Part shown: positions 1-64,000 of the stretch, one piece after another
How positions within the stretch are numbered: position 1 is the stretch's first letter
Layout: each line of letters opens with the position of its first letter
The notes under the pieces: model-generated
Database searches by the model: none
What the model was told of the DNA's origin: nothing
What the model saw: only the letters and a program-made list of their open reading frames with translations
Virus record (IMG/VR): IMGVR_UViG_3300030419_008158
Span: 124,001-188,000 of that record
DNA length: 64,000 nt
Reading direction: 5' to 3' (one strand)
Position numbers and translations under genes: made by a program

Positions 1-278
1 TACCCTTCTACAAAACTTCTGTGCTTTAGAGAACCCCACAGAAAATAAAAAGTGTAGACAAGCCAGTGAAAAAGAAACAACATCTCAATTTGCTGAATGT
101 AATGAATCGTCTCATGGCGCTTTGATGTCTTTGACAAAGACCCTCTAGAAAAAACAAAGCACAAAATATTAACTGCTCCAATTTCAATCGGTGACACCTT
201 TGAAAGCCAAATCGGCACCTTGCTGTTCTCAAAAATCCACGGCGTTCTTCTTGAAAGCCACTTTCTTATGACGGACAT
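1..278 (-). CDS. HExxH zinc-metallopeptidase-like membrane protein (runs off the window edge)
   Basis: Not in the ORF track. ATG at 278 overlaps the sigma-gene stop (TAATG) with GGAGG upstream. Hand translation gives MSVIRKWLSRRTPWIFENSKVP...KRHETIHYIQQIEMLFLFHWLVYTFYFLWG..., open to base 1. Confidence 0.7.
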   Translation of the reverse strand, partial: MSVIRKWLSRRTPWIFENSKVPIWLSKVSPIEIGAVNILCFVFSRGSLSKTSKRHETIHYIQQIEMLFLFHWLVYTFYFLWGSLKHRSFVEG

Positions 279-1021
279 TATAGACCTCCTTTTTCTTTTT
301 CTTCCACCACTAATCTAGAATAAATCTTTCTTATTTTGCTCATTGATTTTGTCAAGTGCTTTTTTTCCAAACCGGAAATCTCGCACAAGTAAATGTAAAT
401 CGACTGTTTATTGATAAAATCAAGCTCTTGAGCATTATCAAACAATTTTTCAACTGCACTAATTGTAATCAGGTCTCTATCGTCAGATAGATGCTCTCTT
501 ACTTTCTTAACTCTAGCTATGTTTTCAGCTCTATTTTCACTGTTAATGATTAGCTCTTCTGTTGACGGAAGCTCAACATATCTATCAATTTGCTGCTTTA
601 TCAGAGAATCGCCCTTGCGTGACGTTACTTCGTCCAAATAAACGTGCTTGAAATACTTTTTTCTATGACTATTTGTCGTATTTATTAGAAAGTTTTTAGC
701 AACTACATTGAAATAGCTGAATGCTTTGGACCCTTTGGCTGGGTCCCACTTATGAAGTGACTTATAAAGAAAAAAGCAACCCTCCTCTATGAGTTCTTGT
801 GTGTTCATAAGCGGAGACTTAAATCCGTAGACGTAGATCAGACTTTCGACCAATTTTTTCATTGCTGGAAGAATTTCCTGACCGTATACTTGTTCTCTCT
901 CTTTTTTCTCTTCAGATGTCAGAAACTTTACAATTGAAACTTCTGTATCTTTGGTAAAATACATCACACTTTTTTGACCAGGGCGCCTCTTTATTCTTTT
1001 TCTGCCTTTTTTTGCCGCCAT
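278..1021 (-). CDS. Phage-type sigma70-like RNA polymerase sigma factor
   Basis: KWDPAKGSKAFSYFNVVAKNFLI resembles sigma70 region 2.3-2.4 (FDPxKGxKFSTY); C-terminal helical HTH-like segment (YIYLCEISGLEKKHLTKSMSKIR). Confidence 0.6.
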   Translation of the reverse strand: MAAKKGRKRIKRRPGQKSVMYFTKDTEVSIVKFLTSEEKKEREQVYGQEILPAMKKLVESLIYVYGFKSPLMNTQELIEEGCFFLYKSLHKWDPAKGSKAFSYFNVVAKNFLINTTNSHRKKYFKHVYLDEVTSRKGDSLIKQQIDRYVELPSTEELIINSENRAENIARVKKVREHLSDDRDLITISAVEKLFDNAQELDFINKQSIYIYLCEISGLEKKHLTKSMSKIRKIYSRLVVEEKEKGGL

Positions 1022-1309
1022 TTATTCTGTCTCCTGTTCTATGTTTTCTATATTTTTTGTAAGCGCTAAAGCAACTGAGTGCAGAGAATCTCTTACAGCA
1101 CTTATGTCGTTAACGACAGACTTTACTTCGGCACTGTCATAAAACAGGGGGCGCTTTAGTACATCTGACATCGTATCATACTTTTCATCAATTACATCCA
1201 GGCATTCTTCGATGGTGTCTTCAAGGCGAATAATTGTGATTCCCAACTTTATATTCTTGTAGACTGAAATGCTCAAAAGAATTCCTAGTATTGTAGCTAA
1301 GTAAATCAT
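1022..1309 (-). CDS. Hypothetical protein with N-terminal membrane anchor and coiled coil
   Basis: Hydrophobic N-terminus MIYLATILGILLSISVY followed by a heptad-like segment; abuts both neighbours. Confidence 0.6.
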   Translation of the reverse strand: MIYLATILGILLSISVYKNIKLGITIIRLEDTIEECLDVIDEKYDTMSDVLKRPLFYDSAEVKSVVNDISAVRDSLHSVALALTKNIENIEQETE

Positions 1310-2482
1310 CTATAGGTGTTTTCTCACGATACTCTCAAACTTTTCTTGTAATGCTTCCAAAGAGTGAGATTTGATTAGTTTTTCAGAAAGATTTTTCGCA
1401 TGAGCGCTAAACTGATTGGGTTTTTCATACACAGCTTTCATTTTTCTGCAAAAGTTTCCCTCTCTTGGATTTGCCCAAGCTGATCCGGCTACAAATATTT
1501 TTCCGTCAATTCTAGCAGGAGGTACAGGGCACATATCAAACTTTACTTTCTGAAAACTGGCGCCTTCCAAAAACTCTGTATGGGCAGACCAGTCTGTTGC
1601 AACAACTGGAAGTCCAGAAACTGCTGCCTCAAGCAGGGGCAAACCAAACCCTTCCCCACGAGTTGCAGACATATATCCTATAAGTTTCTGACTCTTGTAA
1701 ACATTTTTCATTTCCTCTCGAGTCATTGTGCCGTGCATCATATAGAGTTTTGGTGCTCTGTCTAAATTCACACTTGAAGAAGCCCTCACCTGTCTTAAAG
1801 TTTTTCTGACCAACTCTCTGTCTATTGTAGTGTCTCTTCCTCTAGATGTCTTTACAATCAACCCTACATCTTTTTTCCCTTCAAACGCCTTCAAAAACCA
1901 AAGAATACTCGATAATAAATTTTTTCTATCTGCATCAGGATTATCGCTAGTTAGAGTGCCTACTGTTAGAAAGTTTTTGTCTGTCGGTATGTCTTCTAAA
2001 GGGTCGCTGGATGGCTCCAAAAGAAGCTCACTGAAGTATGCTTCCGGAAGTACTTCTATGGGCGTTTTATTTTGTGAGCCTCCAGTCCTTTCTAGCGTTT
2101 GTTTAGTAAAGTCGCTAGGAACAATCACAAGATTCATTTTTTCTCTTTGCTTGACAGCCCAATCTTGTGAACATTTAGTTGTCTCAACACCTGCTGTAAC
2201 TCCAACATTGTAGTTGGCTAAAGTTTCATCCCACTCATGAGGAAGTTGGACTTGAAATGAAATATCAAATTTTTGTGTAGTCGGTCTAGATGCTGACATT
2301 ATTCTGCCGTATAAGCCGTCCTCATCGGTATCACTCACATTCCAGGGAGTAATTCCCCACGGAAGTATTTGTGTTGTAATATTCCAGCCTTTTTGTGCTT
2401 CACAAAATCTAAAAATTTGTCTAGAGTGAACCCCATAGCCGGATTGTGATAAAAGAGGTGCTCTTACTAAAACATTTTTCAT
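1310..2482 (-). CDS. GT-B glycosyltransferase (GT4-like)
   Basis: EGFGLPLLEAAVSGLPVVATDWSAHTEF motif. Confidence 0.85.
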   Translation of the reverse strand: MKNVLVRAPLLSQSGYGVHSRQIFRFCEAQKGWNITTQILPWGITPWNVSDTDEDGLYGRIMSASRPTTQKFDISFQVQLPHEWDETLANYNVGVTAGVETTKCSQDWAVKQREKMNLVIVPSDFTKQTLERTGGSQNKTPIEVLPEAYFSELLLEPSSDPLEDIPTDKNFLTVGTLTSDNPDADRKNLLSSILWFLKAFEGKKDVGLIVKTSRGRDTTIDRELVRKTLRQVRASSSVNLDRAPKLYMMHGTMTREEMKNVYKSQKLIGYMSATRGEGFGLPLLEAAVSGLPVVATDWSAHTEFLEGASFQKVKFDMCPVPPARIDGKIFVAGSAWANPREGNFCRKMKAVYEKPNQFSAHAKNLSEKLIKSHSLEALQEKFESIVRKHL

Positions 2483-3720
2483 GAAATTTCCTCGATAACA
2501 AATTTTTGATCTGTTTTGTAATTTTCAGTCAAATTCCACAGTGAATCATGCCACAAGTCTATCGTTTTCTGCAAAGAAAACTCCGACTGGACATAATCTC
2601 TTGCTTTCTGGCCCAGTGCTTTCCTTTCGCTTTTACTCATTTTGTACATCTTGTAAATTGATTCAGCGATAGTGTCAGTGCTTACATAGTCTTCGTAGAT
2701 ATAAGGGACCATTTGTGAACCTACCAAAGATTGCATTTCTACGTCAAGTGCAATTCCATTCTCTGTTCCATCTCTATGATCAACTACTTGACGAGTCAGA
2801 CCACCTGTTTTTACAGCAATTACAGGATTGGCCACCTTCATAGATTCCAGAGTTGCTAATCCAAACCCTTCTGCGTATGCTATGTTAATACAGCAGTCAG
2901 AAATATTATGCAGAATATTCATTCTATCAAATTCAACTCTTTGATTTGAAAAGACAACGCTGTCAACAACGTTCATGGCTTCAACATTCACTAGCAGATT
3001 TGGACCTTCTTGATCAACCGGATCTGTGTGCATAAGAAGCGTCGCATCTGATTTTCCTTCTTTTTCTAACATTTTCACAAACTTGGCCCATGCTTCAATT
3101 AAATCAGCCGGTCTTTTTCGACGAGCATTTCTATTGACCCAAAAAAGAACAAAGTGATCCTGTCTATGCGGTCCTAAAATTTGTATTTTGTTTGTTTTAA
3201 TCTGGTCTTCTGTCATAGGAAAAAATAAATCGTCCGGCAGTGCATGAGGTACAAAATTAGCTTTTCCCGGAACAATCTCATTTACCATTTCATACGAAAG
3301 ATAGCTGTGACAATTTATAAGATCAGTTGCCTCATAGAGGACTTTGTTGTAATAGGGTGCAGGTCGATTGTCCCACACATGCCAATAAGCAATTGGGCAA
3401 ATTTTATTGATCTCATCATGCATTTCCCAGACGTAAATAAAAAACCTAGGGTCTGTGAAAAGAAAAATCACATCAGGTTTTTCTGCGGCTATCGCCTGCA
3501 AAAGCATTTCTCTGTCGCCAAAACCATCTATGGGCTTGATCATAAAGTCCGGATTAACTTGAACAACATCATAATTGTTGTGCTTCATTGCAGCACCGAA
3601 CTGTCGAACTGACCAGCAGCCCTTATCGATTAGCCCGTTTATTAGAAAACGACTTTGACATCCGACCCCCGAAGTGCTGAGTGCGTGGTCGGAGAGCATT
3701 AGTATCTTTTTTTTCTTCAC
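2479..3720 (-). CDS. GT-B glycosyltransferase (GT4-like)
   Basis: EGFGLATLESMKVANPVIAVKTGG motif; GTG start; 4-nt overlap with the next gene. Confidence 0.85.
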   Translation of the reverse strand: MKKKKILMLSDHALSTSGVGCQSRFLINGLIDKGCWSVRQFGAAMKHNNYDVVQVNPDFMIKPIDGFGDREMLLQAIAAEKPDVIFLFTDPRFFIYVWEMHDEINKICPIAYWHVWDNRPAPYYNKVLYEATDLINCHSYLSYEMVNEIVPGKANFVPHALPDDLFFPMTEDQIKTNKIQILGPHRQDHFVLFWVNRNARRKRPADLIEAWAKFVKMLEKEGKSDATLLMHTDPVDQEGPNLLVNVEAMNVVDSVVFSNQRVEFDRMNILHNISDCCINIAYAEGFGLATLESMKVANPVIAVKTGGLTRQVVDHRDGTENGIALDVEMQSLVGSQMVPYIYEDYVSTDTIAESIYKMYKMSKSERKALGQKARDYVQSEFSLQKTIDLWHDSLWNLTENYKTDQKFVIEEIS

Positions 3721-3797
3721 ATCACACCAATTTTTTTAAAGCTTGTTGCTTATATTAGTGTGATGAAGACACTAGTAAATTCGAATTGAATAATTAT

Positions 3798-4664
3798 CTA
3801 CGTGCAATGCTCTGTCTGGGCGAATTCGCAAAACTTACAAGAAGATCTATTTTTTATCATAAATCCGGTCCTCATACCCTTCAACATACCGCTAACCATT
3901 TTGTTTGCTTTTGATATTGACTTCGGACCTGATGATACTTCGACAATATCTACTGACTTGCCCGGCTTGCTGTCACGCTTGAGAAGAACAAAGCATGCTT
4001 TTACTTGACTACTAGGTTTTCCTGACACTTGCATCCAGTAGTGTTTGTACAGCACAATTTGTGCCTGTGTCAAAAAATCTCTCTTTTTATCTTTTCTCCA
4101 ACCTCGAGGGCCCGCTGTCTTCCAATCAATAACTACGTGCTTTCCACTTGGAAGCTCAAGAACGCAGTCAATGAAGCCCTTGTAGAATCCAATTTCGTCA
4201 CCCGACACAGCCTCATATAGATTGTGCTCAGCAGCAACAGGTTTCCATCCAGGAAACTTTTCATCCAAAAATGATGGTAACTGTTCTAGACTGTTCTTCG
4301 ATGACTCTAGCCACCCTTCTAGATTCACGTGCCTATACTTCCACCCTTGCCCTGCAGCTCGAGATGTCTGCTCTTTTATAAATTTTTCAGAATCGAACCC
4401 ATGTTTACTCCACGCCTCTCTAATTTTATTGTGGGCCGTCGGAATATCCATAGGATTACCGTTTAGAAAATTTTCAACAGCATCATGTACAATGGTCCCG
4501 TATTCCAAGTACGGAGAAGGGACCACTTCCGAAAGGCCGTCGATGTACATCAACTTGTGACGAAAAGGACACTGCTGGTATATGCTTACTTCTGAGTATG
4601 ACACATGGGGTTTGCCATTCTTCAGAAGGGCAGTTTTTGTCTCAAGTTTTTTATAGTCTTCCAT
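3798..4664 (-). CDS. PD-(D/E)xK nuclease, RecB/AddB/Cas4-like, with 4-Cys cluster
   Basis: SYSE...QQCP at the N-terminus, KGFIDCV...VIDWKT catalytic motifs, C-terminal CKFC...C. Confidence 0.85.
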   Translation of the reverse strand: MEDYKKLETKTALLKNGKPHVSYSEVSIYQQCPFRHKLMYIDGLSEVVPSPYLEYGTIVHDAVENFLNGNPMDIPTAHNKIREAWSKHGFDSEKFIKEQTSRAAGQGWKYRHVNLEGWLESSKNSLEQLPSFLDEKFPGWKPVAAEHNLYEAVSGDEIGFYKGFIDCVLELPSGKHVVIDWKTAGPRGWRKDKKRDFLTQAQIVLYKHYWMQVSGKPSSQVKACFVLLKRDSKPGKSVDIVEVSSGPKSISKANKMVSGMLKGMRTGFMIKNRSSCKFCEFAQTEHCT

Positions 4665-5563
4665 GTATTAATTGTATCACTTTTTTGTACATTTTTACAT
4701 TTTTTCATAAATGATCGAACGTACTTCTTAAGCGACTTCTTTGCATGCCAGCCAGTTTCTTCTTTCATAAACTCCGGCTCTGCCAAAGTAATTCTTACTT
4801 CACCAGGTCGAGCAGGAATTCTGGTTTTGAGACCTCCAAACATGTTTGCCAACTCATTTATAGAATAGTTTGTGCCGGTACCTAAACTAAAAATAGGTGT
4901 TGCGTCAAATTTTGTCCAGTCTTTTATTCCAAGTTCGTATAAACCCCTGACAATGTCATCGACATGTGTAAAGTCTCGTCGTTGTTCTCCATCTCCGACG
5001 ATGGTTAGTGGTTTTTCTTTTTTTGTAAGTTCTTCAAACTTACCAACAACAGTTGCCCAAGGCCCTGTGATTGGCTGCCTAGGACCGTAAACATTGAAAA
5101 ACCTAGCAATGGCTGTGCTCATTCCATAGACTTCGTGATACATTTCACATACTCTTTCACCAGATCTTTTTGCGAAAGCATATGGATTTAAGTACTCATC
5201 TCCAAATGCAGTACTTGATCCTGCATAAACAAATCTCGCACCCACCCTTCTTGAATAATCACATGCAGCTGCAGTTCCCATAATGTCATTGGACAAATAA
5301 TCCAGCGGGTGTTCAAAAGAGGGTTGAATTCTAGCGTGTGCCGCCAAGTGAAACACAATGTCAAATTTTTCTTTTGAGTACTTTGATTTATCTAGATTTC
5401 TAACGTCATCGATCCAGTATGTAGAGTTTTCATTGCTATAACTTCTAGATGATGATTCTGAGCATAGGTTGTCCATTACAGTTACTGTACATCCCTCCCT
5501 TACTAACAAATCAACTAGATTGCTTCCTACAAATCCCAAACCACCTGTAACTAGTACTCTCAT
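4622..5563 (-). CDS. NAD-dependent epimerase/dehydratase (extended SDR)
   Basis: GGLGFVGS Rossmann motif, YAFAK (YxxxK), RFFNVYGP, GDGEQRRDF. Confidence 0.9.
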   Translation of the reverse strand: MRVLVTGGLGFVGSNLVDLLVREGCTVTVMDNLCSESSSRSYSNENSTYWIDDVRNLDKSKYSKEKFDIVFHLAAHARIQPSFEHPLDYLSNDIMGTAAACDYSRRVGARFVYAGSSTAFGDEYLNPYAFAKRSGERVCEMYHEVYGMSTAIARFFNVYGPRQPITGPWATVVGKFEELTKKEKPLTIVGDGEQRRDFTHVDDIVRGLYELGIKDWTKFDATPIFSLGTGTNYSINELANMFGGLKTRIPARPGEVRITLAEPEFMKEETGWHAKKSLKKYVRSFMKKCKNVQKSDTINTWKTIKNLRQKLPF

Positions 5564-5578
5564 TTGACACCTTCGAAA

Positions 5579-6550
5579 CTATAATTCTTTTTTTGTCAAA
5601 TCATAATCAGACTCATACATGATTTGAACTAAGTCATGAAATGTTGTTTTTGGTTCCCAAGAAAGCTTATTTTTTGCCTTTGACGAATCACCCAAAAGAT
5701 AAGGTACTTCGTGTGGTCGAAAAAACCTAGGATCAATCTCCACATGATCTTCTACGTTTAGTCCTGCAATTTCAAAAGTATAGTCTAAAAATTCTTTTAC
5801 TGACCTTGTCTCCCCTGTTGAAATCACATAATCATCCGGAATGTCTTGCTGCAGCATCAGCCACATGGCTTCTACGTAGTCTCCAGCGAAACCCCAATCT
5901 CTTTTTGCTGATAGATTGCCTAGGTAGAGCTTGTCTTGAAGGCCCAGCTTAATTTTTGCTGCAGCTCTTGTAATTTTTCTAGTGACAAAAGTTTCACCTC
6001 TACGAGGAGATTCGTGATTAAAAAGAATACCGCTTGAAGCATGAAGATCGTAACTCTCTCTATAGTTTCTGACTAGATTGTGTGCAAAAAGCTTTGCACA
6101 AGCGTACGGAGATGCAGGAAGCATTCTAGATTCTTCATTGAAAGGATAGTCTGGATTGTCACCATACATTTCAGAAGAAGAAGCTTGGTAGAATTTGCAG
6201 TCTGGCATTATGTTTCTTATCGCATCCAAAATTCTCAATGTACCCATTGCAATTCCGTCGACGGTGTTTTCCGGGATGTCGAAAGAAACGCGAACATGAG
6301 ATTGTGCAGCCAAATTATAAAACTCATCGGGCAAATAGTCGTTAAGAAGACGATAAATACATCCAGCATCGTTCAGATCAAAGTAAACAAGATGAAAGTT
6401 AGGATTTTCATAAATTTTATCAACTCGGTCTGTCGTAATAAGTGATGTCCTTCTCTTTGCTCCTACAACTTGGTATCCCTTGTCTAGTAAAAGTTCTGCT
6501 AAATAGGATCCGTCTTGCCCAGTAACTCCTGTAATTAATGCAGTCTTCAA
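5579..6550 (-). CDS. gmd: GDP-mannose 4,6-dehydratase
   Basis: [49 protein letters not shown]. Start moved to TTG 6550 (GAGG SD, overlap with the fcl stop). Confidence 0.95.
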
Positions 6551-7485
6551 TTTACACCTCTGACATTTGGATAGTTCATTATAAACCAATCACACGTCTT
6601 TTTTATTCCTTTTTCCAAAGGAGTATAGTCAGATTTTTTCCACCCTAAACTAAGAAGTTTTCTATTTGAACTGGGTTTTCTATGTTGCCCTAAGGGCTCA
6701 GATGTTTGCCACTCAATTTTTCCTTCATACTTCAGAGTTTTACAAATTATTTCCACGACCTCTTTGATTGAATACTCGTGGGTATTCCCTATGTTTATAG
6801 GTTCTGGCTCATTGTAGTTTTCCATCAAAAATAAAAGAATTTGTGCAACATCCTCAGAGTATGTGAATTCTCGAAGAGGAGATCCATCCCCCCAACACAG
6901 AACTTTCTCCTGCTTGTTGATTTTTGCTTCCCACACCTTTCTAATGATAGCCGGAATTACATGACTGTTCTCTAGATCAAAATTATCATATTCTCCGTAC
7001 AAGTTATTGGGTATTGCGGTTATAAAGTTGCATCCGTACTGTTGACGATATGCTCTTGACATGACATCAACCATTCTTTTTGAATACGCATAGCCATAAT
7101 TTGAGTTATGGGGTGGGCCTAAGTGAAGCTGGTCTTCTGTAAGCGGATAAGAAATATACTGCGCGTCTGGGTAGACACACGTAGAGAGAAGAGAGACAAC
7201 TTTTTCAACATTTTGAGAATGAGCAAAATTTAGAATTTTTTGGTTGATAATGCTATTTTCTAAATAAAAATCTAGCATGTAAGAAGTATTAGCTTTGATA
7301 CCTCCGACACGTGCTGCCAGATGAATTATATTTTTCCCAGAAACATCTTCTGGTTCAAGATTTTCAAAATCTTTGCGGTTCAAGTAAGTCGCACTTGGTA
7401 AAAATTTTTGAAATGCTGACCCCACCATTCCGGATCCGCCAGTAATCAGCATGTCTTTTTTTGTGTTCGTCTGTCTAGACTTCAT
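6547..7485 (-). CDS. fcl: GDP-L-fucose synthase
   Basis: [46 protein letters not shown]; adjacent to gmd. Confidence 0.9.
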
Positions 7486-8084
7486 GATTTTGTCAAAGTA
7501 AAAAATCCGTTACCGTGAGGAAAAACATCAGTCCACTTCTTTTTTATTTCTCCGTACTCGTAAGAAAAATCTTTTAATTCGTATCCGCAATTTTCAAACA
7601 TGTCAATCCACCACTCTTCATCTTTCTTGGTTACATGAGTGATGTCAACTTCATATTCTCTAATTCTAAATCTATTTTTGTCGCCTAAAGGTATCACAAA
7701 AAAGAATTGATCAGACTTGTTTCTCAAAAATTTCAACATTTTTGGTATGTCTTCTTCTTCAATATGCTCCAAGACATCTTTACAGATAACAAGATCATAC
7801 TTCTTGGACGTAGGTTTTCCTATAAATTTTCTTGCCCTGGGATGACAATTCTCTAGTGCGTACTCACTAATGTCTTCGCCATATGCATTGCATCCTAAAA
7901 TTCTAAGTGCTGCAACAAGAAAACCCTTAGCACACCCATAGTCTAAAACGGTGTCAAAATCTAATCTTTTCTTTATCTCAAGTGCCTCAGGTATGGATCT
8001 AGTGGGCATCCATCTGTAGTTTTCATATCCAGATATACCTTTCCTCACACCGTCTTCATAGTAATCTTTATTAAATTGACTCAA
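7482..8084 (-). CDS. Class I SAM-dependent methyltransferase
   Basis: VLDYGCAKG motif I and CKDVLEH; TTG start with GAGGTG SD. Confidence 0.8.
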   Translation of the reverse strand: MSQFNKDYYEDGVRKGISGYENYRWMPTRSIPEALEIKKRLDFDTVLDYGCAKGFLVAALRILGCNAYGEDISEYALENCHPRARKFIGKPTSKKYDLVICKDVLEHIEEEDIPKMLKFLRNKSDQFFFVIPLGDKNRFRIREYEVDITHVTKKDEEWWIDMFENCGYELKDFSYEYGEIKKKWTDVFPHGNGFFTLTKS

Positions 8085-8095
8085 TTTTTCTCACC

Positions 8096-9157
8096 TCAAG
8101 CAAAATCATTATGTTCAGTCACTGTGACTACATCATCAATTAGTTCGTTCTGCATTGCGTATTTACAGTAATGGCAAGCATGTGTTCTTTTGTGTGACGG
8201 CTTGCTGTAATAAGCATCTATTCCGTCTATGTCACATACCATAAACTGTGAAGATGGAACATAGTTGTAGTTATTCTCCAGAGATAGTTCAGCTGACGGG
8301 CAGACATATATGTGTCCATCAGTGAAAAGAAATGGTTTTACCATGTGCATGTAGCAATTGCTGTTTCTTCGCTCTCCCTTAAAATTAAAGTCTGAGAGAA
8401 ATGCGTACTCTAGAGTTTTTCCTCTGGCTGTCTCATACTCATTCAAGACCTTTCTAATTACTTCTATGTCTTTTTCTGTCTCTTTTACGTTTTTTATTGC
8501 ATTGAATGCAATTCTTGTCGGAATTTTATTATCTTCTACCCAATCTAACATTCTTTCAAAATTTTGACGATTTTGAAACTTTGTGGCCAGCTTCTTCTTA
8601 GATGCGTCTGTCCACTTTCCTGTGATATTGGGATTACTTGAAGTCGAAAGAGACTCGTCCCAAACGTATGCTGCTGATACTGCTGTGTCTAGTCCTTCAA
8701 ATACAGACAAATCATAATCGTACCCTTCATAAAATCCGTACATTCCTAAACGAACCCATGTAAATAGAGAAACGACGTCTTCTTTTATTTTTCTTTTCTT
8801 GCCGATAAGTGCACCATTTGTACAAACACCCAAAGAAAAGCCCAAGGATTTTGCATACCTAGCTATTTCTTCAAATTGCGGGTGCAGAGTAGGCTCTCCA
8901 CCGCCCGTAAACTCCACCCCTGTTACACCTATTTTGCGAAAAGAATCTAGTGCTTGTTTGACTTTTTCGACAGGTAGCCTATCTTTCATGTCTCTATTTG
9001 CAAAACAACAAAAACTGCATGTCAAGTTACACGCATTGATTAGTGAAATATGAACCATTACAGGTGAAGGAGTTTTTCCTTCTTGAATAATTTTTAGCTT
9101 ATCTAAGTGCTTGAGTAGTTTTGTTGTGTTGCTACTAAAACTTCTTCCCTGTACCAT
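8096..9157 (-). CDS. Radical SAM protein with C-terminal Cys cluster (SPASM/twitch-like)
   Basis: CNLTCSFC (CxxxCxxC), TGGGEPTLHP, CTNG, C-terminal CYM...CP...CHYC. Start moved to ATG 9157 (TAATG overlap, GGAG SD). Confidence 0.85.
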   Translation of the reverse strand: MVQGRSFSSNTTKLLKHLDKLKIIQEGKTPSPVMVHISLINACNLTCSFCCFANRDMKDRLPVEKVKQALDSFRKIGVTGVEFTGGGEPTLHPQFEEIARYAKSLGFSLGVCTNGALIGKKRKIKEDVVSLFTWVRLGMYGFYEGYDYDLSVFEGLDTAVSAAYVWDESLSTSSNPNITGKWTDASKKKLATKFQNRQNFERMLDWVEDNKIPTRIAFNAIKNVKETEKDIEVIRKVLNEYETARGKTLEYAFLSDFNFKGERRNSNCYMHMVKPFLFTDGHIYVCPSAELSLENNYNYVPSSQFMVCDIDGIDAYYSKPSHKRTHACHYCKYAMQNELIDDVVTVTEHNDFA

Positions 9158-9849
9158 TAGTAGTGCTCCTTGTACTGATGTACTATTGGAAAATTCTCCC
9201 AATTAGCATGCAATCTTTTTTGGGCTAACCATTCTGCATTTTCATAAGGCTTGCCCATTCTATTGAAATGAAATACTAAATTTAGGTCTATTGCTCCAAT
9301 TCCACGAAAGTCTGGATGCTGCAGCAAGTCATCATGATGATTCTCTGTAAACGACAATGCGCTAGAAAATACTTCTAAAAAATCACTCGAACTGTAGACG
9401 CTACCTCCGCAGGCACCGTACCTTCCATGACTCACCCAGCCTTCATTTTCTCTAATAATATTGATAGCAATATTAGGTAGCGGATTGATAGTTGCGCCCT
9501 TGAAGCTAAAATCGTCAAATTCAACTTTATCTTGAACCAAAACGTCGTCTTCCAAAATCATGATATAGTCAGTATTTGCATTTTCTACAGCCAATTTGTG
9601 ACGTCTCCATCCCTCGATCATTCTACTGGAATCATAATACGTGTCATCATTTTTGCCAAAAATATTGTGCAAGTGAACAAAATCAGTATTGTATCTACTT
9701 GCTAAATCACTAAAATCTTCGCCGCCATCAGATATCATCATGATCGGGCTGTCTGGATAGTATTTTCTAAATCTCTCAAGAACAAAGCTAGTCGCCTTTT
9801 TATTATTGTAGACTTGATAATATGCACCCAGTGTTTTAGAGGTATTCAT
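9157..9849 (-). CDS. Putative GT-A glycosyltransferase
   Basis: ISDGG and MILEDDV (DxD-like) motifs; glycan-island context. Confidence 0.55.
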   Translation of the reverse strand: MNTSKTLGAYYQVYNNKKATSFVLERFRKYYPDSPIMMISDGGEDFSDLASRYNTDFVHLHNIFGKNDDTYYDSSRMIEGWRRHKLAVENANTDYIMILEDDVLVQDKVEFDDFSFKGATINPLPNIAINIIRENEGWVSHGRYGACGGSVYSSSDFLEVFSSALSFTENHHDDLLQHPDFRGIGAIDLNLVFHFNRMGKPYENAEWLAQKRLHANWENFPIVHQYKEHY

Positions 9850-9850
9850 T

Positions 9851-11428
9851 TTATCTTTCCTTTGAAAATAAGTAGTTTTCCACTACTACGTAGTCTAACT
9901 CAGTATTATCGAGCACATGAAGAGCATCTGCTATTGTCGTTAAGATTGGAAACCCCCTGATATTGAAAGAAGTATTTAGAAGAACATTAGTATCTGATAT
10001 CTTTCCAAACTCTGTCAACAAATCATAAAATACTTCATGGTCTTCTCTGGTAACAGTCTGGAGTCTAGAAGTTCCGTCAATATGGGTTATTGCTGGAAGA
10101 ACTTCTTGATATTCTTTTTTGACAACAGGTGCGAAACTCATGTACTCCATACTGTCAAAACTACTGGACTCAAAATAATCGCCGGCTTCTTCTTTTTTGC
10201 AAAATGGAGCAAAGGGACGATACCATTCTCTAAATTTTACTTTTGCATTGAGACTGTCTTTCATTTTCTGGTAAGAAGGGTCACATACAATGCTTCTGTT
10301 CCCAAGAGCTCTGGGACCAACTTCAGAGTCGCCATAAACTAGACCTACAATTTTTCCGCTTTTTATGAGCTGCGCGACTTCAGCTAAGTTGACCTTCTTG
10401 GCACCTCTTTCTGAGACGTGCTTTTCTAGATCTTGCTTATCAAGCAATGGTATTCCACTATAGGTCACAATCGGTCTGTTTTCAGGCGGTGATACCAAGA
10501 ATGCAGCCCCAAGAGATAAGCCGCAGTCGTTTGGATTGGGTGGTACGTAAGGTGTCACACCAAATTGATTTTTTACTCTCTCATTCAACAAGACATTTAA
10601 AGATCCGCCACCGGTAAAACATATTCCTGCACTTGGAAATCTGTCTTTCCATCTGGCAAAGACATCTATGAAGGCTTCTTCGTACCCTTTTTGAAGAGTT
10701 GCAGCAAGATCATAAGCTGACTGTCCCGAAAATTTTGCATTAGACATCGGATTTTTCCAGGGATCGTCAGTATTTAAAAGATCTAAACCTGTTAGCTCAG
10801 AAAGTTTTTTATAGTCTCGATCAAAGAAAAATTCCTTAAAGTGGGGAACTAGTTCATCTTTAGCTTCTCCGTAAGCACACAGTCCCATGGATTTTCCTGG
10901 GAGTGCCAACTGGTGGCGACTATTATCACTTATTTCATGCAAAATTGAAGCACCTAGCATGTAACCACCGCCAAAGTCAGACTCTACTTTCTCCAAAAGA
11001 TTGATCTGGTTTTCTTTTGCGTGATAAACATTAAAAAAACCGTCATTTCCTCCACCATCAAAAGAAAATATTAGTGCTTCTTTATGAGGTGAAAGATAGT
11101 AAGCACAGCTAGCGTGACACTCATGGTGATTCTTTACCATGCCGATACTATTTGTCTCAAACACCTCTGCCAGAACGCTCAACGGATTGATTCCTCCGTC
11201 TGCTGTTACAATTACATGATCTGGATTGGAGAAATCCCAGAATTTTTTTGCAATGTCTTTACACTGCAAAAGAATGTTTCTTATAGCCTCTAGGTCGTTA
11301 TCAACGTGCAACCTAAAATATCTCTTTCGAACTAATCTCTCGAGCTCAATAATATGAATTTTTTGCTTTTCTGTGTCGTAGAATGTTATATTCGAATCGT
11401 GGCCGGCAAAAATATTTACTAATTTCAT
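9851..11428 (-). CDS. O-carbamoyltransferase (NodU/CmcH family)
   Basis: HHECHAS, FDGGG, GPRALGNRSI, KFREWYRPFAP, LLNTSFN. Confidence 0.92.
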   Translation of the reverse strand: MKLVNIFAGHDSNITFYDTEKQKIHIIELERLVRKRYFRLHVDNDLEAIRNILLQCKDIAKKFWDFSNPDHVIVTADGGINPLSVLAEVFETNSIGMVKNHHECHASCAYYLSPHKEALIFSFDGGGNDGFFNVYHAKENQINLLEKVESDFGGGYMLGASILHEISDNSRHQLALPGKSMGLCAYGEAKDELVPHFKEFFFDRDYKKLSELTGLDLLNTDDPWKNPMSNAKFSGQSAYDLAATLQKGYEEAFIDVFARWKDRFPSAGICFTGGGSLNVLLNERVKNQFGVTPYVPPNPNDCGLSLGAAFLVSPPENRPIVTYSGIPLLDKQDLEKHVSERGAKKVNLAEVAQLIKSGKIVGLVYGDSEVGPRALGNRSIVCDPSYQKMKDSLNAKVKFREWYRPFAPFCKKEEAGDYFESSSFDSMEYMSFAPVVKKEYQEVLPAITHIDGTSRLQTVTREDHEVFYDLLTEFGKISDTNVLLNTSFNIRGFPILTTIADALHVLDNTELDYVVVENYLFSKER

Positions 11429-11454
11429 AAATTACACCTATCGTGAGATAAACC

Positions 11455-12450
11455 TCAGTAGTTTTCGTTTGCTATGTCAACTAGCGACTTTATTCTATTG
11501 ACATAGGTGTGTTTTTCTTTTACTAGCTTTTGTGCATTTTTTATCATCTGCCAGTTCTCTCTATTTGATATACAGTTATGCAAAAGCTCATCTGTTTTTG
11601 GGTTGAATATACAGTTTCCTTCTAGCTCTTTGTATACTGCTTTTGAATTTGTCATTCCTAAGTGACCAAAACTAATGTTCTTAAAGATTCTTTCAGGAAC
11701 CATGTTAGTTCGAACATGTTCGGGCCCTCTTATTTCAACCCCTAAATAAGATTTCTTTGTCGTTTCCACTAGCTTGTCTGTTGTCACGGGAGACCGCCAG
11801 GGATCGTTGTGGTAAAACTCTATTCCTAGTTTTTGACATTCCTCAACAAAGGGCTTAAAGTTGGAAAAATTTTCATGCTGTCCCGCATTTGAAATGGAAC
11901 CTAGAAAATAAATTTTCTTTTCGTCTCGCTCTAAGTAGATATCGCTTTCTAGTATCTCATGAGGCAGAAGGTTGGTTGCCCAATTTATGTAAAGTCGATC
12001 AAAATCATCTATTTCATAAGAGACATATTGATTTGAAATTGTTACTTTTTGATCTTTCTTTTTCTCCATAAGACAGGAGGGACCGATGCTTATTGTGTCT
12101 AAGCTGGAGACGCTATAGTCGTGTATGTGATCCTTATGGTTGTCAACAGGCATTCTAACGTCTACGAACTTCTTAACACCCGCGTTTATGTACTTTGCCG
12201 GATCCGGGCAGTACCAGACAAAATAGCAGCTCGAATCATTCAGGGGAAGTTTTTTATCAGCAAATCCCTCACATAAAAACATTGTATTTGAAAAATCAAA
12301 ATCTTCAGGGAAGTCTTCATCATGAAACCAATAGACATCATAGCCCAAATAACTAAAAGCTTTTTGATAAGCTTCCCACCCATAAGATGCAGTATGAGAA
12401 TAGAGCGGATAACCCCATATTACAACTTTGTCGTAAGCAAAATTTTTCAT
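11455..12450 (-). CDS. Putative glycosyltransferase-like protein
   Basis: C-terminal RIFKNISFG...VKEKHTYVNRI resembles CgeB-like GT-B tails; island context. Weak call. Confidence 0.45.
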   Translation of the reverse strand: MKNFAYDKVVIWGYPLYSHTASYGWEAYQKAFSYLGYDVYWFHDEDFPEDFDFSNTMFLCEGFADKKLPLNDSSCYFVWYCPDPAKYINAGVKKFVDVRMPVDNHKDHIHDYSVSSLDTISIGPSCLMEKKKDQKVTISNQYVSYEIDDFDRLYINWATNLLPHEILESDIYLERDEKKIYFLGSISNAGQHENFSNFKPFVEECQKLGIEFYHNDPWRSPVTTDKLVETTKKSYLGVEIRGPEHVRTNMVPERIFKNISFGHLGMTNSKAVYKELEGNCIFNPKTDELLHNCISNRENWQMIKNAQKLVKEKHTYVNRIKSLVDIANENY

Positions 12451-13127
12451 TCTTGACTCGCATGGTTCATCTTGATATCTTCGAATCCTTCTCCGAAATT
12501 TCTCACAATTTCATTTTTTATCCCAACACGAATTTTATTTTTGTCTCTAAGCGTCAATGTTCTTCTTCCTACTTCTTCTAAGCCCAAAAGACCTTCTTTT
12601 CCTTTTCGTATGTCTGATTCCATGTCCCAACACTCGCCGTTTATCTTGTAGAGTCGATCAACATAAGGTTGTATTCCCTCATACTTGTCGAGTTCTCCCT
12701 TTAGCTGTGCCAGCTGGATAGATAAATCTTCCCCTTCAACTCTTTCATGTTTTAGTTTGCATATTGTGTAGCGATCGGCAACTTCTGCAATCGGATACGG
12801 TAGCGGAGACTTTTTCGGGTTCAACCAATCTGCTACATTTACTGCCTTGTCATCGATGTAAAAGTCTGCTTTAGGCTTTTTGTTCATTATGAGCTGGTGG
12901 TATTTTATTCCAAAATCTTTCATTTGATTTTCTGTAAACTCAGTGTAATCTTTCTTGCTAGTCATACCCCTGGCAGTCATCAAAATAATTTTATGACCTT
13001 TGTCATATAAAGAGTTTGCTTTGGATACTGCTCTTGACACAGGCAAGGCAGCGCTATAATCACCTTGCGTGTCAGTCACTAGTGTTCCATCAATATCAAA
13101 AACATAAGTTTTTATTTTTTCAACCAT
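12447..13127 (-). CDS. HAD phosphatase (capsule-biosynthesis type) fused to a helical DUF6165-like domain
   Basis: YVFDIDGTL...MTARG...KPKADFYIDDKAV, then PIAEVADRYTICKLK...LYKINGECWDME...KNKIRVGIKNEI. Confidence 0.7.
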   Translation of the reverse strand: MVEKIKTYVFDIDGTLVTDTQGDYSAALPVSRAVSKANSLYDKGHKIILMTARGMTSKKDYTEFTENQMKDFGIKYHQLIMNKKPKADFYIDDKAVNVADWLNPKKSPLPYPIAEVADRYTICKLKHERVEGEDLSIQLAQLKGELDKYEGIQPYVDRLYKINGECWDMESDIRKGKEGLLGLEEVGRRTLTLRDKNKIRVGIKNEIVRNFGEGFEDIKMNHASQE

Positions 13128-13774
13128 TCTGAAAAATCCTTCATGAAGCCGTCTATTGATTTTCTGGTTCCTTCATGTTCTAATCCCATTTCAATAATTG
13201 CCGGGCTGGCAGTAGCAATATGAGCCCCACAATCCCAAGATGTTACAATATCTTCTGGCTTTCGAATACTGCCGGCGATGATTTCACAGTCCAAATTATG
13301 ATATTCAATAAACCTTCTAGTCGTTTCAAGGTGCGACTTTACATCTTCTCCCGAATCGATTGCGCGCCTATAAAAAAGAGAAACATATCTGGCACCGCAT
13401 TTTGCAGCAGCAGTCAGCTGATTTGATGTGTAGCCGCACGTTGCATTAATTTTTATTCCCTCACTGGCAAGCCTAGAAATGACAGGCAAATATTTCATTT
13501 CTATTGGAACTTTTACACTGAGGTTTTCTGAAACGTTTTTTACTAGATTGACTGCATCAGTGTAGACATCTTCCGGGTCTAGAGAGAAAACTTCTACACT
13601 CAGCGGTAAATTACTTTGATTGCAGACTTTAGAAATCTCTCTACACATTTCTAAGAAGTTTCCTTTCGGCTCTTTAGCAAAAAGACTTGGGTTGGTAGTT
13701 ACACCATCTATTAGATTACAAGAAATCAAATTTTTTATCTGGCCTAAGTTTGCAGTATCAGCAAAAACTTTCAT
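13112..13774 (-). CDS. tal: Transaldolase / fructose-6-phosphate aldolase family
   Basis: FADTA, GVTTNPS, VKVP (Schiff-base Lys), INAT, YVSLF..R, IIAGSIR. Confidence 0.88.
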   Translation of the reverse strand: MKVFADTANLGQIKNLISCNLIDGVTTNPSLFAKEPKGNFLEMCREISKVCNQSNLPLSVEVFSLDPEDVYTDAVNLVKNVSENLSVKVPIEMKYLPVISRLASEGIKINATCGYTSNQLTAAAKCGARYVSLFYRRAIDSGEDVKSHLETTRRFIEYHNLDCEIIAGSIRKPEDIVTSWDCGAHIATASPAIIEMGLEHEGTRKSIDGFMKDFSEWLKK

Positions 13775-14193
13775 GTGTCCTCCTTGTGAACATATTTTAG
13801 TCCATCCTCAACAATATGTGAATCTCCATCGTCATCTTTTGTGGAGACTTCAATAATAACACAGTCAACAGGCGCAATTCTCATATGCATTAGACCAGGC
13901 TCAATATGAAAAACGTCACCCTGTTTTAACATTACAGATTTATTTTGTGCTCTACCGATTCGAACGCCTACCTTAAGTTGGCCACTCTCAATATAGTACA
14001 TTTCTTTCTTTTTAATGTGAAACTCCATGCTGCTCTGGGAGCCGGCTTTCATAAAAATTCTTTTGACAGAATGCACATCATCTTCAAATATTGTTGTCAT
14101 ATGACCCCAGTACTTTTCGATATGCTTTACCGGTGAAGTAGCTTGAGGCAAATCTTGTCGACCATATTTGATGTCAGTTCCCGTCTTGTCCAT
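13771..14193 (-). CDS. Cupin (sugar isomerase/epimerase-like)
   Basis: EKYWG, SMEFHIKKKE, IEPGLMHMR, IIEVST. Start placed at ATG 14193 by the GGAG SD. Confidence 0.75.
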   Translation of the reverse strand: MDKTGTDIKYGRQDLPQATSPVKHIEKYWGHMTTIFEDDVHSVKRIFMKAGSQSSMEFHIKKKEMYYIESGQLKVGVRIGRAQNKSVMLKQGDVFHIEPGLMHMRIAPVDCVIIEVSTKDDDGDSHIVEDGLKYVHKEDT

Positions 14194-14857
14194 ACCTTCT
14201 CCCTTTGCCATGCTTCCTGTCCCAGTGAAAACTAGAAATAGTCGAAGATATCTTCATTCTTCCACCCAAAGATTCTGTAATATATGCCATTTTAGCTATC
14301 TCCTCTAAAGCAATGGCAACATCGACAGCATTTTCTTTTTCTGACCACGTGAAGGGTCCATGACTGCTTAGAAGAATTGCACCGCTATCTTTAGAAGTTA
14401 AGTTTTTTGCAATATAAACTCCCAACTCTTTCTCATGCTGGTCTCCTGCTTCATAAATTGAAATAGGAGAATTTATGACCCTAACTGTGTCAACAAACAT
14501 GTCTGCATGGGTTGTTCCATACATTTGTATGTCTCTATTGGCTTGTGCAAAAGATGTCGCATATGTAGAATGATTATGGCAAATTGAACTTATGTGTGTC
14601 ATTGCTCTGTAAATCTCGACATGTATTGGTGTGTCAATAGAACACTTAAGACCCGATAGTTGATTGTAGCTCATATCAATAACTGCTATATCGCTTTCGC
14701 TCATTTTTTCAACATCTACACCACTGGGCTTTATATACACCAAAGAATTTTCTCTGTCTATGCAGCTATAATTTCCCCATGTTAGCTTTGCTAAATTTTC
14801 ACTTTTTATTTTTCTATTTTCTCTCAAACAAAGGGCAAGAAAATTCTTACTTGACAT
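14174..14857 (-). CDS. Class II aldolase/epimerase (AraD-like)
   Basis: WGNYS, IKPSG, SIDTPIH, ICHNHS, GTTHAD, LLSSHGPF. Confidence 0.85.
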   Translation of the reverse strand: MSSKNFLALCLRENRKIKSENLAKLTWGNYSCIDRENSLVYIKPSGVDVEKMSESDIAVIDMSYNQLSGLKCSIDTPIHVEIYRAMTHISSICHNHSTYATSFAQANRDIQMYGTTHADMFVDTVRVINSPISIYEAGDQHEKELGVYIAKNLTSKDSGAILLSSHGPFTWSEKENAVDVAIALEEIAKMAYITESLGGRMKISSTISSFHWDRKHGKGRRYGQDGN

Positions 14858-15668
14858 TTTCAGCCCTCCTTAGATAATTGTAAGCTGTGGTGTCTCCGAA
14901 CACGATAGCGTCATGCAAGTTTTTTCCATTGTATGTTGCACAAAAACCTGCAAAAAAGGCATCTCCTGCTCCGTGATAATCGCTAACGTCATCTATCGCC
15001 CTTGGTTTGTGAACAATTTTTTTATTTTCAGAACATGCAATAATTTCATCTTTGCCATCCGTTGCAACACACACATCAAACATATTTTGTCTCAGTATGT
15101 GCTCAATATCTTTTTTTGGTACTTCGTTCTCATTGCCAACAAAACAGTGAAACCCAAGATATTTTTTAATACTTTCGCTGGAATCGCTTACTTGCATTTG
15201 ACATATTGTTTTATTCTTGGGTAATATTTTCAATATTTGATCACTAACAACACCCAATCGATAATCAGAAACCACTATCAAATCATATGTGGGCATCTTT
15301 CTATGCGATGTCCAAACAGTAGTTGGTTCTATGGGCATACAGTCATTTATTTGCAAGTATTTGTAAGAAGCATCTTTTACAAGATAGAACCTTTCTTTGA
15401 TTTGATCTCTTTTTCCAGAGCAAATTACATTAATTCCTGGATTTGTTTCCAAAATCTTGCGATGTTCATCTGAAACTGAGGTTACAAAGTCTACATCGCA
15501 ACCTAGTTGCGACATTTTTATTGCTACATTTGCGGCGCCGCCGAGAGATTGATATTCTCTAATTTTTTGACATTTTATCGTAGGTGTTTCTAGACTAAAA
15601 CCCGTAGGTTGTAGATACACATACTTGTCTATGATTGTGTCACCTATCAGAAGGACTAATTTTTTCAT
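14847..15668 (-). CDS. PfkB-family sugar kinase (HldE kinase-domain-like)
   Basis: LIGDTIIDKY, GGAANVA, DYRLG, GAGDAFFAG. Confidence 0.8.
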   Translation of the reverse strand: MKKLVLLIGDTIIDKYVYLQPTGFSLETPTIKCQKIREYQSLGGAANVAIKMSQLGCDVDFVTSVSDEHRKILETNPGINVICSGKRDQIKERFYLVKDASYKYLQINDCMPIEPTTVWTSHRKMPTYDLIVVSDYRLGVVSDQILKILPKNKTICQMQVSDSSESIKKYLGFHCFVGNENEVPKKDIEHILRQNMFDVCVATDGKDEIIACSENKKIVHKPRAIDDVSDYHGAGDAFFAGFCATYNGKNLHDAIVFGDTTAYNYLRRAENVK

Positions 15669-16521
15669 GTGTTCTTAGCTCTCGTATTCTTCTGAGTTGG
15701 TCTGTTGTAGAAAAACCAGATGTTAGTGGCAGTGTCATGATCTTTACTTGATCTGGAATTTTGTCTCTTTTTCTAACTTCTTCTGCAGTCCACTCCCCTC
15801 CTTTTACAACAATTTCTGGCACTAGGCTTTCAATAATATTTCGTAGCTCTTCCTCTGTGTTAAAAACTATTACTTCATCGACATTTTTCATCGACAGCAG
15901 TATTTCTCTTCTAAAGCTTTGATTATTAATAGGTCTGTCTGGGCCCTTCAAGTGTTTTACTCTATCATCAGAGTCTATTGCAATTATAAGTTTTCCACCA
16001 CAACTCTTGGCGAAATTTAGCAAGTCCAAATGACCCTTGTGAAGCACATCAAATACACCGTTTGCAATTACTAAACCAGGAACAGGATCTATTTTTGCTA
16101 TTCGCTTATTGTGACGACCTTCTCCGTACGGAGTTTTTAGCCATGTTTTGACAATATCGATATTTTTTTTCTCACTATTAATCCAAGCTCCCAAGCAAAG
16201 GACATTTGAATCATTATGCTCCCTAGTTTTTTCTGATGTTGTTAGATTGTGGACTAAAGATGCTCTGGCTCCTGTAATTCTATTAGCAACAATAGACATT
16301 CCTACTCCAGTACCACAAATCAATATTCCTTTATTGTTCGGATTGTCTGAGACGATTTGTGCTACTTGGTATGCATAATCTACATAGTCAACTTTTCCAT
16401 GCTCATCATATGGTCCCAAGTCTATCGGAAGAAATCCTAGGGATTTCAAATTTTCAACGACACGCTTTTTTAGCTTTACACCGTTGTGATCAGATGCTAT
16501 TACAACTGTTTTTTCGCTCAT
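15640..16521 (-). CDS. rpiB: RpiB sugar-phosphate isomerase fused to an HldE-type nucleotidyltransferase domain
   Basis: ASDHNG, ILICGTGVGMSIVANR, HNDSNVLCLG, then NGVFDVLHKGH, GPDRP, VKGGEW. Confidence 0.88.
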   Translation of the reverse strand: MSEKTVVIASDHNGVKLKKRVVENLKSLGFLPIDLGPYDEHGKVDYVDYAYQVAQIVSDNPNNKGILICGTGVGMSIVANRITGARASLVHNLTTSEKTREHNDSNVLCLGAWINSEKKNIDIVKTWLKTPYGEGRHNKRIAKIDPVPGLVIANGVFDVLHKGHLDLLNFAKSCGGKLIIAIDSDDRVKHLKGPDRPINNQSFRREILLSMKNVDEVIVFNTEEELRNIIESLVPEIVVKGGEWTAEEVRKRDKIPDQVKIMTLPLTSGFSTTDQLRRIRELRTHEKISPSDR

Positions 16522-17289
16522 CTAAAACCTCGGAAGTGTAACATTGATTGGAAGATTGACACACTGAATTCCATGCCGGGCCAAATTTATTGCCAAAGCC
16601 ATCTCATTACAAATTGGGTGAGAATTTGGAGTTTTTTCAATGTCTGAATAGATCTTCTTGTAAGATAAGAATGTAGTACCATAAATCATCATATTTTCAA
16701 AACTTGAAAAATTTAACCAATCTGAAATGTGTCCATATTTTTTGGACATGTCGATTGCGTACATGTAGCTTTGATCAAATTGAGACATAATCAGGGGTGT
16801 CATTACATTAATGTCAAATCGACACCTTATCACGGCGTCATACTCCTGACCTGTTTTGAGACAGTGATGATACATCATTTGTGTCGACTCGTAAATAGAT
16901 GACCACATGCTAAGATTATTTGAAAGAATAAACTTTTCGTAGTCTCTATGTGTCATTCCTGCTTCTTCAGCTTCTTTTTCTGTTCCCGGAGAATAAACAT
17001 CAAATGTTCTTTTCAAAGACACACTTGGCATTAGAAATTTTCTAGTGGGTTCAACTTTACTGGCTAAGGGTGCATAGAGTTGTATAGCTTTTTCGTGAGA
17101 ATTAGAATCTATTCTCTTTTTCTTCCACCCACCATCTCCTCCGTATTTATAAGGCTCATTTTCATCTTCATAAGACCAGGCATGTAAAAATATATCTGGA
17201 TTGTTCGGTTCAATAATGTTTTTTAGAATGCTTTCGTAGCACTCATCAAGAAATCTAGGTTGGCCGGACATGCACAATGCAACTTTCAC
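16522..17289 (-). CDS. Hypothetical glycan-associated protein
   Basis: MKVALCMSGQPR start, YDAVIRCRFD, SDWLNF; type commonly seen in polysaccharide loci; function unassigned. Confidence 0.55.
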   Translation of the reverse strand: MKVALCMSGQPRFLDECYESILKNIIEPNNPDIFLHAWSYEDENEPYKYGGDGGWKKKRIDSNSHEKAIQLYAPLASKVEPTRKFLMPSVSLKRTFDVYSPGTEKEAEEAGMTHRDYEKFILSNNLSMWSSIYESTQMMYHHCLKTGQEYDAVIRCRFDINVMTPLIMSQFDQSYMYAIDMSKKYGHISDWLNFSSFENMMIYGTTFLSYKKIYSDIEKTPNSHPICNEMALAINLARHGIQCVNLPINVTLPRF

Positions 17290-18305
17290 TTTGTCTCCTT
17301 TGAGTCTATCTGTGATTTTGCATATTCCACGACTGCTTCAACACCCTTGACAAGACCAACTTTTGTCTTCCAACCTAAAATATTTTCTACCTTTTTAGAA
17401 GACCCTAAGCTAAATTTGTTCACCTCAGAAACTACTCTTTCTTGCGGAAGAGGTAGAGGGCCACTAAATAGTTCTGGGTATTTGTCCCAAAACTTTTCTG
17501 CACTTTCAAAAGATGGCTCAATATAAGTTCCGAAACTTTCACAAAATATTTTGTATATTTCTTTTACAGAATATGCCGTGCCGGACGAAACATTGAAGAT
17601 TTCTCCCGGAACATCACTTCGCTTTAAACACATTTCTACCAAATCAACCAGATCGCTTATATAGACATAGTCTCTCTTTTGATCTCCGCTGGAGAAGAAT
17701 GTGGGCTTTTCACCCTGAAGGAGGCATTTTGTAATGTATCCCATTAGTGGGGGATGTTTTCTTCTAAAATCTTGATGTGGTCCGTAAACATTAAAGAATC
17801 TAAGGGTAATAACATCCATTTTGTATGTGGAAGCATATGCTTTACACAGTGATTCACACTGTAATTTACTGACTGCGTAAACGAGGTCAGGATTGGACTC
17901 GAGTCTATCTTCCACAAAGGGAGTAATTTTACAATTTTCATAAATTGCACTAGTGCTGGCAAAAATAAACTTCTTAATTCCCTTTTTTCTGCATGCTTCT
18001 AGCATATTGGCAGTTCCAGTAACGTTATTATCGATTGTCTTGCTAGGGTTTAGCTGACAATCTGGCAAAGGGGCAATTCCCGCCATGTGTATTACAGCAT
18101 CAACTCCCTCTAAGTGCTGTCCTATGTCTTTGTCTCTAACGTCTGCATGTATAAACTCACCTACTTTTTTACCGTCGACTGTGAGATTATCTTCATGGCC
18201 ATAGCTCATATTATCTAAAAGGACAACGTAGTGTCCGTTTTCTTCAAGATGATGTCCTATTTGTGAACCAATAAATCCGGCTCCACCTGTTATAAGAATT
18301 TTCAC
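17286..18305 (-). CDS. NAD-dependent epimerase/dehydratase (extended SDR)
   Basis: GGAGFIGS, YAVSK, LRFFNVYGP, GDQKRDY. Confidence 0.9.
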   Translation of the reverse strand: MKILITGGAGFIGSQIGHHLEENGHYVVLLDNMSYGHEDNLTVDGKKVGEFIHADVRDKDIGQHLEGVDAVIHMAGIAPLPDCQLNPSKTIDNNVTGTANMLEACRKKGIKKFIFASTSAIYENCKITPFVEDRLESNPDLVYAVSKLQCESLCKAYASTYKMDVITLRFFNVYGPHQDFRRKHPPLMGYITKCLLQGEKPTFFSSGDQKRDYVYISDLVDLVEMCLKRSDVPGEIFNVSSGTAYSVKEIYKIFCESFGTYIEPSFESAEKFWDKYPELFSGPLPLPQERVVSEVNKFSLGSSKKVENILGWKTKVGLVKGVEAVVEYAKSQIDSKETK

Positions 18306-19375
18306 GTAATGTATTCTCCTAGAAGTTCATTTCTTTTTATTGATATTGATTGACAGGATGGGTGTGGGTTTGTTGGAGCAAAATCATTTATAATAATTCG
18401 TCTGCTGTGATTGCATCCTGAGATTATTTGTTTGTATTGAATATCATTATCTTTTAGTAATTGCCTAAACTCTAGAAGAAATTCTTCTGTTCTAGCTGTC
18501 ATAAAAATTATCTCATTCCCTTCCTTCGACAGCCTTTTGACAGTGTCAATATTTTCTTGAATGGGTTCAAAATAGTTTGACCAGTTATTTTTACCAAATC
18601 TTCCACTATTTTTCAAAAGAACACCATCAATATCAAAGATGTATGTTTTGTAACGCCCTAGTTCTTCATACCAATCTTCTTTAGTGCCCCAGTCTATAAA
18701 TTCATCTGCCTCGACATATTCAAAAATAGCCTCTTCACATACTATTAGATAAGAAATTACATGACTAACATATACTTCACTTAGATTTTTGTAGACTTCA
18801 TGATCTCGTATTTTTTCATACGCTCGACAAAATTCATTGGCATCCGATGAATATACACCCAAACAAATAATGTTAGAAACCATCTCTTTTTCGATGATGT
18901 CTGTTATAATGTCGTCGTCATTTTTAATGATAAAGCTTTTTTGCTGCACTCTATCAATATTTGATTTAGCAGATACACTCAAACCAACGATATGATTTGA
19001 GCTACTAGGAAGCTTTGAACGAACAAGACAGTCGGTATCTTTTATAGTTATTTTTCCTGTCACAGAAAGCTGCTTTAAAGTCTCGTATACAGTCTCAGAT
19101 GCAGAGGATGTCGGATTTTTTAGAGATAGAACTTCTACTTTTTTTCCAAAAACCTGATTTAGAATCGTATCAGCATCATACTTTTCACAATGATCATTTA
19201 GGACTGTGACTATAATTCTGTCAAATGAATTTGGATTCTCTTCAAGAAAAGACGAAATCACCTTGTCAATCATAAGTCGGCCATCTGGGTGTGTCAAAAG
19301 CCACTTGGGTCTCATGCCGGGATATCTACTTGATTTTCCAGCTGCTGGTACTATTAATGTTGATTTATTTTTCAA
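18302..19375 (-). CDS. Sugar nucleotidyltransferase fused to a C-terminal HAD phosphatase
   Basis: VPAAGKSSRYP...PKW N-terminal motif and DWGT; then YIFDIDGVL...MTAR...IIINDF. Confidence 0.75.
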   Translation of the reverse strand: MKNKSTLIVPAAGKSSRYPGMRPKWLLTHPDGRLMIDKVISSFLEENPNSFDRIIVTVLNDHCEKYDADTILNQVFGKKVEVLSLKNPTSSASETVYETLKQLSVTGKITIKDTDCLVRSKLPSSSNHIVGLSVSAKSNIDRVQQKSFIIKNDDDIITDIIEKEMVSNIICLGVYSSDANEFCRAYEKIRDHEVYKNLSEVYVSHVISYLIVCEEAIFEYVEADEFIDWGTKEDWYEELGRYKTYIFDIDGVLLKNSGRFGKNNWSNYFEPIQENIDTVKRLSKEGNEIIFMTARTEEFLLEFRQLLKDNDIQYKQIISGCNHSRRIIINDFAPTNPHPSCQSISIKRNELLGEYIT

Positions 19376-20162
19376 AATGATTTTCCATATGAGCTAATCT
19401 TTCTTCTAGAATCTTTAAAGTATGTGTATCTGCGTATGGGATTATTCTTATGATATTCATAACCAAAAGTCTTTTGACTGCTTCCATTTCGTCATTATTT
19501 AGTCTTTCACACATTTTATTATAGAGAAACATGCACTTTATTACAGGCGGAGATGTGCTATTTCTCCACGACCACATCGATATGATGTCTTGAAAAACTT
19601 TGGCGCAGTCAATGTATTTTGTCTCAGCAAATGAATCTAAAAAATCGATAAGATAGACATCAGAGTTGTAGATAATAATATTTTCAAATGTTAGGTCGCC
19701 ATGACACATCGATGATGTCATTTTTGTCCAATCATAGTCTAAACAATATTGAAAGTATTTTTCAAATTTTGAAGAGACATGACTTCTGAGGTCATCTACT
19801 TTTTTCTCAACTAACGATGCTAGATTACTTTTATCTTCTTTGCGAAATAAAAAATTAGTAATTTTTTCAAAAATATGAAGAATATCATTTGAACTACTAG
19901 AGGAAACATAGTTGCTAAATGTACAGCCACTTATGTACTCCATGTCGAAATAAAACATGTTGTCATGTGTGCCAAAGTTATATATTTTTGGCGTTTTTAG
20001 GACAGAATCTCTAAAAAGAAGCTGTTTTTTCATTTGACTTTTTAGTCGATTGTTGTATTCAATACTAGGTGATATTTTTCTTACAAACTTTCTTTCTAAT
20101 TCTTTGTCAATATGAAGCTCAACTTTGCAACCTGAGTGTCCTTTGAGTTTCTTTACAAACAT
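19365..20162 (-). CDS. APH/choline-kinase-like phosphotransferase
   Basis: KGHSGC, VRKIS, HGDLTFEN, YLIDFLD. Confidence 0.75.
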   Translation of the reverse strand: MFVKKLKGHSGCKVELHIDKELERKFVRKISPSIEYNNRLKSQMKKQLLFRDSVLKTPKIYNFGTHDNMFYFDMEYISGCTFSNYVSSSSSNDILHIFEKITNFLFRKEDKSNLASLVEKKVDDLRSHVSSKFEKYFQYCLDYDWTKMTSSMCHGDLTFENIIIYNSDVYLIDFLDSFAETKYIDCAKVFQDIISMWSWRNSTSPPVIKCMFLYNKMCERLNNDEMEAVKRLLVMNIIRIIPYADTHTLKILEERLAHMENHFEK

Positions 20163-20187
20163 GTTTTTCTATCAATTCTCACCCTCG

Positions 20188-20994
20188 CTAGCGAAATATT
20201 TGATACATTATTTCAAAATTTCTATGCTGGTGTGCATTACACTGAAGAACTAGAAATGAGGTTGGTATTTTCTTTGCTAAATACCCAATAGCTAGCTGTT
20301 CATTATTCATTCTTCCAGCGCCAATCATCAAGTTTTGTAAAACATCATCACACCATGCTCTAAGAGCAATGCTTCCGAATTTATCTACTCCGAAAAGGCC
20401 GCCCCACATAAAAGATCTATTGTCCCAAAAATAGTCTTCTGTCATATCTCCGTTGATAAGATCCGGATAGGGCGAAACATACATCTGATATAGTATTTTT
20501 GCTGTATGTTCTTTTATTTGATTTTCAAAAGTTGGTCCCGGTAAGGGTTGAGTAAAATCAATGTCAGGCGCGTGTCGAGAAATACCGGCGTCCATCCAGA
20601 AAAAATAGTCGCTATTAAAGTGATTCTCTAATGCAGCTCTTTCGACCCAAGCAAATTTAGAATATTGAATTATGGAGTAAAGACTAGTCTTGCATTCTAT
20701 CCTACCTGGATCTTTAATCCTGTCCTGGTATTCCTCGCTGGATAGAACTGCATCAATTTTTTCTTTCAAATGATAACACGGAACTTCATCAAGTTTTTGA
20801 TTGATTATTTTTGTTTCTCTACCAGGAGGTCTGTTTTCTTCAATAAACGAATTCAAACTCTCATCACAGTAGATAACCATCGGGGCACCCATTTTAAGAG
20901 TGTCCGCAAACCACTCATAATACTGCTCCATTCCGCGGCCGTCGACATCTTTTCTTCCAATATCAAATAAAGCTGTTACCACTGTTGCTTTCAT
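20188..20994 (-). CDS. HtrL/YibB (WlaTC)-like glycosyltransferase
   Basis: TVVTALFDIGR, YFFWMDAGI, GGLFG, NNEQ. Confidence 0.7.
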   Translation of the reverse strand: MKATVVTALFDIGRKDVDGRGMEQYYEWFADTLKMGAPMVIYCDESLNSFIEENRPPGRETKIINQKLDEVPCYHLKEKIDAVLSSEEYQDRIKDPGRIECKTSLYSIIQYSKFAWVERAALENHFNSDYFFWMDAGISRHAPDIDFTQPLPGPTFENQIKEHTAKILYQMYVSPYPDLINGDMTEDYFWDNRSFMWGGLFGVDKFGSIALRAWCDDVLQNLMIGAGRMNNEQLAIGYLAKKIPTSFLVLQCNAHQHRNFEIMYQIFR

Positions 20995-21950
20995 GTGTTC
21001 TCCTTGTCACATACTTTCTTTACATTCTTTAGATAAATTTGACTAACTATATTTTTCCAATCAAAAGTCTCTGCGTATCTTCTTATTTCGCTTCTCATCT
21101 CAATAGAAACTTCTCTATTTTTTGATATCACACTTTTCACATAGTCAGCATCATCAATTTTGCTTTCCGGTATTATATCAATAAAGGGAAGATCAGCATC
21201 TAAATTGGCTGCTGAAAACTCCGATATAACCAACCCTAGACCGGCTGACATGGCTTCCAAGCAAACTAGTGGGTGTGCTTCTCCGTCGCTGAGCAGTACT
21301 AAGTTAGCAAAATTAGTAAGACCATCGTAAAGTTCATTTTTTGTCCACTCGCCCAAATATCTATCAGATGATGTATCAAACTGTGGCTCGATACAGTTAC
21401 CAACAAAGTAAAGATTTTCTATATCTTGAAACTTTATTTGCCTTTTTCGAAAGTCAATCTTTGCCAGATAAATAGAATCATTGGGGCGCAAACATGTCGG
21501 TTCGTATCTAAAAAGATCAGTTCTTACTCCGTTGGGAACTACATAAAGTCTGTCTTCTGGAATTCCTGATTTTTTATAAATTTCTTTTATTCCCGGTGAG
21601 AGACAAAATACATTCCAGTTACTGTTGACAAATGCCCAAAAGACGTTTCTATAGCCGGCGTCCCACCGGTGTGTCTGTTCTAGATAGCCATAGTGACTAG
21701 TCACAACAACATTTTTCTTTCTTATGTGGGGAGCCAGATGTGCCCATTCATCATACTGAAAGTGGATAAAATCAGCATCTGATGCATTTACTAGTTCGAC
21801 TATTAGACTGTGATCTTTTGTGTTTATAATTTCCACTTCGTGACACATGGAAATTAGTGTCTTTCTGTAGTCATCAATTAATATCTCTACTGCGCCCCAA
21901 CCCTTTGGAGGTATTGGCATTTCCCCGGGACCTACTATACAAAATTTCAT
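20991..21950 (-). CDS. GT-B glycosyltransferase (GT4-like)
   Basis: IPPKGWGAVE, VVPNGV, EAHPLVCLEAMSAG. Confidence 0.8.
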   Translation of the reverse strand: MKFCIVGPGEMPIPPKGWGAVEILIDDYRKTLISMCHEVEIINTKDHSLIVELVNASDADFIHFQYDEWAHLAPHIRKKNVVVTSHYGYLEQTHRWDAGYRNVFWAFVNSNWNVFCLSPGIKEIYKKSGIPEDRLYVVPNGVRTDLFRYEPTCLRPNDSIYLAKIDFRKRQIKFQDIENLYFVGNCIEPQFDTSSDRYLGEWTKNELYDGLTNFANLVLLSDGEAHPLVCLEAMSAGLGLVISEFSAANLDADLPFIDIIPESKIDDADYVKSVISKNREVSIEMRSEIRRYAETFDWKNIVSQIYLKNVKKVCDKENT

Positions 21951-22672
21951 TTTACACCTGCGAATCTAGGGAATTCACTCATGTCTTTATGAAGATGAAC
22001 AAACTTAGTTGGATAGTTTTCTCTAATATTATTATAGCCATTTTGAGGCTGGGCATAGCCCGGATGAAGTGTTCTCACTAGACTGCTATTTTCTAAAAAG
22101 TATTTGTTTGTGTGTGATTCATCATGCCAAACTGCCACGATTTCGTCTTCTAAATCTTCATCCACTCTTCGCTCCAAAACACTTATCATTTCTAAAAACT
22201 CTAATGTCTTTCCGCCCCAAAAACACCCTTGCCTGTATTGAGATAGATCATATTGATCATCGTATATATTAGCTCGAGATCTAGTGTCGGTTTCGAACGC
22301 TCCAATTTTCCCCAAAAAACCTGGATGTTGCACACCAATCAAAGGCTCATTTCCAAAAAGATCGTCTGGGTCTACCTTCCCAACACACCACATGTCTGCG
22401 TCGACAAAAAAAGAATAATCAAATTTAGAAATTTGTTTTCTCATCTGATTCATGTACTTAAATCGATAGAGGGTAATATAAGGCCAACCCTGGTGATCTA
22501 TTTTCATGCACGTAACGTTTTCTTTATTGAATAATTCATAGTCAATATCGTCTGTGTACACAAAATAATGTTTCTCGATGCCTGGTAGAAAGTTCTTCTG
22601 TAGGCCTTCATAATAGCCCTCAAAAAAGCCTTTATATCTGCCAGTTCCGATAAAATTAATTGCTACTTTCAT
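21947..22672 (-). CDS. GT6 alpha-1,3-Gal/GalNAc transferase (ABO-transferase family)
   Basis: FIGTGRY, FVYTD, WPYITLYRF, FVDADM (DxD), QGCFWGG, WHDESHTNKY. Start moved to 22672 (ATGA overlap). Confidence 0.88.
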   Translation of the reverse strand: MKVAINFIGTGRYKGFFEGYYEGLQKNFLPGIEKHYFVYTDDIDYELFNKENVTCMKIDHQGWPYITLYRFKYMNQMRKQISKFDYSFFVDADMWCVGKVDPDDLFGNEPLIGVQHPGFLGKIGAFETDTRSRANIYDDQYDLSQYRQGCFWGGKTLEFLEMISVLERRVDEDLEDEIVAVWHDESHTNKYFLENSSLVRTLHPGYAQPQNGYNNIRENYPTKFVHLHKDMSEFPRFAGVK

Positions 22673-23436
22673 ATTGTCACCCAATTGCTTCTGTAAATAG
22701 AAGACCAATCTGAGGGTCCTTCACTAGAAAACCATTTTTTTGGAGCTATGACTCCACTAGAATTGCTAAGCCATGCACCCCACCAGCTAAACGAAGAATT
22801 CGCAATAATATGCGAGGTACACATGGACATCATGCACATTTCTGTTGCATCGTCACCATCCTCAGCAAAATAAAATCTATCGTCGCTAAAAATATTCTTA
22901 CACCACTCTATGTCGTCACTAAAAACCAGAAAAATACAGTCAGGAATATTTTGAATTACTATGTTGATCGCTTCTTGATAGTAGTCAGTGCCTAGATTTG
23001 TATGATATCCCGACAAGCTAAGATAATCACCTCTTCTGACATGTAGAGAGCAAATATTTTTTCCCTCAAATGGTGTCATTAGGTTTTTAGCGTTTTCTTG
23101 TATTTTTTTGTGAAATGTGAACTCTTTTCTAAGTGATTTTTCACAGTGATTAAAATATCCTGGTGATTGAAAATAGCCGTGTATGTCAGTTTTGTCAGGT
23201 GCCATAAAAATATTAGGAGAGAATAAAAAATTTGGCTCTTCATACCGGTACTTAGGCGCATAATTTTCCGGAATTATTTCGGCATTAGTCATAGAAAACA
23301 CGCTAAAAAGCTGATGGTTATTTTTAGGAATTGCTATTTTTTGTCCTCTCAAGAATCCTACGGAAAACAATGTTGCGTATTGAAACATTTGATTTCCTAG
23401 TCTTCCATTTTTTCCTAGCTCACTATAAGTTATCAT
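22669..23436 (-). CDS. GT11 alpha-1,2-fucosyltransferase
   Basis: GRLGNQMFQYA, GYFQS, HVRRGDY, IIANSSFSWWGAWL. Start moved to 23436. Confidence 0.92.
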   Translation of the reverse strand: MITYSELGKNGRLGNQMFQYATLFSVGFLRGQKIAIPKNNHQLFSVFSMTNAEIIPENYAPKYRYEEPNFLFSPNIFMAPDKTDIHGYFQSPGYFNHCEKSLRKEFTFHKKIQENAKNLMTPFEGKNICSLHVRRGDYLSLSGYHTNLGTDYYQEAINIVIQNIPDCIFLVFSDDIEWCKNIFSDDRFYFAEDGDDATEMCMMSMCTSHIIANSSFSWWGAWLSNSSGVIAPKKWFSSEGPSDWSSIYRSNWVTI

Positions 23437-23437
23437 T

Positions 23438-24124
23438 TTATCCCACTCCGTAAAAGGATCTAAAGACACTACTTAGAAATGCTGGTGCTTTATGGTTATA
23501 GTTGGGATTATCCTTGTATGTGTAATCTAGCAAGATCTCGTCAACAATTCCAAATTTATACCACTGCATAGCTCTAAGCCACAAACTATAATCTTCTGCC
23601 ATCCAAAATGTATCATCGTATCCGCCCAGCTTTTCCATAATCTTTTTTCTAAAAACGACACCTGGGTGTGGTATGACATTCCACCCTCTAAGAAGAGCTG
23701 CTTTTATATCCATGTCTTTGGTGGGGCGAAGTGGTTCTTGCTTTGTAGGTAAAAAATTTTCATCTACCAATCTGATTTGTGTACTACAAATGTCGATATC
23801 AGAATTTTCAGACAAATATTTTATCTGCTTTTCTAGCTTTTCAGGGTACCATAAATCATCTGCATCTTGTCGACCGATGAGATCAAATTTAGAAACTGAT
23901 AGGCCCTTATTAAGGGCCGGAACTAATCCGGGCGAAGAATGTTCCACCACAACTCTATTATCCTTCGAAGCAAAATCTAAAAGTATTTTTTCAGTTTTGT
24001 CAGAACTATCATTAACAACACAAATTAGCTCAAAATTCGAATATGTTTGTGATAAAACTGACTTTACTGCTCTCTCAAGAGTCTTTTCAGCATTTCTTGC
24101 CGGAAGAATAATAGATATTTTCAA
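23438..24124 (-). CDS. GT2 glycosyltransferase
   Basis: ISIILPARN, ICVVNDSSD, ALNKG, RQDADD, EDYSLWLR. Confidence 0.9.
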   Translation of the reverse strand: MKISIILPARNAEKTLERAVKSVLSQTYSNFELICVVNDSSDKTEKILLDFASKDNRVVVEHSSPGLVPALNKGLSVSKFDLIGRQDADDLWYPEKLEKQIKYLSENSDIDICSTQIRLVDENFLPTKQEPLRPTKDMDIKAALLRGWNVIPHPGVVFRKKIMEKLGGYDDTFWMAEDYSLWLRAMQWYKFGIVDEILLDYTYKDNPNYNHKAPAFLSSVFRSFYGVG

Positions 24125-26016
24125 AACTCGATCCGTATACTGGGGGTGGGATTTTTCCAGTCTACCTTAGAATGAAATACATGCCCTCCGGTTTCCTTTG
24201 AAAGCTTTTTAGCCAATGTCTCTATTTCATCGTCTGTCACTTCTGACCACGGTTTATCAAAGAACTTGTTATTTTCTGACGTGTCTTCATGTGTTATGTT
24301 ATACAAGCTTTCCCAATGTCTTTGCCAAAAATTTTTGTAAGTCTTGATTTTTCTAGAAATGTCCATCCAGGAAAAATGTTCTACTGCTGGCAGAAGATTT
24401 ACGCAGTTTTGAAGCCATTGCTCGTATGCTTTCAGTGCTTCATTGTTTCCGTTTAAAGCCTGGTGTCTGGCAATATGTGCCGGTTCATTGTAAAAATTAG
24501 CATGCGGAATTATTTCGAACGTCTCAGCATGCACATAATCACACCCATCTGTCCCTTGTGACGCATAAAGATCTCCATTTTCATCCTGCATTCTCATTTG
24601 CTTTGGAATTCCATGGGTAATGTGAGGTAGATTTTTACTAAGCCGCCACTTCCATGGATTTACGTCGACTCTAACTTTATTTTTAGATCCCCAGTATTCT
24701 ACTACAGGAAATGAAACTAAGTCCACAGTTTGTGGCCATGATCGACAAAAAGATCTAACTTTTTCTAAAGTACCTTCCGGTACAACTTCATCAGCATCCA
24801 TTTGCCAGCAATATTCCATCGTACATCTTTTTCTAGACTCAGCTTTTTGTGCCCCATCGAAGACTGCAGACCTTGGGTGATCCCAATCTCTTTCAACTAA
24901 AAAGACTTTGAGCTTATCTTCCTTTTCTGACCACTCCAAAAGCTTTTCCCACGTCCCATCAGATGAACCACCGTCGACGACAACAACCTCGTCACAAAAA
25001 TTTATCATCGAGCTAATACACTCTTCAAAAGGATATTTTTGCTCAACACAGTTTAGTGTAGTTGTATAGCCTGAAATTGTCGGCTGATAGTTAGCATTTT
25101 TCATCTCTTGACGCCAAAATAAATCTCTACTGCCGTATAAATACTCTTCTATTTCCTGGATATTCTCAGTTACAAACCACTCCTCGTCTTTGTGCTGAAC
25201 GTATTCATTGAGTTCTAATTTGCACCCTAGAAGCTTGGCCTCTATTACCATTCTAGGACATGTATCATTGCCCATGGGAAGATATACAAATCCTTCTGCA
25301 GTTGAAAGTTTTTCTAATAGATCTGCATACGGAAGGCCCCAAACTACTTCATATTCTAAGTTGTTTTGTTTGCACCATGCTTCTGCTTGTTCAGCTCCTT
25401 TTATCCATGAGTTAGATCCTAAAACTATCCATCCTTTTCTTTTCTTAGATTTAGAGTCTACTCTTAGCTTCTTTACAGTCACAAAAAACTCATCATTAAA
25501 GACTGAACTTAGAACTGTATTATTCTTGTCTTGTAAGAATGGAAATTTTTCGAAATATACGCTTTGTTGCTTTTCACCCATCCAATAGAGTGTTTTGGCA
25601 CCGTAATAGAAAGCAGAAATCATTTTTCCATGCTGTGATTGATCACAGTCGCACTCTGAACCTTCTGCAAATAGGTGTTTTTCTGCAGATCTATACTTAC
25701 AGTACTTATAATCATACTCTAGAACTGAATAGCTTATATTGGCAACAATTGTAGGAATCAATTCTGGGTTCATTCCGGAAAAGTTTCCAAATATCCAATG
25801 TTTACCATGACCTTGCTCTAAAAGTTCAACAGAAACCCTTTTAGAGTGTACTTTCTGATATTTTACTGGGCACTTCTCGATAAGCGCTTCAGTAGTAAGC
25901 TCAGCTCCGCCCACATAATCATCTACGAACATGTCTGAGACGAATATTATTTCTGCATCTTCTTCTAGCGAGAATGTGTCTACATTTTTAGCTGAGAAAG
26001 GACTGTTTAAGTTCAT
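24121..26016 (-). CDS. Two-domain glycosyltransferase (GT-B-like + GT2)
   Basis: FVYLP...DTCPRMVIEAKLLGC, then YPFEECISSM...VVVVDGGSSDGT...QMDADE. Confidence 0.8.
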   Translation of the reverse strand: MNLNSPFSAKNVDTFSLEEDAEIIFVSDMFVDDYVGGAELTTEALIEKCPVKYQKVHSKRVSVELLEQGHGKHWIFGNFSGMNPELIPTIVANISYSVLEYDYKYCKYRSAEKHLFAEGSECDCDQSQHGKMISAFYYGAKTLYWMGEKQQSVYFEKFPFLQDKNNTVLSSVFNDEFFVTVKKLRVDSKSKKRKGWIVLGSNSWIKGAEQAEAWCKQNNLEYEVVWGLPYADLLEKLSTAEGFVYLPMGNDTCPRMVIEAKLLGCKLELNEYVQHKDEEWFVTENIQEIEEYLYGSRDLFWRQEMKNANYQPTISGYTTTLNCVEQKYPFEECISSMINFCDEVVVVDGGSSDGTWEKLLEWSEKEDKLKVFLVERDWDHPRSAVFDGAQKAESRKRCTMEYCWQMDADEVVPEGTLEKVRSFCRSWPQTVDLVSFPVVEYWGSKNKVRVDVNPWKWRLSKNLPHITHGIPKQMRMQDENGDLYASQGTDGCDYVHAETFEIIPHANFYNEPAHIARHQALNGNNEALKAYEQWLQNCVNLLPAVEHFSWMDISRKIKTYKNFWQRHWESLYNITHEDTSENNKFFDKPWSEVTDDEIETLAKKLSKETGGHVFHSKVDWKNPTPSIRIEF

Positions 26017-26078
26017 TTACTTCACCTCTTCTCTATAATAGAGATACTAATACATAAAGTACAAAAGTAAATGAACTT
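26009..26078 (-). promoter_or_regulatory. 14-bp perfect inverted repeat covering the start codon of the first glycan gene
   Basis: aagttcatttactt (26009-26022) and aagtaaatgaactt (26065-26078) are exact reverse complements; ATG at 26016; SD GAGGTG at 26023-26028. Confidence 0.55.
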
Positions 26079-26237
26079 TCTTATAGATGATTCTTTAAGA
26101 AAATAATCTCTATAGAGATAGAAGATATCTTAAGAATCTCAGTCTCTTTCCCCGAGTCCAGGTTCATTTAAAGAATAGAAGCATTTCTATAAATGTTCAA
26201 AAAAAAATAATTATTTTCTAGAAATGATGAAAATTAC

Positions 26238-27683
26238 CTATGAAACTACTTGATAACCTTTCATTGGATCAAAATCGATTAGGACATCGCCCGATGATGA
26301 ATCTATGGAAAGAGCATATCCAACAACTCTTACGTACTCGCCGGCGCTTGAGGGGGCTGCTGCATCAAATTGTCCTGCGGTACCTTCTGATACATAGACA
26401 GCTGAGCCTGTCACAAATGTTCCATTGAATTGACCAGAAGGAATTCTATAATACCCCTTGGTGAAAACACCATAGTATTGAGAAGGTCCGCCCAATCCAA
26501 TGCCTAATTTTGCTGTTGCACCGGTTGATACTGATGAAGCATCTGCCAGATTCCACGTGCCGTCTGTGTGCAAGTAGTATAATGCACCTGCAGTAAGCAT
26601 CTCATTAGCACCCGGGGAGAAAACAAGAAAGTCTCCTCTTCCCCACCCACTTTGGAACTGTCCGGTAAATGAATAATTCTGAATATCAAGCCAGTCTTCT
26701 TCCCCTCCAAACTTTTTAAAGCCCCCAGACACAATTAAATCGCCCTGGGAGACTGCGGCTCCATAAGACCCGGGCTGGCCGTTGGATCCTGCTGTTCCGG
26801 AAATGAAAAGAACAACATCAGTCCCCACACCGGTTACACGCCCACCACCTATAATGTTTTGAGTTGATCTGAGATGAAGAGAATCGACTTCAGAGTGATG
26901 ATTGTACCCACCATACAAATTTCCTGATACAACTAGATCACCACCGAATATTGAAACTCCTTCGTTATTTTTACCACCTTCTGATCCGGACACAAAGAAG
27001 TTAGTATCGGACGGTGCTTCGTCGGAGAGGACTAAAACTTGACCCTCGTTGCTGCTTTCAACCATCGTGAGCATATCAACTCCGCCGGCCTGGAAGTTAA
27101 TTTTGTCTGCAGCAGGAAAATCCATGAAAGTATTGCTATCACCCAGATGCTGCAACCTCTTTGAGATGGCAATATCAGATGTATGACCTCCATCAATCCC
27201 TACAACAAAAGTTCCAGCGCCCATTGAGCTTACGCCATTTGGTCCGAATCCAAAACGACCATCAGCCCGAGCTCTAAATAGTACATCACCGTCACCATCT
27301 TCCATCTCTAGAATGTGGGTACCAGATCCGTTGCCATCTGCTAATAGCTTTAAAACATGGCCTGAATCGCTTTGATCGTTATGTAATTTGGCAGCGAAAC
27401 CCTCATGAACATTTGCCTTAGATTCTAGTGCACCTGTTAAAATAAGAGTTGTACCATTATATGTAAGATTAGATTCTACAGAAGCCTCGTCTGAGTCTTT
27501 ATAGGTCAGCACCCCGTTAGATGTTGATCCGTCAAAAGATATTCCGCCCCCACCACCAGATGCAGCTATAGTAACATTATCTCCGGAGCCACTAGATATT
27601 GTAATGTTAGATCCGGCGATTAAAAATGATGATCCATCAGAAAGTTTTGTATGTGAACCTGAAACTGGCCCTATTAACGGCAT
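26238..27683 (-). CDS. Virion fibre/appendage protein (481 aa)
   Basis: Gly/Ser-rich; shares SGSxTxLxDG and FxVSG...FGGD modules with its neighbours; distinct C-terminal domain. Confidence 0.65.
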   Translation of the reverse strand: MPLIGPVSGSHTKLSDGSSFLIAGSNITISSGSGDNVTIAASGGGGGISFDGSTSNGVLTYKDSDEASVESNLTYNGTTLILTGALESKANVHEGFAAKLHNDQSDSGHVLKLLADGNGSGTHILEMEDGDGDVLFRARADGRFGFGPNGVSSMGAGTFVVGIDGGHTSDIAISKRLQHLGDSNTFMDFPAADKINFQAGGVDMLTMVESSNEGQVLVLSDEAPSDTNFFVSGSEGGKNNEGVSIFGGDLVVSGNLYGGYNHHSEVDSLHLRSTQNIIGGGRVTGVGTDVVLFISGTAGSNGQPGSYGAAVSQGDLIVSGGFKKFGGEEDWLDIQNYSFTGQFQSGWGRGDFLVFSPGANEMLTAGALYYLHTDGTWNLADASSVSTGATAKLGIGLGGPSQYYGVFTKGYYRIPSGQFNGTFVTGSAVYVSEGTAGQFDAAAPSSAGEYVRVVGYALSIDSSSGDVLIDFDPMKGYQVVS

Positions 27684-27697
27684 TTAGCCCTCCCAGA

Positions 27698-30600
27698 TTA
27701 GTCGGTGATTTCTTCCATAAGAAGTCTGAAAAGTTTTCCGTTGTTGTTATTTCTAAGAGTGAGATAATTCTCTTCCTCTATGACTGTCCAGTTTCCTCTA
27801 TCATTCTGTAAGTGGAGGTCACCGGTGTATATGTTTGCCCATCTGTTAGTTGCACTGCCTAGATTTAGAGAGTTGTCTACACCCGGTAAAAGGTTACCGG
27901 AAGTAATCAAGCGCCCACCGAAAACGGAAACTCCTGAAGAACCGGTTTTAGATCCTGAAACGAACATGCTAGTATCTGATCCAGGGCCACCGTATTGGCC
28001 TCCCAGCATAACTGTACTGGATCCAAGTACTGTTAGATCGGCTCTAAGGTTAAGCATAGATCCACCCGTGGGTGAAGTATAACCACCTCTAACAGTACCT
28101 GACATAACAACATCACTGTCGAAAATAGCTCGAGCTTTTTCTCCTTCCTCTTGATATCCAAATTGCATCCCTCCGTAGAGAGGAGTTCGAACTCCTGAAA
28201 CGAAAAGTATTGCATCACTTACTGGATTAGTATTGGCAATTGAATCCGGAGATGCCATAACCAAGGGCGAACCGGCCATGTGAAGTTCGGATCCACCGGT
28301 GTATCCTTGGCTCCATCCTCCCAACAAAGAACCTGATATTACTACGTCTCCACCAAAGAGAGCTGCTCCGTGAGATTCTCCGTTATGCTTTGAATCGACA
28401 GATCCCGAAACGTAAAAATAGACGTCTTCCGGATTTGTAACATTTCCCACCGCAACATTTCGATCGGAATCAACACCAATAACAGTGGTTCCGTCCTCTT
28501 GAATCTGAACGCCTGTTTGACCATCCAGTTTTAGAGGTCCTCCAGAAGTTGTCACTGTAGAAGAAGCTGTACCAGCAATATTAAAGGCACCAGATGTAGC
28601 ATCAATGTCCAGAGTTTCTCCTGCAAGTGTCAGTGCGCCTGAAGATGTAGAAAGATTAGTGGCACCTGCACCATCAATAGAAATAGTGCTTTCAGAATCT
28701 ATGGCAATTGAACCGTGTGCATCTATGTCGATGGCATCATCAGAATTGATATCTAAATCTCCGGTACCTGCTGTGATTGTGATACCACCGGCAGCATGCG
28801 AAGATGTTAGAAGAAGAACACCAGCACCGGTCTTTCCTGCGTTAATGATAACGCCGCCAGCAGTTGAAGTTAGCTTGAGAGAGTCATTACCCGTTCCGTC
28901 ATTATTAATGACCTCAAGATCTCCATCAGATTCAGACCAGATGTAGTTTCCAGCGTCTCTAAAGAACAACTTAGCATCACCTGTACTGGCTCCGACTGTA
29001 GAATCTCCTGTAGAGTCATTAAAGGTGAGGTCAGCCGCGGCTCCGAAGGATCCACCGTTATTATATTGATATTGTGTATCTGATCCCGCAACTGATCCGC
29101 CCCCGCCAGAAGCAGAAATTGTAACAGCACCCGAAGAACCGGTTGTGATTGTTATGTTAGACCCAGCGATAAATGCTGAAGTACCGTCAGTCAACTTTGT
29201 ATGTGACCCAGACATTTTAGTTGCAAAAACCTGTCCCGTGTATAAGACACCCGAAACAAATGTATCACCTCTAAACGTCGCGACACCGGAGCCTGTATAT
29301 TTTCCACCAATAGACCCGGAAACAGCAAAATATTCATCGCTAGCTAGAGTAACCCCACCAATAGCAACCTCTCTATCATTAGTGACTGCTATGACTGTGG
29401 TTCCGTCTTCCTGGATGTTTACTCCAACTTGTCCATCTAAGTTTAGTGCACCGCCAGAAGTTGTCACTGTGGAGGCAGATGTGCCTGCGATGTTGAATGC
29501 CCCGGAAGTGGCATCAATATCCAGAGATTCTCCTGCCAGAGTTAGAGCCCCAGAAGATGTCTGAAGATCTGTCGCGCCGCCACCTTGAATAGAAACTGTC
29601 GAAGCACCATCAATTGTTAATGCACCTGAAGCGTCGATATCGAGAGTAGAAGCATCAACATCAATAGCAACATCAGATGTTGTACCGATATTGATACCGC
29701 CGGCTCCATGAACAGTAAGAGCACCGGCTGAAGTTGACAAGTTTGAAGCCGCACCGGCATCTATAGAGATACCCGCTTCTGAATCGATTGTCATAGCACC
29801 TACTGAATCGATATCTAATGTGTTACCGAACTGTAAGTTACCAGCTGCTGAACCTGATATAGTGAGAGCACCAGATGTTGTAGTAAGGTTTGTGGCACCT
29901 GCCGCGTCAATAGAAACAGTTGAAGAACCATCGATGGTAATAGCACCAGAAGCATCGATATCGAGAGCTGCTGAATTAAGATCAACAGTCTCACCGGTTC
30001 CGTCTAGAGTAAGTGTACCGCCCAATGATTTTATAGTAACAGTACTGTCAGCTGCTTCACCAATAGTAATGGTACGCGTACCGTCAGTACCGATGTTGAT
30101 AGCTTGGTCTACGTCATCATTACCAATATTAATGGCGGCCGCGGATGAGTTGAGTGAAATAGCACCCGAACCGTCAATGTCCACTGTTGTTGCATTAGCA
30201 ACTGCGACCGCTCTTGCATCTGAAATGGTAATAACTGAAGTTCCATTCTCTTGAATATTTACGCCTGTTTGACCGTCTAGACTTAGTGCACCACCAGAAG
30301 TTGTTACTGTGGAGGCAGATGTACCAGCAATATTAAAGGCACCACCCGTTGCGTCGACATCTAGGGATTCTCCAGCAAGAGTTAGTGCACCAGCACTAGT
30401 CGTAAAATTAGATGCTGCACCTGCATCGATTGATATCGCACCTACAGCATCAACAGTCACAGCATCGTCAGAATTAATGTCTACATCACCCGTACCTGCG
30501 GCTACCTTGACACCACCATCAGCATGTGAAGCAGACAAAAGAAGCACACCAGCGCCTGATTTTCCTGCTTTAATGATCACCCCACCCGCTGTTGAGGTGA

Positions 30601-30955
30601 CTTTAACTGAATCTGCTGCTGTTCCGTCGTTGTTTATGACTTCAAGATCTCCATCAGACTCAGACCAGATGTAGTTTCCAGCATCTCTAAAAAATAGTTT
30701 AGCGTCTCCGGTCGAAGCGCCTACTGTCGTGTCGCCTGTGGAGTCATTAAAAGTAAGATCAGCCGCACCTCCAAATGCGCCCCCGTTATTGTACTGGTAT
30801 TGTGTGTCTGACCCTGCAACGCTTCCTGCGGAAGATGCAATTGTAATAGAATCACCAGAGCCGCTTGTAAGCGTAATTCCAGACCCAGCAATCAAGTATG
30901 ATGATCCATCTGTTAAGTGGGTCAAAGAACCCGACATACTTCCGATTAGTGCCAT
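27698..30955 (-). CDS. Tail-fibre-like protein (1085 aa) with internal duplication
   Basis: Beta-repeat composition; C-terminal NIYTGDLHLQNDRGNWTVIEEENYL domain of the type seen at phage fibre ends. Confidence 0.75.
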   Translation of the reverse strand: MALIGSMSGSLTHLTDGSSYLIAGSGITLTSGSGDSITIASSAGSVAGSDTQYQYNNGGAFGGAADLTFNDSTGDTTVGASTGDAKLFFRDAGNYIWSESDGDLEVINNDGTAADSVKVTSTAGGVIIKAGKSGAGVLLLSASHADGGVKVAAGTGDVDINSDDAVTVDAVGAISIDAGAASNFTTSAGALTLAGESLDVDATGGAFNIAGTSASTVTTSGGALSLDGQTGVNIQENGTSVITISDARAVAVANATTVDIDGSGAISLNSSAAAINIGNDDVDQAINIGTDGTRTITIGEAADSTVTIKSLGGTLTLDGTGETVDLNSAALDIDASGAITIDGSSTVSIDAAGATNLTTTSGALTISGSAAGNLQFGNTLDIDSVGAMTIDSEAGISIDAGAASNLSTSAGALTVHGAGGINIGTTSDVAIDVDASTLDIDASGALTIDGASTVSIQGGGATDLQTSSGALTLAGESLDIDATSGAFNIAGTSASTVTTSGGALNLDGQVGVNIQEDGTTVIAVTNDREVAIGGVTLASDEYFAVSGSIGGKYTGSGVATFRGDTFVSGVLYTGQVFATKMSGSHTKLTDGTSAFIAGSNITITTGSSGAVTISASGGGGSVAGSDTQYQYNNGGSFGAAADLTFNDSTGDSTVGASTGDAKLFFRDAGNYIWSESDGDLEVINNDGTGNDSLKLTSTAGGVIINAGKTGAGVLLLTSSHAAGGITITAGTGDLDINSDDAIDIDAHGSIAIDSESTISIDGAGATNLSTSSGALTLAGETLDIDATSGAFNIAGTASSTVTTSGGPLKLDGQTGVQIQEDGTTVIGVDSDRNVAVGNVTNPEDVYFYVSGSVDSKHNGESHGAALFGGDVVISGSLLGGWSQGYTGGSELHMAGSPLVMASPDSIANTNPVSDAILFVSGVRTPLYGGMQFGYQEEGEKARAIFDSDVVMSGTVRGGYTSPTGGSMLNLRADLTVLGSSTVMLGGQYGGPGSDTSMFVSGSKTGSSGVSVFGGRLITSGNLLPGVDNSLNLGSATNRWANIYTGDLHLQNDRGNWTVIEEENYLTLRNNNNGKLFRLLMEEITD
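28460..30823 (-). repeat. Internal duplication of about 200 aa (copies near 30823-30215 and 29095-28460), plus a third partial copy near 29570-29370
   Basis: SVAGSDTQYQYNNGG...GASTGDAKLFFRDAGNYIWSESDGDLEVINNDGT occurs twice almost identically; ALTLAGE.LD.DAT.GAFNIAGT...LDGQ.GV.IQE.GT occurs three times. End points are approximate. Confidence 0.85.
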
Positions 30956-30970
30956 TTTATCTCTCCAATG

Positions 30971-33900
30971 TTATTCATTTTCGTCTAGCGGTATGAGTGC
31001 CATTTTGAATTTTTTCCCTGTAAGGTTGTTGACTACGCAAAGATAATCAGCTTCCTCAACTATTGTCCAGTCTCCCCTATCATTCCTCAAGTGGAGGTCT
31101 CCAGTGTAAATATTACCGAATCGTCGACTTGGTGCACCTAAATTCGATCCTAAATCTGCACCCGGTAATATTGTTCCGCTAGCAACGACATCGCCACCAA
31201 ATAATGATGTACCTCTTGTGGACGTTGATGCAGAAGAAGTCGATCCTGACACATAGAATGCTACATCAGATCCTACTGCTTCGTTAGTAGAGGAAGCCGC
31301 TCCTCCAGAAAGGATGAGAACTTGGTCTGTTGAACCATCAACCAAAAGAGCGTTTGCTTTAAGTCTAGACTCAACTCTAAAATCTGTTGCTGCACCAATT
31401 TCATTCACTACCACACCTGAGCTGGAAATATCAAGTGCGCTTCCATAGCGATTATTGATCAACATTCGTGAATTAGGACTTCCGCCTCCAAACCAGCTAA
31501 CTCTATCAGTTGTATGGTCTACTGATAATGCCAAAGGATCGCTATTAGTTGCCAAGTAAAATCCACCGGAGACGTATAAATCACCCCCAAAGACTGATGT
31601 CCCTCTATTAGCAGATCCAGCATTATCTGCTGTACCTGAAACGTAGAAGTTGACGTCAGCTCCAGCTGCTTCATTATAAGATGTTGCCCCTCCACCCGAC
31701 AGTATCAGAACCTGGTCTGATGATCCGTCAACTAAGAGAGCGTTTTCTTTAAGGTTAGACTCAACTCTAAAGTCGACACTAGCTCCTTGCTCGTTGAAAA
31801 CAGCAGCACCGTTAGATGCAAAGAATATGTCAGCATCTCCCGGAGTTGCCGAAGTTGTTCCAATAGTAAGCGAACCAGAAGTTGCAATAACTTGATTTGC
31901 AGGTCCGCTCCACCCTACCGCATCTGCGACCCCTCCTCCAGATGAAGCTATCGTCACAGCTCCGGAGGATCCGGTTGTTATGGTTACATTCGAACCAGCA
32001 ATAAGATAGGATGTGCCGTCACTTAGGTGGGTGAGAGATCCCGAAAGAGCTGGAGCAGTAACAGCTCCGGAAAATGTAGATCCAGTAAGAGTTGCGATTA
32101 CCGTATTGTCAACTGCCAGCTCTGTTGAATCTATTTTCAGCCCGCCGCCAGACTTCAGATCAGTGCTAAATGTAGTCCCACTTAGATCTAGACCATCACC
32201 AGCAGTGTACTCCGTGTTAGTGTCTGCTGAGGTGATCGTCACAGCTCCAGATGATCCGGTTGTTATTGTAACATTAGATCCGGCAATCAGGTATGAAGTT
32301 CCGTCTGAAAGCTTAGTTAGTGATCCTGAAACGGCGGCACTGGTGACTGTAGAAGCGTGAACAGTGCTGGCATAAACAGATCCTGAAGAGTATAGATCGC
32401 CTCCAAAAACTGCTGTTCCTTTTGTTGATGTACCTCGAGAACCGATTGCGCCTGAAACAAAGAAGGCAATATCTGCGGCGTTCTTCGGTTGCATTGCTCC
32501 CTCATGAAGCCCTGAACCTGACAGGAATATAATTTGTCTATTTAGAGAACCCCAGTGAGAACCTATTCGGAACATCTCCTCAGGGGCTGATCCGTTGTGA
32601 GTCTTGAAAACTAAGTCGTTGCTGCTGCTTATGTGCATTATGGCGCCGGTGCTACCCTCAGAGCCTATAAATGCTACTGTCGAATCATTTGAGTTACTTT
32701 CTCTCTGTAGTGAAAGCGTTGGAGCTGACTCCTTCAAGTGAAGCAAAGAAGAAGGTGAATTTGTACCAATACCTACCCTGTCTGAACTTCCTTGAACATA
32801 TAGAGTATTGTCATCTCCATCGGTTCTAACTTGGAAGTCAACATCTCCACCATCTCCGATTTTTACGATATCCTGACCGGCCTCAGATACTGTAATAAGT
32901 TGTTCACCACCTGCAGTAATCCCAATAGAATCTTCAGCAAATTGTATGAATGTATTGGAGTCAGTATCGCCACTGTGGTAGATGTACTCGCTTACATGTA
33001 TATCTTGTCCATGCAGTGTACCTGAAATAACGACATCACCACCAAATACCGCGGCCCCTCTAGTAGAAGTACCTCGTGATCCAACTGTACCTGAAACGTA
33101 GAAGTTGACGTCATCGCCGGTTGCCTCATTGTAAGATGTTGCTCCTCCACCCGAAAGTATTAGGACCTGATCGGTAGAGGCATCAACCTTTATGGCATTA
33201 GCTCCGGACCCACCGCTAGAATTGACAACAAAATCTACATTTGCAAAATCACCATTGACGATTAGTTGACCACTGTTATCACTTCCCTCCGAAACGGTAA
33301 TGACAGCATTTCCGCTGTCTTCCTGAATTTCTAAAGAACCTCCCCCAGCACCTCCAGTTTGAAGAGCTTTTAGAATTACACTTTTGTCACCCGATTTTGA
33401 AATACTAAGAACGTCGTCAAGATGTATAGTTCCCGATGATAATAGATCGCCTCCAAAAACAGCAGTCCCCGCTGTGGAAGAATCTTTAGAACCTATTGTT
33501 CCGGAAACAAAGAAGAACGCGTCAGACCCAACCGAATCTGCAGTATAAGTCATCCCTTTTCCGCCGGCAACTGAAAGTGATGCTGTCGTAACAAACTCTG
33601 CGGGAGAAGGAACGTTAAAGCTACCTGATGTTACAGTGCCACCAGTTGAAGCAATTGTAAGAGCTCCACCGGCACCAGCATCACTTAGAGAAATACCAGA
33701 CCCAGCTGTAAGAACTCTTTCATTATTTAGCGAACCTGTGGCTGAAAGAACAATGTATGTTGCACTTGGGTCACCTGATCCACCCCCAGATCCAGCAGCT
33801 GCATTAATAGTCACAGCACCCGACGATCCAGTAGAAATCGTAATGTTATCGCCGGCGATTAGATATGGTGTGCCGTCTGTCAACTGTGTAAGAGATCCAC

Positions 33901-36900
33901 TTATACCATCATCTGCTCTAATCTGTCCCTTGAAGTGTGTTCCGCCGGTGGCACCGGTCATGAACAGTGTACCGGGGGTGTTTAGTGATATTGATCTATT
34001 TGCTACACCACCGCTACCTGTTAGCCACATTGCGCCGGCTGCACCATCATCTAAGTCTAAAAAGTCTATTTGCCCAATGCTGGAACCCAGCTTCAGAGAA
34101 GAGCTGGCAAATACTTTTACAGGACCGTGTGGATTTCGAACGATAGCATCGTCACCAGAAGGAGGCTTCAGCTCCATTGTGCCGGTTACTTCCAAACCGC
34201 CGTCAATTTTGAGAGGTGATCCGCCGTGGAGAGTTCCTGATATTACAACATCTCCACCGAATACAGCGACACCTCCTCCGGATCCGTCCTTAGACCCTAT
34301 GGTTCCCGATACAAAGAATGATGTGTCTGTAAAATGTTTGGGATCTACACTAGTGGGCGCGCCGCCAGAAAGTATATAAACCTGGCCCCCGTGTGATGCA
34401 GATGTCATCAAAAAGTTTCGATTGGCCCCGCCAAAACCACTTCCGTAGGTTGGCATAGCCATCTCTGTCACCAAAAATGAAGCAGGACTTTTAGCTAGAG
34501 ATCCGGTCCCTAGACCTATCATTATTGATCCTGCGCCTCTATTTTGAATGTTTACAGAATTAGCACCACCCACAGCCGGCAAAGTATCTTTCGAGCGTAA
34601 ATTGATATGGAAGTAAGCATTACTGTCATCATTATCATTTATAAATTTAATGCCGCGATAATCGGAGGTTGACTGTGCTGAATTGTCTATGAAAAGCGTC
34701 CCGCTGGATAATAAGTCACCTCCAACTACAGTCGTTCCTCTAGCATTTGATGTACCCTTCCAGTCTATTGCGCCTGATATAAAAGTCGAAATATCGGCGC
34801 CCATAGAGGACGGTATGCTACCGCCTTGAATTATGTTGACATCTGCTCTGTGTGCCAGGTGTGTACCCTCTATGACTGAACTGACTCCGCCGTAAAGTGT
34901 TCCAGAAATAACAACATCGCCCCCAAAAGCACTCACGGCTGCTGAGTCTATTACATCTTTTTTCCCTTTTGAACCACTGACAAAGAAATAAAGATCTGAT
35001 CCTTCATGATTTGCAGTGTGTGTAAATCCTTCACCACCCGCTAGTGAAAGGGATGCCGTTGTTACAAACTCTCCCTGCCCAGGAACGTTAAAGGATCCGG
35101 TTGTAACTGTGCCGCCTCCTCCTCCGCTTCCAACTTCAACTTCACCGCTTTCGTTCTTGAAATATAGCTTTGTTACACCGGAGTCGTCTTTACCGTAAAG
35201 CACAACAGCACCATCAGGTATTGTACCTGGTGCGGAAATCTCTTCAAGATACATGGCGCCAGAGACAACAACATCACCACCAAATAATGAAACATTGTGA
35301 TCATCTCCTCCTTTGCCTCCCACGGCGCCTGAGACAAAGAAGTTGACATCCATGTATTCTGATTCGTTAGGAGAATTTATGCCACCTCCTGATAGAATTA
35401 ATACCTGATCCCACCTGTTGTATTGTGAGCTCGGGCCTCCCAAATATATGATGTCACTGTGATCACCCTCTGACTCTGACAAAACAAGTCCGGCCTTGCC
35501 TCCAGCCTCTATGCTGATTTTATCATCAGAAAAATGAATTTTTGTGTTTGAGTCCCCAATTCTACTGACAGTGTTTTGGACTTCTATGCCGTTACCGTTT
35601 GTTATTCTAACTTTCTCACTGCCGTCCACATTGAATAGAATGTAGCCAGTTCCGCTGTTGTCACCAAAATGCATATTGGTGTCATCTGCCAAAGAACTAG
35701 TAATAGCTGTTACATGAAGGGCAGTTTCTGCATAAAGCGCGCCGGAGACAACAGTATCGCCTCCAAAAACTGCTGTTTTGCCAGTTGCCTCTCCCTTTTG
35801 ACCAACTGACCCGCTAACAAAGAAAAACGCATCTGCTCCGGATGCGTCTGCTGTATGACTGAAACCAAGACCACCAGCAACTGATAGAGATGCAGTGGTC
35901 ACAAACTCTCCCGGTGATGGAACGTTAAAGCTACCTGTCGTGCTACTTCCACCGCCACCGCCACTACCTATTGGATTTCCGTTCCCATCATACAGGGTTC
36001 CGCTAACAACAACATCTCCACCAAAGACCGCAGTCCCTCTATCTGTAGCAGAATTTTTTGACCCCCTAGATCCAGAAATATAAAAGTTGGTATCATCGCC
36101 TGTTGAAGCGGATCTTCCATTTCTGTTCTGGAACCTTAGTTGATCAGCAGTAAAATCAAGTACTGTTTTACTGCCTGATTCTTGTGTTCCCCAAATAGAG
36201 CCAGAAATAACAACGTCACCACCAAAGACCGCGACTCCCGTGCTATCTTTGCCCCCAGAAGTTCCTGATACGTGAAAGAATGTGTCACCACCAGGTGAAA
36301 GCTCGCCAGAAGAGTCTGATGTTTGAAACTGAATATAGTTGTGTTGTCCGCTGACCTTTATAATTCCTGCGGAGTCTTTTGAGTTTACAACAAAATCTTG
36401 CAGTGATCCGTCAGCAGAATCTGTGGGAGGTGTTCCGACAACCATTGCACCGCTGACCATTACATCGCCACCGAAAATCGATGTACCCCTAGTTGATGTA
36501 TTTCTAGATCCCATAGACCCGGATACCCATACATGAGCATCTAGGCCCAATCCGGTTGCACCGGCAGTTTCACCAATAGCAGCTGCAGCAACTCCGGAAT
36601 TTGATCCCAAAGCATAGAGCGTGCCACTTATGACTGTGTCGCCGCCGAATAGCGATGTAACATGTGAATCTGTATGTTTAGCGCCGGCGCTTCCAGAAAC
36701 AAAAAATGCTACATCTTCTCCACTTGACTGATCAGCAGAATGCCCACTACCACCGGAAAGAATTAGAACCTGCTCGTTCCCTGATTGTGCGATTCCCTTG
36801 ATCAACTGTTTACCCAGAGCATCTGCATAAACAATAAAATCAACATCATTTGCGTTGTTGTTTATGTTGATAGACTTTTGACCAGAATCTCCATCTAATT

Positions 36901-38041
36901 GTATAACTACAGTCCCATCAGCTTGTATTTTTACATCATTATCTTGAAAATCAATTCTTGTGTTAGAATCAGATAAGTGAGAAACATACTGTGAAACTAT
37001 TAGTTCACCTCGAACTGTGAGGTCATCGCCAACGTCTAGATCATCTGTAATGGTGAGATCATCAGTATAAAGTGCGCCGGAAACTACGACGTCACCCCCG
37101 AAGACCGCAGTCCCTTTTGTGGAGGATCCCTTGGAGCCTTGCGATCCAGAAACATAGAATGCAACATCAGATTGAGCGGCTTCGTTAAAAGATGTAGCTC
37201 CGCCACCAGACAGGACTAAGACTTGATCAAATTTATATGGATTGCCTGAACCTAGCCCGTAGCTCCCTAGCCATACTTTTTGATTCGGACCATCGGCAGA
37301 AAGAGCTGTAAGTGACTCTGCGTCTAAGAAAAATTGACCATCTGCAGGAAATGCTATTTGTGTAGTCAGATCTCCGATGTGTCTGACGCTTCTAGCAATA
37401 TCGATTGAAGCCGCCCCTGCCCCGTAAACCTCCAAGACACCGCTTGTTACAACATCACCACCAAAAACTGATGTTCCTCTAGTTGATGTTCCTTTAGAGC
37501 CTACAGCCCCAGAAACATAGAATGCAACATCATTTTGGGAACCTTCATCAAAAGATGTAGCTCCGCCGCCCGATAGAATTAAAACCTGGTCTTTGCTAGC
37601 ATCAACAAAAAGTGCATGTGTTTTATTTTCTGACTCGACCCTAAGATCATTTTCTGGATCTCCCTCGCCCGATTCATTGACAATTAGTCCTTCATGAATC
37701 GTGGCACTCTGAGAAACAATAAGTGATCCGGATACAGAAAGAGATCCTGTGGCGCTAAGATCAACCTCGACGACCTGTCTTTCCGCATACATTGTACCAG
37801 AAATGACTACGTCTCCACCAAAAAGCGTGACATCTGTTCGTGTGTTTTTACTTCCTGTCACAAACATAAAAACGTCTGTGCCGACATTTGCGAGAAGTGC
37901 AGAGTTGCTTAGAGCTTCTCCCTCATAGCCAGAAGAATCAGATGCACTAACAACCAGAATGCTGGGCTTTCCAGATTCAGATCCGGATCCGATTATTTGT
38001 GTAAGCCTGACCTGACTAGCTCTAAAATCTTTAGTTGCCAT
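30971..38041 (-). CDS. Giant tail-fibre-like protein (2356 aa)
   Basis: About 17 copies of D..F.VSG..G.K.....G..(V/L)FGGD..(V/S)SG; YTAGDGLDLSG fibre motif; C-terminal NIYTGDLHLRNDRGDWTIVEE domain. Confidence 0.8.
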   Translation of the reverse strand: MATKDFRASQVRLTQIIGSGSESGKPSILVVSASDSSGYEGEALSNSALLANVGTDVFMFVTGSKNTRTDVTLFGGDVVISGTMYAERQVVEVDLSATGSLSVSGSLIVSQSATIHEGLIVNESGEGDPENDLRVESENKTHALFVDASKDQVLILSGGGATSFDEGSQNDVAFYVSGAVGSKGTSTRGTSVFGGDVVTSGVLEVYGAGAASIDIARSVRHIGDLTTQIAFPADGQFFLDAESLTALSADGPNQKVWLGSYGLGSGNPYKFDQVLVLSGGGATSFNEAAQSDVAFYVSGSQGSKGSSTKGTAVFGGDVVVSGALYTDDLTITDDLDVGDDLTVRGELIVSQYVSHLSDSNTRIDFQDNDVKIQADGTVVIQLDGDSGQKSININNNANDVDFIVYADALGKQLIKGIAQSGNEQVLILSGGSGHSADQSSGEDVAFFVSGSAGAKHTDSHVTSLFGGDTVISGTLYALGSNSGVAAAAIGETAGATGLGLDAHVWVSGSMGSRNTSTRGTSIFGGDVMVSGAMVVGTPPTDSADGSLQDFVVNSKDSAGIIKVSGQHNYIQFQTSDSSGELSPGGDTFFHVSGTSGGKDSTGVAVFGGDVVISGSIWGTQESGSKTVLDFTADQLRFQNRNGRSASTGDDTNFYISGSRGSKNSATDRGTAVFGGDVVVSGTLYDGNGNPIGSGGGGGSSTTGSFNVPSPGEFVTTASLSVAGGLGFSHTADASGADAFFFVSGSVGQKGEATGKTAVFGGDTVVSGALYAETALHVTAITSSLADDTNMHFGDNSGTGYILFNVDGSEKVRITNGNGIEVQNTVSRIGDSNTKIHFSDDKISIEAGGKAGLVLSESEGDHSDIIYLGGPSSQYNRWDQVLILSGGGINSPNESEYMDVNFFVSGAVGGKGGDDHNVSLFGGDVVVSGAMYLEEISAPGTIPDGAVVLYGKDDSGVTKLYFKNESGEVEVGSGGGGGTVTTGSFNVPGQGEFVTTASLSLAGGEGFTHTANHEGSDLYFFVSGSKGKKDVIDSAAVSAFGGDVVISGTLYGGVSSVIEGTHLAHRADVNIIQGGSIPSSMGADISTFISGAIDWKGTSNARGTTVVGGDLLSSGTLFIDNSAQSTSDYRGIKFINDNDDSNAYFHINLRSKDTLPAVGGANSVNIQNRGAGSIMIGLGTGSLAKSPASFLVTEMAMPTYGSGFGGANRNFLMTSASHGGQVYILSGGAPTSVDPKHFTDTSFFVSGTIGSKDGSGGGVAVFGGDVVISGTLHGGSPLKIDGGLEVTGTMELKPPSGDDAIVRNPHGPVKVFASSSLKLGSSIGQIDFLDLDDGAAGAMWLTGSGGVANRSISLNTPGTLFMTGATGGTHFKGQIRADDGISGSLTQLTDGTPYLIAGDNITISTGSSGAVTINAAAGSGGGSGDPSATYIVLSATGSLNNERVLTAGSGISLSDAGAGGALTIASTGGTVTSGSFNVPSPAEFVTTASLSVAGGKGMTYTADSVGSDAFFFVSGTIGSKDSSTAGTAVFGGDLLSSGTIHLDDVLSISKSGDKSVILKALQTGGAGGGSLEIQEDSGNAVITVSEGSDNSGQLIVNGDFANVDFVVNSSGGSGANAIKVDASTDQVLILSGGGATSYNEATGDDVNFYVSGTVGSRGTSTRGAAVFGGDVVISGTLHGQDIHVSEYIYHSGDTDSNTFIQFAEDSIGITAGGEQLITVSEAGQDIVKIGDGGDVDFQVRTDGDDNTLYVQGSSDRVGIGTNSPSSLLHLKESAPTLSLQRESNSNDSTVAFIGSEGSTGAIMHISSSNDLVFKTHNGSAPEEMFRIGSHWGSLNRQIIFLSGSGLHEGAMQPKNAADIAFFVSGAIGSRGTSTKGTAVFGGDLYSSGSVYASTVHASTVTSAAVSGSLTKLSDGTSYLIAGSNVTITTGSSGAVTITSADTNTEYTAGDGLDLSGTTFSTDLKSGGGLKIDSTELAVDNTVIATLTGSTFSGAVTAPALSGSLTHLSDGTSYLIAGSNVTITTGSSGAVTIASSGGGVADAVGWSGPANQVIATSGSLTIGTTSATPGDADIFFASNGAAVFNEQGASVDFRVESNLKENALLVDGSSDQVLILSGGGATSYNEAAGADVNFYVSGTADNAGSANRGTSVFGGDLYVSGGFYLATNSDPLALSVDHTTDRVSWFGGGSPNSRMLINNRYGSALDISSSGVVVNEIGAATDFRVESRLKANALLVDGSTDQVLILSGGAASSTNEAVGSDVAFYVSGSTSSASTSTRGTSLFGGDVVASGTILPGADLGSNLGAPSRRFGNIYTGDLHLRNDRGDWTIVEEADYLCVVNNLTGKKFKMALIPLDENE

Positions 38042-38048
38042 ACTACCC

Positions 38049-38363
38049 TCAATAATTTGTTTCTACTACAAAAATATTATGTGACTGAACTACAAAATGA
38101 GAACCGCCGTCGTTGGTTTCCCTAGGCACAGCACTGACTGAGCCTGTGTGCGCTAACACTGTTGATGTGTTCATAACGCCGGAAGTAAATACGTTTATGT
38201 TACCGTATAGATTGCTGCCGTCTTCCAGGATATTTGTAAGAAGAGCAAAATTACCATCAGCTTTCATATCACGATCGGCTTTTAACACTCCTGAGACGAT
38301 TTTGTCGTCTCCCTGGCTAGAGGCTTTTTCTCCAGTATATACTGCAAAATTAAACAATCTCAA
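38049..38363 (-). CDS. Hypothetical protein (probable virion-associated)
   Basis: TTG start with AGGTGG SD; sits between structural-type genes. Confidence 0.6.
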   Translation of the reverse strand: MRLFNFAVYTGEKASSQGDDKIVSGVLKADRDMKADGNFALLTNILEDGSNLYGNINVFTSGVMNTSTVLAHTGSVSAVPRETNDGGSHFVVQSHNIFVVETNY

Positions 38364-38364
38364 C

Positions 38365-38703
38365 TTATCCCACCTTTATTGCCAAAACATCTACGTAGCC
38401 TGTGAAAGGTGCACTAGCGTATATTGTGACTGAAGTCGTCTTAATGTCTCCGGTTTTCAAGTACAGGTTGACGTTTGCACTTTCTTCTCCATCTTGTCGA
38501 GCAATTGCTTGCACTGCATAATTGGCAGGAAGCTGATATTCGAACTCAAGCGTTCCTGAATCTGTGTTGTCAAAATATATAGAACCTACTTCTATTGATA
38601 GATCCTGATCTCCTGAGAACGTCAAACGCTTGGGTGCTCGAATAAGTGGATACCTTTTAGAGTATCGATTTCTATCAATCAGTCTAGAACGCAGTTTTGC
38701 CAT
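38365..38703 (-). CDS. Hypothetical protein (probable virion-associated)
   Basis: GAGG SD; beta-rich C-terminal half; preceded by the GATATTTA motif. Confidence 0.65.
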   Translation of the reverse strand: MAKLRSRLIDRNRYSKRYPLIRAPKRLTFSGDQDLSIEVGSIYFDNTDSGTLEFEYQLPANYAVQAIARQDGEESANVNLYLKTGDIKTTSVTIYASAPFTGYVDVLAIKVG

Positions 38704-38719
38704 TGCACACCTCTGCGAC

Positions 38720-38727
38720 TAAATATC
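38720..38727 (-). promoter_or_regulatory. GATANTTA putative late-promoter motif
   Basis: GATATTTA 16 nt upstream of ATG 38703; same motif precedes several other genes. Confidence 0.5.
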
Positions 38728-38742
38728 TTGATGTAAGATTTT

Positions 38743-40044
38743 CTAGAGCAAATGAGATGCCTCTGATGCTATTGTTGATCTTATTCCAACGGGCAAGTTT
38801 ACGTGGCTTGTGTGGAGAGAGTCTCTTAGTTTTTTTGTAACCAGCGAAAGTCCGTTTGTATTTTTGTTGATGTATGGAGTGTCAATTTGATCTGTGTCAC
38901 CCATAAGAATAATTTTTGAACCTTCTCCAACTCTTGTGATAACTGTCTTGAGCTCATGAATTGTAGCATTCTGAGCTTCGTCCAAGATAATGTAGGAATT
39001 AGTAAAAGTTCTGCCCCGAATAAAACTCATGGGGGCAATTTCTATCAACCCATTGACTCTCATGAGATCCCAAGCTGATTTGTCTTTAAAATGATTTCGA
39101 AGATTGTCAATAACTGGCGCCATCCATGGAGTCATCTTTTCTGTCATGTCACCGGGTAAATAGCCTATCTCTCTTCCCACAGGTTGTAGATTTCTGGTTA
39201 TTACAATTCTTTCATATCGATTCTGCTGAACTTCTGAAATTCCCGCAATTAAACTTAAAAATGTCTTTCCGGAGCCCGCTAAGCCTGTCATAGTAAAAAG
39301 CGGGATTTTAGGATTTTGCAGAGCCCACATGGCAAATTTTTGTTCTTTATTTTTTGCCATGACAGGCAAAGGAGATCCACCCAACCTAATGTCATTATCA
39401 GGAACAAGAATCATTTTTCTTTCAAAAGCATCATAAACACAAAGTGCAGACTGCCCCGAAGGACTTTTCATGACGACAAAAGAATTAGGACTAAGATCGC
39501 TGTCGTAGGGAATTTGTTTTTCTTTGTACAGGGCATCTATCATTCCGTCTTCTGGTTGAACTTCAACAATACCAGACCAGTTGTCTTCAGGAAGATCGAT
39601 GTAGTCAGTATAATAATCTTCTGATGATAATCCTACTGCATCGCACTTCACCCTAAGATTGATATCTTTAGAAACAACTACGATTGATTTCTGTGGGCTC
39701 TCTGATTTCATCTGAAGGCCTTCTAGTAAAATCTTATTGTCACTATCATTGGGATTCAAAGGAAAGCTCTGTGGTATCTCTGGATGTACGAGACGAATCG
39801 ACAGCGTGCTATCGTCTCCCATAGGTACACCCTTATGAAGTGGGCCTGCAGACCTAAGATCATCTAACAATCGATTTGCGTATCTTGCGTTTTCTCCTAA
39901 TGATCCTTGCTTTTCCTTGAATCGATCCAGCTCATCTAGGACAACTAGAGGAATAACAACATCACATCCGGAAAAATTTTCGATAGCATTTTTATCGTAT
40001 AAGATCGCGCTAGTATCTAGAATTACAGTTTTTCTTTTTGACAT
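38743..40044 (-). CDS. phoH: PIN-domain PhoH-like ATPase (PhoH2/YlaK type)
   Basis: VILDTSAILYD, ELDRFK, VSKDINLRVK; GLAGSGKT Walker A, RGRTF, ILDEAQN, GDTDQID. Confidence 0.92.
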   Translation of the reverse strand: MSKRKTVILDTSAILYDKNAIENFSGCDVVIPLVVLDELDRFKEKQGSLGENARYANRLLDDLRSAGPLHKGVPMGDDSTLSIRLVHPEIPQSFPLNPNDSDNKILLEGLQMKSESPQKSIVVVSKDINLRVKCDAVGLSSEDYYTDYIDLPEDNWSGIVEVQPEDGMIDALYKEKQIPYDSDLSPNSFVVMKSPSGQSALCVYDAFERKMILVPDNDIRLGGSPLPVMAKNKEQKFAMWALQNPKIPLFTMTGLAGSGKTFLSLIAGISEVQQNRYERIVITRNLQPVGREIGYLPGDMTEKMTPWMAPVIDNLRNHFKDKSAWDLMRVNGLIEIAPMSFIRGRTFTNSYIILDEAQNATIHELKTVITRVGEGSKIILMGDTDQIDTPYINKNTNGLSLVTKKLRDSLHTSHVNLPVGIRSTIASEASHLL

Positions 40045-40086
40045 TGAAAATTTTTCTCCCGTATGTTACATTTTCCATCATAAGTA

Positions 40087-40284
40087 ATGAGTTCCGCTAT
40101 GAAAAAAAATGATTTTGATCAAAACAGTGAAAAAGATAAGTCTCCAATAAAGAAAAAAATGAGAGAAGCATCTCTTCAAGAGATTGGAGAAAAACTAGGT
40201 CTTACAAGAATGAGAATATGTCAACTCGAAAAAATAATACTAAGAAAGATTCGAGAAAGCAAAGATTTAGATGAATTTAAATAA
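40087..40284 (+). CDS. Stand-alone sigma70 region-4-like HTH mini-protein
   Basis: SLQEIGEKLGLTRMRICQLEKIILRKIR matches sigma region 4.2 (TLEEVG..F.VTRERIRQIE.KALRKLR). Confidence 0.6.
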   Translation: MSSAMKKNDFDQNSEKDKSPIKKKMREASLQEIGEKLGLTRMRICQLEKIILRKIRESKDLDEFK

Positions 40285-40311
40285 AAAAAGGCGGTGGATA
40301 AATCCACCGCC
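40283..40311 (-). terminator. Rho-independent terminator
   Basis: GGCGGTGGA-loop-TCCACCGCC stem (40290-40311) followed on the minus strand by 7 T; lies between convergent genes. Confidence 0.85.
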
Positions 40312-40341
40312 CAAAAACCATTTTACTTATGTTTTTAGAGT

Positions 40342-40545
40342 TTAGCTTTTTCTAGCCTTTTCTTCCGAAATGGTCAGTTTGACAAGATCAGCTGATCTTC
40401 CCTTGAGAAGCCTTAGGGCTCTACGTGCTCTTACTCCTGCAGCAGAATTTCCTTTTGCATTCTTGACGACATCTGTCTCTGCTGCATCAACTAGAGCCTT
40501 TACTTCGGCCCATGCCTCCAAGATTGTGCTATTTCCATTACTCAT
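40342..40545 (-). CDS. Histone H1-like nucleoid protein (Hc1-like)
   Basis: KGNSAAGVRARRAL matches the GNKAAGxRARK hallmark; AGGAG SD. Confidence 0.7.
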   Translation of the reverse strand: MSNGNSTILEAWAEVKALVDAAETDVVKNAKGNSAAGVRARRALRLLKGRSADLVKLTISEEKARKS

Positions 40546-40553
40546 AATTACTC

Positions 40554-40826
40554 CTAGGTGTAAATCTTAACATTTGGATTTTTTTCCATAGCATCAGCGC
40601 CAGATTCGATTTTATCGTTCTCATCGAAAAAAGCATTGATTTTGTTCATGATCTGAACGTTTTCTAATTCTAGTGAAAGAAGCTTGATTATGTAAACAAT
40701 TTGTGACTGGGATACACCAAAATCCATAATTTCTCTTACAATTTCTCTTGCTTTCATTCTGCTTAGAACATCGTCCCGCTCATCTTTTGATAAATTTTTA
40801 ACTTTTTCTTTTCCATTCTCACTCAT
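40554..40826 (-). CDS. Hypothetical protein
   Basis: In-operon spacing; 4-nt overlap with the upstream gene. Confidence 0.65.
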   Translation of the reverse strand: MSENGKEKVKNLSKDERDDVLSRMKAREIVREIMDFGVSQSQIVYIIKLLSLELENVQIMNKINAFFDENDKIESGADAMEKNPNVKIYT

Positions 40827-41287
40827 GAAATTACCTCTTGCCGACTAAATGATTCGACGCGAAATCTATCGGGACCCAAAAATCTCAATATTTTTCCAGT
40901 AGTTTTTTCGCCCTCGATCTCTGTGTCTAGCGTGAGAACATATTCCCATTTTTTATTTTCCAGAATAAATCTCGCCATTTGATAGTCACAAAGATCTAAA
41001 CTATAGCTTTCCAAGAGTTCAACTATTTGCCCGGGAAGAGAAATAGCAACATCTTTTATTTTTTCAACTGTTACTGACTCTTCTTTGCCCACGATAATTT
41101 CAGACTTGCAAATGTCATAAACTTTATGAACTGTTCCACAATTATTACACTGTGCATGATTAGGAAGCACTGTATCAGATGCGTCAAGCTCGCTAAAGAC
41201 TACAAACTTATGGTAAACGGGATCTTTTCTATCTCTGTATTGAGGAAGAATACAGTGACACTCAACAATATGTTTCGTCCCATTCAT
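40823..41287 (-). CDS. Hypothetical protein with possible Zn-binding site
   Basis: ECHC and CNNC...H motifs. Confidence 0.65.
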   Translation of the reverse strand: MNGTKHIVECHCILPQYRDRKDPVYHKFVVFSELDASDTVLPNHAQCNNCGTVHKVYDICKSEIIVGKEESVTVEKIKDVAISLPGQIVELLESYSLDLCDYQMARFILENKKWEYVLTLDTEIEGEKTTGKILRFLGPDRFRVESFSRQEVIS

Positions 41288-41493
41288 TTTGAAAAAAGAT
41301 TGCTAATAGCTCCAACTGTTCCGTTTGTGCTGGATACTTGCGCTGCTTCAACTTTACCAAAAAGATCCTTAAGTACTTCCTGGTCCAATTGTGATCCTGC
41401 AGCTTCAAGTATCAAATTTTTTACTTGATTTGACAGAACTTCGTTTCTTTCAATAACTAGTCGACAGACATCTCTTTCTTTTGCAGAAGACAT
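41284..41493 (-). CDS. Hypothetical protein (69 aa)
   Basis: Start moved to ATG 41493 behind a strong AAGGAGG SD. Confidence 0.65.
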   Translation of the reverse strand: MSSAKERDVCRLVIERNEVLSNQVKNLILEAAGSQLDQEVLKDLFGKVEAAQVSSTNGTVGAISNLFSK

Positions 41494-41506
41494 TTTTTCC
41501 TCCTTA

Positions 41507-42655
41507 TCATTCGTATGTGACAATTGACCCAATGTTTTGTAAAATATTTTCGATACTCTCAGAGCATCTAACAGCTGCTTTATACGTTGAAATAGGCACA
41601 TAAAAATTGAAATTATTATACTTTAATTTCATAACTCCCGACCTAGATGTAAAACGAGCCAGTGCCAAAAGAGTCTTGACTCTATCAATTGTAACTCCTT
41701 TGAGATAACTTAGGTCGGCTCCAAACTCTACGCTGATCTTTCTATCTTTTGCAGAAGATGCACTTTTAATAAGAATGCTCGACATTTCCATGGAAATTTC
41801 TATTTCGTCTGCTAGTCTTAGATTTGTTAGTTCACTGCCGATATCAGCACTAGCACATACAACACCAGCATTTTCAAAAAATAAAAAATTGGAAATACAC
41901 CATTCGTCAACAACAAATGGAATGCACATAAGTTTGTCGGGGTAATTAGTTGCTAACGTGTTGATCACATCCGGAAGAAATCCCTTCGCAGCAATTACAA
42001 CTGTTTGTCCTTTAGAATGATCTAAAATATTATGAATCTGTGACACTTTTTCTACGAATCCATCGACAGCAAATACAAATGCTTTTCCTGAAAAAGAAAA
42101 GTCACTTTCAAGTTTAGAAGAAAACCCCGGGGCAATATTGCCTTTCTGTGTAATACCTTCAATACATTTTATTTTAGTGCCGAATGAGTTTGCTTCCAAA
42201 AGATTGACTTCACACCCGCAGCCGCCCATATAAAATACTTCTTTTGCTATTTTACTGGATAGTCCGGAACCGCCCCAAGAGCTCACAACATTAATTACAT
42301 CATTTTCGTAGACTTTTCTTTCTTCTGTAATTTTTTCAACTTCACCAACAAGCATCATGCAGGAAAGCAACGCAGAACCTCCCTGCTTAGCTTCTGATGA
42401 AAAGAAAGAACTAAGCATGATGTTTCGTATGGATTTATCTAGAGAGTTGTTTCTAGACCACTCTGATAATATCCTAGGAAATTCTAAGGGCGTGCATGTA
42501 GACACTCTATCACCCAGCATTATGGTTCCGTTTCCAGAAATGCATTGGGATAAAAAATCTGACAGTTCTTTCTTTGCTTTTTTTATGGATGAGCTAACAT
42601 CACGTGAAAAATGAATAGATGAACTAGTGTATTTCTTTTGAGAAGGCTGATACAT
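41507..42655 (-). CDS. Degenerate, shortened GroEL/Cpn60-like protein
   Basis: Collinear similarity by eye to GroEL equatorial, intermediate and apical segments (see findings); the GDGTTT ATP motif is replaced by GGSALL. Confidence 0.65.
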   Translation of the reverse strand: [382 protein letters not shown]

Positions 42656-42881
42656 CGAAGTGATTGGGTGCCTCGACTAACTTATTTATGAAAGTACATG
42701 CAGAATCATAAAGTGCTTCTTTTTTGGACATTCTATTCAATTCAACCGCGTATCTAACGATGCCGCTTATAGTGCCTAGAGAAAGCAAAACTATGGAAAG
42801 TGTAACACTTTGAGAAAAAGAAAGTGCTCCACATGCAATTAGAGTTTCTGAAACAAACCCTTTCATTAGCTGTCTCTCCAT
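42624..42881 (-). CDS. Small membrane protein
   Basis: Two hydrophobic stretches in the N-terminal half. Confidence 0.55.
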   Translation of the reverse strand: MERQLMKGFVSETLIACGALSFSQSVTLSIVLLSLGTISGIVRYAVELNRMSKKEALYDSACTFINKLVEAPNHFDVSAFSKEIH

Positions 42882-44797
42882 AAGTTGTTGCTGGCATACG
42901 TAAGAATTTCTTCTGCAGAATCTTCGTTGTATCCATATTGTTCTATCATAACTTTCACCATTTCGTTATATTTCTTCTGTTGATCTTTGTCTCTAGTTTT
43001 GGACTTGGTAACAATTCTAGAAATATCTCGTACAGAGTTAATCAAGTATGACTCAATCGCTTCCTTGAGCGGTTCGTAAGATCTAAAGTCTACTTTTTCT
43101 CCTCTTCTCATTTTGGCGAACATATAAGCAGTGACATCCGACCTAAAGCCATCCCTAGAAGATCCTGTAACTCCAATTTGCTCTTCTATTGAAGCCATAA
43201 ATCGATCATCAGGCTTTCGAGTCTCTTTTGTGACTCTATCTTTCATCTTTTGTTTTGTTGTGTAGGCTTCTGCGTTGTCAAGATAGGTGTCAAAGAGTGA
43301 CTGTGCCTGTTCTTCGTAGGCGGAAATAAATGCTTTTGCAATTTCTGAATCCAGCATTTTCAAATACTCTTCCCGAAGAACTTTTCCAATAAGCTCGAGA
43401 CATTTTTGCTTGAATTCTTCGTCGGAAATTTGTTCTTTAACAGAATTTGTCAAGGATTCCATTAGTGATACCGGCGTAATCATATTTTTATCACTTTTGG
43501 CCAGTGCACCGTCCAAAGCCTTGGTTATAAATCTAGTCGATATGCCGCTCATCCCTTCTCTTCGAGCTTCTTCCTTTAGATCTTTGATGTCAATTTTTTT
43601 AACTCTGCCTTTTTCTACAACTTCTTCTCCATTGTAGATCTTCATTTTAGTGACTAGATCACACTTAGCAGACTGTTTAAGTCTAGACATGATGCTAAAC
43701 ATTGAAGCAATTCGCAGCGTGTGGGGCGCAATGTGTGCATCAAAATCTGATTGGCCTAGCATTTTTTCGTAAATTTTAATTTCTTGATCTAGTTCTAGGC
43801 AATAAGGTACATCTACTTTTACAACTCTGTCTAAAATTGCTTCGTTTGTGTGTTCACTTTGGAACCTATTCCACTCTGCTTCATTGCAATGAGCTAAAAT
43901 TACACCATCGAAGTGAAGCATATCACTTTTTCCGGGCGAAGGAATTCTTTTTTCTTGAGTCGCTGTAATAATTGTATGAAGAAATTCTATTTCATTTTTG
44001 AAAACTTCTACTAGCTCAACAATACCCCTGTTACCGACATTGAATGCACCGTTTAGAGAAAGAGCACGAGGGTCATCTTCTGCATATTTGTCAAGTTTTG
44101 ATATATCAACTGATCCTATCAAAACAGAAGTATCTTGACTGTTGGCATCCATGGGAGGGACAGAGGCTACGCCACGACGACCGCGCTGGGAAAATGTCGT
44201 CTCTTCAACCTCAAAATCCTCATATTTTCCATCCAACTGCTGAAGAAGGAGGTGGCGTGCAATAGGACTAATATCGCCATGGATTCTCACCCCTAGCTCT
44301 TTTTCAAACGTATCTCTTAGTGCTCTTGGAACCAGCTGTAATGGCTCTCCTCGATGAGGATCACCTTTCAAGTGGTAATATTTGTGTCCTTCTAGTGCAC
44401 TTTTTATATGCTCAGTAAGCGCAGATTTACCAGCCCCGACAGGCCCCATAAGAAGTAAAACTTGTCTACTTTCTTCTCCGTTGTGAGCCGAGCTGTGCAT
44501 AAAGCTCATGAGTTTTTCTAGCACTAATTCCATGCCAAAAAAATGCTCTTCAAAGTACTTGTAAACTTTGACTGAATTATTGTCAAAGATTCTACTTTTT
44601 CGCGGGTTGCTATCTGGCATTTTTTCAACACCGTACTCAATAATAGCATCGTAAAGTCGTCTATGTGCAGACTTTACAACACTAGGATCTTTGGCAACTT
44701 TTTCCAAGTAATCGCTAAAAGTACCTTCAAACTTTTTCTTTTTGGAACCTTCTTCTCTCTGTTCCTTTATTGCATCTAATAGTGTGTTTACAGACAT
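42866..44797 (-). CDS. prkA: PrkA/YeaG-family AAA+ protein
   Basis: FFGM, GPVGAGKS Walker A, NVGNRGIVELVEVFKN, AHCNEAEW, AILDR, APHTL. Start moved to 44797 (GGAG SD). Confidence 0.93.
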   Translation of the reverse strand: MSVNTLLDAIKEQREEGSKKKKFEGTFSDYLEKVAKDPSVVKSAHRRLYDAIIEYGVEKMPDSNPRKSRIFDNNSVKVYKYFEEHFFGMELVLEKLMSFMHSSAHNGEESRQVLLLMGPVGAGKSALTEHIKSALEGHKYYHLKGDPHRGEPLQLVPRALRDTFEKELGVRIHGDISPIARHLLLQQLDGKYEDFEVEETTFSQRGRRGVASVPPMDANSQDTSVLIGSVDISKLDKYAEDDPRALSLNGAFNVGNRGIVELVEVFKNEIEFLHTIITATQEKRIPSPGKSDMLHFDGVILAHCNEAEWNRFQSEHTNEAILDRVVKVDVPYCLELDQEIKIYEKMLGQSDFDAHIAPHTLRIASMFSIMSRLKQSAKCDLVTKMKIYNGEEVVEKGRVKKIDIKDLKEEARREGMSGISTRFITKALDGALAKSDKNMITPVSLMESLTNSVKEQISDEEFKQKCLELIGKVLREEYLKMLDSEIAKAFISAYEEQAQSLFDTYLDNAEAYTTKQKMKDRVTKETRKPDDRFMASIEEQIGVTGSSRDGFRSDVTAYMFAKMRRGEKVDFRSYEPLKEAIESYLINSVRDISRIVTKSKTRDKDQQKKYNEMVKVMIEQYGYNEDSAEEILTYASNNLWRDS

Positions 44798-44850
44798 ATT
44801 ACAAATCTCCAGCGCCATGGCATCTTATAAAACATAGGAAGACGATAAAA

Positions 44851-46152
44851 TCAAATCTCCCATGGCTCTCCCTCTATTATAGTATTTAAGACTACATTTT
44901 TACCCCATAAACATTTTGAATGTTCGACAGTATGATCTGCGTAGTCTAAATCAAGATCTCTTCCGTCGTGCTCATGCCGAAGCATAAGCGTACCATCCAT
45001 ATCGATATCATCTACTTTAATGACAGGAAGACGAGAATCAGCAATAGAGTCACACATGTGTGCTTTAACTTTTTTCCACCCATCATCATCTGAAATTTCA
45101 TCAATTGTAAATGCGTCTTTTTTTTCACTCCAGCTAAACAGATTTAGCTCATTGCAAAGCTCTTCGGTCAAATACTGTCTAACAAAACTAATGTCATTTC
45201 CTGACTCTCTTGCGACAAAGCATTCTTCTAGGCCGTGCTTTTCTTTGATGTCTTGAAAAATTACAAACCCCAAATGATACGGATTTAACCTTCCAATATG
45301 AGGCCTAATAACAGCATTGTGCATTCGCAAAAATGGAATATGATACTTGTCTGGTAAATTCAAATCGTGACATATTGTATAGTGCCAAAAAGAAGCCCAC
45401 CCCTCGTTCATTATTTTAGTTTGTATTTGTGGCATAAAATAATAAGCTTCATCTCTAACAATCTCTATTACATCACGTTTCCAGTCGGGCATTCTTGCAT
45501 GTTCTGAAATAAATCCCATAATATCACAGTCCGGCTCAAGAGGTGGACTGTCTAAGTCTAATAGAATTAAATTCCCTTCTTTGTCATGCTCTCTTAGCCC
45601 TTTATAATATTCGACCAATTCTTTGTGTGTTTTTCGCTCCGATCCGTCTCTATAGATCTGATACTGGAGAGCGTGACATGCATCAATTATTTCTTCGACT
45701 TTTTCTATTCCAATATAGGGATCTTCGACGTACTCTTGAATTCTTTTTTTAGCCTGTCTAAATCTACCGATCACAGAATCTGCTCTTGTATTTTTAAACA
45801 TTCGATTGTTTTTGAAAAAATCAGAGTGTCCGACACAATGAGCCATGATAAGAATTTGCAAGTAAAGAGGGTTTTCTCGCATAAGATATGCGATAGAAGG
45901 GTTGGAATTGATAATAAGCTCGTATGGAAGGCCTTCGGCACCCAAGTTATACATTTGATGTGTTCTTTCAAAAGACTTTCCGTAAGACCAATGATCGTAA
46001 TGTGTGGGCATGCCGTGATAAGACATATGACCAATCATTGAGTAATAGTCACAAACTTCATAGCTTATTGGGTACCAATCCAGCCCATACCCATTTGCGA
46101 TTTCAATAATTTTGTCATCCCATTCTTTCAAATCATCTACAGACCAGCTCAT
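44851..46152 (-). CDS. spoVR: SpoVR/YcgB-family protein
   Basis: GMPTHYDHWSYGK, YELIINSNP, AHCVGHSDFFKNN, TKIMNEGWASFWH, NPYHLG, LRHEHDGRDL. Confidence 0.93.
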   Translation of the reverse strand: MSWSVDDLKEWDDKIIEIANGYGLDWYPISYEVCDYYSMIGHMSYHGMPTHYDHWSYGKSFERTHQMYNLGAEGLPYELIINSNPSIAYLMRENPLYLQILIMAHCVGHSDFFKNNRMFKNTRADSVIGRFRQAKKRIQEYVEDPYIGIEKVEEIIDACHALQYQIYRDGSERKTHKELVEYYKGLREHDKEGNLILLDLDSPPLEPDCDIMGFISEHARMPDWKRDVIEIVRDEAYYFMPQIQTKIMNEGWASFWHYTICHDLNLPDKYHIPFLRMHNAVIRPHIGRLNPYHLGFVIFQDIKEKHGLEECFVARESGNDISFVRQYLTEELCNELNLFSWSEKKDAFTIDEISDDDGWKKVKAHMCDSIADSRLPVIKVDDIDMDGTLMLRHEHDGRDLDLDYADHTVEHSKCLWGKNVVLNTIIEGEPWEI

Positions 46153-47321
46153 TTTTCTTCTCCGTAGTTTCCAAACATTATCTTAAATGACTTCCATACA
46201 TCTTCTTTTTCTTTAATAGAGGTACATTTCATTGACCTTCCGACCAATTGTTTTAGGTGATTTGAAATTTTTTGTTCCTGAAACCATTCGGGTTCTGCTC
46301 CCGGTGTTATTTCACAGTAACCAAATAGTTGACAAATATCTCTAAGTTTCGTTGCAGCAGACAACATATCTTCCGTATCATGACCAAAGTTGTCCCCATC
46401 TGATGCATGGAACGCGTAGACATTCCAAGCAGACGGATGGTATCTTTGATTAATCACATCAAGTGCTTCATTGTAAGCAGTAGAGACTATAGTTCCTCCG
46501 GAGGATCCTCTTGTAAAAAATTGTTCTTCACTTACTTCTCGTGCTTCCATGTCGTGTGAAATAAAGACTATTTCTGTTTGATCGTATTTTGATCGAATAA
46601 ACTGATATAAAAGAAAAAAGAAGCTTCTTGCAAGAAATTTTTTCGGTTTGCCCATAGAGCCTGAAACATCCATCATCATCACAATGACAGCATTTGTATT
46701 TTCTTTCATTTTGGGCTTATAGTGTCGATATGTCAGATCATCGTTGTGAAAACTACCTTCTAGCTCTTCTATTTCTTCTCCGCCCTCTCTTTGTTTTGCC
46801 TTGAGTCTTTTTATTCGATTGATAGCTGATTTTTTCTTGTCTAGGCGTGGAATAATTCCTTGAGGTCTATAGCCAGTTCTTTTTAGTTTTTCTGATTTGC
46901 TTTGAGTAAAAGCTTTGCGCTCCATGTCAGGAAGCTCTAATTCATCAAAAAGATATTTTGCTAATTCGTCGAGTGATATTTCAACCTCGTAAAACTCATC
47001 GCCTCTTTTGTCACCGGCTTTTTGGGGCTTACCGTCTTTTGATTTATTTTTTTCTCTTATAATCTGGTCTCTTGCAAGATCTTTTCCAGGTGCTGATCCT
47101 ACATTTTTATTAGCCTCGCCACTACCGTAGACAAAACGATATTCCTTTATCCCTCTAACGGGTATTCGAAACTTCTTTTTTCCGTCTTGACCAATAATAG
47201 ATTCATCGGCAACAATATCATGAATTCCTTCACGAATTGCCTTTTCGATCTTGTGTTTGTGTCGTCGACGATCAGAAGCAGATCGATCTGCTGTAGTCTT
47301 ATGGTGAGAAAATCCTGACAT
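46149..47321 (-). CDS. yeaH: YeaH/YhbH (DUF444, vWA-like) protein
   Basis: DRRRH...IRE, IPVRGIKEYRF, MMDVSGSM, FISHD, GGTIVS, WNVYAFHASDGDN. Confidence 0.9.
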   Translation of the reverse strand: MSGFSHHKTTADRSASDRRRHKHKIEKAIREGIHDIVADESIIGQDGKKKFRIPVRGIKEYRFVYGSGEANKNVGSAPGKDLARDQIIREKNKSKDGKPQKAGDKRGDEFYEVEISLDELAKYLFDELELPDMERKAFTQSKSEKLKRTGYRPQGIIPRLDKKKSAINRIKRLKAKQREGGEEIEELEGSFHNDDLTYRHYKPKMKENTNAVIVMMMDVSGSMGKPKKFLARSFFFLLYQFIRSKYDQTEIVFISHDMEAREVSEEQFFTRGSSGGTIVSTAYNEALDVINQRYHPSAWNVYAFHASDGDNFGHDTEDMLSAATKLRDICQLFGYCEITPGAEPEWFQEQKISNHLKQLVGRSMKCTSIKEKEDVWKSFKIMFGNYGEEK

Positions 47322-47337
47322 TATCTTCCTGTGATTA

Positions 47338-47345
47338 TAACTATC
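47338..47345 (-). promoter_or_regulatory. GATANTTA putative promoter motif
   Basis: GATAGTTA 16 nt upstream of the yeaH ATG at 47321. Confidence 0.4.
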
Positions 47346-47397
47346 CTAGGAAGATTGTATGTCATATCCAGGAAAAAGAAACATAATATAAATGCCT

Positions 47398-49005
47398 TTA
47401 GCCAAATTCTGGTCCAAACATTTTTTTATTTTTTTGAAAAAATCTTTCCCACGAAGAATCAAGTATGTAAGTAACAGCTGTATCCGTTTCACTTCTAACG
47501 GATCTTCCTATGCTTTGTATGACAGTTTTTGCTGTTTGTAAGTCGTACCACCAGTCCCACTTATTCATTTTTTTTCTTACTAGTCTGTCACCCAAATATG
47601 GAAATGGAACCTTGCAGATAATCTGAAATCTGGACAAGTCTTCCTTAAGATCAACACCTTCTGTCATAGATGGCGAAAGAAGCACAGTGGGCTCTTTTGA
47701 TCGAATATGTTTTTGAAGTATTTCGTCTCTATTGGTTGAATCATGAATAAGCAGTCTAGAACTTCTAATGTTCTTCTTTAAGTGCCAAGCGATTTTATAA
47801 GAATGGCAGTGAATAATTCCTTTTTCATTTTTATGACCTTTGAGTATTTCTTTGACAGCAGCTGTAAGCTTTGGAAGCGTTGAATTTATTTCATTGGCAG
47901 ACATTTTTCCAATACCGCTGTAGATGATTGGTCGATTCTCAGTAGGAAATGGGCACGGAATAGAAAGGGTCTTATAATTTTTTCCCTCTGATATTCCTGA
48001 GATTTTTGCAAATTTTTCCATATCGACAATTGTTGCTGACATCATTAGAACATGCTGTCCCATCTTAAGCATGTAATCATATGCATACGGTGCGACATCG
48101 ATGGGTTTGAATTCTACCTTTCTACTAGATTTTTCTTGGGCCGGTATTTCTGTCATGACCCAGTTATCTTTGTCGTAAAGGGCTATAAAAGTAAGAACTT
48201 TTTGTTCATGACTCGTTAGAATTTCAATCTGCCTTGATAGTTTAGAAAATTCTCCGCTTTTCATGCGAGACTTAATTGATGTGTATTTCTCTAAACCTCT
48301 ATTGAATTCTTTGACTTTCTTTGCAAGTGCTGGATGATATTCGTTTTTTACCCATCTGACAAACATTCCAGGCGTTATCTTTTCCGGAAGGGTTATGCCT
48401 ACAAACGACTTTGCAAATCTATCAGAAAAAGTTACTTCAATAAACTTGCTAAGCTCTTCTGGTGCATTGTGTGCTTCATCAATCACAAGAAGCGTCTTTT
48501 TAGGAATTTTGCCGCTATAGCGAGTCTCAGTCAAAAAGTAAGAAAAGTTTGTAACACCGTGAGGATCTTCGATAAACTTGTCTTTTGCCTGTTTGTAGGT
48601 GCACTTAAAAGCACATCTTTTGAAAAATGGATCGCTGCGATCAGTTGTTTTTAGCATCTTCCTTGATTCATTACAGTTTTGGTGCTTGTGATACGTGCAC
48701 TGATAGTTTGAAGATGACTTGAGAGAATTAATGTCGGGATAATCCCGTTTATATTGTTCTTGTAGTAATTTTTGTGTAGTAAGGATGTTGCTTCCGCGAA
48801 CAAATTCATCGACCGCCGGAATATGATGAGCAACATAGCGTGCTACAGTTGATGCAATTGCAGACTTCCCTACACCGGTACCCGCATCGAGTACAAAATA
48901 TTTTTTTCCTGACTCGAAAGCATCAATAATTTCATCGATTGCTTTCTTTTGTCCGGGTCGTACTTCTGGGTACGGAAAGTATCCTTTCCAATCAAATTTA
49001 GGCAT
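47398..49005 (-). CDS. DinG/YoaA (XPD-like) SF2 helicase
   Basis: RPGQ Q-motif, AGTGVGKS, DEAH, MSAT, EGVD, QSIGRSVR; Cys residues compatible with an Fe-S site. Confidence 0.88.
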   Translation of the reverse strand: MPKFDWKGYFPYPEVRPGQKKAIDEIIDAFESGKKYFVLDAGTGVGKSAIASTVARYVAHHIPAVDEFVRGSNILTTQKLLQEQYKRDYPDINSLKSSSNYQCTYHKHQNCNESRKMLKTTDRSDPFFKRCAFKCTYKQAKDKFIEDPHGVTNFSYFLTETRYSGKIPKKTLLVIDEAHNAPEELSKFIEVTFSDRFAKSFVGITLPEKITPGMFVRWVKNEYHPALAKKVKEFNRGLEKYTSIKSRMKSGEFSKLSRQIEILTSHEQKVLTFIALYDKDNWVMTEIPAQEKSSRKVEFKPIDVAPYAYDYMLKMGQHVLMMSATIVDMEKFAKISGISEGKNYKTLSIPCPFPTENRPIIYSGIGKMSANEINSTLPKLTAAVKEILKGHKNEKGIIHCHSYKIAWHLKKNIRSSRLLIHDSTNRDEILQKHIRSKEPTVLLSPSMTEGVDLKEDLSRFQIICKVPFPYLGDRLVRKKMNKWDWWYDLQTAKTVIQSIGRSVRSETDTAVTYILDSSWERFFQKNKKMFGPEFG

Positions 49006-49442
49006 TATAGTTCTAGTTCCATCATTTTCTGCACCATAGACTTAGAAATGTTAATCTTAAGCTCTGTGGTAGAGAAATTATGATTTCTTTCAATAAAATA
49101 GACAGGTTTTTCGTAGTGTGCTCCAGTGTAATCTTCTCTGTCGCGATAGTCACTACCTAAAATTCTGACGTCGTAATTTTCCTGTCCCAGGACTTTGTCT
49201 AATTCTTTCTCTGTGTTATATGTGACAATCTTATCAACATAGCGAATTGACTCCAATATTTCAATTCTATCACTCAGGGATTGTACTGGCTTGCATTTTT
49301 CAGGCCTGTCGATAGTGGGATCCCCTTGAAGAGCAACAGTAACATTTTCACAAACGCTTTTTGCCTCTTTAAACATTCTAATATAGCCTGGATGAATTAC
49401 ATCAAACGAGCCACAAATAATTCCGCATGTATAAATTTTCAT
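49005..49442 (-). CDS. Cytidylyltransferase (TagD-like)
   Basis: GSFDVIHPGY, YVDKIV, LGSDY, FSTT. Start moved to 49442 (ATGA overlap). Confidence 0.85.
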   Translation of the reverse strand: MKIYTCGIICGSFDVIHPGYIRMFKEAKSVCENVTVALQGDPTIDRPEKCKPVQSLSDRIEILESIRYVDKIVTYNTEKELDKVLGQENYDVRILGSDYRDREDYTGAHYEKPVYFIERNHNFSTTELKINISKSMVQKMMELEL

Positions 49443-50059
49443 ATTATTGCATCCACCAGCCCTAGCTCCAAACATCTTTCAGAGGGTAACCAAAGCTCAT
49501 GCTTCAATAGCTCTTCAAGAGATTCTTCGTCAATCTTTGATGTTTCAAGATAAATTTTCTTTATTGTATCAAATATAACTTTTTGATTTTCTATTTCGTC
49601 AATAAACTCGTCATGCTTACCAGCCCATAAAATTTGAGGCTGATGGATTAGCATAAATGATCTTTTGCTAATATAACGTTTTTTACCTCTTGAAGATATC
49701 AATGTTGCCGCAGATGCAGCTGAGCCCTCAACGTATGTGTAAACATCAGTCTTGCATCTATCAATTGCATCACAAATATTTAGTCCAGAAAATACATCTC
49801 CGCCCGGACTTTGTATATGCAAATGAATGGGTGGATTCTTTCTAAGACCAATTCTTGCTGCTAAATAAGACATTTCTATGTCTAGACGTCTTATGATTCG
49901 AACTAATTCGAATGCTTCTTTATCTGTTACAGCTGCATAAAAATATATGTGGTTCTCTTCAACATCAATGCCGCTAGGTTTTCCTTTTTCTTCTGACATT
50001 AGCAAGGACGCAATGTTCTCACTCATCTCATCAGAAATCACTGCTTGATCTTCGTTCAT
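49439..50059 (-). CDS. clpP: ClpP-like serine protease
   Basis: IQSPGGDV, GSAASAAT (catalytic Ser), MLIHQP (His), ELWL...CLELGLVD. Start moved to 50059 (ATGA overlap). Confidence 0.85.
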   Translation of the reverse strand: MNEDQAVISDEMSENIASLLMSEEKGKPSGIDVEENHIYFYAAVTDKEAFELVRIIRRLDIEMSYLAARIGLRKNPPIHLHIQSPGGDVFSGLNICDAIDRCKTDVYTYVEGSAASAATLISSRGKKRYISKRSFMLIHQPQILWAGKHDEFIDEIENQKVIFDTIKKIYLETSKIDEESLEELLKHELWLPSERCLELGLVDAII

Positions 50060-50502
50060 TCGGTAGAATCGTCGTCTATTTTCAGAAGAGGATAATCTCC
50101 GAATGACGTTTTTACTATTGCGCATTTTACTCCTTCAAAAGCGTTATTAGGTAGACTTTTTGCATTAATAATCAAAATTTCAAATTTAGCTGTAGTTGAA
50201 ATGTGATTTCTGTCATTATCTAGATTTGAAATTTTTGGAATACAAGTCGCCCGATAATAGTTCATCATTCCATCTTTCCAGATATTTGATGTTTCGTCTA
50301 CTTTTTCTCCTTGAAAGACTTTCCACACAGATGGATTTCTGTCAGAATAGTCACCGCAGCATAAAAAAAACCTTAGGTCATCGTAGAGATCATCTGGGAC
50401 ATCTGGAACATCGCCTACAGGTGTCATATATTGATACTCTTTTTCAACGACTAAAAGATCCAGCGGAGAAAATAAGTTTCGTATTTTTTCTAATTCGTTC
50501 AT
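50056..50502 (-). CDS. Hypothetical protein
   Basis: Overlaps clpP by 4 nt; no recognised motif. Confidence 0.6.
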   Translation of the reverse strand: MNELEKIRNLFSPLDLLVVEKEYQYMTPVGDVPDVPDDLYDDLRFFLCCGDYSDRNPSVWKVFQGEKVDETSNIWKDGMMNYYRATCIPKISNLDNDRNHISTTAKFEILIINAKSLPNNAFEGVKCAIVKTSFGDYPLLKIDDDSTE

Positions 50503-50527
50503 CAGTTTATACTTAAAAATCGGGGTT

Positions 50528-51316
50528 ATGAAAAAAAACTATATCAGTCTAATTCTATTACTAATGTGTCTTTTTTTCACACAATGTGGTGTACATGGAA
50601 AATACACAGGTCCCACTCCAGCAATTTACAAGCTTGTTGAAACCCAGACAGTACTTGTTGAAGTCACAAATACGATTACACCAACGCGGTGTGAAAATAA
50701 ATCTAATTTTGCAAAGAAAGAAGACCTTTGCTCAAAAGTTTTGCCCGAACTTCCACCCATACACGGATCACATGTGGGAACAGGAACATTTATCAAGTTG
50801 AACGATGAAATAGTTGTTTTGACTGCAGAGCATGTATGTGCCCCAGACGAAGTTCCGAAAAAAGTAGAAAAAGATGACGTAGTCGTTTATCCGACAATTG
50901 AAACAAAAATTGAAATTAAGTCGAGAATTTATACGGGTGTTGGCTCTGTGTTAAAAATGAGCAAACCTCTGGACATATGTGTTTTGTCGCTAGACGTCCA
51001 GCCTAATGTTTCTGTTCCTAACTTTTCAAGAAAACCACCCGAAAGAGGTGCTAGAATATACTACGCCGGAGCGCCGCAGGGGTTCATGTCGGATACTGCC
51101 CTAATGATGTTTGATGGAAGATATGCGGGAACCATGGGGAAAATGCTAGCATTTTCAATGCCCTGTGAGCACGGAACCTCAGGTGCCAGTGTTAGAAATA
51201 GTAAAAATCAAATATTTTCGATAGTGCAAAGAGTGAACGGTCAGTTCAAGCATATGTGTTACGGTGTTAGCACAGAAGAGATGATAAAATTCTTAAGTAC
51301 TATAAAGCCTAAGTAA
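50528..51316 (+). CDS. Secreted/lipoprotein trypsin-like serine protease
   Basis: Signal-like N-terminus ending FFTQC; LTAEHVC (His), DICVL (Asp), HGTSGA (Ser). Confidence 0.82.
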   Translation: MKKNYISLILLLMCLFFTQCGVHGKYTGPTPAIYKLVETQTVLVEVTNTITPTRCENKSNFAKKEDLCSKVLPELPPIHGSHVGTGTFIKLNDEIVVLTAEHVCAPDEVPKKVEKDDVVVYPTIETKIEIKSRIYTGVGSVLKMSKPLDICVLSLDVQPNVSVPNFSRKPPERGARIYYAGAPQGFMSDTALMMFDGRYAGTMGKMLAFSMPCEHGTSGASVRNSKNQIFSIVQRVNGQFKHMCYGVSTEEMIKFLSTIKPK

Positions 51317-51599
51317 TTTCTTTGGACGTAGAATTCATATAGTCAACTCGATGCTTGTCTATGATCATTCTTGCCATGTGCTTAGCGTCACTTTCTGATG
51401 CGTGTCTAGATGTGTGCATTAGTTTTTTATCCTTAAAAGAAATATCCATAAGGTAAGAACCGTCTGCTTGTGGGTAATATTCTATTTCGTAATCCTGAAA
51501 ATTGTCCCATGTATTGGGATCCGGATCAACTGTGTGATAGTTTCTTCCAATTTCTTCTAGAATAATCTCTCTAATTGTAGCCAAGAGAACTTTTTTCAT
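51309..51599 (-). CDS. Hypothetical protein with degenerate leader
   Basis: MKKVLLATIREIILEE N-terminus; TAATG overlap. Confidence 0.7.
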   Translation of the reverse strand: MKKVLLATIREIILEEIGRNYHTVDPDPNTWDNFQDYEIEYYPQADGSYLMDISFKDKKLMHTSRHASESDAKHMARMIIDKHRVDYMNSTSKEIT

Positions 51600-52048
51600 T
51601 ATGTACTCGCGACAAAGAGTTCAATGTCAACAGCCGAAGAGTCAGCTGATGCTTTCATTGATGTAAAATCTACAAAGCTGTCAAAAGCTGCACCAGCTGC
51701 ACTGCCCGAAACAGACGGGGATGTAAAGATCGCAGATCTTTTTGCAGGAAGTTTCATGTCGTATCGATTAAGGGCACCACTTACAAATGCTATTCTTACA
51801 AAATTTGTATCATCTAGGTTTGTAATTCTGACATACTGCAAGTTAGAAGTAACATAAGTTCCGGCTCCTGCCGACGAACTCAAAGCCAAGATTTCTGTTT
51901 CGTAGGTGGGTACTGTGAAAACACGTCGAGATGCTTCGTTGACATTGGGAATCGAATGAGTAACTCTACTTCCTACTTGATGTCCATTGAGCTTTACGTC
52001 TTCGTTGACTGTGACAGTCAGTGTTGCATCATCTATTGTTGTCGCCAT
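51599..52048 (-). CDS. Probable virion structural protein
   Basis: Thr/Ser/beta-rich, TLTVTVNE...YVRITNLDD pattern; family not confirmed. Confidence 0.55.
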   Translation of the reverse strand: MATTIDDATLTVTVNEDVKLNGHQVGSRVTHSIPNVNEASRRVFTVPTYETEILALSSSAGAGTYVTSNLQYVRITNLDDTNFVRIAFVSGALNRYDMKLPAKRSAIFTSPSVSGSAAGAAFDSFVDFTSMKASADSSAVDIELFVAST

Positions 52049-52268
52049 CTTTTATCTCCAAAATTTTTTCTAGAATTACTTCCAGCAGAGCTTCTGCTTC
52101 TTTGTCATCGGATTCCATTTCTATAGCAGCTATTTGCCCTTGTGCTCTTTTTTTAGATGTATGACAAGCAGAATGTTTTTTACCTTTTTTGTCTGTGTAT
52201 GAAAGTGTGTAACTACCACTGTCTCCATCTGCTTGTTTACACTTGTTTTTTCGAACTGTGTAGGGCAT
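52029..52268 (-). CDS. Small basic hypothetical protein
   Basis: GGAG SD; MPYTVRK...CHTSKKRAQGQIAAIE. Confidence 0.65.
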   Translation of the reverse strand: MPYTVRKNKCKQADGDSGSYTLSYTDKKGKKHSACHTSKKRAQGQIAAIEMESDDKEAEALLEVILEKILEIKDGDNNR

Positions 52269-52271
52269 GGT

Positions 52272-53561
52272 CTATGCTCCACCACTGCACGACTCAGTTG
52301 ATAGATCGCTATCGTCGACTTCTATAAACTTTTCACTCTCGTGCTCTTCATCATCTTCTCTCATTCCCGAAACTTTGCTAATCATATCAGGAATCGGACA
52401 ATCACCAACATCAACTTCAAGAAACTTTTTTGCAGTTGCAGCACGTGCCATGGGAGCTGTCATCGACTTGTGTACAACAGTTGCAGCTGCAATTTTCCCC
52501 GGGTCACTATTTTTTTCTGCTTCCAGCAAAACTTTTCTTATAATTTTTCTAAGAACAGATTCAGACAGCATAAGATTTCTTTTCATAGTTTTTGTCTCTC
52601 CAATTGTACAGCTATGTGTGGGCTGGGTTGGCAATTCTCCTTTGGAAAATTCGTAGTTATATATTTCCAGCTCAGTACCTTCTGCGTTCTCAGAAGCCTC
52701 ATTATCACAAAGTTGAGCAACTCTTCGAGCATTTTCTGGATCGTCATCATAAAAGTGTATGTTATCGATGGAAGGATTGTGAATCTTACCAATTAGATCT
52801 CTCTTCGCTGATGCAGGATCACTGGGATTGAAATCAGCTGCGCCATAGACGACGTCAGCATTCGATCCGATTTCTGACGCCAAAAAATCCTGTATATCAG
52901 ATGCGTTAGTTGCAGGAACTTTACCTCCACCTAGTGTATCTAGATCGGTCTTTCCTTTTCTTGCTGTAACAACAGCGGTCATGTCGCCTGATGCTTCAGC
53001 ATCTAGGAACACATCTAGCATACTGTCTATTGGTTCTACTTCTGTGCCAATTGTACTTGATGGACTAAAGTCAGCAATGTGTATTTCGCCTGTTTTACCC
53101 TGGTCAAACATCTCTCGCCCGGCGCTTCGAATATCGTTGCTTATGTTGGGATTTACAACCAAACGAACATGTTCACCAGAAGGTATATACTTTTCTTTCC
53201 AGTCTCTATACTGCTCTGTGTCTAGAACAATCGCTTCAGCGTCATCTAGTTCATCATTGCTTCTAACAGTATTTCCTGATAGCCCTGGAGAGTTTACGTT
53301 TTTTTGAGCCGGCGTGCTGAGGTTTTTTACTTTTGATCCCACACGCGAATTTAGATTTTTTATGGGAATATACGATGAAGGGTCATCAGGGTCTCCACCG
53401 TTATATTCGACAGCTGCGACAAGTGTCGGTGAGGTGGTTACACCCAAAGTATCATCGAAATCAAAGACATGCAAATCTCTCTCCGGACTTTTTACTTGAT
53501 CCTCGTCCTGTTCTTGTAAAATTCCAGCTAGTTTACACCATCGATTGATAACTGCATCCAT
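52272..53561 (-). CDS. HAD-family hydrolase with N-terminal RWxKLAG motif and internal leader module
   Basis: VFDFDDTL, VTAR, FYDDDPEN; MDAVINRWCKLAG start; internal MKRNLMLSESVLRKIIRKVLLE. Confidence 0.8.
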   Translation of the reverse strand: MDAVINRWCKLAGILQEQDEDQVKSPERDLHVFDFDDTLGVTTSPTLVAAVEYNGGDPDDPSSYIPIKNLNSRVGSKVKNLSTPAQKNVNSPGLSGNTVRSNDELDDAEAIVLDTEQYRDWKEKYIPSGEHVRLVVNPNISNDIRSAGREMFDQGKTGEIHIADFSPSSTIGTEVEPIDSMLDVFLDAEASGDMTAVVTARKGKTDLDTLGGGKVPATNASDIQDFLASEIGSNADVVYGAADFNPSDPASAKRDLIGKIHNPSIDNIHFYDDDPENARRVAQLCDNEASENAEGTELEIYNYEFSKGELPTQPTHSCTIGETKTMKRNLMLSESVLRKIIRKVLLEAEKNSDPGKIAAATVVHKSMTAPMARAATAKKFLEVDVGDCPIPDMISKVSGMREDDEEHESEKFIEVDDSDLSTESCSGGA

Positions 53562-53590
53562 GAATAATTCTCCGAGTCACTTATGTTTGC

Positions 53591-53598
53591 TAAATATC
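53591..53598 (-). promoter_or_regulatory. GATANTTA putative late-promoter motif
   Basis: GATATTTA 29 nt upstream of ATG 53561. Confidence 0.5.
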
Positions 53599-53770
53599 TC
53601 TCCGGAGATAAATTTGACACGGCGAACGAGAATTTATTTAGTGACAACTCTGTGAAAACAGACAGCAGCCAAAATAATCACGGTGAATCATTCGCTTCTT
53701 TTATGAGTGTTTCTATATATTGTCGCAAACAATGAACCAGAGAGCTTTTTAGCAGCCTCTGTGATCAATT

Positions 53771-54835
53771 CTATGAAAGCGTTCCTGCTAGCTTGTTCCA
53801 TCTTTCAAGAAGAATATTTCCGCTGTTTCTTGTTCGCGACTCAGTTTTAGTCTTATTACCCAAAGCGTTGCCGATGGCAGTCAAGAATTTAAGAGTCTTC
53901 TGGGGATCTCCTAAAGCTTGCAAGTTTACTTGCCCGGCAGTTCCCATTGAAGCAGATGGATCATTGAACATGGTGGCAGCCCATCGATGGTGACCATCAA
54001 GAATCTCTCCGTTGGTGCCTGCCCAGGCGTCTAGATCTCCACCTGCTATTTGATTTTTAGGGTTCATTGCCATACCCAAAGCTTTGTAAATAAGAATATT
54101 AGACTGTGTAGGAATAGCGTCAGAAGCATTAAGCGATCCCCCCGCTTTTATTTCGATCTTGTCGTCTGTGTCATCTCCGTCATCAAGACCTGCAGTCATA
54201 AACTCTTTTGCACCTGGCGCATCCATGCCGACAAATTTATTTGGCGGAGGGGGCTCACCACCTTTGAGGTTAGAACTTTCTTCTTTTTCCTCTTCTTGCT
54301 CCATGAGAGCGCGCGCGCCCACCTTCCATGCTGCCTCCTTGAACGGAGCAGTAACATCAATATTATAGTCTCCGCCCGGTGTAAGAGCGTCTTCAACGTC
54401 AGAAACTTCCCCCTTAGCATCTTCGGGCCCGGGTAAGAAAGGCATGACACTTTTTGGTAATCCAGTGGAAGGAATTTTGGAAGCTAATGTGTTTAGGCGC
54501 TTGACAAACGTTTCAGGGCCAATCTTTTCAATCCATTCCTTAGCTTGCGCACCGTTAGTTTCATACCACTCGCCTTTCGTAATAGCTACGATTGGTGCGT
54601 CATCATCCCCAGAAAGAAGTTGGTTTGCGATTTCAACAGCATCTACATCTTTTACATTCGTCGTCTTATCAACCGAGGTTCCCTTAGGAGCATCTCCAAT
54701 TTTTCCAGATGCTTCTTTTTTCTCCTGGCCTTCCTCTTCTTGCTCAAAAAGAATCTTACTTAATTTCGGCAATTGGCTTGATGTGTCTTCATTTATGACA
54801 TGTCTTACTATTCTTCTTAGGTCGCTTTTCTTCAT
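53771..54835 (-). CDS. ParB/Srx-like (DGHHR) protein with leader and C-terminal RWxKLAG
   Basis: MKKSDLRRIVRHVINE; IPTQ...ILDGHHRWAA; LLERWNKLAG. Confidence 0.7.
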   Translation of the reverse strand: MKKSDLRRIVRHVINEDTSSQLPKLSKILFEQEEEGQEKKEASGKIGDAPKGTSVDKTTNVKDVDAVEIANQLLSGDDDAPIVAITKGEWYETNGAQAKEWIEKIGPETFVKRLNTLASKIPSTGLPKSVMPFLPGPEDAKGEVSDVEDALTPGGDYNIDVTAPFKEAAWKVGARALMEQEEEKEESSNLKGGEPPPPNKFVGMDAPGAKEFMTAGLDDGDDTDDKIEIKAGGSLNASDAIPTQSNILIYKALGMAMNPKNQIAGGDLDAWAGTNGEILDGHHRWAATMFNDPSASMGTAGQVNLQALGDPQKTLKFLTAIGNALGNKTKTESRTRNSGNILLERWNKLAGTLS

Positions 54836-54866
54836 TTTTCTCCCTAGGGATTTACGTTGTGATGAC

Positions 54867-54874
54867 TAAGTATC
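54867..54874 (-). promoter_or_regulatory. GATANTTA putative late-promoter motif
   Basis: GATACTTA 31 nt upstream of ATG 54835. Confidence 0.5.
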
Positions 54875-54876
54875 TT

Positions 54877-56361
54877 CTAGTCCTGAAAAATTCCTGCCAG
54901 CTTTTGCCAGCGTTCAACAATCAAGTTATCTTTTTCTAGATTTGATTCTTTCTTAAAGGGCGGGACAACATTATACTCACCGGCAGGAAGCCCTTTTTCA
55001 ATTTTTGCCAAACCTGAGGAGCCTCCAATAGACTCGTGATCTAACTGCGGCATATCTTCTCTAGATTTTGGCGCGCCATCTAGCGGTTGAGGCAGAGATC
55101 CTAAATTTTCTCCCACTTTGCTGGCAATTGCTTTTCTGATGGGGTCGTTTTCAAATCCTGTTCCTGAGTCTGCCAAAGAGACAAACTCTTCATCTCCTGT
55201 TAGACCGGCCCACTCATTTATTTTAGGGTGCTTTCCGTCTGCAATTGACTTAATCATAGCATCATTCAGCAGCGGCCCCGGGGCCTTTTCATCAGTCTGC
55301 TTACCTTTGTTTGCGTCTATCATGGCAACAATTGCATCTTTGCTTTTTCCGATGATGTCAGTTGCTGCTCCACCTCCTTTTGATGGATGCTGTCCGCTAT
55401 CATTGACAGCGGCAACTGCAAGCTGCGCTGCTGCCAGCTTATCAGCCACACTCCCGGGAAAACCAAAATCTTTTGCATTTATCGATCCGTCCGGCGTAAT
55501 AGCAAAAACGCCCGACCAGCGATGATGTCCGTCCAAAACAGCATTTCCGGAAATAGATATCGCTCCTGGTGCACCAGAAGTCTTGCTGGTAATTGCACTT
55601 TCTAGAACTTTTGCACTTCCTAAAGGAAATGAAACAGATTGCATCAAATCAATGAACTGCTGCGTAGGTCCTAGACTGCTTACGCTCACAGGAGTAGCAC
55701 TCCCTACTGTAATCTTATCATCCGGCTCTGCACCGTCATCAGCTTCAGCAGCTTTGACAAGAACATCCTGAACACCCGGGTCTTTATTTCCTTGTGCATC
55801 CATGAATGCTCGAACCCCCTCAGGTCCTGCTTTATATGCTGTTTCAAGATCTTTTCCTGGATCGCCAGTGACCTCTGGAGATTCTTTTTCTTCTTTGTCT
55901 TCTTGTTCAAAAAGGTTTCTCATTTCTGAGAGAATTATTTTTCGCAAGTCTTTGCTGTCAATTTTCTTAGTAGGTTTTGTAAAACCCAATGCTTCAGAAA
56001 GTGTAATTTTTCCCATGAATTTATTCTCCATTCTTCTTCCCATACCCGACCTTGTTGGCAACTCAATGTCATACTCACCTGGCATTAAATCTTGAATTCT
56101 ACGTTCCATTTCAATGTATTCTAGGTCTTGTATCACTTGTTCTTCTCGGGCACGATTAACAGCAGCGTATTCTTCCCAAATTTCATCTACAGCGGATTCT
56201 GCCTCTTCCATTGTTTCGAACATTGGAATTTTAGGTCGACGACCGTACAATTCTTTGTACATGTCAGAATACATGCCACCCAAATCTTGCAACTTTTGAT
56301 CATACTCGGCGTCTGCTGTGTCTCTAGGGTGCAATTCTCTAATAAGTTTGCTCAGGTGCAT
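54877..56361 (-). CDS. ParB/Srx-like (DGHHR) protein with N-terminal extension, internal leader and C-terminal RWxKLAG
   Basis: Start moved to ATG 56361 (AAGGAG SD); DLRKIILSE; LGPTQ...VLDGHHRWSG; IVERWQKLAG. Confidence 0.7.
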   Translation of the reverse strand: MHLSKLIRELHPRDTADAEYDQKLQDLGGMYSDMYKELYGRRPKIPMFETMEEAESAVDEIWEEYAAVNRAREEQVIQDLEYIEMERRIQDLMPGEYDIELPTRSGMGRRMENKFMGKITLSEALGFTKPTKKIDSKDLRKIILSEMRNLFEQEDKEEKESPEVTGDPGKDLETAYKAGPEGVRAFMDAQGNKDPGVQDVLVKAAEADDGAEPDDKITVGSATPVSVSSLGPTQQFIDLMQSVSFPLGSAKVLESAITSKTSGAPGAISISGNAVLDGHHRWSGVFAITPDGSINAKDFGFPGSVADKLAAAQLAVAAVNDSGQHPSKGGGAATDIIGKSKDAIVAMIDANKGKQTDEKAPGPLLNDAMIKSIADGKHPKINEWAGLTGDEEFVSLADSGTGFENDPIRKAIASKVGENLGSLPQPLDGAPKSREDMPQLDHESIGGSSGLAKIEKGLPAGEYNVVPPFKKESNLEKDNLIVERWQKLAGIFQD

Positions 56362-56382
56362 GATTTTCTCCTTCACTAGCAG

Positions 56383-56390
56383 TAAATATC
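56383..56390 (-). promoter_or_regulatory. GATANTTA putative late-promoter motif
   Basis: GATATTTA 21 nt upstream of ATG 56361. Confidence 0.5.
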
Positions 56391-56405
56391 ATGCAAAGAA
56401 AAAAG

Positions 56406-58499
56406 CTACTCAGGATTGCAAATCTCAGAAAGAATTTGCATTAAAGAGCCGTACATTTGTGTAGCGTTGCTAGACAGTTGAAAATACTCACCTGAACATG
56501 TGGAAGCAATTTCATCCCACTCCCATGATTCGTTAGTAGAAAAAGTGTATATCTTGGTTTTGGGCGCACTGATACAAGCATTTTTTATCTGCTCTACAGA
56601 AATCTCAGGTATCATGTAGCTTTGCTCTTCTTCATCGCTGAACACGATAATGATTTTATCAGCAGTCGGTCTCCAGCCAATTGTAAACACGTCTTTTGGT
56701 GGGATTGACTCACCGACATCTGTGTCCCACTCTGTTGCACTCATATCCATGTTTGCACCAGAAGAAATATTATGCAAAGACAAGTATATTCCATCAAGAA
56801 GCATCTCACTTCCTGTGTTCATTCCGTCGCTTCCAAGCGCAGCAAATGCTGCTAGAAAGTCCGGAAAGGGTGCAATATCTGACACTAGAATTAATCTTTC
56901 TTCAAATTCTCCTGCAAGTTGTTTCGGACCAACAATAAGACCCCAGTGTAACTTATCTTCAAGGGAATAGTAGGCAGCAAATTGATTTAATGCAATTAGA
57001 ACAGCTTCGATTTCATCAATCATCGAGCCAGACCAATCGATAACAAAAAGAATATCAGTTTCTGGTACTTCTTTTCCCCAGTCAACTTGTCCATCACAGT
57101 CATCATCAATTCCGTTACATTCTTCCGGCTTGGGTAGTACTTGATCTGCGCACATATTATCGATAAAGATATTATCTGACGTGTATGAACCCCAGGATCC
57201 CATATTGCACGTCATATTGCCTGCTTCGCAGATTCCTATGCCTAAAGTACCCTCTGGGCCTGTGTAACAATCTGCAATAAGACCCTCATCAATAAGAGTG
57301 TTGCAGTTGTCATCAAAGTTATTACACTTCTCTTCATTTAGAGGCATACCGACCAAGGAGTCACAAGCTGGGTCTGAGCCGGGAGGATCAACTAGCCAGT
57401 GGCAAATAGCGTAGCAAGGTGATAGAACAATCTCTTCACACCCAGGATCATTACAAAGACATGTCTTATATCCCTGGCCGCACAAGAGTGGCGGCTCAAA
57501 ACAGGGTAGAAGCTTTCCAACGTCTTGCACTGTGCATAGACACTCTATTCCATCGTCTATCAAGCCGTTACAATCGTCATCAAACCCGTTGCAAATCTCA
57601 GGCATTGGTTGCTTGGCTGTGCAACCACTCCAGTTTCCTGCGACGCAGACTTTGACCCCGACACCACATGCCGTGCTACACTCTTCTATTAGCTCATCAT
57701 CAACAAACCCATTGCAATCATTGTCGATCCCGTCGCATTCTTCAGCCGGAACTGCTCCGCACTCATCGCATGCGTTTCTTTGACCTTCGTCAATTTCACC
57801 ATCACAGTCATTGTCTGCATAATCACAAATTTCTTCTTGAGGTATGGGCCCGTAACAGACAAAGACACCGTCTTCACATATGGCATTCCCAGGCCCACAC
57901 TCATTTTCACAGGGTTCCACACCGATATCTTCGTCTGTAAGGCTATCACAGTCATTATCTTGTCCGTCACAAATTTCTTCTGTGCAGTCTTGACAGTCTG
58001 AAAAGTAAAGCTTGCCCTTGTCACAAACAACGTTTTGTTTACCGAGGGACCCATCTTCCATTTCACAATACTGCCACCCATAATCTAATGTCTGTGCACC
58101 TGGAGGACACTCGTATGCTTCGTAACATTCTCCCATAAAAAGAATTTGAGGTGGATCACATTCGTTTATTCCTAGAGGTTTACAAGGAACGTCTGAATCG
58201 TGACAAAAGTTTAGAACGACCTGCTTCTTCTCCATTGTAGGTTCACCGAATACAGGTGGACAAAACCATTCTTGTGTTTCACAACACTGAGGTTTGCAGC
58301 TGCACCACATAAACTGATCCTCTATTGTGATAGTTGCACAGGGATCTACATCTTCGGGAGGTGTGTCTGGTGTGTCGACATTCCTGGGATCTGTATCTAT
58401 TACAACTTGTGTGCTAGAAACATCTACCGGACTGCCACGGTCGTCGGCACAACCAACAACAAATAATAACGTAAGCGCCAGTGAGACAATTTTATTCAT
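56406..58499 (-). CDS. Lipoprotein with six Cys/Asp-rich (MopE-like) repeats and a C-terminal vWA domain
   Basis: MNKIVSLALTLLFVVGC lipobox; 6 x E.C.G.D.DC.G..DE; DILFVIDWSGSM MIDAS; FSDEE. Confidence 0.82.
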   Translation of the reverse strand: MNKIVSLALTLLFVVGCADDRGSPVDVSSTQVVIDTDPRNVDTPDTPPEDVDPCATITIEDQFMWCSCKPQCCETQEWFCPPVFGEPTMEKKQVVLNFCHDSDVPCKPLGINECDPPQILFMGECYEAYECPPGAQTLDYGWQYCEMEDGSLGKQNVVCDKGKLYFSDCQDCTEEICDGQDNDCDSLTDEDIGVEPCENECGPGNAICEDGVFVCYGPIPQEEICDYADNDCDGEIDEGQRNACDECGAVPAEECDGIDNDCNGFVDDELIEECSTACGVGVKVCVAGNWSGCTAKQPMPEICNGFDDDCNGLIDDGIECLCTVQDVGKLLPCFEPPLLCGQGYKTCLCNDPGCEEIVLSPCYAICHWLVDPPGSDPACDSLVGMPLNEEKCNNFDDNCNTLIDEGLIADCYTGPEGTLGIGICEAGNMTCNMGSWGSYTSDNIFIDNMCADQVLPKPEECNGIDDDCDGQVDWGKEVPETDILFVIDWSGSMIDEIEAVLIALNQFAAYYSLEDKLHWGLIVGPKQLAGEFEERLILVSDIAPFPDFLAAFAALGSDGMNTGSEMLLDGIYLSLHNISSGANMDMSATEWDTDVGESIPPKDVFTIGWRPTADKIIIVFSDEEEQSYMIPEISVEQIKNACISAPKTKIYTFSTNESWEWDEIASTCSGEYFQLSSNATQMYGSLMQILSEICNPE

Positions 58500-58563
58500 G
58501 CTATGTTAAACATTATAAAATTGTCGAAACAGTAAAAAGAAAAATTATCTAATAGTCAAATGA

Positions 58564-59967
58564 TTACACTTTGATTCTATCAATTGTCTGTGGATAGCTT
58601 ACAGCAATATCTTTGTAAAGCTTCTTCATCACTGCTTTCGTAATATTTGCCAGCTCTTCTTTTGTTGCTTTGTTCTTAAGAATTTTCTCTACTTCTGTCT
58701 TGATGGTTTTTTGCAGATCTTTTCCAACAACTTTTGTAATTTCTTTTTGTGCTTCTTTTCTAGAAATCCTTTCGATTTCTTTCATGTCTGTTTTGGTAAA
58801 TTTTTCTACCAAAAGTATCTCTCTTACATGTCTTCTAAAGCGAAGCTCTTCTTGGATATAGCTTTGAGCAATTCGACTATATCCTGCTGCAAGCCTAAGC
58901 TTTTGTTCGGGAGGTTGTTCTCTAGACAACCCTAGTTTATCAATGATAAGGGAGATCACTTCTTGCATGTCATCTCTAGTCAGACCCCTAACATACGCTT
59001 TTACTTGCTGCATAAATTGTTTTCTGTCAGCCGGCTCAGCAAACGCTCGATCCTCAGACCCAACTGTTTTCATTAGATTTTTTGCAGTTTTTTCGAAAAG
59101 TTGATCCGGATCCATAACTTCCAAAGATGCTATTTGAGATCCTGCGCCCTCAGTTTGACCACCTTCAGAGTTTTGACCATCCGACCCTAAAATTATCTCC
59201 ATATTCTTCTTGTTTAGGCGCCCATCAGACATGCCAAGTTTTTTTACTAGCTGCTTCTTGACTGCTTTAATAAGATCGTCAGCATCAGCCGGCTTTTTTG
59301 TAAGAGCATCTAAAAGTCTGTTTCGAAGATTTTCTAAAGGTTTACCCTGGGTTATCTCTACGGGTTCTTGTGGAAGATGTTTTACGATATTGTTTACAAC
59401 TCCCTCTCTGCTGATTGGTGCAGTCACGTGCCCCCAACGAATTATAACATTTTCGTCGTTTCCAGTTTTTATGACCCCGATATTACCTAGCATTTTCTTA
59501 TCAGGTTCTTTTATGATAAGTGCAAGAATAGATTCAATTTTTGGCGAGGAGCTTGATGTGGCTGCAGAAAAATTATCGTCTGCACGATATGAAGAAAAAG
59601 AAGACTTGACAGAATAGTAAACACCGTCCTTATCAGCATCATAAAAAGTTGTGACACCTGCACTACCTTGATCTTCTACACCAAAACCCCAAAACTGGAG
59701 CATTTTTTCGGCAATTGACTGCCACGCATTTTTATTCCCGCTCTCAGTCGCAACAGAGTGAACTAATTCATTGAATACCAGAACCTCTGAAAGCAGCTTA
59801 TCAGCGTCACCAGCTCGGGCAATATTCTCAGCGTATTTTGGTATATTGATATCGTATGCTACTGGAATATCAACACTGACACTCCCAGCAGCGCCTGCAT
59901 CCATTTTCAATACTTTTTCGGATAAGATTACATTTCTTATCCAAGACTTTAAGAGCCTCTTTTTCAT
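58564..59967 (-). CDS. Hypothetical protein with leader-like N-terminus and internal leader-like module
   Basis: Start moved to 59967 (MKKRLLKSWIRNVILSE); late segment LRFRRHVREILLVE. Confidence 0.7.
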   Translation of the reverse strand: MKKRLLKSWIRNVILSEKVLKMDAGAAGSVSVDIPVAYDINIPKYAENIARAGDADKLLSEVLVFNELVHSVATESGNKNAWQSIAEKMLQFWGFGVEDQGSAGVTTFYDADKDGVYYSVKSSFSSYRADDNFSAATSSSSPKIESILALIIKEPDKKMLGNIGVIKTGNDENVIIRWGHVTAPISREGVVNNIVKHLPQEPVEITQGKPLENLRNRLLDALTKKPADADDLIKAVKKQLVKKLGMSDGRLNKKNMEIILGSDGQNSEGGQTEGAGSQIASLEVMDPDQLFEKTAKNLMKTVGSEDRAFAEPADRKQFMQQVKAYVRGLTRDDMQEVISLIIDKLGLSREQPPEQKLRLAAGYSRIAQSYIQEELRFRRHVREILLVEKFTKTDMKEIERISRKEAQKEITKVVGKDLQKTIKTEVEKILKNKATKEELANITKAVMKKLYKDIAVSYPQTIDRIKV

Positions 59968-59968
59968 T

Positions 59969-60565
59969 TTAGAAAAGCTCTTCATTTTTTGGGTCATGCT
60001 TGACCAGAATCTTCTTCATAACAGCAACTTGTTTATCTGACATGCGTCTGCCGGATTTCATTTGATCTGCGAGGCTTTGCAAGAAATTATTGGTCTTAAC
60101 AGACAGGTAATCTTCGATAGCTGCTAATTGTTTCCCTCTTACAGAGCCGGCCATTGGAGGTATATTTTTTCTTCGCCTCCATGGCGGACTAGTCCCGAGA
60201 TAAGTCTCACCACCATATTTTTGACCAAAGGCTGCACCTCTGCGCGATACGTTACCTTCATCATCGTAGATATTACCCTCGGCGTCGACGTATTGTTCGT
60301 ATTCCAGCAGCATTAATTCACGACGAACAATGCGTCGAAGTTCATTCTCAGAAAGAAGTGGTTCTTGAGCTGGAAGAGACTCCGGAGATTTTGTAGTAGC
60401 TTCAGACCCTACAGCCTTTGAGTGATCTATGTCTAACTCTAGATTTTTTGCTGTACCCTCAATGTCTCCGGACCACGCATCTTCAACGGGCTCCACATCA
60501 GAAGGGTGTTCTTCATCTAGCATTTCTAAGATAATTTTTTTGAGCTGCTTTTTTGTAATTTTCAC
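59969..60565 (-). CDS. Leader-bearing multi-module hypothetical protein
   Basis: GTG start at 60565 with GGAG SD (MKITKKQLKKIILE); second LSENELRRIVRRELMLLE module. Confidence 0.75.
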   Translation of the reverse strand: MKITKKQLKKIILEMLDEEHPSDVEPVEDAWSGDIEGTAKNLELDIDHSKAVGSEATTKSPESLPAQEPLLSENELRRIVRRELMLLEYEQYVDAEGNIYDDEGNVSRRGAAFGQKYGGETYLGTSPPWRRRKNIPPMAGSVRGKQLAAIEDYLSVKTNNFLQSLADQMKSGRRMSDKQVAVMKKILVKHDPKNEELF

Positions 60566-60581
60566 TTTAGAATCTCCATTC

Positions 60582-60920
60582 TTAAATAAAGGCACCTAGT
60601 TCTATTTCGGTTGCTCTGTCTTCTGCCCACTCCTCTATGTCGAGTGGACCGATAAAGCCGTTCTGCGGGGGTGTGTAGTCAAGCCATGTTCGATTCGGGG
60701 CACCGGCGCGCTGTGCTAGGTCGTCTAGATCTTCAAATCCAAGACCTCTCTGGTCCAGCCACTCTCCCCAACCATGCATGAGCTTCTCGTCCGTTTTTTG
60801 TTCACCCTCCCCACCGGGTGCATAGTAATCTTCTTCACCGGGAGGAGCAGAGAAATCTCTATCATCATCGGCCCATGCTTCCCTGATGATTCGCCTGAGC
60901 TGTCGCTTAGTGATTCTCAT
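60582..60920 (-). CDS. Leader-bearing hypothetical protein
   Basis: MRITKRQLRRIIRE followed by an acidic body. Confidence 0.8.
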   Translation of the reverse strand: MRITKRQLRRIIREAWADDDRDFSAPPGEEDYYAPGGEGEQKTDEKLMHGWGEWLDQRGLGFEDLDDLAQRAGAPNRTWLDYTPPQNGFIGPLDIEEWAEDRATEIELGAFI

Positions 60921-60924
60921 ATGA

Positions 60925-61149
60925 TCATCTGCCTCTGCGCAAGACTTTAACAGTTACGCCCTTGACATCACCGGTCATAATATAAAGTTCGCCGGGTGCA
61001 TCACCTTTTTCAACAGTTGCCACCCCTTTGTTTATTCTATTCTGTAAATCAGCTGCCAATCTTTCTGGAGTCTCCTCCAGATCAGGTAAGTGACTTGCAT
61101 CTAGCATTTCCTGAATGATTTGTTTTAGCTTTTTCTTTGAGATTTTCAT
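60925..61149 (-). CDS. Leader-bearing hypothetical protein
   Basis: Start moved to 61149 (TAATG overlap); MKISKKKLKQIIQE. Confidence 0.8.
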   Translation of the reverse strand: MKISKKKLKQIIQEMLDASHLPDLEETPERLAADLQNRINKGVATVEKGDAPGELYIMTGDVKGVTVKVLRRGR

Positions 61150-61412
61150 TATCTCATCCTCTGAATTTTTTCTAACATTAGATTCTTGCATTCTCTCTTG
61201 ATTCCGGGTGAGCGAAAGCTGCCACCAATACGCACAGCCTCGCTGATACAATGCTGGATCAGTTCGTCGATGGACATTTCAACATGTGCTAAGAGGTCTG
61301 ATCTTGCTTCATCTTCATCAGCAGAGATTGTGCCATCAGGATTCATTTCATTGAGAATCTTGACTTTCTCTTCTTTAATAATTCTTCTGAGTTGCTTCTT
61401 TGTGATTTTCAT
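61149..61412 (-). CDS. Leader-bearing hypothetical protein
   Basis: MKITKKQLRRIIKEE; GGGAG SD. Confidence 0.8.
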   Translation of the reverse strand: MKITKKQLRRIIKEEKVKILNEMNPDGTISADEDEARSDLLAHVEMSIDELIQHCISEAVRIGGSFRSPGIKRECKNLMLEKIQRMR

Positions 61413-61414
61413 TG

Positions 61415-62140
61415 TTATCTCCCGCTAACCTTTCTATACATCGCCTTATGAAGAGAATTAACCATAGGTTCAAGGTCTGTCCCGTACAACACAGGCATAA
61501 CCCTGTCTTCAAGATCATAAATGGCTTGTTGTATTTTTGCGTTATTTTGAAGTTCGTATTGCTCTGCGTTGGCGTCTTCTTGTAGCTCTTCTTTGATAAT
61601 TCTTCTGAGTTGTCGTTTTGTGATCTTCATTCTGTTTTTTCCTTCAATCTTATATTCGTCGCGACCTACTTCAAAATCTTCATCATCTGGCTCTTCGATG
61701 CCAGCGGCTATAGCCTTTTTGTTTTCTACATCCGCTACGGGGGAATCATCAGCGACGTAACCCACACCAGTATTACTTGCAGGTGAAACGTCGTATGGAG
61801 GTTTCGGTGCCGGATTCTTACTGAGTGACGGGTGTCCGGCATAGAGGCTCCAGTCGATTGGCTCGTCGACAGGCACCTCTACTTTTGGGCCGAACCTTTG
61901 ATTATCCGGATGGTAGTTATCCTCCGCGACGCCTCGGGCCGCCTGGTCAGCGGTTTGAAACATATGATTTAGAGACCCAACTCCCATAAACGGCCGGCCC
62001 TGCGCCTTGCCCAGCCAGTCGGTGGCCGCTTGTTTTGACCCCTTTGCCGGCCAGAATGGTGCGTGCTTATCTCGCCTCTCGAGAAGACGGGCCTTCTCTT
62101 CTTTGATGATTCTTCTGAGTTGTCGCTTTGAGATTCTCAT
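61415..62140 (-). CDS. Leader-bearing hypothetical protein with a second complete internal leader
   Basis: MRISKRQLRRIIKEE; in-frame MKITKRQLRRIIKEE from ATG 61630. Confidence 0.8.
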   Translation of the reverse strand: MRISKRQLRRIIKEEKARLLERRDKHAPFWPAKGSKQAATDWLGKAQGRPFMGVGSLNHMFQTADQAARGVAEDNYHPDNQRFGPKVEVPVDEPIDWSLYAGHPSLSKNPAPKPPYDVSPASNTGVGYVADDSPVADVENKKAIAAGIEEPDDEDFEVGRDEYKIEGKNRMKITKRQLRRIIKEELQEDANAEQYELQNNAKIQQAIYDLEDRVMPVLYGTDLEPMVNSLHKAMYRKVSGR

Positions 62141-62143
62141 TAT

Positions 62144-62344
62144 CTATGCTTCTGCCTCTATAGTACCTTGTTCATATCCAGCATCATACGCCTGTGGATA
62201 TGTTGAGCGATCAGCATCGTTTGGATACCCCTGATAAGCATCATCATACCCGCGATCGTACTCTTGATCTTCATCCCTGTTGGGGCTCATCATTCTAATC
62301 TCTTCCTTGATGATCCTTCGCAGTTGTCGCTTGGTGATTCTCAC
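62144..62344 (-). CDS. Leader-bearing small acidic protein
   Basis: GTG start with GAGGA SD; MRITKRQLRRIIKEE; YDxGY repeats. Confidence 0.78.
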   Translation of the reverse strand: MRITKRQLRRIIKEEIRMMSPNRDEDQEYDRGYDDAYQGYPNDADRSTYPQAYDAGYEQGTIEAEA

Positions 62345-62357
62345 GGTTTATCCTCTT

Positions 62358-62966
62358 TTAAGCTCTAAAGGCATCTCGAACATAGTCGGTTGCGTAGTCA
62401 ACGGCAGATTCCTTTTCGCCCTCAGACTCGGCGTACTCAATATTAGCAAGGGCATCGAGTGCCTCATCAACCTCAAACCCCGTACCCAAGTTTCGAACCA
62501 TGTCTTCCAATTGAGCCAATGTTGCTGAATCGTTAGGGTTTCGTGATAGCTTGCTCAGCAGATCACTAGCTTGATCGTAAGTTGCTCGGCCACCAGATCG
62601 ATTGTCGTCTACTACGTCCTGCACAAATGCGATCATTTGGTCAATAGGTTGTGATGGAGTATCAGAGTCTTCTTCGGAAACTGTGTGATAGCCTGCAGCT
62701 TTAAGAGTGTTTAGCGACTGCAACTGTGCTTCAACACCGTCACGGGGCACCGGGCCGCCACCAAACTGCCTAGCAACATCATCATCGGTCATTGCGACGT
62801 TATTTCCGTCTAGATACCAAAAACCCTGTGCTAAATCAGCATGACCCTTTTTGTCCATCTGCTCCATCAATCTTCTGCGCACAATTCTACGAATCTTCTG
62901 CTCAGCCAGAACTTTGGCTTTCTCTTCTTTGATGATTTGTCTTAGTTGTCGCTTGGAGATTTTCAT
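62358..62966 (-). CDS. Hypothetical protein with extended double leader
   Basis: MKISKRQLRQIIKEEKAKVLAEQKIRRIVRRRLMEQ; AAGGA SD. Confidence 0.8.
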   Translation of the reverse strand: MKISKRQLRQIIKEEKAKVLAEQKIRRIVRRRLMEQMDKKGHADLAQGFWYLDGNNVAMTDDDVARQFGGGPVPRDGVEAQLQSLNTLKAAGYHTVSEEDSDTPSQPIDQMIAFVQDVVDDNRSGGRATYDQASDLLSKLSRNPNDSATLAQLEDMVRNLGTGFEVDEALDALANIEYAESEGEKESAVDYATDYVRDAFRA

Positions 62967-62981
62967 GTTGTTTTTTCCTTC

Positions 62982-63371
62982 TTACGTCATCTCGACAAAT
63001 TCGTCAAAGTCACCAGCTGCGTAAGGATCACCCCCTGCATACCAGTTGACAAACCAGTCCTTGAGCATTCCAACATCACCCGCGACGTCGAGCATGCTGT
63101 ACCCGCTTGGGCCGGTCCCCCTGTCTGTAAATCTCAGACCACGATATCGGGGGTTTCTTGTCATCTGCTTGAATGGACCACTCTCATCACGTATTTCCCC
63201 GTGTTCGTCCATCATGTCTAGGCCTCGAATTATTCCCTGTTGACCGGTTGGCTCAGCTGGTCCTCGCATCTTGATAGCTTGTTCAGCGATACGACGGACC
63301 TTCTGTTCAGCCAGGACCTTGGCTTTCTCTTCTTTGATAATTCTTCGAAGCTGTTTCTTTGTGATTCTCAT
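62982..63371 (-). CDS. Hypothetical protein with extended double leader
   Basis: Start moved to 63371 (TAATG); MRITKKQLRRIIKEEKAKVLAEQKVRRIAEQ. Confidence 0.8.
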   Translation of the reverse strand: MRITKKQLRRIIKEEKAKVLAEQKVRRIAEQAIKMRGPAEPTGQQGIIRGLDMMDEHGEIRDESGPFKQMTRNPRYRGLRFTDRGTGPSGYSMLDVAGDVGMLKDWFVNWYAGGDPYAAGDFDEFVEMT

Positions 63372-63784
63372 TAGAAAAAAGCTCCTATTATGTTTAGCCA
63401 TGTGTCAAGGGTAAATCTGTCGCCGGCATCTGGGTCCATTTCGTCCGCAAGCTCATCGTCCCTGACATGCGTTACACCGTATGTGGATCTAAGCCAGTTG
63501 GCCAGCGCGACATGATCAGCCTTTGAGTCCAGATCTCCTTCCCACCAGACTGTCTTAATGCCTGGCTTGAGCTCAGGATGTGAGTCTGGGTATTGAATTA
63601 CAATACCGGAATTTTCAAGAGTACCAAGGCCGCTGGGAGGCGATCTGTAGTCTATCACTAGTGTTTCACCACCAGCCTGCTCCAATAGTTTCCTGCGGAC
63701 AATTCGACGGACCTTCTGCTCAGCCAGAACTTTGGTCTTCTCTTCTTTGACTATTCTTCTAAGTTGTCTTTTTGTGATTTTCAT
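63371..63784 (-). CDS. Hypothetical protein with extended double leader
   Basis: Start moved to 63784 (AAGGA SD); MKITKRQLRRIVKEEKTKVLAEQKVRRIVRRKLLEQ. Confidence 0.8.
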   Translation of the reverse strand: MKITKRQLRRIVKEEKTKVLAEQKVRRIVRRKLLEQAGGETLVIDYRSPPSGLGTLENSGIVIQYPDSHPELKPGIKTVWWEGDLDSKADHVALANWLRSTYGVTHVRDDELADEMDPDAGDRFTLDTWLNIIGAFF

Positions 63785-63795
63785 TCTGTATCCTT

Positions 63796-63912
63796 TTATG
63801 CTACGTTGCACTTGCCCAGGCAGCTCTCACACGAGCAACAACCGCAGCAGCAGCAGCAGTGTGAAGATTTAAATAAGTTGCGTAGACGATGAAAAAATAG
63901 ATTTGCTGACAT
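63796..63912 (-). CDS. 38-aa Cys-rich, metallothionein-like peptide
   Basis: Not in the ORF track. CAGGAG SD 8 nt before ATG 63912; MSANLFFHRLRNLFKSSHCCCCCGCCSCESCLGKCNVA*; 10 Cys. Confidence 0.7.
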   Translation of the reverse strand: MSANLFFHRLRNLFKSSHCCCCCGCCSCESCLGKCNVA

Positions 63913-63945
63913 GGCGTCATCTCCTGTGGTTTGTATTACGAGATG

Positions 63946-63953
63946 TAAATATC
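63946..63953 (-). promoter_or_regulatory. GATANTTA putative late-promoter motif
   Basis: GATATTTA 33 nt upstream of ATG 63912. Confidence 0.5.
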
Positions 63954-63958
63954 ACAGT

Positions 63959-63999
63959 GCGGAGAAAATGCCGCTTGCGGCGAGATCATTTTTCTCCGC
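63959..63999. other. Stem-loop at the window edge
   Basis: gcggagaaaatg ... catttttctccgc outer arms (one bulge) enclosing gccgc-tt-gcggc. Confidence 0.5.
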
Positions 64000-64000
64000 G

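What the first reader, a model, noticed from the sequence alone, without database searches (positions are those of the whole stretch)
1310..38041. A 25-kb glycan island directly downstream of Ser/Thr-rich fibres: possible virion glycosylation
Seen: about 27 co-oriented, tightly coupled genes with about 10 glycosyltransferases of both folds, immediately after fibres very rich in Ser/Thr/Gly. No flippase, polymerase or initiating Und-P transferase is in the window. Inference: the lack of export machinery favours cytoplasmic glycosylation of phage proteins over a host O-antigen or capsule pathway. Virion glycans can shield against antibodies or proteases, or aid adhesion. DNA glycosylation is a further alternative.
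Basis: partly seen in the sequence, partly recalled or inferred. Interest (0 to 1): 0.62.

Follow-up and report, generated by a model that had tools for sequence, protein, structure and literature searches.

The report
Swappable sugar-gene cassette in jumbo phage
A 284-kb marine phage carries a 25-kb block of sugar-building genes with no membrane-export parts, made of a few conserved enzymes around a cassette that is exchanged wholesale between related phages; it may coat the phage's own proteins with a strain-specific glycan, but what receives the sugar is still unproven.

Summary
Window 1310-26016 (minus strand) has 27 tightly packed genes, with largest gap 77 nt. They encode about ten glycosyltransferase domains of both folds, a GDP-fucose pathway, an RfaE-type sugar-activation module and carbamoyl/methyl tailoring enzymes. 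Three large Gly/Ser/Thr-rich fibre genes (26238-38041) lie just upstream. The whole 284-kb genome lacks a flippase, a polymerase and an initiating transferase.

New points:
- The host genome is a distant T4-like marine jumbo phage.
- The island is a clade-wide locus. Conserved genes (a 631-aa GT-B+GT2 fusion, a PD-(D/E)XK nuclease and two GT4s) bracket a cassette of 0 to about 25 kb that is swapped between close relatives.
- Fibres and cassette vary independently.
- The fibres have a late-type promoter. The island has its own conserved sigma-70-like promoters.
- DNA glycosylation is unlikely. No hydroxymethylase or DpdA was found, and DNA of a cultured relative with the same conserved genes has no glycosylated nucleoside.

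Glycosylation of phage proteins is the leading reading (about 0.4). Remodelling of host envelope glycans through host export machinery is nearly as likely (about 0.33). Missing export genes do not separate the two.

The parts
24121..26016 (-). Conserved 5' anchor of the island: a 631-aa two-domain glycosyltransferase. The N half is GT-B-like (about residues 23-300), followed by a GT-A/GT2 domain (about 314-500) with DGGSxDGT and DxDE motifs, then a helical C-terminal region.
   Evidence: Pfam GT2. AlphaFold model with pLDDT 91.4. Top Foldseek hits are SunS/ThuS peptide glycosyltransferases, RmlT/TarS/TarP and polypeptide GalNAc-transferases. 80+ IMG/VR relatives and 2885 clusters in metagenomes. 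Virus-only clusters in the ESM Atlas. Invariant motif residues in a 24-sequence alignment.
20188..24124 (-). Glycosyltransferase block of the variable cassette: GT2 (23438-24124), GT11 fucosyltransferase-like (22669-23469), GT6 (21947-22708), GT4-N-domain protein (20991-21950) and HtrL/YibB (20188-20994).
   Evidence: Pfam and NCBIfam. The same five genes in the same order occur in L032/L033/L057 at 44-63% identity and in L190 at 77-89%.
18302..20162 (-). Kinase-like protein (19365-20162, APH/Bud32-like) plus an NTP_transf_3+HAD fusion (18302-19375). This is a probable 'kinase then nucleotidyltransferase' activation pair for a sugar or phospho-substituent.
   Evidence: Weak Pfam/NCBIfam hits. 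The pair recurs together in G004 and as a single fused 535-aa gene in L192. The function is inferred.
12447..18305 (-). RfaE-type sugar-activation module:
- SDR epimerase (17286-18305)
- unknown phrog_13607 protein (16522-17289)
- RpiB + RfaE-domain-II nucleotidyltransferase fusion (15640-16521)
- RfaE-domain-I-like PfkB kinase (14847-15668)
- AraD-like class II aldolase/epimerase (14174-14857)
- cupin (13771-14211)
- TalC/FSA (13112-13774)
- HAD phosphatase (12447-13127)

The likely product is an NDP-heptose or another rare NDP-sugar.
   Evidence: Pfam and NCBIfam. The fusion, kinase, AraD, TalC, cupin and HAD genes co-occur again in two unrelated contigs, L097 and L098, and in parts of phage loci. 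The product is inferred, not shown.
7482..12450 (-). Tailoring block: GT-like protein (11455-12450), NodU-type O-carbamoyltransferase (9851-11428), unknown 230-aa protein (9157-9849), radical SAM enzyme (8096-9202) and SAM methyltransferase (7482-8084).
   Evidence: Pfam and NCBIfam NodU. The same order occurs in Tara scaffolds L186 and L187.
4622..7485 (-). GDP-6-deoxyhexose genes: GDP-L-fucose-synthase-like SDR (6547-7485), GDP-mannose 4,6-dehydratase (5579-6589) and a further SDR (4622-5563).
   Evidence: GMD scores 458 bits, above the NCBIfam equivalog cut-off of 415. Fcl is the top hit for 6547-7485 at 245 bits, below its cut-off. Pfam.
1310..4664 (-). Conserved 3' anchor: PD-(D/E)XK nuclease (3798-4664), GT4 of 413 aa (2479-3720) and GT4 of 390 aa (1310-2482). 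Both GT4s keep the E-x7-E motif.
   Evidence: Pfam and sequence. The trio is conserved in IMG/VR relatives, in Flavobacterium phage immuto and Microcystis phage Mel-JY01 and in Tara scaffolds. 3602 clusters of the 413-aa GT occur in metagenomes.
26017..26237 (-). 221-nt spacer between the fibres and the island. It holds a T-run and two sigma-70-like promoters: TTGAAC-17-TATTCT at 26172-26200 and TTGTAC-18-TATTAT at 26035-26064.
   Evidence: Sequence. Both elements are conserved in relatives L190 and L191, and mostly in L192, at 70-86% protein identity. They are the only intergenic matches of this pattern on the coding strand of the genome. Function is inferred.
26238..38041 (-). Three fibre-type genes: 481 aa (26238-27683), 1085 aa (27698-30955) and 2356 aa (30971-38041). 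The largest has 15 'FxVSG - S/T-rich loop - FGGD' modules and a C-terminal End_tail_spike-like domain.
   Evidence: Composition and repeats. Pfam End_tail_spike at 30 bits. The C-terminal 70 aa match a virion structural protein of Synechococcus phage ACG-2014j. An orthologous fibre in L192 carries Peptidase_S74. There is no PHROG or PDB relative, so 'fibre' is an inference.
38049..38727 (-). Two small genes (38049-38363 and 38365-38703) that head the fibre operon. They are preceded by the late-type promoter motif GATATTTAG at 38719-38727.
   Evidence: The motif GATAYTTA has 21 of its 28 coding-strand copies in the 5.2% of the genome that is non-coding. It lies 0-37 nt before the portal, baseplate and large structural genes. 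It is conserved at orthologous sites in L186-L188 and L192.
278..1309 (-). Conserved genes just after the island, probably not glycan genes: a 95-aa protein (1022-1309) and a gp55-like late sigma factor (278-1021).
   Evidence: phrog_234 'late sigma transcription factor', E 1.3e-5. Weak Pfam Sigma70_r2. Conserved after the GT4 pair in relatives.

Best explanation
What it is (high confidence, about 0.9). The island is a phage-autonomous glycan-assembly locus made only of soluble enzymes, in a marine T4-like jumbo phage of 284 kb. It has a 'conserved frame plus swappable cassette' design that is shared by thousands of uncultured aquatic phages.
- The frame consists of a 631-aa GT-B+GT2 fusion at one end and a PD-(D/E)XK nuclease plus two GT4s at the other.
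- Between them sits a cassette of 0 to about 25 kb. In this phage it is 19.5 kb with 23 genes.
- Here the cassette supplies GDP-L-fucose (GMD plus an Fcl-like SDR).
- It also supplies a rare NDP-sugar made by an RfaE-type kinase / phosphatase / nucleotidyltransferase route, possibly a heptose.
- A second kinase / nucleotidyltransferase pair probably activates another sugar or substituent.
- Five or six further transferases are present, including a GT11+GT6 pair of the kind that builds fucosylated blood-group-like epitopes.
- Carbamoyl and methyl tailoring enzymes complete the set.

How it most likely works (inferred, about 0.4). The conserved transferases start a short core glycan in the cytoplasm on a phage-encoded protein acceptor, either the fibres or another virion protein. 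The cassette enzymes then extend it into a lineage-specific outer glycan. Each phage lineage would thus carry its own 'glycotype' on the particle, as in chloroviruses, mimiviruses and some mycobacteriophages. The sugar genes are read from their own sigma-70-like promoters, so pools and enzymes would be in place before the late structural proteins appear.
For: Gene content and tight packing.

No membrane steps anywhere:
- None in this genome.
- Only 1 polytopic protein among 797 ORFs downstream of the 631-aa anchor gene in 77 related loci.
- None in five further full cassettes.

Frame and cassette architecture:
- Cassette length is 0 kb in L009, 3.5 kb in L064, and 11-25 kb in G001-G005.
- 203 of 317 cassette protein clusters are private to one locus group.
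- The cassette is the same at 86-90% frame identity (L190, L187). It is wholly replaced at 81% (L188/L189).

A phage-intrinsic acceptor is suggested by several points:
- The 413-aa frame GT4 (with a PD-(D/E)XK gene close by) is shared with phages of Flavobacterium and Microcystis, and the GT4 with a Rhodothermus phage. These are the same phages that rank nearest by major capsid protein.
- The 631-aa GT family is virus-only in the ESM Atlas, and its feature neighbours include GT1+GT2 fusions of giant viruses.
- Its GT-A domain is closest in fold to the peptide glycosyltransferases SunS/ThuS.
- In this subclade the island lies inside the structural region, between late-promoter-driven fibres and baseplate genes.

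Precedents: clade-specific glycan clusters for the virion fibrils of giant viruses (PMC10117803), and glycans on the capsid and tail tube of mycobacteriophages (as cited in PMC12619734).
Against: - No glycan has been shown on any protein of this clade.
- Fibre adjacency is not conserved across the clade.
- Fibres and cassette vary independently. A pairwise co-variation test was weak and confounded.
- The island lacks the late-type promoter and has sigma-70-like promoters instead. That fits an early or middle function at least as well.
- Gly/Ser/Thr richness is ordinary for fibres.
- Heptose-type pathways, HtrL, and GT11/GT6 pairs are classic LPS and O-antigen genes.
- Fold matches of GT-A domains are generic. 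WTA and polysaccharide enzymes score nearly as well as SunS.
Confidence: 0.4

Rival explanations
1. Remodelling of the host's envelope glycan. The soluble phage transferases would build a new oligosaccharide on a host lipid-linked acceptor, either Und-PP-sugar or lipid A-core at the inner face of the membrane. The host's own Wzx, ABC transporter or MsbA/Lpt and ligase would then export it. This would change the infected cell's surface, for example to block superinfection or to keep progeny from sticking to debris.
For: - The gene content is that of LPS/O-antigen loci: an RfaE-like heptose-type module, HtrL/YibB, GT11+GT6, GDP-fucose genes and NodU-type carbamoylation.
- A faint GT9 hit occurs in a relative's cassette.
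- O-antigen and core transferases are normally peripheral proteins without membrane helices, and LOS-type synthesis needs no phage flippase or polymerase. The missing export genes are therefore not evidence against this reading.
- The island has its own sigma-70-like promoters rather than the late motif.
- The cassette is hypervariable like host surface-glycan islands.
- This is the standing proposal for similar gene sets in large cyanomyoviruses (PMC12801897).
Against: - The frame transferases are conserved across phages whose hosts belong to different phyla with different envelopes.
- The 631-aa family is virus-only.
- Not one flippase, polymerase, ligase or initiating transferase turned up in about 700 kb of related cassette sequence. 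The exception is one unclassified 12-segment membrane protein. Bacterial loci nearly always carry such genes.
- Building a whole new 8-10-sugar glycan is far more than known phage serotype conversion needs. Known conversion uses membrane GtrABC-type or acetylase genes, which are absent here.
Confidence: 0.33
2. DNA glycosylation. The transferases, with the neighbouring PD-(D/E)XK nuclease, would decorate modified bases of the phage genome to evade restriction, as T4 and its relatives do on 5-hydroxymethylcytosine.
For: - A nuclease gene is conserved next to the GT4 pair.
- In immuto and Mel-JY01 the module lies among replication genes.
- The 390-aa GT4 touches the Pfam 'GT4-conflict' model at 27.3 bits.
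- Phage transferases that put diverse glycans on DNA are known (cited in PMC12619734).
Against: - There is no thymidylate-synthase-family hydroxymethylase, no DpdA/TGT and no C5-methylase in the genome. A Tet/JBP search found nothing, but its control was silent.
- DNA of the cultured relative immuto, which has the same frame genes, gave only dA, dC, dT and formyl-preQ1 deoxynucleoside by LC-UV-MS, with no glycosylated nucleoside (bioRxiv 10.1101/2023.04.13.536721).
- Ten transferase domains with fucose, carbamoyl and methyl tailoring far exceed any known DNA glycan.
Confidence: 0.04
3. Another soluble target. The glycan would be put on non-virion proteins of phage or host, for example to mask proteins from defence sensors or to disable host factors. 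Alternatively it would be made as a free or secreted glycoconjugate. A further possibility is that the nucleotide-sugar genes mainly redirect host carbon flow.
For: - All enzymes are soluble.
- Expression signals are separate from the structural genes.
- There are weak hits to conflict-system families: GT4-conflict and TCAD9.
- One sibling strain appears to have lost part of the cassette (L186: split carbamoyltransferase, and the GMD region replaced by short ORFs). This suggests that parts are dispensable.
Against: - There is no positive evidence for any such target.
- A pure metabolic role does not explain ten transferase domains.
- The conflict-family hits are at or below threshold.
Confidence: 0.15

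Closest known systems
Clade-specific glycosylation gene clusters of giant viruses (Megavirinae fibrils; chlorovirus capsid glycans)
   Same: Both are virus-encoded nucleotide-sugar pathways combined with soluble, often multi-domain transferases and methyltransferases. Both are clustered, differ between clades and have no membrane export steps (PMC10117803 and PMC9614988). GT1+GT2 fusions of Nucleocytoviricota are feature neighbours of the 631-aa protein.
   Different: This is a tailed phage of bacteria, not a eukaryotic virus. No glycan has been demonstrated on its particles. The fixed-frame, swap-in-cassette layout and the scale of exchange between close relatives are not described for those viruses, as far as I could read.
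Mycobacteriophage virion O-glycosylation (Freeman et al. 2023, as cited in PMC12619734)
   Same: Phage-encoded transferases that act in the cytoplasm on the phage's own structural proteins.
   Different: By my own recollection (the paper was not held), those systems have a few transferase genes at the end of the structural operon and no sugar-nucleotide pathways. Here there are 27 genes with their own promoters, and the host is Gram-negative-type.
'LPS / cell-wall' gene sets of large cyanomyoviruses (P-SSM2, S-SCSM1, S-SCSM2R)
   Same: Large aquatic T4-like phages that carry 13-24 transferase, epimerase and GDP-sugar genes, including GT11. The function is unresolved and usually ascribed to host surface change (PMC12801897).
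   Different: It is a different phage lineage: the capsid protein is only about 33% identical. The 631-aa anchor gene has no match in 50,697 GenBank phage records. The conserved-frame architecture is not reported there.
'Moraphages', aquatic jumbo phages of 200-307 kb (PMC12619734)
   Same: Genome size, aquatic origin, a capsid protein near that of Rhodothermus phage, and four core orthologous groups annotated as glycosyltransferases whose role was left open.
   Different: Membership could not be tested because their sequences are not in my tools. This phage is marine, whereas most moraphages are freshwater. The paper does not describe the cassette, its frame or its link to fibres.
Bacterial O-antigen / capsule loci and flagellin glycosylation islands
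   Same: A hypervariable glycan cassette between conserved flanks, with the same enzyme families. Flagellin islands likewise lack lipid-carrier and export genes and act on Ser/Thr of a surface filament protein in the cytoplasm (my own knowledge).
   Different: There is no Wzx, Wzy, Wzm or initiating transferase, and no Maf/PseI-type genes were seen. The locus is carried by a lytic-type phage.

Membership tests
Wzx/Wzy-dependent O-antigen or capsule locus | Initiating polyprenyl-phosphate sugar transferase (WbaP/PglC Bac_transf type, or WecA type) | tested here: not met
   PF02397 is absent from the whole genome, with the control ringing in 9 of 14 genomes. No protein has enough membrane segments for a WecA type.
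Wzx/Wzy-dependent O-antigen or capsule locus | Wzx flippase and Wzy polymerase (10-14 membrane helices) | tested here: not met
   A hydropathy scan of all 350 ORFs finds none with 6 or more segments. None occurs in five further full cassettes. Only 1 of 797 ORFs in related loci is polytopic, and it is unclassified.
Wzx/Wzy-dependent O-antigen or capsule locus | Clustered nucleotide-sugar genes and glycosyltransferases, variable between strains | tested here: met
ABC-transporter-dependent polysaccharide locus | Wzm permease (6 helices) with a Wzt ATPase | tested here: not met
   No polytopic protein is present. Wzt alone was not searched for.
Phage serotype-conversion modules (gtrABC type) | GtrA small flippase, membrane-bound GtrB and polytopic GtrC | tested here: not met
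   The small membrane proteins of the genome are MgtC, DUF5658, a weak HlyIII-like hit and DUF4229-like. None lies in the island.
Phage DNA glycosylation (T4-type, on hydroxymethyl bases) | Enzyme that makes the hydroxymethyl or other handle (dCMP/dUMP hydroxymethylase, Tet/JBP with C5-methylase, or DpdA) | tested here: not met
   PF00303 absent. PF01702 absent. PF00145 absent. PF12851 absent, but its control was silent, so that one is inconclusive.
Phage DNA glycosylation (T4-type, on hydroxymethyl bases) | Glycosylated nucleosides in virion DNA | not testable with these tools
   Indirect only: the relative immuto, which has the same frame genes, shows dA, dC, dT and fdPreQ1 and no glycosylated nucleoside.
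Virus-autonomous protein glycosylation (chlorovirus / mimivirus / mycobacteriophage kind) | Virus-encoded soluble transferases, without use of membrane-bound or lipid-linked steps | tested here: met
Virus-autonomous protein glycosylation (chlorovirus / mimivirus / mycobacteriophage kind) | Virus-encoded synthesis of the donor sugars | tested here: met
   GMD is above its equivalog cut-off. An Fcl-like SDR and an RfaE-type module are also present.
Virus-autonomous protein glycosylation (chlorovirus / mimivirus / mycobacteriophage kind) | Glycan covalently attached to virion proteins | not testable with these tools
   No proteomic or staining data exist for this clade. No RNA run holds the phage.
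Virus-autonomous protein glycosylation (chlorovirus / mimivirus / mycobacteriophage kind) | Glycan genes co-vary with, or are co-expressed with, the acceptor protein | tested here: inconclusive
   The fibres have a late-type promoter and the island does not. The same cassette occurs with different fibres in L036 and L039. The partial correlation was 0.12 on non-independent pairs.
Moraphage lineage (PMC12619734) | Jumbo genome of 200-307 kb from aquatic samples, with several core glycosyltransferase groups | tested here: met
   284,429 bp. Marine metagenomes. Three conserved GT genes with four GT domains.
Moraphage lineage (PMC12619734) | Placement inside the clade in TerL, MCP and PolB trees | not testable with these tools
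   The reference genomes are not available here. The capsid protein's nearest GenBank relatives are LR756508, Mel-JY01, immuto and RM378. That is compatible with membership but is not a test.
T4-like (Tevenvirinae-related) myoviruses | gp23-type capsid, gp20-type portal, gp6-type baseplate wedge and gp55-type late sigma | tested here: met
   phrog_138, phrog_213 and phrog_219. phrog_234. Identities to cultured T4-like phages are only about 33-48%.

The most novel reading that the evidence does not exclude
The island would be a virion 'serotype locus'. A conserved set of phage transferases would lay a core glycan on tail fibres or capsid. Interchangeable cassettes would then give each lineage of a very abundant group of aquatic jumbo phages its own O-antigen-like coat. 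That coat would evolve by cassette swapping, independently of the fibre genes next to it. This would be the largest protein-glycosylation system known in a phage and the first in phages of Gram-negative aquatic bacteria.
Probability: 0.35. Interest if true: 0.85.

Novelty: new variant of a known kind. Interest (0 to 1): 0.6.

Why it matters
Sugar-gene sets in large aquatic phages have been noted for twenty years without a tested function. This analysis gives the question a concrete shape.
- There is a fixed frame of three conserved transferase genes.
- Between them lies a cassette that is exchanged wholesale between phages that are still 81% identical in the frame genes.
- No membrane step appears anywhere in the related cassette sequence examined.
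- Thousands of relatives exist in ocean and lake metagenomes.
- Cultured relatives that carry the frame exist (Flavobacterium phage immuto, Microcystis phage Mel-JY01), so the function can be tested at the bench.

If the glycan sits on the particle, phages have 'glycotypes' that mirror the surface-glycan diversity of their hosts. That would bear on adsorption, on particle decay and grazing in the sea, and on phage engineering. If it instead sits on the host, this would be large-scale surface rewriting by a lytic phage that borrows the host's export machinery. That would be equally new in scale.

Tried and rejected
- **Megablast:** searches of the island and of the neighbouring 24 kb against GenBank phages found nothing. 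A tblastn of the 631-aa anchor also found nothing there.
- **Promoter scans:** generic sigma-70 and terminator scans gave counts equal to shuffled sequence. The Bacteroidota -7 motif TAnnTTTG is barely enriched between genes (13 of 165 copies against 5.2% non-coding), so I draw no host inference from it.
- **Late motif in distant relatives:** a search for the late motif upstream of the anchor gene in 60 distant relatives was uninformative, because each lineage may use its own motif.
- **Fibres:** they have no PHROG family and no sequence relative in the PDB.
- **GtfA/GtfB idea:** I considered that the two frame GT4s form a GtfA/GtfB-like pair with one inactive partner. Both keep E-x7-E, and the Gtf1 hits are only E 0.03-0.04 over 40 residues, so I dropped the idea and ran no complex prediction.
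- **The 12-segment membrane protein of L066:** it has no Pfam family and only unnamed bacterial look-alikes. It remains unresolved.
- **Co-variation of fibres and cassette:** the pairwise test was weak, the pairs are not independent, and many loci have an inverted upstream region.
- **Expression data:** no RNA run holds the phage. The runs that could be laid are contigs, which show presence only.
- **Missing records:** the Tara scaffolds behind L186-L188 could not be searched as whole records. The Freeman et al. paper is not held, and no paper on Mel-JY01 is held.
- **Not run:** the large representative-protein search, because it carries no names or context.

Full report
**1. What the window is**

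The window is bases 124001-188000 of a single 284,429-bp IMG/VR virus record rated 100% complete. The genome has 41.7% G+C, and almost all of its roughly 350 ORFs lie on the minus strand.

Hallmark genes outside the window show a distant T4-like myovirus:
- A gp23-type capsid protein (626 aa), a gp20-type portal and a gp6-type baseplate wedge.
- A gp55-type late sigma factor inside the window at 278-1021.

The capsid protein is nearest to an uncultured 484-kb phage (LR756508), Microcystis phage Mel-JY01, Flavobacterium phage immuto and Rhodothermus phage RM378, at 38-48% identity. It is only about 33% identical to cyanomyoviruses.

The DNA comes from marine metagenomes. Identical pieces occur in two runs of another study, so the phage is a real, recurrent population.

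Size, habitat and conserved transferases fit the recently named 'moraphages' (PMC12619734). That paper reports four core glycosyltransferase groups and leaves their role open. I could not test membership by phylogeny.

**2. The observation**

It is confirmed. From 26016 down to 1310 there are 27 minus-strand ORFs. Only two spacers exceed 40 nt: 77 nt before the GT4 pair and 221 nt before the first gene.

Pfam and NCBIfam give the following, in order of transcription:

| Window coordinates | Call |
|---|---|
| 24121-26016 | 631-aa protein with a GT2 domain |
| 23438-24124 | GT2 |
| 22669-23469 | GT11 |
| 21947-22708 | GT6 |
| 20991-21950 | GT4-N-domain protein |
| 20188-20994 | HtrL/YibB |
| 19365-20162 | kinase-like protein |
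| 18302-19375 | NTP-transferase+HAD fusion |
| 17286-18305 | SDR epimerase |
| 16522-17289 | unknown protein (phrog_13607) |
| 15640-16521 | RpiB fused to an RfaE-domain-II nucleotidyltransferase |
| 14847-15668 | RfaE-domain-I-like kinase |
| 14174-14857 | AraD-like class II aldolase/epimerase |
| 13771-14211 | cupin |
| 13112-13774 | TalC/FSA |
| 12447-13127 | HAD phosphatase |
| 11455-12450 | weak GT-like protein |
| 9851-11428 | NodU-type carbamoyltransferase |
| 9157-9849 | unknown protein |
| 8096-9202 | radical SAM enzyme |
| 7482-8084 | methyltransferase |
| 6547-7485 | Fcl-like SDR |
| 5579-6589 | GDP-mannose 4,6-dehydratase (458 bits, above the equivalog cut-off) |
| 4622-5563 | another SDR |
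| 3798-4664 | PD-(D/E)XK nuclease |
| 2479-3720 and 1310-2482 | two GT4s |

The three ORFs upstream (481, 1085 and 2356 aa) have Gly 16-17% and Ser+Thr 18-23%, against genome means of 7% and 14%.

They are fibre-like by several indirect signs:
- 15 tandem 'FxVSG - S/T-rich loop - FGGD' modules.
- A weak End_tail_spike hit.
- A C-terminus shared with a cyanophage virion protein.
- A Peptidase_S74 domain in an orthologous fibre.

They have no PHROG or PDB relative. Their composition is not unusual among this phage's structural proteins.

**3. No export machinery anywhere**

- A hydropathy scan of every ORF in the genome finds no protein with six or more hydrophobic segments.
- The few small membrane proteins are MgtC, DUF5658 and the like.
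- Bac_transf is absent.
- Among 797 ORFs downstream of the anchor gene in 77 related loci (about 700 kb), one is polytopic, and it is unclassified.
- Five further complete cassettes have none.

**4. The island is a clade-wide locus with a fixed frame and a swappable cassette**

The 631-aa protein has 80+ relatives in IMG/VR at 46-61% identity, many on contigs of 100-324 kb. It has 2885 clusters in metagenome proteins. The 413-aa GT4 has 3602 clusters.

Mapping the window's proteins on these loci shows two conserved anchors. One is the 631-aa gene. The other is the run PD-(D/E)XK, GT4, GT4, 95-aa gene, late sigma.

The distance between the anchors varies widely:
- 0 kb in L009.
- 3.5 kb in L064.
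- About 11, 18, 20, 24 and 25 kb in five near-complete genomes.
- 19.5 kb in this phage.

In a more distant group the anchors sit together and the variable genes follow (L065-L081).

Of 317 protein clusters in the variable part, 203 are private to a single dereplicated locus group. Common families that are absent from this window include other GT-B and GT2 enzymes, DegT aminotransferases, methyltransferases and UDP-glucose dehydrogenase.

Close relatives show the tempo of exchange:
- A contig with 86% identity in the anchor (L190) has the same cassette at 73-92% identity, with one extra gene.
- Tara scaffolds with 90% identity in the GT4 (L187) share the 3' half. A sibling (L186) has a split carbamoyltransferase and short ORFs in place of the GMD region.
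- A scaffold with 81% identity in the GT4 and the same baseplate flank (L188) has an entirely different cassette, with formyltransferase, DegT, WbqC and UDP-glucose dehydrogenase.

The island is also lower in G+C (34-40%) than the fibres (42-47%).

**5. The conserved transferases**

An AlphaFold model of the 631-aa protein from a 24-sequence alignment has pLDDT 91.4. It shows three parts:
- A two-Rossmann, GT-B-like N half.
- A GT-A domain with invariant DGGSxDGT and DxDE motifs.
- A helical C-terminal part.

Foldseek ranks the peptide S-/O-glycosyltransferases SunS and ThuS first. Wall-teichoic-acid transferases, polypeptide GalNAc-transferases and polysaccharide synthases follow at nearby E-values. 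This is a lead, not a discriminator.

In the ESM Atlas the family's clusters are 96-100% viral. Lower-scoring feature neighbours include GT1+GT2 fusions of giant viruses.

Both GT4s keep the E-x7-E motif. The 413-aa GT4 matches sucrose-phosphate-synthase-like enzymes, BshA and the chlorovirus protein B736L at E 1e-4 to 5e-6.

The same GT4, with a PD-(D/E)XK nuclease gene close by (an IMP-dehydrogenase gene lies between them in Mel-JY01), is present in immuto and Mel-JY01, and the GT4 alone matches in RM378. In immuto and Mel-JY01 the module is again followed by variable sugar genes. There, however, it sits beside replication or lysis genes, not fibres.

**6. Sugar pathways (inferred)**

- GMD plus the Fcl-like SDR give GDP-L-fucose for the GT11 enzyme. 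A GT6 next to it is the pairing that builds blood-group-like epitopes in bacteria (my own knowledge).
- The kinase, HAD phosphatase and nucleotidyltransferase are the RfaE/GmhB logic for turning a sugar phosphate into an NDP-sugar. TalC, the AraD-like enzyme, RpiB and the cupin would make the sugar phosphate. The product may be a heptose, but this is not shown.
- The six genes travel together. The same set recurs around the only two full-length matches of the RpiB-nucleotidyltransferase fusion among 185,579 species genomes. Both matches are on contigs binned to a CPR bacterium and a DPANN archaeon.

**7. Expression signals**

The motif GATAYTTA(G) has 21 of its 28 coding-strand copies in the 5.2% of the genome that is non-coding. 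It lies 0-37 nt before the portal, baseplate and large structural genes. It is conserved at orthologous sites in relatives. With the gp55-like sigma, it is best read as the late promoter.

In the window it precedes the two small genes that head the fibre operon (38719-38727). It does not occur inside the island.

The 221-nt spacer before the anchor gene contains a T-run and two sigma-70-like promoters: TTGAAC-17-TATTCT and TTGTAC-18-TATTAT. Both are conserved in L190 and L191, and the first also in L192; the second has only its -10 box there. They are the only intergenic matches of that pattern on the coding strand.

The island therefore probably has its own host-sigma-dependent transcription, possibly with read-through from the fibres. 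This is inference from sequence. No RNA data exist.

**8. Which acceptor?**

*DNA* is unlikely.
- There is no hydroxymethylase, DpdA or C5-methylase.
- Published LC-UV-MS of immuto DNA shows dA, dC, dT and fdPreQ1 only.

*A phage-intrinsic protein acceptor* is favoured by four points:
- The frame transferases are conserved across phages of three host phyla.
- The anchor family is restricted to viruses.
- Membrane steps are absent throughout the clade.
- Giant viruses and mycobacteriophages provide precedents.

*Against the fibres as the acceptor* there are three points:
- Adjacency holds only in one subclade.
- L036 and L039 share a cassette at 71-88% identity, while the adjacent fibre aligns at 42% over a third of its length.
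- The promoter classes differ.

*Host envelope remodelling* remains a strong rival.
- The enzyme families are those of LPS and O-antigen synthesis.
- Such transferases are normally peripheral proteins.
- Synthesis on lipid A-core needs no phage-encoded flippase, polymerase or initiator.

I put phage-protein glycosylation at about 0.40, host glycan remodelling at about 0.33, another soluble target at about 0.15 and DNA at about 0.04.

**9. Novelty**

Sugar-gene sets in large aquatic phages are known, as are conserved transferases in moraphages. I did not find the following described in the literature I could read:
- The frame-and-cassette architecture.
- The cassette's turnover between close relatives.
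- The clade-wide lack of membrane steps.
- The independence of cassette and fibre variation.
- The separate promoter classes.

I rate the finding a new variant of a known kind. It is of moderate to high interest because it makes the long-open question directly testable in cultured relatives.

Noticed in passing
window 42866-47321 (-): A PrkA/YeaG-like serine kinase (650 aa), a YeaH-like protein (433 aa) and a SpoVR-like protein (390 aa) lie in a row. This stress-response trio is also found in Thermus phages, Ralstonia phage RsoM2USA, Enterobacter phage LAU1 and 600-kb uncultured phages at 29-35% identity. It is conserved at 52-65% identity in three related IMG/VR loci, L023, L024 and L030.
   Followed up: partly
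window 38719-38727, 53591-53597, 54867-54873, 56383-56389 (-); genome-wide: Candidate late promoter GATAYTTA(G). 21 of its 28 coding-strand copies are intergenic, 0-37 nt before structural genes. It is conserved at orthologous sites in relatives and paired with a gp55-like sigma at 278-1021.
   Followed up: yes
genome 231895-248474 (outside the window; loci L091, L092): The phage encodes a tmRNA (tag ANDNVEYDYALAA) and eight tRNAs. By my recollection, a tag that begins ANDN and ends YALAA looks proteobacterial rather than Bacteroidota-like. TATAAT is about 5-fold enriched between genes, while the Bacteroidota -7 motif is not. The host may therefore not be a flavobacterium.
   Followed up: no
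L097 1807-9553; L098 8001-12338: The RpiB-nucleotidyltransferase fusion occurs with its kinase, AraD-like, TalC and HAD or cupin partners on contigs binned to Candidatus Taylorbacteria and a Woesearchaeota MAG, at 54-55% identity. These may be mis-binned viral contigs, or a shared rare sugar pathway.
   Followed up: partly
L186 2231-3843 and 7174-9077: In one Tara scaffold with an identical 413-aa GT4, the carbamoyltransferase is split into 156- and 369-aa ORFs. The GMD/SDR region is replaced by four short ORFs without Pfam hits. The sibling scaffold L187 is intact. This could be decay of part of the cassette or an assembly error.
   Followed up: no
L066 16649-18274: This is the only polytopic membrane protein (541 aa, 12 hydrophobic segments) found in any related cassette. 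It has no Pfam family, and its look-alikes are unnamed bacterial proteins.
   Followed up: partly
window 56406-58499 (-): A 697-aa protein with four MopE-type putative metal-binding repeats sits among genes preceded by the late motif.
   Followed up: no
window 50528-51316 (+): One of the few plus-strand genes. It encodes a trypsin-like peptidase domain protein.
   Followed up: no
genome 76443-78323 (locus L086 443-2323): The major capsid protein is 626 aa. It aligns to relatives in two pieces covering 58-74%, which implies a Gly/Ala/Ser/Thr-rich insertion of about 200 aa (roughly residues 120-350). This would be a possible exposed acceptor surface.
   Followed up: no
window 26086-26130 and 26028-26050 (-): The inverted repeat TCTCTA...TAGAGA occurs twice in the spacer before the anchor gene, once overlapping the second promoter's -10 region. 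It is kept in L190 and may be an operator.
   Followed up: no
genome 206889-207563 (locus L090 889-1563): An MgtC-family membrane protein with an ACT domain is encoded by the phage.
   Followed up: no
window 38743-40044 (-): A PhoH-like protein with a PIN-type N-terminal region in relatives. It is conserved next to the fibre/island region in 55 of 80 related loci.
   Followed up: partly

What the first reader, a model, noticed from the sequence alone, without database searches (positions are those of the whole stretch)
12447..20162. Candidate GmhA-independent pathway to a nucleotide-activated heptose, octose or other rare sugar
Seen, contiguous: APH-like kinase, nucleotidyltransferase-HAD fusion, SDR epimerase, RpiB fused to an HldE-type nucleotidyltransferase, stand-alone HldE-type PfkB kinase, AraD-like epimerase, cupin, transaldolase and HAD phosphatase. 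No SIS-fold GmhA isomerase is in the window. Established: ADP/GDP-heptose synthesis runs isomerase, kinase, phosphatase, nucleotidyltransferase from sedoheptulose-7-P, and the lincosamide octose pathway starts with a transaldolase and follows the same logic. Inference: the transaldolase builds a C7/C8 ketose phosphate and the RpiB domain replaces GmhA, giving a possibly new sugar. The RpiB-nucleotidyltransferase fusion is the most diagnostic feature.
Basis: partly seen in the sequence, partly recalled or inferred. Interest (0 to 1): 0.72.

Follow-up and report, generated by a model that had tools for sequence, protein, structure and literature searches.

The report
Phage sugar-nucleotide cassette lacking GmhA
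A marine jumbo phage carries a tightly packed six-gene cassette, shared with many ocean phages and two tiny-celled microbes, that probably builds an activated seven- or eight-carbon sugar by an uncharacterised route in which a small cupin protein, rather than the usual GmhA enzyme, does the key isomerisation.

Summary
There is one extra unnamed ORF. No SIS/GmhA gene exists in the 284-kb phage genome.

The block is two modules. The conserved unit is six genes at 12447-16521: an RpiB::HldE-II-like nucleotidyltransferase fusion, a PfkB kinase, an AraD-type epimerase, a PMI-type cupin, a transaldolase and a small HAD phosphatase. All six occur together in 35 of 44 marine phage loci with enough flank. 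They also occur in a CPR bacterium and a Woesearchaeote. The four upstream genes (16522-20162) are specific to this lineage.

The claim that RpiB replaces GmhA is less likely. RpiB-less phage cassettes keep the cupin next to HldE-, GmhB- and HldD-like genes, and its model best matches type II phosphomannose isomerase domains. The fused RpiB domain has lost the pentose-size phosphate clamp (Arg113 to Trp), so its substrate is open.

The product is unknown: heptose, octose or a mannose-type sugar. The cassette appears uncharacterised and is mislabelled in phage databases. I rate it a new variant of a known pathway logic, of moderate to high interest.

The parts
15640..16521 (-). Fusion protein (293 aa): N-terminal RpiB/LacAB-family sugar-phosphate isomerase (about residues 1-147) and C-terminal HldE-domain-II-like nucleotidyltransferase (about residues 150-281)
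   Evidence: Pfam PF02502 157 bits and PF01467 61 bits. NCBIfam NF004051 RpiB 168 bits (above cut-off) and rfaE_dom_II 117 bits (below the 181.5 cut-off). D11 H12 C69 T71 H102 N103 R136 H137 R140 are conserved, and so are the HxGH and STT motifs. Trp113 replaces the phosphate-clamp Arg.
14847..15668 (-). PfkB-family sugar(-phosphate) kinase, HldE-domain-I-like (273 aa)
   Evidence: Pfam PfkB 52 bits. The best NCBIfam match is rfaE_dom_I, 75.6 bits, well below its cut-off of 345. It aligns with Burkholderia heptose-7-P kinase 4e84, including the N-terminal GDxxxDxY motif and the GAGD motif.
14174..14857 (-). AraD-type class II aldolase-fold 4-epimerase (227 aa)
   Evidence: Pfam Aldolase_II 131 bits. 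NCBIfam AraD subfamily 197 bits (cut-off 257). It aligns with E. coli AraD 1jdi. The equivalents of N28, K42, S44, G45, S74, D76, H95, H97, D120, H171 and Y229 are kept; S75 is Ile/Val/Thr in all 7 cassette copies.
13771..14211 (-). Small metal-binding cupin of type II phosphomannose-isomerase type (146 aa). Proposed ketose-P/aldose-P isomerase doing GmhA's job
   Evidence: Pfam Cupin_1/Cupin_2 and MannoseP_isomer at 24.7 bits (cut-off 23.6). Family alignment: invariant K33 W35 G36 K50 S61 H65 K68 E70 H109 E121 D130. AF2 model pLDDT 87. The top 17 Swiss-Prot fold hits are the PMI cupin domains of ManC/XanB/AlgA. It co-occurs with HldE-like genes in RpiB-less cassettes.
13112..13774 (-). Short-type transaldolase (220 aa)
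   Evidence: Pfam TAL_FSA 123 bits. It aligns with B. subtilis, T. maritima and T. acidophilum transaldolases, with the Schiff-base Lys, the catalytic Glu and the Phe (Tyr in FSA) conserved. It is only about 31% identical to the separate cyanophage talC that sits on the same contig in L148.
12447..13127 (-). Small capless HAD phosphatase (N-terminal about 105 aa) with a lineage-specific C-terminal extension (226 aa in all)
   Evidence: DxDGT, TAR and K...DD motifs are present. Weak HAD-IIIA, EcbF-BcbF and PNKP-phosphatase hits. It is 42-47% identical to the 103-121-aa HADs that end the cassette elsewhere and 44% identical to S-SSM7 gp130. It matches phrog_1238, which is labelled 'phosphoheptose isomerase'.
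16522..17289 (-). ORF of unknown function (255 aa).
   Evidence: phrog_13607, unknown function, 118 bits. Weak DUF7796 hit only. Conserved in the Tara relatives L156-L158 but not next to the cassette in other lineages.
17286..18305 (-). SDR nucleotide-sugar epimerase/dehydratase (339 aa), upstream module
   Evidence: Pfam Epimerase 195 bits. NCBIfam GalE 155 bits and heptose 6-epimerase 143 bits, both below their cut-offs.
18302..19375 (-). Divergent nucleotidyltransferase fused to a HAD phosphatase (357 aa by ORF; 337 aa in relatives), upstream module
   Evidence: Weak NTP_transf_3 and HAD hits. The Atlas places it in a phage-enriched NTase+HAD family, with some relatives fused to APH kinases.
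19365..20162 (-). Kinase of protein-kinase/APH fold (265 aa), a candidate anomeric sugar kinase, upstream module
   Evidence: Weak APH(3'), Bud32/RIO and CotS hits. A faint APH hit is on record for the relatives.

Best explanation
Window 12447-16521 (minus strand) is a six-gene cassette that makes a nucleotide-activated sugar for the surrounding glycosyltransferase island. It uses neither GmhA nor a phosphomutase. The sugar is probably ADP-linked, beta-anomeric and of manno type.

Proposed order of steps:
1. The transaldolase moves a C3 unit from fructose-6-P or sedoheptulose-7-P onto an aldose phosphate. This gives a C7 or C8 ketose phosphate with 3S,4R configuration. The RpiB-like domain supplies or tailors a partner sugar phosphate, and where present the AraD-type 4-epimerase does so too.
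2. The PMI-type cupin turns the ketose phosphate into the aldose phosphate. This is the reaction GmhA performs in the classical pathway.
3. The HldE-I-like PfkB kinase phosphorylates O-1.
4. The small HAD removes the terminal phosphate.
5. The HldE-II-like domain fused to RpiB makes the NDP-sugar.

Shown here: domain identities, intact catalytic residues, conserved gene order, and the absence of SIS domains. Inferred: the substrates, the order of steps and the product. I lean towards a heptose or an octose homologue of ADP-heptose but cannot choose between them.

The four upstream genes (16522-20162) form a separate module specific to this lineage. Its logic looks like a second mutase-free activation route: phosphatase, anomeric kinase, nucleotidyltransferase, then SDR tailoring.
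For: - Domain calls and catalytic residues support each assignment.
- Gene order RpiB::NTase, PfkB, AraD, cupin, TAL, HAD recurs in cyanomyovirus-like contigs, whose neighbours include PTOX, gnd, zwf, talC and pstS. It also recurs in IMG/VR contigs, a Taylorbacteria MAG and a Woesearchaeota MAG.
- Of 44 fusion-bearing viral loci with at least 4.5 kb downstream, 35 hold all six genes.
- Minimal cassettes without RpiB, TAL or AraD keep NTase, PfkB, HAD and this cupin (S-SSM7; L138-L144). Others are HldE-like fusion, HldD-like SDR, cupin and GmhB-like HAD (L102).
- No SIS_2 domain is found in any genome tested that carries a cassette.
- The cupin has E/H-x-H...E...H metal ligands. Of 17 family members, 7 hit PF01050 (MannoseP_isomer) and 5 hit the D-lyxose isomerase family; the RmlC-type epimerase family was not among the 12 families reported. 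The fold is nearest to type II PMI domains.
- A GT9 (heptosyltransferase-family) gene lies divergently next to the fusion gene in the CPR locus.
- Several phages carry the extended and the minimal cassette in tandem, which argues for two different products.
- In L148 the cassette transaldolase coexists with a distinct talC.
- The window cassette sits among at least 10 glycosyltransferase genes.
Against: - There is no biochemical evidence for any member.
- The kinase, NTase, HAD, AraD and TAL matches are all below NCBIfam equivalog cut-offs, so specificities are unknown.
- The cupin fold alone does not prove isomerase activity. CapF, whose cupin domain I recall to be a nucleotide-sugar epimerase, is also among the PDB fold hits.
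- The cupin could be an ordinary phosphomannose isomerase, as a cyanophage paper reads it (PMC9602691).
- The AraD-like protein keeps nearly the whole pentulose-5-P phosphate pocket. That fits L-ribulose-5-P better than a C7 or C8 ketose.
- The role of the RpiB-like domain is unresolved, since Trp113 replaces the clamp Arg.
- No GT9 gene is present in this phage.
- The host could supply GmhA.
Confidence: 0.45

Rival explanations
1. The RpiB-like domain is itself the GmhA replacement: it isomerises the transaldolase-derived C7/C8 ketose phosphate. The cupin does something else, for example C2 epimerisation through the ketose, anomer handling, or NDP-sugar tailoring.
For: - The fused RpiB domain differs from housekeeping RpiB at the residue that limits chain length. 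Trp113 is present in at least 90% of 125 fusion sequences, whereas stand-alone paralogues in the same CPR and DPANN genomes keep Arg113.
- LacAB, which takes hexose phosphates, also lacks that Arg and has a longer pocket (PMC3755991).
- Fusion to the last enzyme of the pathway argues for a dedicated role.
- AraD-type 4-epimerisation of a transaldolase product would give 3S,4S, the configuration of LacAB's substrate tagatose-6-P. This point is my own reasoning.
Against: - Cassettes without RpiB still lack SIS and always keep the cupin.
- As far as I know, characterised RpiB/LacAB substrates have erythro C3/C4, while transaldolase products are threo (3S,4R).
- AraD, which could fix that mismatch, is missing from 4 of 44 cassettes.
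- The cupin resembles PMI, a ketose-P/aldose-P isomerase.
Confidence: 0.2
2. Ordinary product. [quoted passage not shown] RpiB and the transaldolase only push pentose-phosphate-pathway carbon towards S7P/F6P, in the way cyanophage talC is thought to act.
For: - The canonical transaldolase reaction (F6P + E4P) gives S7P directly, and its catalytic residues are canonical.
- The RpiB domain scores above the NCBIfam RpiB subfamily cut-off.
- In cyanophage-like contigs the cassette lies near zwf, gnd and talC.
- Cyanophage cupins of this type have been read as monofunctional type II MPI lying near GDP-mannose-using genes (PMC9602691).
- This phage has GDP-mannose 4,6-dehydratase and GT11 genes but no ManB or ManC.
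Against: - It gives no role to the AraD-type epimerase.
- A second transaldolase beside talC on one contig would be redundant.
- Tandem extended and minimal cassettes in one phage argue for different products.
- The fused RpiB has lost the R5P phosphate clamp, and a housekeeping RpiB coexists with it in the cellular carriers.
- As I understand these enzymes, an HldE-type route yields a beta-linked ADP-type sugar, not the GDP-alpha-mannose that the dehydratase needs.
Confidence: 0.2
3. Pentofuranose donor. AraD makes L-ribulose-5-P from xylulose-5-P. The RpiB/LacAB-like domain makes L-arabinose-5-P, or ribose-5-P from Ru5P. Kinase, HAD and NTase then give NDP-L-arabinofuranose or NDP-ribofuranose. 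The transaldolase and cupin serve a parallel branch.
For: - The AraD phosphate pocket and catalytic residues are almost fully canonical.
- L-ribulose-5-P has the same 3S,4S configuration as tagatose-6-P, the LacAB substrate (my reasoning plus PMC3755991).
- A 5-phosphate forces a furanose, which the kinase/phosphatase logic would lock in.
Against: - It leaves two strictly co-conserved genes, the transaldolase and the cupin, without a role in the main line.
- Cassettes without AraD exist.
- The kinase and NTase are closest to heptose enzymes.
Confidence: 0.08
4. Not a glycan pathway. The genes are auxiliary central-carbon or nucleotide (NAD/ADP-ribose-type) metabolism genes that merely sit in a glycosyltransferase island.
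For: - RpiB, the transaldolase and AraD are pentose-phosphate-type enzymes.
- The NTase fold is shared with NMNAT and PPAT.
- NUDIX or NAD-synthase-like genes lie near some cassettes.
Against: - The NTase matches rfaE_dom_II far better than NMNAT or PPAT.
- The genes form a tight operon with an HldE-like kinase and a HAD.
- Glycosyltransferase neighbours are found in phage, CPR and DPANN loci, including a GT9.
Confidence: 0.05

Closest known systems
[quoted passage not shown]
   Same: It has the same chemical logic and the same folds for three steps. These are a PfkB anomeric kinase (best match rfaE_dom_I), a HAD-IIIA-like phosphatase, and a cytidylyltransferase-fold NTase (best match rfaE_dom_II). 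HldD-like SDRs accompany related phage cassettes.
   Different: There is no SIS-fold GmhA anywhere; a PMI-type cupin is the likely isomerase. The kinase and NTase are split, and the NTase is fused to an RpiB-like domain. A transaldolase and an AraD-type epimerase are added. All scores are below equivalog cut-offs.
Lincosamide GDP-octose pathway (LmbR transaldolase, LmbN isomerase, LmbP kinase, LmbK phosphatase, LmbO guanylyltransferase). Named from my own knowledge, not retrieved here
   Same: A transaldolase sits in front of an isomerase, kinase, phosphatase and NTase series. Ribose-5-P plus a C3 unit giving octulose-8-P would explain why an RpiB-type domain and a transaldolase always travel together.
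   Different: As far as I know, LmbN is SIS-type, LmbP is a GHMP kinase and LmbO is an NTP_transferase-fold enzyme. Here the folds are cupin, PfkB and cytidylyltransferase-like. The context is phage, CPR and DPANN glycan islands, not an antibiotic cluster. I did not run a sequence comparison with the Lmb proteins.
Type II phosphomannose isomerase cupin (C-terminal domain of ManC/AlgA/XanB) and the monofunctional cyanophage 'MPI' of S-SCSM1 (PMC9602691)
   Same: The fold is the nearest match (TM about 0.68, 20-23% identity). The metal-ligand pattern and the PF01050 hit agree. PMI and GmhA catalyse stereochemically equivalent ketose-to-manno-aldose isomerisations.
   Different: The cupin stands alone at 113-180 aa. 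It is linked to HldE-like kinase, NTase and HAD genes rather than to a guanylyltransferase domain. Its substrate is untested.
RpiB/LacAB sugar-phosphate isomerases
   Same: The full catalytic set is present: Asp-His, Cys-x-Thr, His-Asn and the Arg-His-x-x-Arg phosphate site. The score is above the RpiB subfamily cut-off.
   Different: Trp stands at the position of the phosphate-clamp Arg113, and Val replaces Pro in the DYP motif. Housekeeping paralogues in the same genomes keep both residues. The domain is fused to an NTase.
L-ribulose-5-phosphate 4-epimerase AraD/UlaF/SgbE
   Same: The Zn ligands, Asp120, the C-terminal Tyr229 and five of the six phosphate-pocket residues are conserved.
   Different: Ser75 is hydrophobic or Thr in all cassette copies. 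Scores are below the AraD cut-offs. The context is biosynthetic, and no arabinose or ascorbate catabolism genes are nearby.
Mutase-free salvage-type activation, e.g. MurNAc recycling MupP (HAD) / AmgK (APH-fold anomeric kinase) / MurU (NTase). Relevant to the upstream module and cited from my own knowledge
   Same: The same three activities are encoded at 18302-20162: a HAD phosphatase, an APH-fold kinase and an NTase.
   Different: NTase and HAD are fused. The matches are very weak, the sugar is unknown, and no test of relatedness to AmgK or MurU was made.

Membership tests
ADP-heptose pathway (GmhA/HldE/GmhB) | SIS-fold sedoheptulose-7-P isomerase GmhA | tested here: not met
   No PF13580 or PF01380 match in the 284-kb genome, while the control genomes do match. 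None either in three other viral genomes at least 94% complete that carry the cassette, or in S-SSM7.
ADP-heptose pathway (GmhA/HldE/GmhB) | HldE domain I heptose-7-P kinase (TIGR02198 equivalog) | tested here: inconclusive
   It is the best NCBIfam match, but at 75.6 bits against a cut-off of 345. The N-terminal GDxxxDxY and GAGD motifs align with HldA 4e84.
ADP-heptose pathway (GmhA/HldE/GmhB) | HldE domain II heptose-1-P adenylyltransferase (TIGR02199 equivalog) | tested here: inconclusive
   117 bits against a cut-off of 181.5. PF01467 is above its cut-off. The HxGH and STT motifs are invariant. Nucleotide specificity is unknown.
ADP-heptose pathway (GmhA/HldE/GmhB) | GmhB-type HAD-IIIA bisphosphate phosphatase | tested here: inconclusive
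   HAD-IIIA scores 25 bits against a cut-off of 44.6. The DxDGT nucleophile motif is present. The related L102 cassette has a clearer PNK3P/GmhB-like HAD.
ADP-heptose pathway (GmhA/HldE/GmhB) | Substrate sedoheptulose-7-P and product ADP-heptose | not testable with these tools
   This needs enzymology and LC-MS.
Lincosamide-type NDP-octose pathway | Transaldolase that uses ribose-5-P as acceptor to give octulose-8-P | not testable with these tools
   A catalytically intact transaldolase is present, and it always co-occurs with the RpiB-like domain. Its acceptor specificity is unknown.
Lincosamide-type NDP-octose pathway | Homology of the isomerase, kinase and NTase to LmbN, LmbP and LmbO | not tested
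   No Lmb sequences were available through the tools. From my knowledge their folds (SIS, GHMP, NTP_transferase) differ from those found here (cupin or RpiB, PfkB, cytidylyltransferase-like).
Ribose-5-phosphate isomerase B | Catalytic Asp/His, Cys-x-Thr and His-Asn, and a family score above cut-off | tested here: met
   NF004051 scores 168 bits (cut-off 135) and TIGR00689 166 bits (cut-off 88). The residues are conserved in 125 sequences. The rpiB equivalog TIGR01120 scores 133.9 against 138.65, just below.
Ribose-5-phosphate isomerase B | Pentose-size phosphate clamp (Arg113 of Mt/Ld/Ct RpiB, or Arg40 of the E. coli type) | tested here: not met
   Trp113 is present in at least 90% of fusion sequences, and the Arg40-equivalent position is Ser or Lys and not conserved. 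Housekeeping paralogues in the same genomes have Arg. The role of Arg113 is taken from PMC3755991 and PMC4783025; the Arg40-type clamp of the E. coli enzyme is from my own knowledge.
L-ribulose-5-P 4-epimerase (AraD) | Zn-binding His x3, acid/base Asp120 and Tyr229, and the phosphate pocket | tested here: met
   All are conserved except Ser75, which is Ile/Val/Thr. However, the scores are below the equivalog and subfamily cut-offs, so the substrate is not established.
Type II phosphomannose isomerase cupin | PF01050 match, metal ligands and fold | tested here: met
   PF01050 scores 24.7 bits against 23.6, which is marginal. It is hit by 7 of 17 family members. The E/H-x-H...E...H ligands are present. 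The top 17 Swiss-Prot fold hits are PMI domains. Activity was not tested.
Transaldolase (as opposed to fructose-6-P aldolase) | Schiff-base Lys, catalytic Glu (Gln in FSA) and Phe (Tyr in FSA) | tested here: met
   The alignment to 3r8r, 1vpx and 3s0c-type chains shows Lys, Glu and Phe. The roles of these residues are from my knowledge of TalB, TacTal and FSA. TIGR00875 scores 145 bits against a cut-off of 246.

The most novel reading that the evidence does not exclude
The extended cassette makes an ADP-activated octose, a one-carbon-longer homologue of ADP-heptose. It would do so by LmbR-like condensation of a pentose-5-phosphate with a C3 unit, followed by cupin isomerisation and HldE-type activation. 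That would be the first octose pathway devoted to glycans rather than to an antibiotic. It would be spread across abundant marine phages, CPR bacteria and DPANN archaea. The same small cupin would also be a general non-orthologous replacement for GmhA.
Probability: 0.2. Interest if true: 0.85.

Novelty: new variant of a known kind. Interest (0 to 1): 0.62.

Why it matters
The fusion protein alone has about 1550 database clusters, and the cupin family has more than 7000. Most come from ocean metagenomes. This is therefore a common, unassigned piece of marine virus metabolism and not a curiosity of one genome.

If the cupin does GmhA's job, heptose-type sugars could be made where genome annotation currently says they cannot. 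That includes phages, CPR bacteria and DPANN archaea. The database labels 'phosphoheptose isomerase' (on a HAD phosphatase) and 'cysteine dioxygenase' (on the cupin) would need correcting.

If the transaldolase arm yields a new C7 or C8 sugar, that would define a new nucleotide sugar and a handle on what these phages put on the host surface or on their own virions. That bears on receptor masking and superinfection exclusion.

The whole idea can be tested directly with six small soluble proteins and LC-MS.

Tried and rejected
- A blastn search of the 7.7-kb block against 50,697 phage records found nothing.
- A tblastn search with the fusion found no full-length match in isolated phages. The two 'Listeria phage' records covering 86% turned out to be two separate adjacent ORFs on unverified contigs, not a fusion.
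- Nine literature searches found no paper on this cassette, on a cupin heptose isomerase, or on an RpiB::NTase fusion. Terms covered cyanophage/heptose/transaldolase; RpiB/HldE; phosphoheptose isomerase; cupin plus sedoheptulose-7-P; octulose-8-P; phage-encoded ADP-heptose; RpiB/AraD in cyanophages; cyanophage nucleotide-sugar/LPS genes; and RpiB phosphate-clamp residues. The useful returns were a paper reading cyanophage cupins as MPI and structural papers on the RpiB/LacAB phosphate clamp.
- The sequence profile of the cupin against the PDB gave only generic cupins. The fold search against Swiss-Prot models was more informative.
I rebuilt the alignment without that row.
- I looked for a GT9 heptosyltransferase in the phage and found none.
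- I asked whether this is a cyanophage. There is no psbA, and the PIN-PhoH gene is nearest to jumbo-phage homologues at about 32% identity. The host remains unknown.
- I looked for RNA evidence. Only marine DNA metagenomes hold the sequence, so I laid no reads.
- I considered that the stand-alone NTase at 49005-49475 might mark a second minimal cassette. Its neighbour is a ClpP-like prohead protease, so I rejected that.
- I rejected the FSA-type aldolase reading for the TAL gene, because Glu and Phe are conserved.
- I judged an RmlC-type epimerase reading for the cupin less likely, because the metal ligands are present and PF00908 was not among the families reported.

Full report
**What is there**

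The window is bases 124001-188000 of a 284,429-bp IMG/VR virus record that CheckV rates complete. Almost all genes lie on the minus strand.

From 12447 to 20162 there are ten abutting or overlapping ORFs.
- a weakly APH/Bud32-like kinase (19365-20162);
- a divergent nucleotidyltransferase::HAD fusion (18302-19375);
- an SDR epimerase/dehydratase (17286-18305);
- an RpiB domain fused to an HldE-domain-II-like nucleotidyltransferase (15640-16521);
- a PfkB kinase whose best match is HldE domain I (14847-15668);
- an AraD-type class II aldolase-fold protein (14174-14857);
- a cupin (13771-14211);
- a short transaldolase (13112-13774);
- a HAD phosphatase (12447-13127).

One 255-aa ORF of unknown function (16522-17289) was not mentioned. 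No SIS or SIS_2 domain occurs in the window or in the rest of the genome, while the control genomes give hits.

The block lies in a very large glycan island. The island holds GT2, GT4, GT6, GT11 and HtrL/YibB-like genes, a carbamoyltransferase, a radical-SAM enzyme, a methyltransferase, GDP-mannose 4,6-dehydratase and further SDRs. It sits next to giant tail-fibre-like genes.

The phage has no psbA. Its sequence is found only in marine metagenomes. Tara Oceans contigs carry the same island in the same order at about 90% protein identity.

**Two modules, not one**

I compared loci fetched with the fusion protein from public genomes, IMG/VR and assembled metagenomes.

Only the six genes at 12447-16521 travel together. 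The order RpiB::NTase, PfkB, AraD-like, cupin, transaldolase, small HAD is the same in three settings:
- cyanomyovirus-like contigs, with PTOX, gnd, zwf, talC and pstS nearby;
- other IMG/VR contigs;
- a Woesearchaeota MAG, which has all six genes in this order.

A Candidatus Taylorbacteria MAG carries the same gene types rearranged, with other HAD-family genes.

A second scan with an alignment of fusion proteins returned 52 viral loci, of which 51 carry the full fusion and one matches only the RpiB half. Of the 44 fusion-bearing loci with at least 4.5 kb downstream:
- 35 have all six genes;
- 5 lack only a detectable HAD;
- 4 lack only the AraD-like gene.

The four upstream genes of the window (255-aa ORF, SDR, NTase::HAD, APH-like kinase) are kept only in the close Tara relatives.

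The fusion architecture is common. There are about 1550 database clusters, and all 120 best carry both domains. Several were seen on tens to hundreds of contigs.

**State of the enzymes**

- *Transaldolase.* It aligns over its full length with solved short transaldolases. It keeps the Schiff-base Lys, the catalytic Glu (Gln in fructose-6-P aldolase) and the Phe (Tyr in FSA). It also keeps the Arg/Ser phosphate site (residue roles are from my knowledge). It should therefore be a true transaldolase. In L148 it coexists with a distinct talC that is only about 31% identical.
- *AraD-like protein.* It keeps the three Zn histidines, Asp120, the C-terminal Tyr229 and five of the six phosphate-pocket residues of E. 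coli AraD. Ser75 is Ile/Val/Thr in all seven cassette copies examined. It is an epimerase-type rather than an aldolase-type member. Its pocket still looks sized for a pentulose-5-phosphate.
- *PfkB protein.* It has the GDxxxDxY and GAGD motifs and aligns with Burkholderia heptose-7-P kinase.
- *HAD.* It has DxDGT, TAR and K...DD motifs. Only its first 105 or so residues match the 103-121-aa HADs of other cassettes.
- *NTase domain.* It has invariant HxGH and STT motifs. It is much closer to rfaE_dom_II than to glycerol-3-P cytidylyltransferase or PPAT.

**The RpiB domain**

It keeps every catalytic residue, and it keeps the Arg-His-x-x-Arg phosphate site.

However, at least 90% of 125 fusion sequences have Trp at position 113. 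Trypanosomatid, mycobacterial and clostridial RpiBs have Arg113 there.

A structural paper describes Arg113 as the residue that closes the pentose-sized tunnel. It is absent from the hexose-phosphate isomerase LacAB, whose pocket is 3 Å longer (PMC3755991; see also PMC4783025).

The alternative clamp position, Arg40 of the E. coli type, is not conserved either.

The Taylorbacteria and Woesearchaeota genomes each also encode a stand-alone RpiB. Those copies keep Arg113 and the DYP motif, whereas their fused paralogues have Trp and DYV.

The fused domain is therefore a dedicated, altered paralogue. What it acts on is open.

**Which protein replaces GmhA**

Many phage contigs carry smaller cassettes without RpiB, transaldolase or AraD. 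These always keep this cupin family.
- Synechococcus phage S-SSM7 has NTase, PfkB, a 111-aa HAD and a 133-aa cupin. The HAD is annotated 'phosphoheptose isomerase' and is 44% identical to the window's HAD. The cupin is annotated 'cysteine dioxygenase' and is 32% identical to the window's cupin.
- A large group of T4-like contigs has a PfkB::NTase fusion, an HldD-like SDR, the cupin and a GmhB-like HAD. This is the complete ADP-L,D-heptose gene set except that a cupin stands where GmhA should be.

No genome tested that carries a cassette has a SIS_2 domain. That covers three viral genomes at least 94% complete and the complete S-SSM7 genome.

The cupin family has invariant KxWG, three invariant lysines and an E/H-x-H...E...H metal-ligand pattern. 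Of 17 members, 7 hit the type II PMI model and 5 the D-lyxose isomerase model. The RmlC-type epimerase model was not among the 12 families reported.

An AlphaFold2 model (pLDDT 87) finds the PMI cupin domains of ManC, XanB and AlgA as its 17 best Swiss-Prot matches. PDB hits are more generic and include CapF, lyxose isomerases and archaeal PMIs.

PMI (F6P to mannose-6-P) and GmhA (S7P to glycero-manno-heptose-7-P) perform the same stereochemical step. The cupin is therefore the best candidate for the missing isomerase. This is inference, not proof. It could also be a plain PMI, which is how a cyanophage paper reads such genes (PMC9602691).

**How it most likely works**

- The minimal set (cupin, PfkB, HAD, NTase) would convert a central ketose phosphate (S7P or F6P) into an NDP-aldose. 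It would do so through the 1,n-bisphosphate, without GmhA and without a mutase.
- The extended set adds a transaldolase and an RpiB-like domain, which always occur together, and usually an AraD-type epimerase. Several phages carry extended and minimal sets in tandem (L184, L201, L203). This argues that the extended set makes a different sugar.
- The simplest chemistry that uses a transaldolase together with a ribose-phosphate-type isomerase joins a pentose-5-phosphate to a C3 unit, giving an octulose-8-phosphate. This is the lincosamide LmbR logic, which I cite from my own knowledge. The cupin would then give a manno-type octose phosphate for HldE-type activation.
- Alternatively the transaldolase makes S7P, and the epimerase and RpiB-like domain change its configuration to give an epimeric heptose.
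- A GT9 (heptosyltransferase-family) gene beside the fusion gene in the CPR locus fits an ADP-heptose-like donor. This phage has no GT9.

I cannot decide between C7 and C8. I also cannot place the RpiB-like and AraD-like steps with confidence.

**The upstream module**

Genes 16522-20162 encode a HAD phosphatase, an APH-fold kinase, a nucleotidyltransferase and an SDR. This is the logic of a salvage-type, mutase-free activation: dephosphorylate, phosphorylate at the anomeric carbon, then activate. The NTase::HAD family is phage-enriched, and some relatives are fused to APH kinases.

The phage has GDP-mannose 4,6-dehydratase and a GT11 fucosyltransferase-family gene, but no recognisable ManB or ManC. 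This module may therefore feed a GDP-hexose branch. I did not test that idea.

**Comparison with known systems, and novelty**

The cassette works like the ADP-heptose pathway, and possibly like the lincosamide octose pathway, but it is not a member of either. The defining SIS isomerase is absent. All enzyme matches fall below equivalog thresholds. The added transaldolase, RpiB-like and AraD-like arm has no described counterpart in glycan biosynthesis that I could find in nine literature searches.

I classify it as a new variant of a known kind of pathway. Interest is moderate to high because it is abundant, unassigned, mislabelled in phage databases, and directly testable in vitro.

Noticed in passing
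window 12447-13127 and 13771-14211; L152 11052-11766 (S-SSM7 gp130, gp131): Database labels look wrong. The DxDGT HAD phosphatase family is called 'phosphoheptose isomerase' (phrog_1238, RefSeq S-SSM7). The PMI-like cupin is called 'cysteine dioxygenase' (phrog_7851, RefSeq).
   Followed up: yes
proteins P0011, P0012, P0019 (metagenomic relatives of window 15640-16521): Some fusion variants carry two nucleotidyltransferase domains: RpiB-NT-NT (464 and 441 aa) or NT-RpiB-NT (469 aa).
   Followed up: partly
L184 10694-12200; L201 and L203 downstream of the cassette; L186, L189, L195: Some phage contigs carry a second, minimal set (stand-alone NTase, PfkB, small cupin) or an extra small cupin directly after the extended cassette.
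   Followed up: partly
L180, L181, L204, L205: Four cassettes lack the AraD-like gene but are otherwise complete and contiguous, so the epimerase is an optional step.
   Followed up: partly
L001 7887-8633 (-) and protein P0197: Bicupin forms exist, with two tandem cupin domains. The second domain is up to 54% identical to the window's cupin.
   Followed up: no
window 42866-47321: A PrkA AAA kinase, a DUF444 protein and a SpoVR-like protein lie in a row. This triad is better known from bacterial stress and sporulation loci and is here encoded by a phage.
   Followed up: no
window 27698-38041: Two giant ORFs (1085 and 2356 aa) have distinctly higher GC (about 0.46 against 0.37). The larger ends in an endosialidase-type tailspike domain. 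They are probably host-recognition fibres placed next to the glycan island.
   Followed up: no
window 4622-7485, 22669-23469: GDP-mannose 4,6-dehydratase (426 bits), two further SDRs and a GT11 fucosyltransferase-family gene are present. The genome has no recognisable phosphomannomutase or NTP_transferase-type GDP-mannose pyrophosphorylase.
   Followed up: partly
window 8096-11428: A NodU/CmcH-type carbamoyltransferase (525 aa) and a radical-SAM protein lie within the glycan island. A similar carbamoyltransferase sits beside the minimal cassettes of S-SSM7 and L102.
   Followed up: no
window 20188-20994: This is an HtrL/YibB-family protein (TIGR02192, 85 bits, below cut-off). As I recall, the E. 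coli homologue of unknown function lies in the LPS core locus next to hldD. Here it directly follows the sugar-activation genes.
   Followed up: no
window 49005-49475: A second, stand-alone cytidylyltransferase-like protein (156 aa; similar scores to TagD and rfaE_dom_II) lies next to a ClpP-like prohead protease. It is not part of a sugar cassette.
   Followed up: partly
window 38743-40044: A PIN domain is fused to a PhoH-like ATPase. The nearest phage homologues are in jumbo Bacillus and Arthrobacter phages at about 32% identity.
   Followed up: no

What the first reader, a model, noticed from the sequence alone, without database searches (positions are those of the whole stretch)
21947..23436. 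Blood-group-like glycan kit in a phage: coupled GT11 + GT6 with its own GDP-fucose supply
Seen: an alpha-1,2-fucosyltransferase overlapping (ATGA) a GT6 gene, with gmd and fcl in the same island (5579-7485). Established: GT11 makes the Fuc-alpha1,2-Gal H epitope and GT6 adds alpha-1,3-Gal or GalNAc to give B or A antigens, as in E. coli O86. Most bacterial GT6s have NXN, whereas vertebrate ones have DXD. This GT6 has DAD, and has Q-G-C where human GTA/GTB have L-G-G or M-G-A. Inference: a metal-dependent enzyme, with the bulkier residues favouring Gal over GalNAc, building an ABO-like branched epitope on virion proteins or the host surface.
Basis: partly seen in the sequence, partly recalled or inferred. 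Interest (0 to 1): 0.8.

Follow-up and report, generated by a model that had tools for sequence, protein, structure and literature searches.

The report
Phage blood-group-B-like glycan gene pair
A marine jumbo phage carries an overlapping fucosyltransferase and ABO-type galactosyltransferase gene pair with its own GDP-fucose genes, but the same kit is already annotated in cyanophages, so this is a new member of a known though never-assayed kind.

Summary
On the minus strand, a GT11 gene (22669-23436) overlaps a GT6 gene (21947-22672) by ATGA. A GDP-mannose dehydratase and a GDP-fucose synthase lie at 5579-7485. The GT6 has DAD at the metal site and Q-G-C at the donor-specificity triplet.

The interpretation also holds on homology and published data, though none of it has been assayed. 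The GT6 is a minimal, soluble, DXD-type enzyme. Its model matches the H-antigen-dependent Bacteroides and human A/B transferases (TM 0.79-0.87). A published mutagenesis table scores QGC as strictly galactose (B) specific. GT11 and GT6 also occur as one fused protein in nature.

None of this is peculiar to this gene:
- DXD-type phage and marine GT6s were described in 2010-2012.
- DAD and QGC are invariant across 71 close relatives.
- The same overlapping pair is annotated in cultured cyanophages, in some preceded by gmd and fcl.

What is new is the setting, a 284-kb uncultured phage that looks like a "moraphage". The pair sits beside the tail-fibre genes, in a block headed by two glycosyltransferases present in every relative read. 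Two relatives lack the pair, so it looks like a variable outer cap. The island has no membrane or export genes. The target, virion or host envelope, is unresolved.

The parts
22669..23436 (-). GT11 alpha-1,2-fucosyltransferase homologue, 255 aa
   Evidence: Pfam PF01531, E 6e-36, covering profile positions 37-297 of 298. The GT11 motifs G-x-L-G-N-Q-M-F-Q-Y, H-V-R-R-G-D-Y and S-S-F-S-W-W-G-A-W-L are visible in the translation. No sequence match to any solved structure.
21947..22672 (-). [quoted passage not shown] A minimal catalytic domain with DAD (91-93), QGC (148-150) and WHDESH (182-187).
   Evidence: Pfam PF03414, E 1e-18. PDB sequence hits: BoGT6a E 2e-26, human GTA/GTB about 1e-19. AlphaFold2 model pLDDT 95.5. 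Foldseek TM 0.85-0.87 to BoGT6a and 0.79-0.85 to GTA/GTB.
20991..21950 (-). GT4-type glycosyltransferase. Overlaps the GT6 stop by ATGA.
   Evidence: Pfam Glyco_transf_4, E 8e-11. Found downstream of GT6 in L002, L004, L088 and L089, directly after it except in L089.
20188..20994 (-). HtrL_YibB family protein, a family linked to the LPS-core gene cluster
   Evidence: Pfam PF09612, E 6e-17. Conserved in L002 and L004.
23438..24124 (-). Small GT2 glycosyltransferase, directly upstream of GT11
   Evidence: Pfam PF00535, E 6e-30. A small GT2 follows the large GT2 in every lineage member whose region could be read, including L093 and L101, which lack GT11-GT6.
24121..26016 (-). Large two-domain glycosyltransferase, 631 aa. 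A GT2 domain at about 331-423 follows an N-terminal part that may be GT-B-like. It is the first gene of the conserved block.
   Evidence: Pfam PF00535, E 8e-12. ESM Atlas: the nearest clusters are almost entirely viral; structural matches of residues 1-310 to GT1/GT9-type proteins are weak, TM 0.41-0.46. Present in all lineage loci read. No match in GenBank phages.
5579..6589 (-). GDP-mannose 4,6-dehydratase (Gmd)
   Evidence: NCBIfam TIGR01472, 458 bits against a cutoff of 415. Pfam GDP_Man_Dehyd, E 1e-127.
6547..7485 (-). GDP-L-fucose synthase (Fcl). The true start is probably Met12.
   Evidence: The 18 best PDB hits are all GDP-L-fucose synthases; human 4e5y scores E 7e-77 and the catalytic positions align. 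The NCBIfam Fcl model is the best hit but below its cutoff.
1310..26016 (-). The whole single-strand glycan island, 27 genes. It holds 8 glycosyltransferase genes (counting the weak Glyco_trans_1_2 match at 11455-12450), four SDR sugar-nucleotide enzymes including Gmd and Fcl, a methyltransferase, a radical SAM enzyme, a carbamoyltransferase, a heptose-like NDP-sugar pathway, DUF7796, an NTP-transferase/HAD protein and a kinase-like protein.
   Evidence: Pfam and NCBIfam scans. No transmembrane-like segment in any product, so there is no Wzx, Wzy, ligase or priming transferase.
26238..38041 (-). Three large proteins directly upstream of the glycosyltransferase block (481, 1085 and 2356 aa). 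The largest is a repetitive Ser/Thr/Gly-rich fibre with a tail-spike-type C-terminus. These are context and a candidate acceptor.
   Evidence: PF12219 End_tail_spike, E 5e-7, at residues 2227-2314. The repeats are visible in the translation. Large proteins, one carrying the same domain, precede the block in L088, L089, L004, L093 and L101.

Best explanation
The pair encodes two consecutive steps of a phage-encoded, cytoplasmic glycan assembly line.

- Phage Gmd and Fcl convert GDP-mannose to GDP-L-fucose.
- The GT11 enzyme adds Fuc alpha-1,2 to a terminal beta-galactose, giving an H-type disaccharide.
- The GT6 enzyme then adds alpha-1,3-galactose to the same galactose. It is soluble, has only the minimal catalytic domain, and is predicted to need a divalent metal and to use UDP-Gal.
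- The product is a blood-group-B-like branched cap, Gal-alpha1,3(Fuc-alpha1,2)Gal.

The cap sits on a core laid down by the large and small GT2 enzymes, which are present in every relative of the lineage that could be read. GT11-GT6 is a variable outer module that some relatives lack.

The island has no flippase, polymerase, ligase or priming transferase, and the GT6 lacks the membrane-anchoring tail of bacterial O-antigen GT6s. The block also always adjoins the tail-fibre genes. I therefore think the most likely acceptor is a virion protein, fibre or capsid, glycosylated in the cytoplasm before assembly.

Shown here: the gene identities, motifs, fold, synteny and distribution. Inferred: the donor, the acceptor, the order of the two steps and the target.
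For: Gene identities and fold.

DXD and QGC are invariant in 71 of 71 close relatives.

QGC is B-specific in the human A-transferase backbone (PMC5377540).

The DXD prokaryotic enzyme PaGT6 is metal-dependent, needs a 2'-fucosylated acceptor, and its clade lacks the BHB membrane domain (PMC3516806).

Acceptor residues His116, Gly118, Phe119, Tyr146, Trp182 and Glu185 match those of BoGT6a and GTA/GTB.

GT11 is directly upstream with a 4-nt overlap in jumbo-phage relatives and in cyanophages. A natural GT11-GT6 fusion exists. GT11 lies within 6 kb in 48 of the 80 best cellular GT6 loci.

Gmd and Fcl.

No membrane proteins in the island.

The block adjoins large proteins that precede it in every relative read, one of which carries a tail-spike domain.

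The large and small GT2 genes are conserved while GT11-GT6 is absent in L093 and L101.
Against: - No biochemical assay exists for any QGC-type prokaryotic or phage GT6.
- The QGC result comes from a human backbone. The same paper reports one motif whose behaviour did not transfer between the human and a bacterial backbone.
- Thr245 of the human enzyme (Thr134 in BoGT6a), which contacts the acceptor galactose, is an invariant Glu in this clade.
- The residue at the fucose-accommodating A7 position is probably His226. This is inferred from a C-terminal pattern and was not aligned by a tool.
- Conserved synteny with fibre genes among related phages is expected whatever the function.
- O-antigen glycosyltransferases other than the priming enzyme are also soluble or peripheral. 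Lack of TM segments does not exclude a host lipid-linked acceptor.
- Only 64 kb of a 284-kb genome was examined.
Confidence: 0.42

Rival explanations
1. The enzymology is the same, but the acceptor is a host envelope glycan. This could be an undecaprenyl-linked O-antigen, capsule or general O-glycosylation intermediate, primed and exported by host machinery. Infection would then repaint the cell surface, for example to exclude superinfection or to stop progeny adsorbing to debris.
For: Every characterised bacterial GT6/GT11 pair works on lipid-linked LPS repeat units: E. coli O86, H. mustelae and B. ovatus (cited in PMC3516806 and PMC5377540). The cyanophage literature files gmd, fcl, the alpha-1,2-fucosyltransferase and neighbouring glycosyltransferases under cell-wall modification (PMC9602691). 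HtrL_YibB is a family linked to the LPS-core cluster. The elongating glycosyltransferases of O-antigen clusters also lack TM helices.
Against: The 25-kb island has no priming transferase, flippase, polymerase or ligase. The GT6 lacks the BHB membrane-association tail of the O-antigen enzymes (241 aa; PMC3516806). Two glycosyltransferases of the block are conserved across the lineage and sit next to fibre genes, unlike typical accessory host-modifying genes. A lytic jumbo phage has little time for envelope turnover.
Confidence: 0.3
2. The two enzymes do not cooperate on an ABO-like epitope. The GT6 uses a different acceptor (non-fucosylated, or a sugar other than galactose) or a different donor. 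Or the GT11 fucosylates another position, and adjacency only reflects operon packing.
For: Ten of the 27 junctions in the island are 4-nt overlaps, so the overlap itself carries no functional signal. GT6 domains in this clade are also fused to other partners: GT_PLOD, GT2, GT4, GT31-like and a methyltransferase. The Thr245 equivalent is an invariant Glu, and the A7 position is uncertain. L089 has an extra GT7C gene inserted before GT11.
Against: The GT11-then-GT6 order, with a 4-nt overlap in most of the loci read, is kept between lineages whose GT6s are only 42-47% identical. A GT11-GT6 fusion exists. The A1 and A2 discriminators match the H-dependent enzymes. The only assayed DXD prokaryotic GT6 rejects LacNAc and needs the 2'-fucose (PMC3516806).
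Confidence: 0.15
3. The glycosyltransferase block hypermodifies phage DNA, glycosylating hydroxymethylated bases with an oligosaccharide to evade restriction.
For: Multi-sugar DNA glycosylation by virus-encoded glycosyltransferases is known (Pyle et al. 2024, as cited in PMC12619734). All the enzymes are cytoplasmic. A PD-(D/E)XK nuclease gene lies inside the island.
Against: No base hydroxymethylase or DNA-glycosyltransferase family was found in the window. The GT6 keeps the residues that bind a galactoside acceptor. As far as I know, no GT6 or GT11 member acts on DNA. The heavy sugar tailoring (carbamoyl, methyl, heptose-like) is typical of surface glycans.
Confidence: 0.05

Closest known systems
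GT6 'clade 1': minimal-domain, DXD-type prokaryotic GT6 of cyanophage P-SSM2, its marine-metagenome homologues and Parachlamydia PaGT6 (Brew et al. 2010; Thiyagarajan et al. 2012, PMC3516806)
   Same: About 240 aa with the catalytic domain only, an intact DXD, no C-terminal BHB membrane domain, and a marine origin. PaGT6 is metal-dependent and needs a 2'-fucosylated acceptor.
   Different: PaGT6 transfers GalNAc. Parachlamydiales-type relatives carry AGG or CGG at the specificity triplet, whereas this gene and the phage clade carry QGC. The host phage here is a 284-kb non-cyanophage. Its GT6 is only 42-47% identical to cyanophage GT6s.
GT11-GT6 gene pair of cultured cyanomyoviruses (S-CAM9, S-8S53, ACG-2014f, Bellamy and others) and the gmd-fcl-GT11-GT6 operon of a 257-kb cyanophage-like contig
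   Same: The same gene order and the same 4-nt overlap in S-CAM9 and S-8S53, with DAD and QGC (or QAC) motifs. A UDP-glucose 4-epimerase, or gmd and fcl, lies directly upstream. DUF7796 and an NTP-transferase/HAD protein are nearby, as in the window. The S-SCSM1 paper lists gmd, fcl and an alpha-1,2-fucosyltransferase (PMC9602691).
   Different: In cyanophages the pair sits in an accessory island among tRNAs and metabolic genes, not beside fibre genes and not after the large and small GT2 genes. The cyanophage enzymes have HPCH where this clade has HPGF. None has been assayed.
E. coli O86 O-antigen genes wbnK (GT11) and wbnI (GT6), which make a blood-group-B-like epitope
   Same: The same two families, the same predicted product type, and GDP-fucose genes in the cluster.
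   Different: The O86 cluster has wzx and wzy and works on undecaprenyl-linked units. Almost all bacterial GT6s, a group that includes the O-antigen enzymes, are NXN-type, presumably metal-independent, and carry a membrane-binding tail (PMC3516806); I did not check WbnI itself. The phage island has no export genes, and its GT6 is DXD-type and soluble.
'Moraphages', aquatic jumbo phages with a histone-H1-like Hc1 protein, PhoH and four core glycosyltransferase orthogroups (Perez-Hernandez et al. 2025, PMC12619734)
   Same: A 284-kb aquatic contig. PhoH and an Hc1-like 67-aa gene are adjacent in the window and in 11 related IMG/VR contigs. Two glycosyltransferase genes of the block recur in every relative read.
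   Different: Membership was not tested against that paper's genomes or marker trees. The paper does not identify its glycosyltransferases as GT11 or GT6 and does not mention fucose.
Virion glycosylation by virus-encoded cytoplasmic glycosyltransferases (mycobacteriophage capsid and tail-tube glycans, Freeman et al. 2023; chlorovirus and mimivirus glycans)
   Same: Soluble virus-encoded glycosyltransferases together with the virus's own sugar-nucleotide supply, and no lipid carrier or export genes.
   Different: There are no glycoproteomic data here, and the glycosyltransferase families are unrelated. The analogy is functional only.

Membership tests
CAZy GT6 / Pfam PF03414 | Significant match to the family model above the curated threshold | tested here: met
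   67.4 bits against a cutoff of 25, E 1e-18.
CAZy GT6 / Pfam PF03414 | GT-A fold superposable on solved GT6 enzymes | tested here: met
   Model pLDDT 95.5. TM 0.85-0.87 to BoGT6a and 0.79-0.85 to human GTA/GTB.
CAZy GT6 / Pfam PF03414 | Catalytic Glu (human E303, BoGT6a E192) within the W-H-D-E-S-H motif | tested here: met
   WHDESH at 182-187 aligns with the same motif in BoGT6a and the human enzyme. It is kept in 69 of 71 close relatives.
CAZy GT6 / Pfam PF03414 | Retaining alpha-1,3 transfer of Gal or GalNAc | not testable with these tools
   Needs an enzyme assay.
GT6 clade 1 (phage, marine and Parachlamydia DXD type) | Intact D-X-D metal-binding motif in place of N-X-N | tested here: met
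   DAD at 91-93 aligns with NAN of BoGT6a and DVD of the human enzyme. D91 and D93 are invariant.
GT6 clade 1 (phage, marine and Parachlamydia DXD type) | Minimal catalytic domain without the C-terminal basic-hydrophobic-basic membrane domain | tested here: met
   241 aa, aligned end to end with the truncated BoGT6a catalytic domain. No hydrophobic segment; maximum 19-residue Kyte-Doolittle mean 0.64.
GT6 clade 1 (phage, marine and Parachlamydia DXD type) | Activity that depends on a divalent metal | not testable with these tools
   Inferred from the DXD motif and from PaGT6 (PMC3516806).
H-antigen-dependent (ABO-type) GT6 as opposed to alpha3GT type | Acceptor discriminators: His at A1 (Gln in alpha3GT), a small residue at A2 (Trp in alpha3GT), a small residue at A7 (Trp in alpha3GT) | tested here: inconclusive
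   A1 is His116 and A2 is Gly118, both ABO-type (positions defined in PMC3516806). A7 is probably His226, inferred from the H-x-x-K pattern and not aligned by a tool. The Thr245 equivalent is Glu127, which is not conserved.
H-antigen-dependent (ABO-type) GT6 as opposed to alpha3GT type | Genomic linkage to an alpha-1,2-fucosyltransferase | tested here: met
   GT11 is directly upstream in the window and in seven distinct related loci: L002, L004, L088, L089, L090, L086 and L087. A fusion protein, P0125, also exists.
B-type (UDP-Gal) donor specificity | A residue triplet at human codons 266-268 that confers Gal specificity | tested here: met
   QGC at 148-150. In PMC5377540 Table 2, QGC gives no A activity and maximal B activity. 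This is a motif-level test only. The activity of this protein was not tested.
CAZy GT11 / Pfam PF01531 alpha-1,2-fucosyltransferase | Family model match above threshold, and the H-x-R-R-G-D motif | tested here: met
   124.6 bits against a cutoff of 23.9. H-V-R-R-G-D-Y is present in the translation.
CAZy GT11 / Pfam PF01531 alpha-1,2-fucosyltransferase | Transfer of L-fucose from GDP-Fuc to O-2 of a beta-galactoside | not testable with these tools
   Needs an enzyme assay.
De novo GDP-L-fucose pathway (Gmd + Fcl) | Both enzymes present at equivalog level | tested here: met
   Gmd scores 458 bits against a cutoff of 415. Fcl is below the NCBIfam cutoff (245 against 500), but its 18 best PDB hits are all GDP-fucose synthases, the best at E 7e-77, and the catalytic residues align.
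Wzx/Wzy-type O-antigen gene cluster (E. coli O86-like) | Priming phosphoglycosyl transferase, flippase and polymerase encoded in the cluster | tested here: not met
   None of the 28 products between 278 and 26016 has a transmembrane-like segment. The single hit above threshold is the Rossmann N-terminus of an SDR. No such Pfam families were found.
Moraphage lineage (PMC12619734) | Jumbo aquatic phage with Hc1 (PF07432), PhoH and core glycosyltransferases; placement in their marker-gene tree | tested here: inconclusive
   Contig of 284 kb. PhoH: phrog_2765, E 3e-84. An Hc1-like ORF at 40342-40545 is 43-83% identical to the ORFs next to PhoH in the related IMG/VR contigs L092-L102 and 52-53% to those in L002 and L004, where Pfam Hc1 is on record. 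No phylogenetic placement was done.

The most novel reading that the evidence does not exclude
The GT11-GT6 module is the exchangeable outer cap of a glycan that this jumbo-phage lineage attaches to its own tail fibres or capsid in the cytoplasm. The core would be built by the large and small GT2 enzymes found in every relative read. Different relatives would swap the distal enzymes and sugar-nucleotide cassettes. Marine jumbo phages would then carry virion glycan 'serotypes', one of them a blood-group-B-like epitope made by a DXD/QGC enzyme of the clade proposed as ancestral to vertebrate ABO genes.
Probability: 0.25. Interest if true: 0.7.

Novelty: new member of a known kind. Interest (0 to 1): 0.35.

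Why it matters
No phage GT6 or GT11 has been assayed, and no phage-made ABO-like glycan has been seen directly. The DXD, minimal-domain phage and marine clade has been proposed as the ancestor of the vertebrate ABO gene family (PMC3516806). Showing what it makes, and on what, would anchor that hypothesis.

This locus adds two things. First, the pair is not confined to cyanophages. It recurs in an uncultured jumbo-phage lineage, always beside the fibre genes, downstream of two glycosyltransferases present in every relative read, and with no export genes. That gives a concrete candidate for virion glycosylation in marine phages.

Second, the pair behaves as a swappable outer module. That pattern points to diversifying selection on a phage-made surface glycan.

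As a gene-level finding it is ordinary. The enzyme type, its motifs and the gene pairing are already in the literature or in GenBank annotation.

Tried and rejected
- Megablast of the pair against GenBank phages found nothing. The phage has no close cultured relative. Its helicase is at most 33% identical to that of a jumbo Acidobacteria phage.
- tblastn of the 631-aa GT2 against GenBank phages found nothing.
- The single-sequence AlphaFold2 model of the 631-aa protein was unusable (pLDDT 33.8). I did not run a fold search on it and relied on the ESM Atlas record instead. Its GT-B-like matches for the N-terminal part are weak (TM 0.41-0.46).
- GT11 has no sequence match among solved structures.
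- No tRNA genes in the window, so no host clue from them.
- The quick maximum-likelihood tree of 167 GT6 domains recovers the window's clade of 12 close relatives (SH-aLRT 96). It leaves deeper branching unresolved: 63 of 164 inner branches are open. I draw no conclusion about whether the jumbo-phage clade and the cyanophage clade are sisters, or about the direction of transfer.
- The Brew et al. 2010 review was not held in the library. Its content is cited only through PMC3516806.
- I rejected the idea that the ATGA overlap itself shows functional coupling, because it is the commonest junction type in the island.
- I rejected the idea that DAD and QGC are peculiar to this gene, because they are clade-invariant.
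- I did not lay sequencing reads. The runs that hold the sequence are DNA metagenomes kept as contigs, which cannot show expression.


Full report
**What is there**

All genes of interest lie on the minus strand. ORF listing and the sequence itself show a 255-aa gene at 22669-23436. Its TGA stop shares ATGA with the ATG of a 241-aa gene at 21947-22672. The first gene matches Pfam Glyco_transf_11 (E 6e-36) and the second matches Glyco_transf_6 (E 1e-18), both far above the curated cutoffs. The GT6 stop overlaps the next gene, a GT4, in the same way. From the coordinates, ten of the 27 junctions in the island are 4-nt overlaps. The overlap is real, but it is the island's general packing style and says nothing specific about this pair.

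At 5579-6589 there is a GDP-mannose 4,6-dehydratase that passes NCBIfam's equivalog cutoff (458 bits against 415). At 6547-7485 there is a GDP-L-fucose synthase. It falls below the NCBIfam cutoff. However, its 18 best PDB matches are all GDP-fucose synthases, the best being human 4e5y at E 7e-77, and the Ser-x-Cys, Tyr-x-x-x-Lys and His catalytic positions align.

**The GT6 enzyme**

Its best solved relatives by sequence are Bacteroides ovatus BoGT6a (E 2e-26) and the human A/B transferases (about 1e-19). Bovine alpha-1,3-galactosyltransferase, which uses non-fucosylated acceptors, is much weaker at 2e-9. An AlphaFold2 model built on a 29-sequence alignment has pLDDT 95.5. It superposes on BoGT6a at TM 0.85-0.87 and on GTA/GTB at 0.79-0.85.

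In the HMMER alignments:
- DAD (91-93) aligns with NAN of BoGT6a and DVD of the human enzyme.
- QGC (148-150) aligns with AGG of BoGT6a and MGA of a human B-type chain.
- The WHDESH motif with the catalytic Glu is intact.

Thiyagarajan et al. (PMC3516806) define the positions that separate H-antigen-dependent GT6s from alpha3GT. His116 (A1) and Gly118 (A2) are of the H-dependent type. Phe119, Tyr146, Trp182 and Glu185 are conserved. The Thr245 equivalent is Glu127, invariant in this clade. The A7 residue is probably His226, which I inferred from an H-x-x-K pattern and did not get from an alignment.

**Donor and metal**

Yamamoto et al. 2014 (PMC5377540) placed many triplets at codons 266-268 of human A transferase. 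QGC gave no A activity and the highest B activity. They also noted QGC in bacterial 'B gene' sequences. It is a human backbone, and the same paper reports one motif (AYVYGS) that was inactive in the human backbone although the bacterial enzyme carrying it is active.

For metal dependence, the only assayed DXD-type prokaryotic GT6 is Parachlamydia PaGT6. It needs Mn2+ or Mg2+, accepts H trisaccharide or 2'-fucosyllactose, and rejects LacNAc (PMC3516806). PaGT6 transfers GalNAc. Consistent with that, Parachlamydiales, Chlamydiae and Dependentiae relatives carry AGG or CGG together with DAD. As far as I could find, no QGC-type prokaryotic or phage enzyme has ever been assayed.

**How unusual the features are**

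They are not unusual for this clade. [quoted passage not shown] It lacks the C-terminal membrane-binding domain of the NXN bacterial enzymes.

- In my searches, DAD and QGC are invariant in 71 of 71 close relatives (49-83% identical). They are present in 41 and 42, respectively, of 49 cyanophage-type relatives.
- The exhaustive search finds 2342 clusters at 50% identity with E up to 0.001.
- The genome scan finds GT6 relatives at 477 places in bacterial and archaeal species genomes.
- tblastn finds the gene in 72 GenBank phage records, nearly all cyanophages, at 42-47% identity.

**The pairing with GT11 and the fucose supply**

In cyanomyoviruses S-CAM9 and S-8S53 the order is UDP-glucose 4-epimerase, then GT11, then GT6, with the same 4-nt overlap. 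In a 257-kb cyanophage-like contig it is gmd, fcl, GT11, GT6, DUF7796, then an NTP-transferase/HAD protein. The last two families also occur in the window's island. The S-SCSM1 paper lists gmd, fcl, an alpha-1,2-fucosyltransferase and adjacent glycosyltransferases as cell-wall genes (PMC9602691).

Among the 80 best cellular GT6 loci, 48 have a GT11 relative within 6 kb. One metagenomic protein, P0125, is a natural GT11-GT6 fusion. GT6 domains are also found fused to other glycosyltransferase types. The functional coupling is therefore well supported, and the 'kit' is a recurrent, publicly annotated, but biochemically untested module.

**What is different here**

The window belongs to IMG/VR contig 3300030419_008158, which is 284 kb and comes from a marine metagenome.

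It is a phage:
- a head maturation protease (E 2e-38)
- a 2356-aa repetitive fibre with a tail-spike-type C-terminus
- PhoH and a phage-type helicase

It has no close cultured relative.

PhoH lies next to a 67-aa Hc1-like gene in the window and in 11 related IMG/VR contigs. The combination of jumbo size, aquatic origin, Hc1, PhoH and conserved glycosyltransferases matches the 'moraphages' of Perez-Hernandez et al. 2025 (PMC12619734). That paper reports four core glycosyltransferase orthogroups without identifying them, and it predicts Bacteroidota hosts. I did not place the contig in their tree, so this assignment is only likely.

**Anatomy of the block across the lineage**

The same order appears in the window and in four other distinct relatives (L002, 273 kb; L004, 169 kb, with its near-copy L005; L088, 121 kb; L089, 54 kb). 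Their GT6s are 53-61% identical to the window's. The order is: large proteins preceding the block, large GT2 (about 630-660 aa), small GT2, GT11, GT6, GT4, often HtrL_YibB, and then sugar-nucleotide and tailoring genes that differ from phage to phage.

In two further lineage members (L093, 318 kb; L101) the fibre gene, the large GT2 and a small GT2 are present. They are followed by other genes, and no GT11 or GT6 lies within the 5 kb that could be read. The two GT2 enzymes therefore look like the conserved base of the pathway. GT11-GT6 looks like a variable distal module.

The large GT2 has almost only viral relatives in the ESM Atlas. Its N-terminal 310 residues give weak structural matches to GT-B enzymes.

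**Where the glycan goes**

None of the 28 products between 278 and 26016 has a transmembrane-like segment. Pfam finds no priming transferase, flippase, polymerase or ligase. The GT6 lacks a membrane-binding tail.

I lean towards cytoplasmic glycosylation of virion proteins, at about 0.4-0.45, for four reasons:
- the missing export genes and membrane tail
- the constant position beside the fibre genes
- the presence of two glycosyltransferases of the block in every relative read
- the precedents of mycobacteriophage and giant-virus virion glycosylation

Remodelling of a host lipid-linked envelope glycan, using host priming and export, is the main rival at about 0.3. All characterised bacterial GT6/GT11 pairs work that way, and elongating O-antigen transferases are also soluble. 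DNA hypermodification is unlikely. Nothing in the window decides between these.

**Verdict**

The finding is a new member of a known kind and not a new system.

The residual interest has three parts:
- no phage ABO-like glycan has ever been demonstrated
- the pair extends into an uncultured jumbo-phage lineage
- the conserved-base, variable-cap architecture next to fibre genes makes virion glycosylation directly testable

Noticed in passing
window 42866-47321 (-): A complete PrkA (650 aa), DUF444/YeaH (390 aa) and SpoVR (433 aa) trio, a bacterial stress or sporulation-associated kinase operon, is encoded by the phage. PrkA is 30-35% identical to genes in Thermus phages, Ralstonia jumbo phage RsoM2USA and 600-kb metagenomic megaphages.
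   Followed up: partly
window 40342-40545 (-) and 40087-40284 (+): A 67-aa Hc1-like (chlamydial histone H1-like) ORF lies next to PhoH, beside a 65-aa sigma-70 region-4-like ORF on the opposite strand. L002 has the same arrangement. The PhoH-Hc1 neighbourhood recurs in 11 related IMG/VR contigs. This matches the signature reported for 'moraphages' (PMC12619734).
   Followed up: partly
window 12447-16521 (-), also 49005-49475 (-): A run of genes that looks like an unusual NDP-heptose-type pathway: HAD phosphatase, transaldolase/FSA, cupin, AraD-like class II aldolase/epimerase, an HldE-kinase-like PfkB protein, and an RpiB isomerase fused to an HldE-domain-II-like nucleotidyltransferase. A second heptose-1-P adenylyltransferase-like gene lies outside the island.
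   Followed up: no
window 7482-11428 (-): A methyltransferase, a radical SAM enzyme, a 230-aa unknown protein and a NodU/CmcH-type carbamoyltransferase sit together. A radical SAM, methyltransferase and carbamoyltransferase set recurs after the glycosyltransferase block in L004 and L005. This suggests the glycan is methylated and carbamoylated.
   Followed up: no
window 3798-4664 (-): A PD-(D/E)XK nuclease gene (E 2e-24) sits inside the glycan island, between the glycosyltransferase and sugar-nucleotide genes.
   Followed up: no
window 30971-38041 (-): A 2356-aa fibre protein made of many copies of a Gly/Ser/Thr-rich repeat of roughly 90-120 aa, with a phage tail-spike-type C-terminal domain. 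Its G+C (0.46) is clearly higher than that of the adjacent glycan island (0.31-0.43 per gene, mostly 0.35-0.40).
   Followed up: partly
window 6547-7485 (-): The phage GDP-fucose synthase is much closer to the human and other eukaryotic enzymes (262 bits) than to E. coli Fcl (166 bits).
   Followed up: no
window 56406-58499 (-): A 697-aa protein with four MopE-type putative metal-binding motifs (Pfam PF11617, E 8e-17) and no PHROG match.
   Followed up: no
loci L009, L010, L013 (genome contigs): DXD-type GT6 relatives, 41-43% identical, occur on contigs binned as DPANN archaea (Woesearchaeota, Nanoarchaeota, Pacearchaeota) and in many CPR/Patescibacteria, Dependentiae and Omnitrophota MAGs. 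The 2014 literature stated that GT6 is absent from archaea. Some of these contigs could be misbinned viral DNA, for example L006, a 2.2-kb 'Dehalococcoidia' contig at 65% identity.
   Followed up: no
window 278-1021 (-): A 247-aa protein with weak similarity to sigma-70 region 2 and to a phage late sigma factor (Pfam E 2e-4, PHROG E 1e-5) lies at the downstream end of the island.
   Followed up: no
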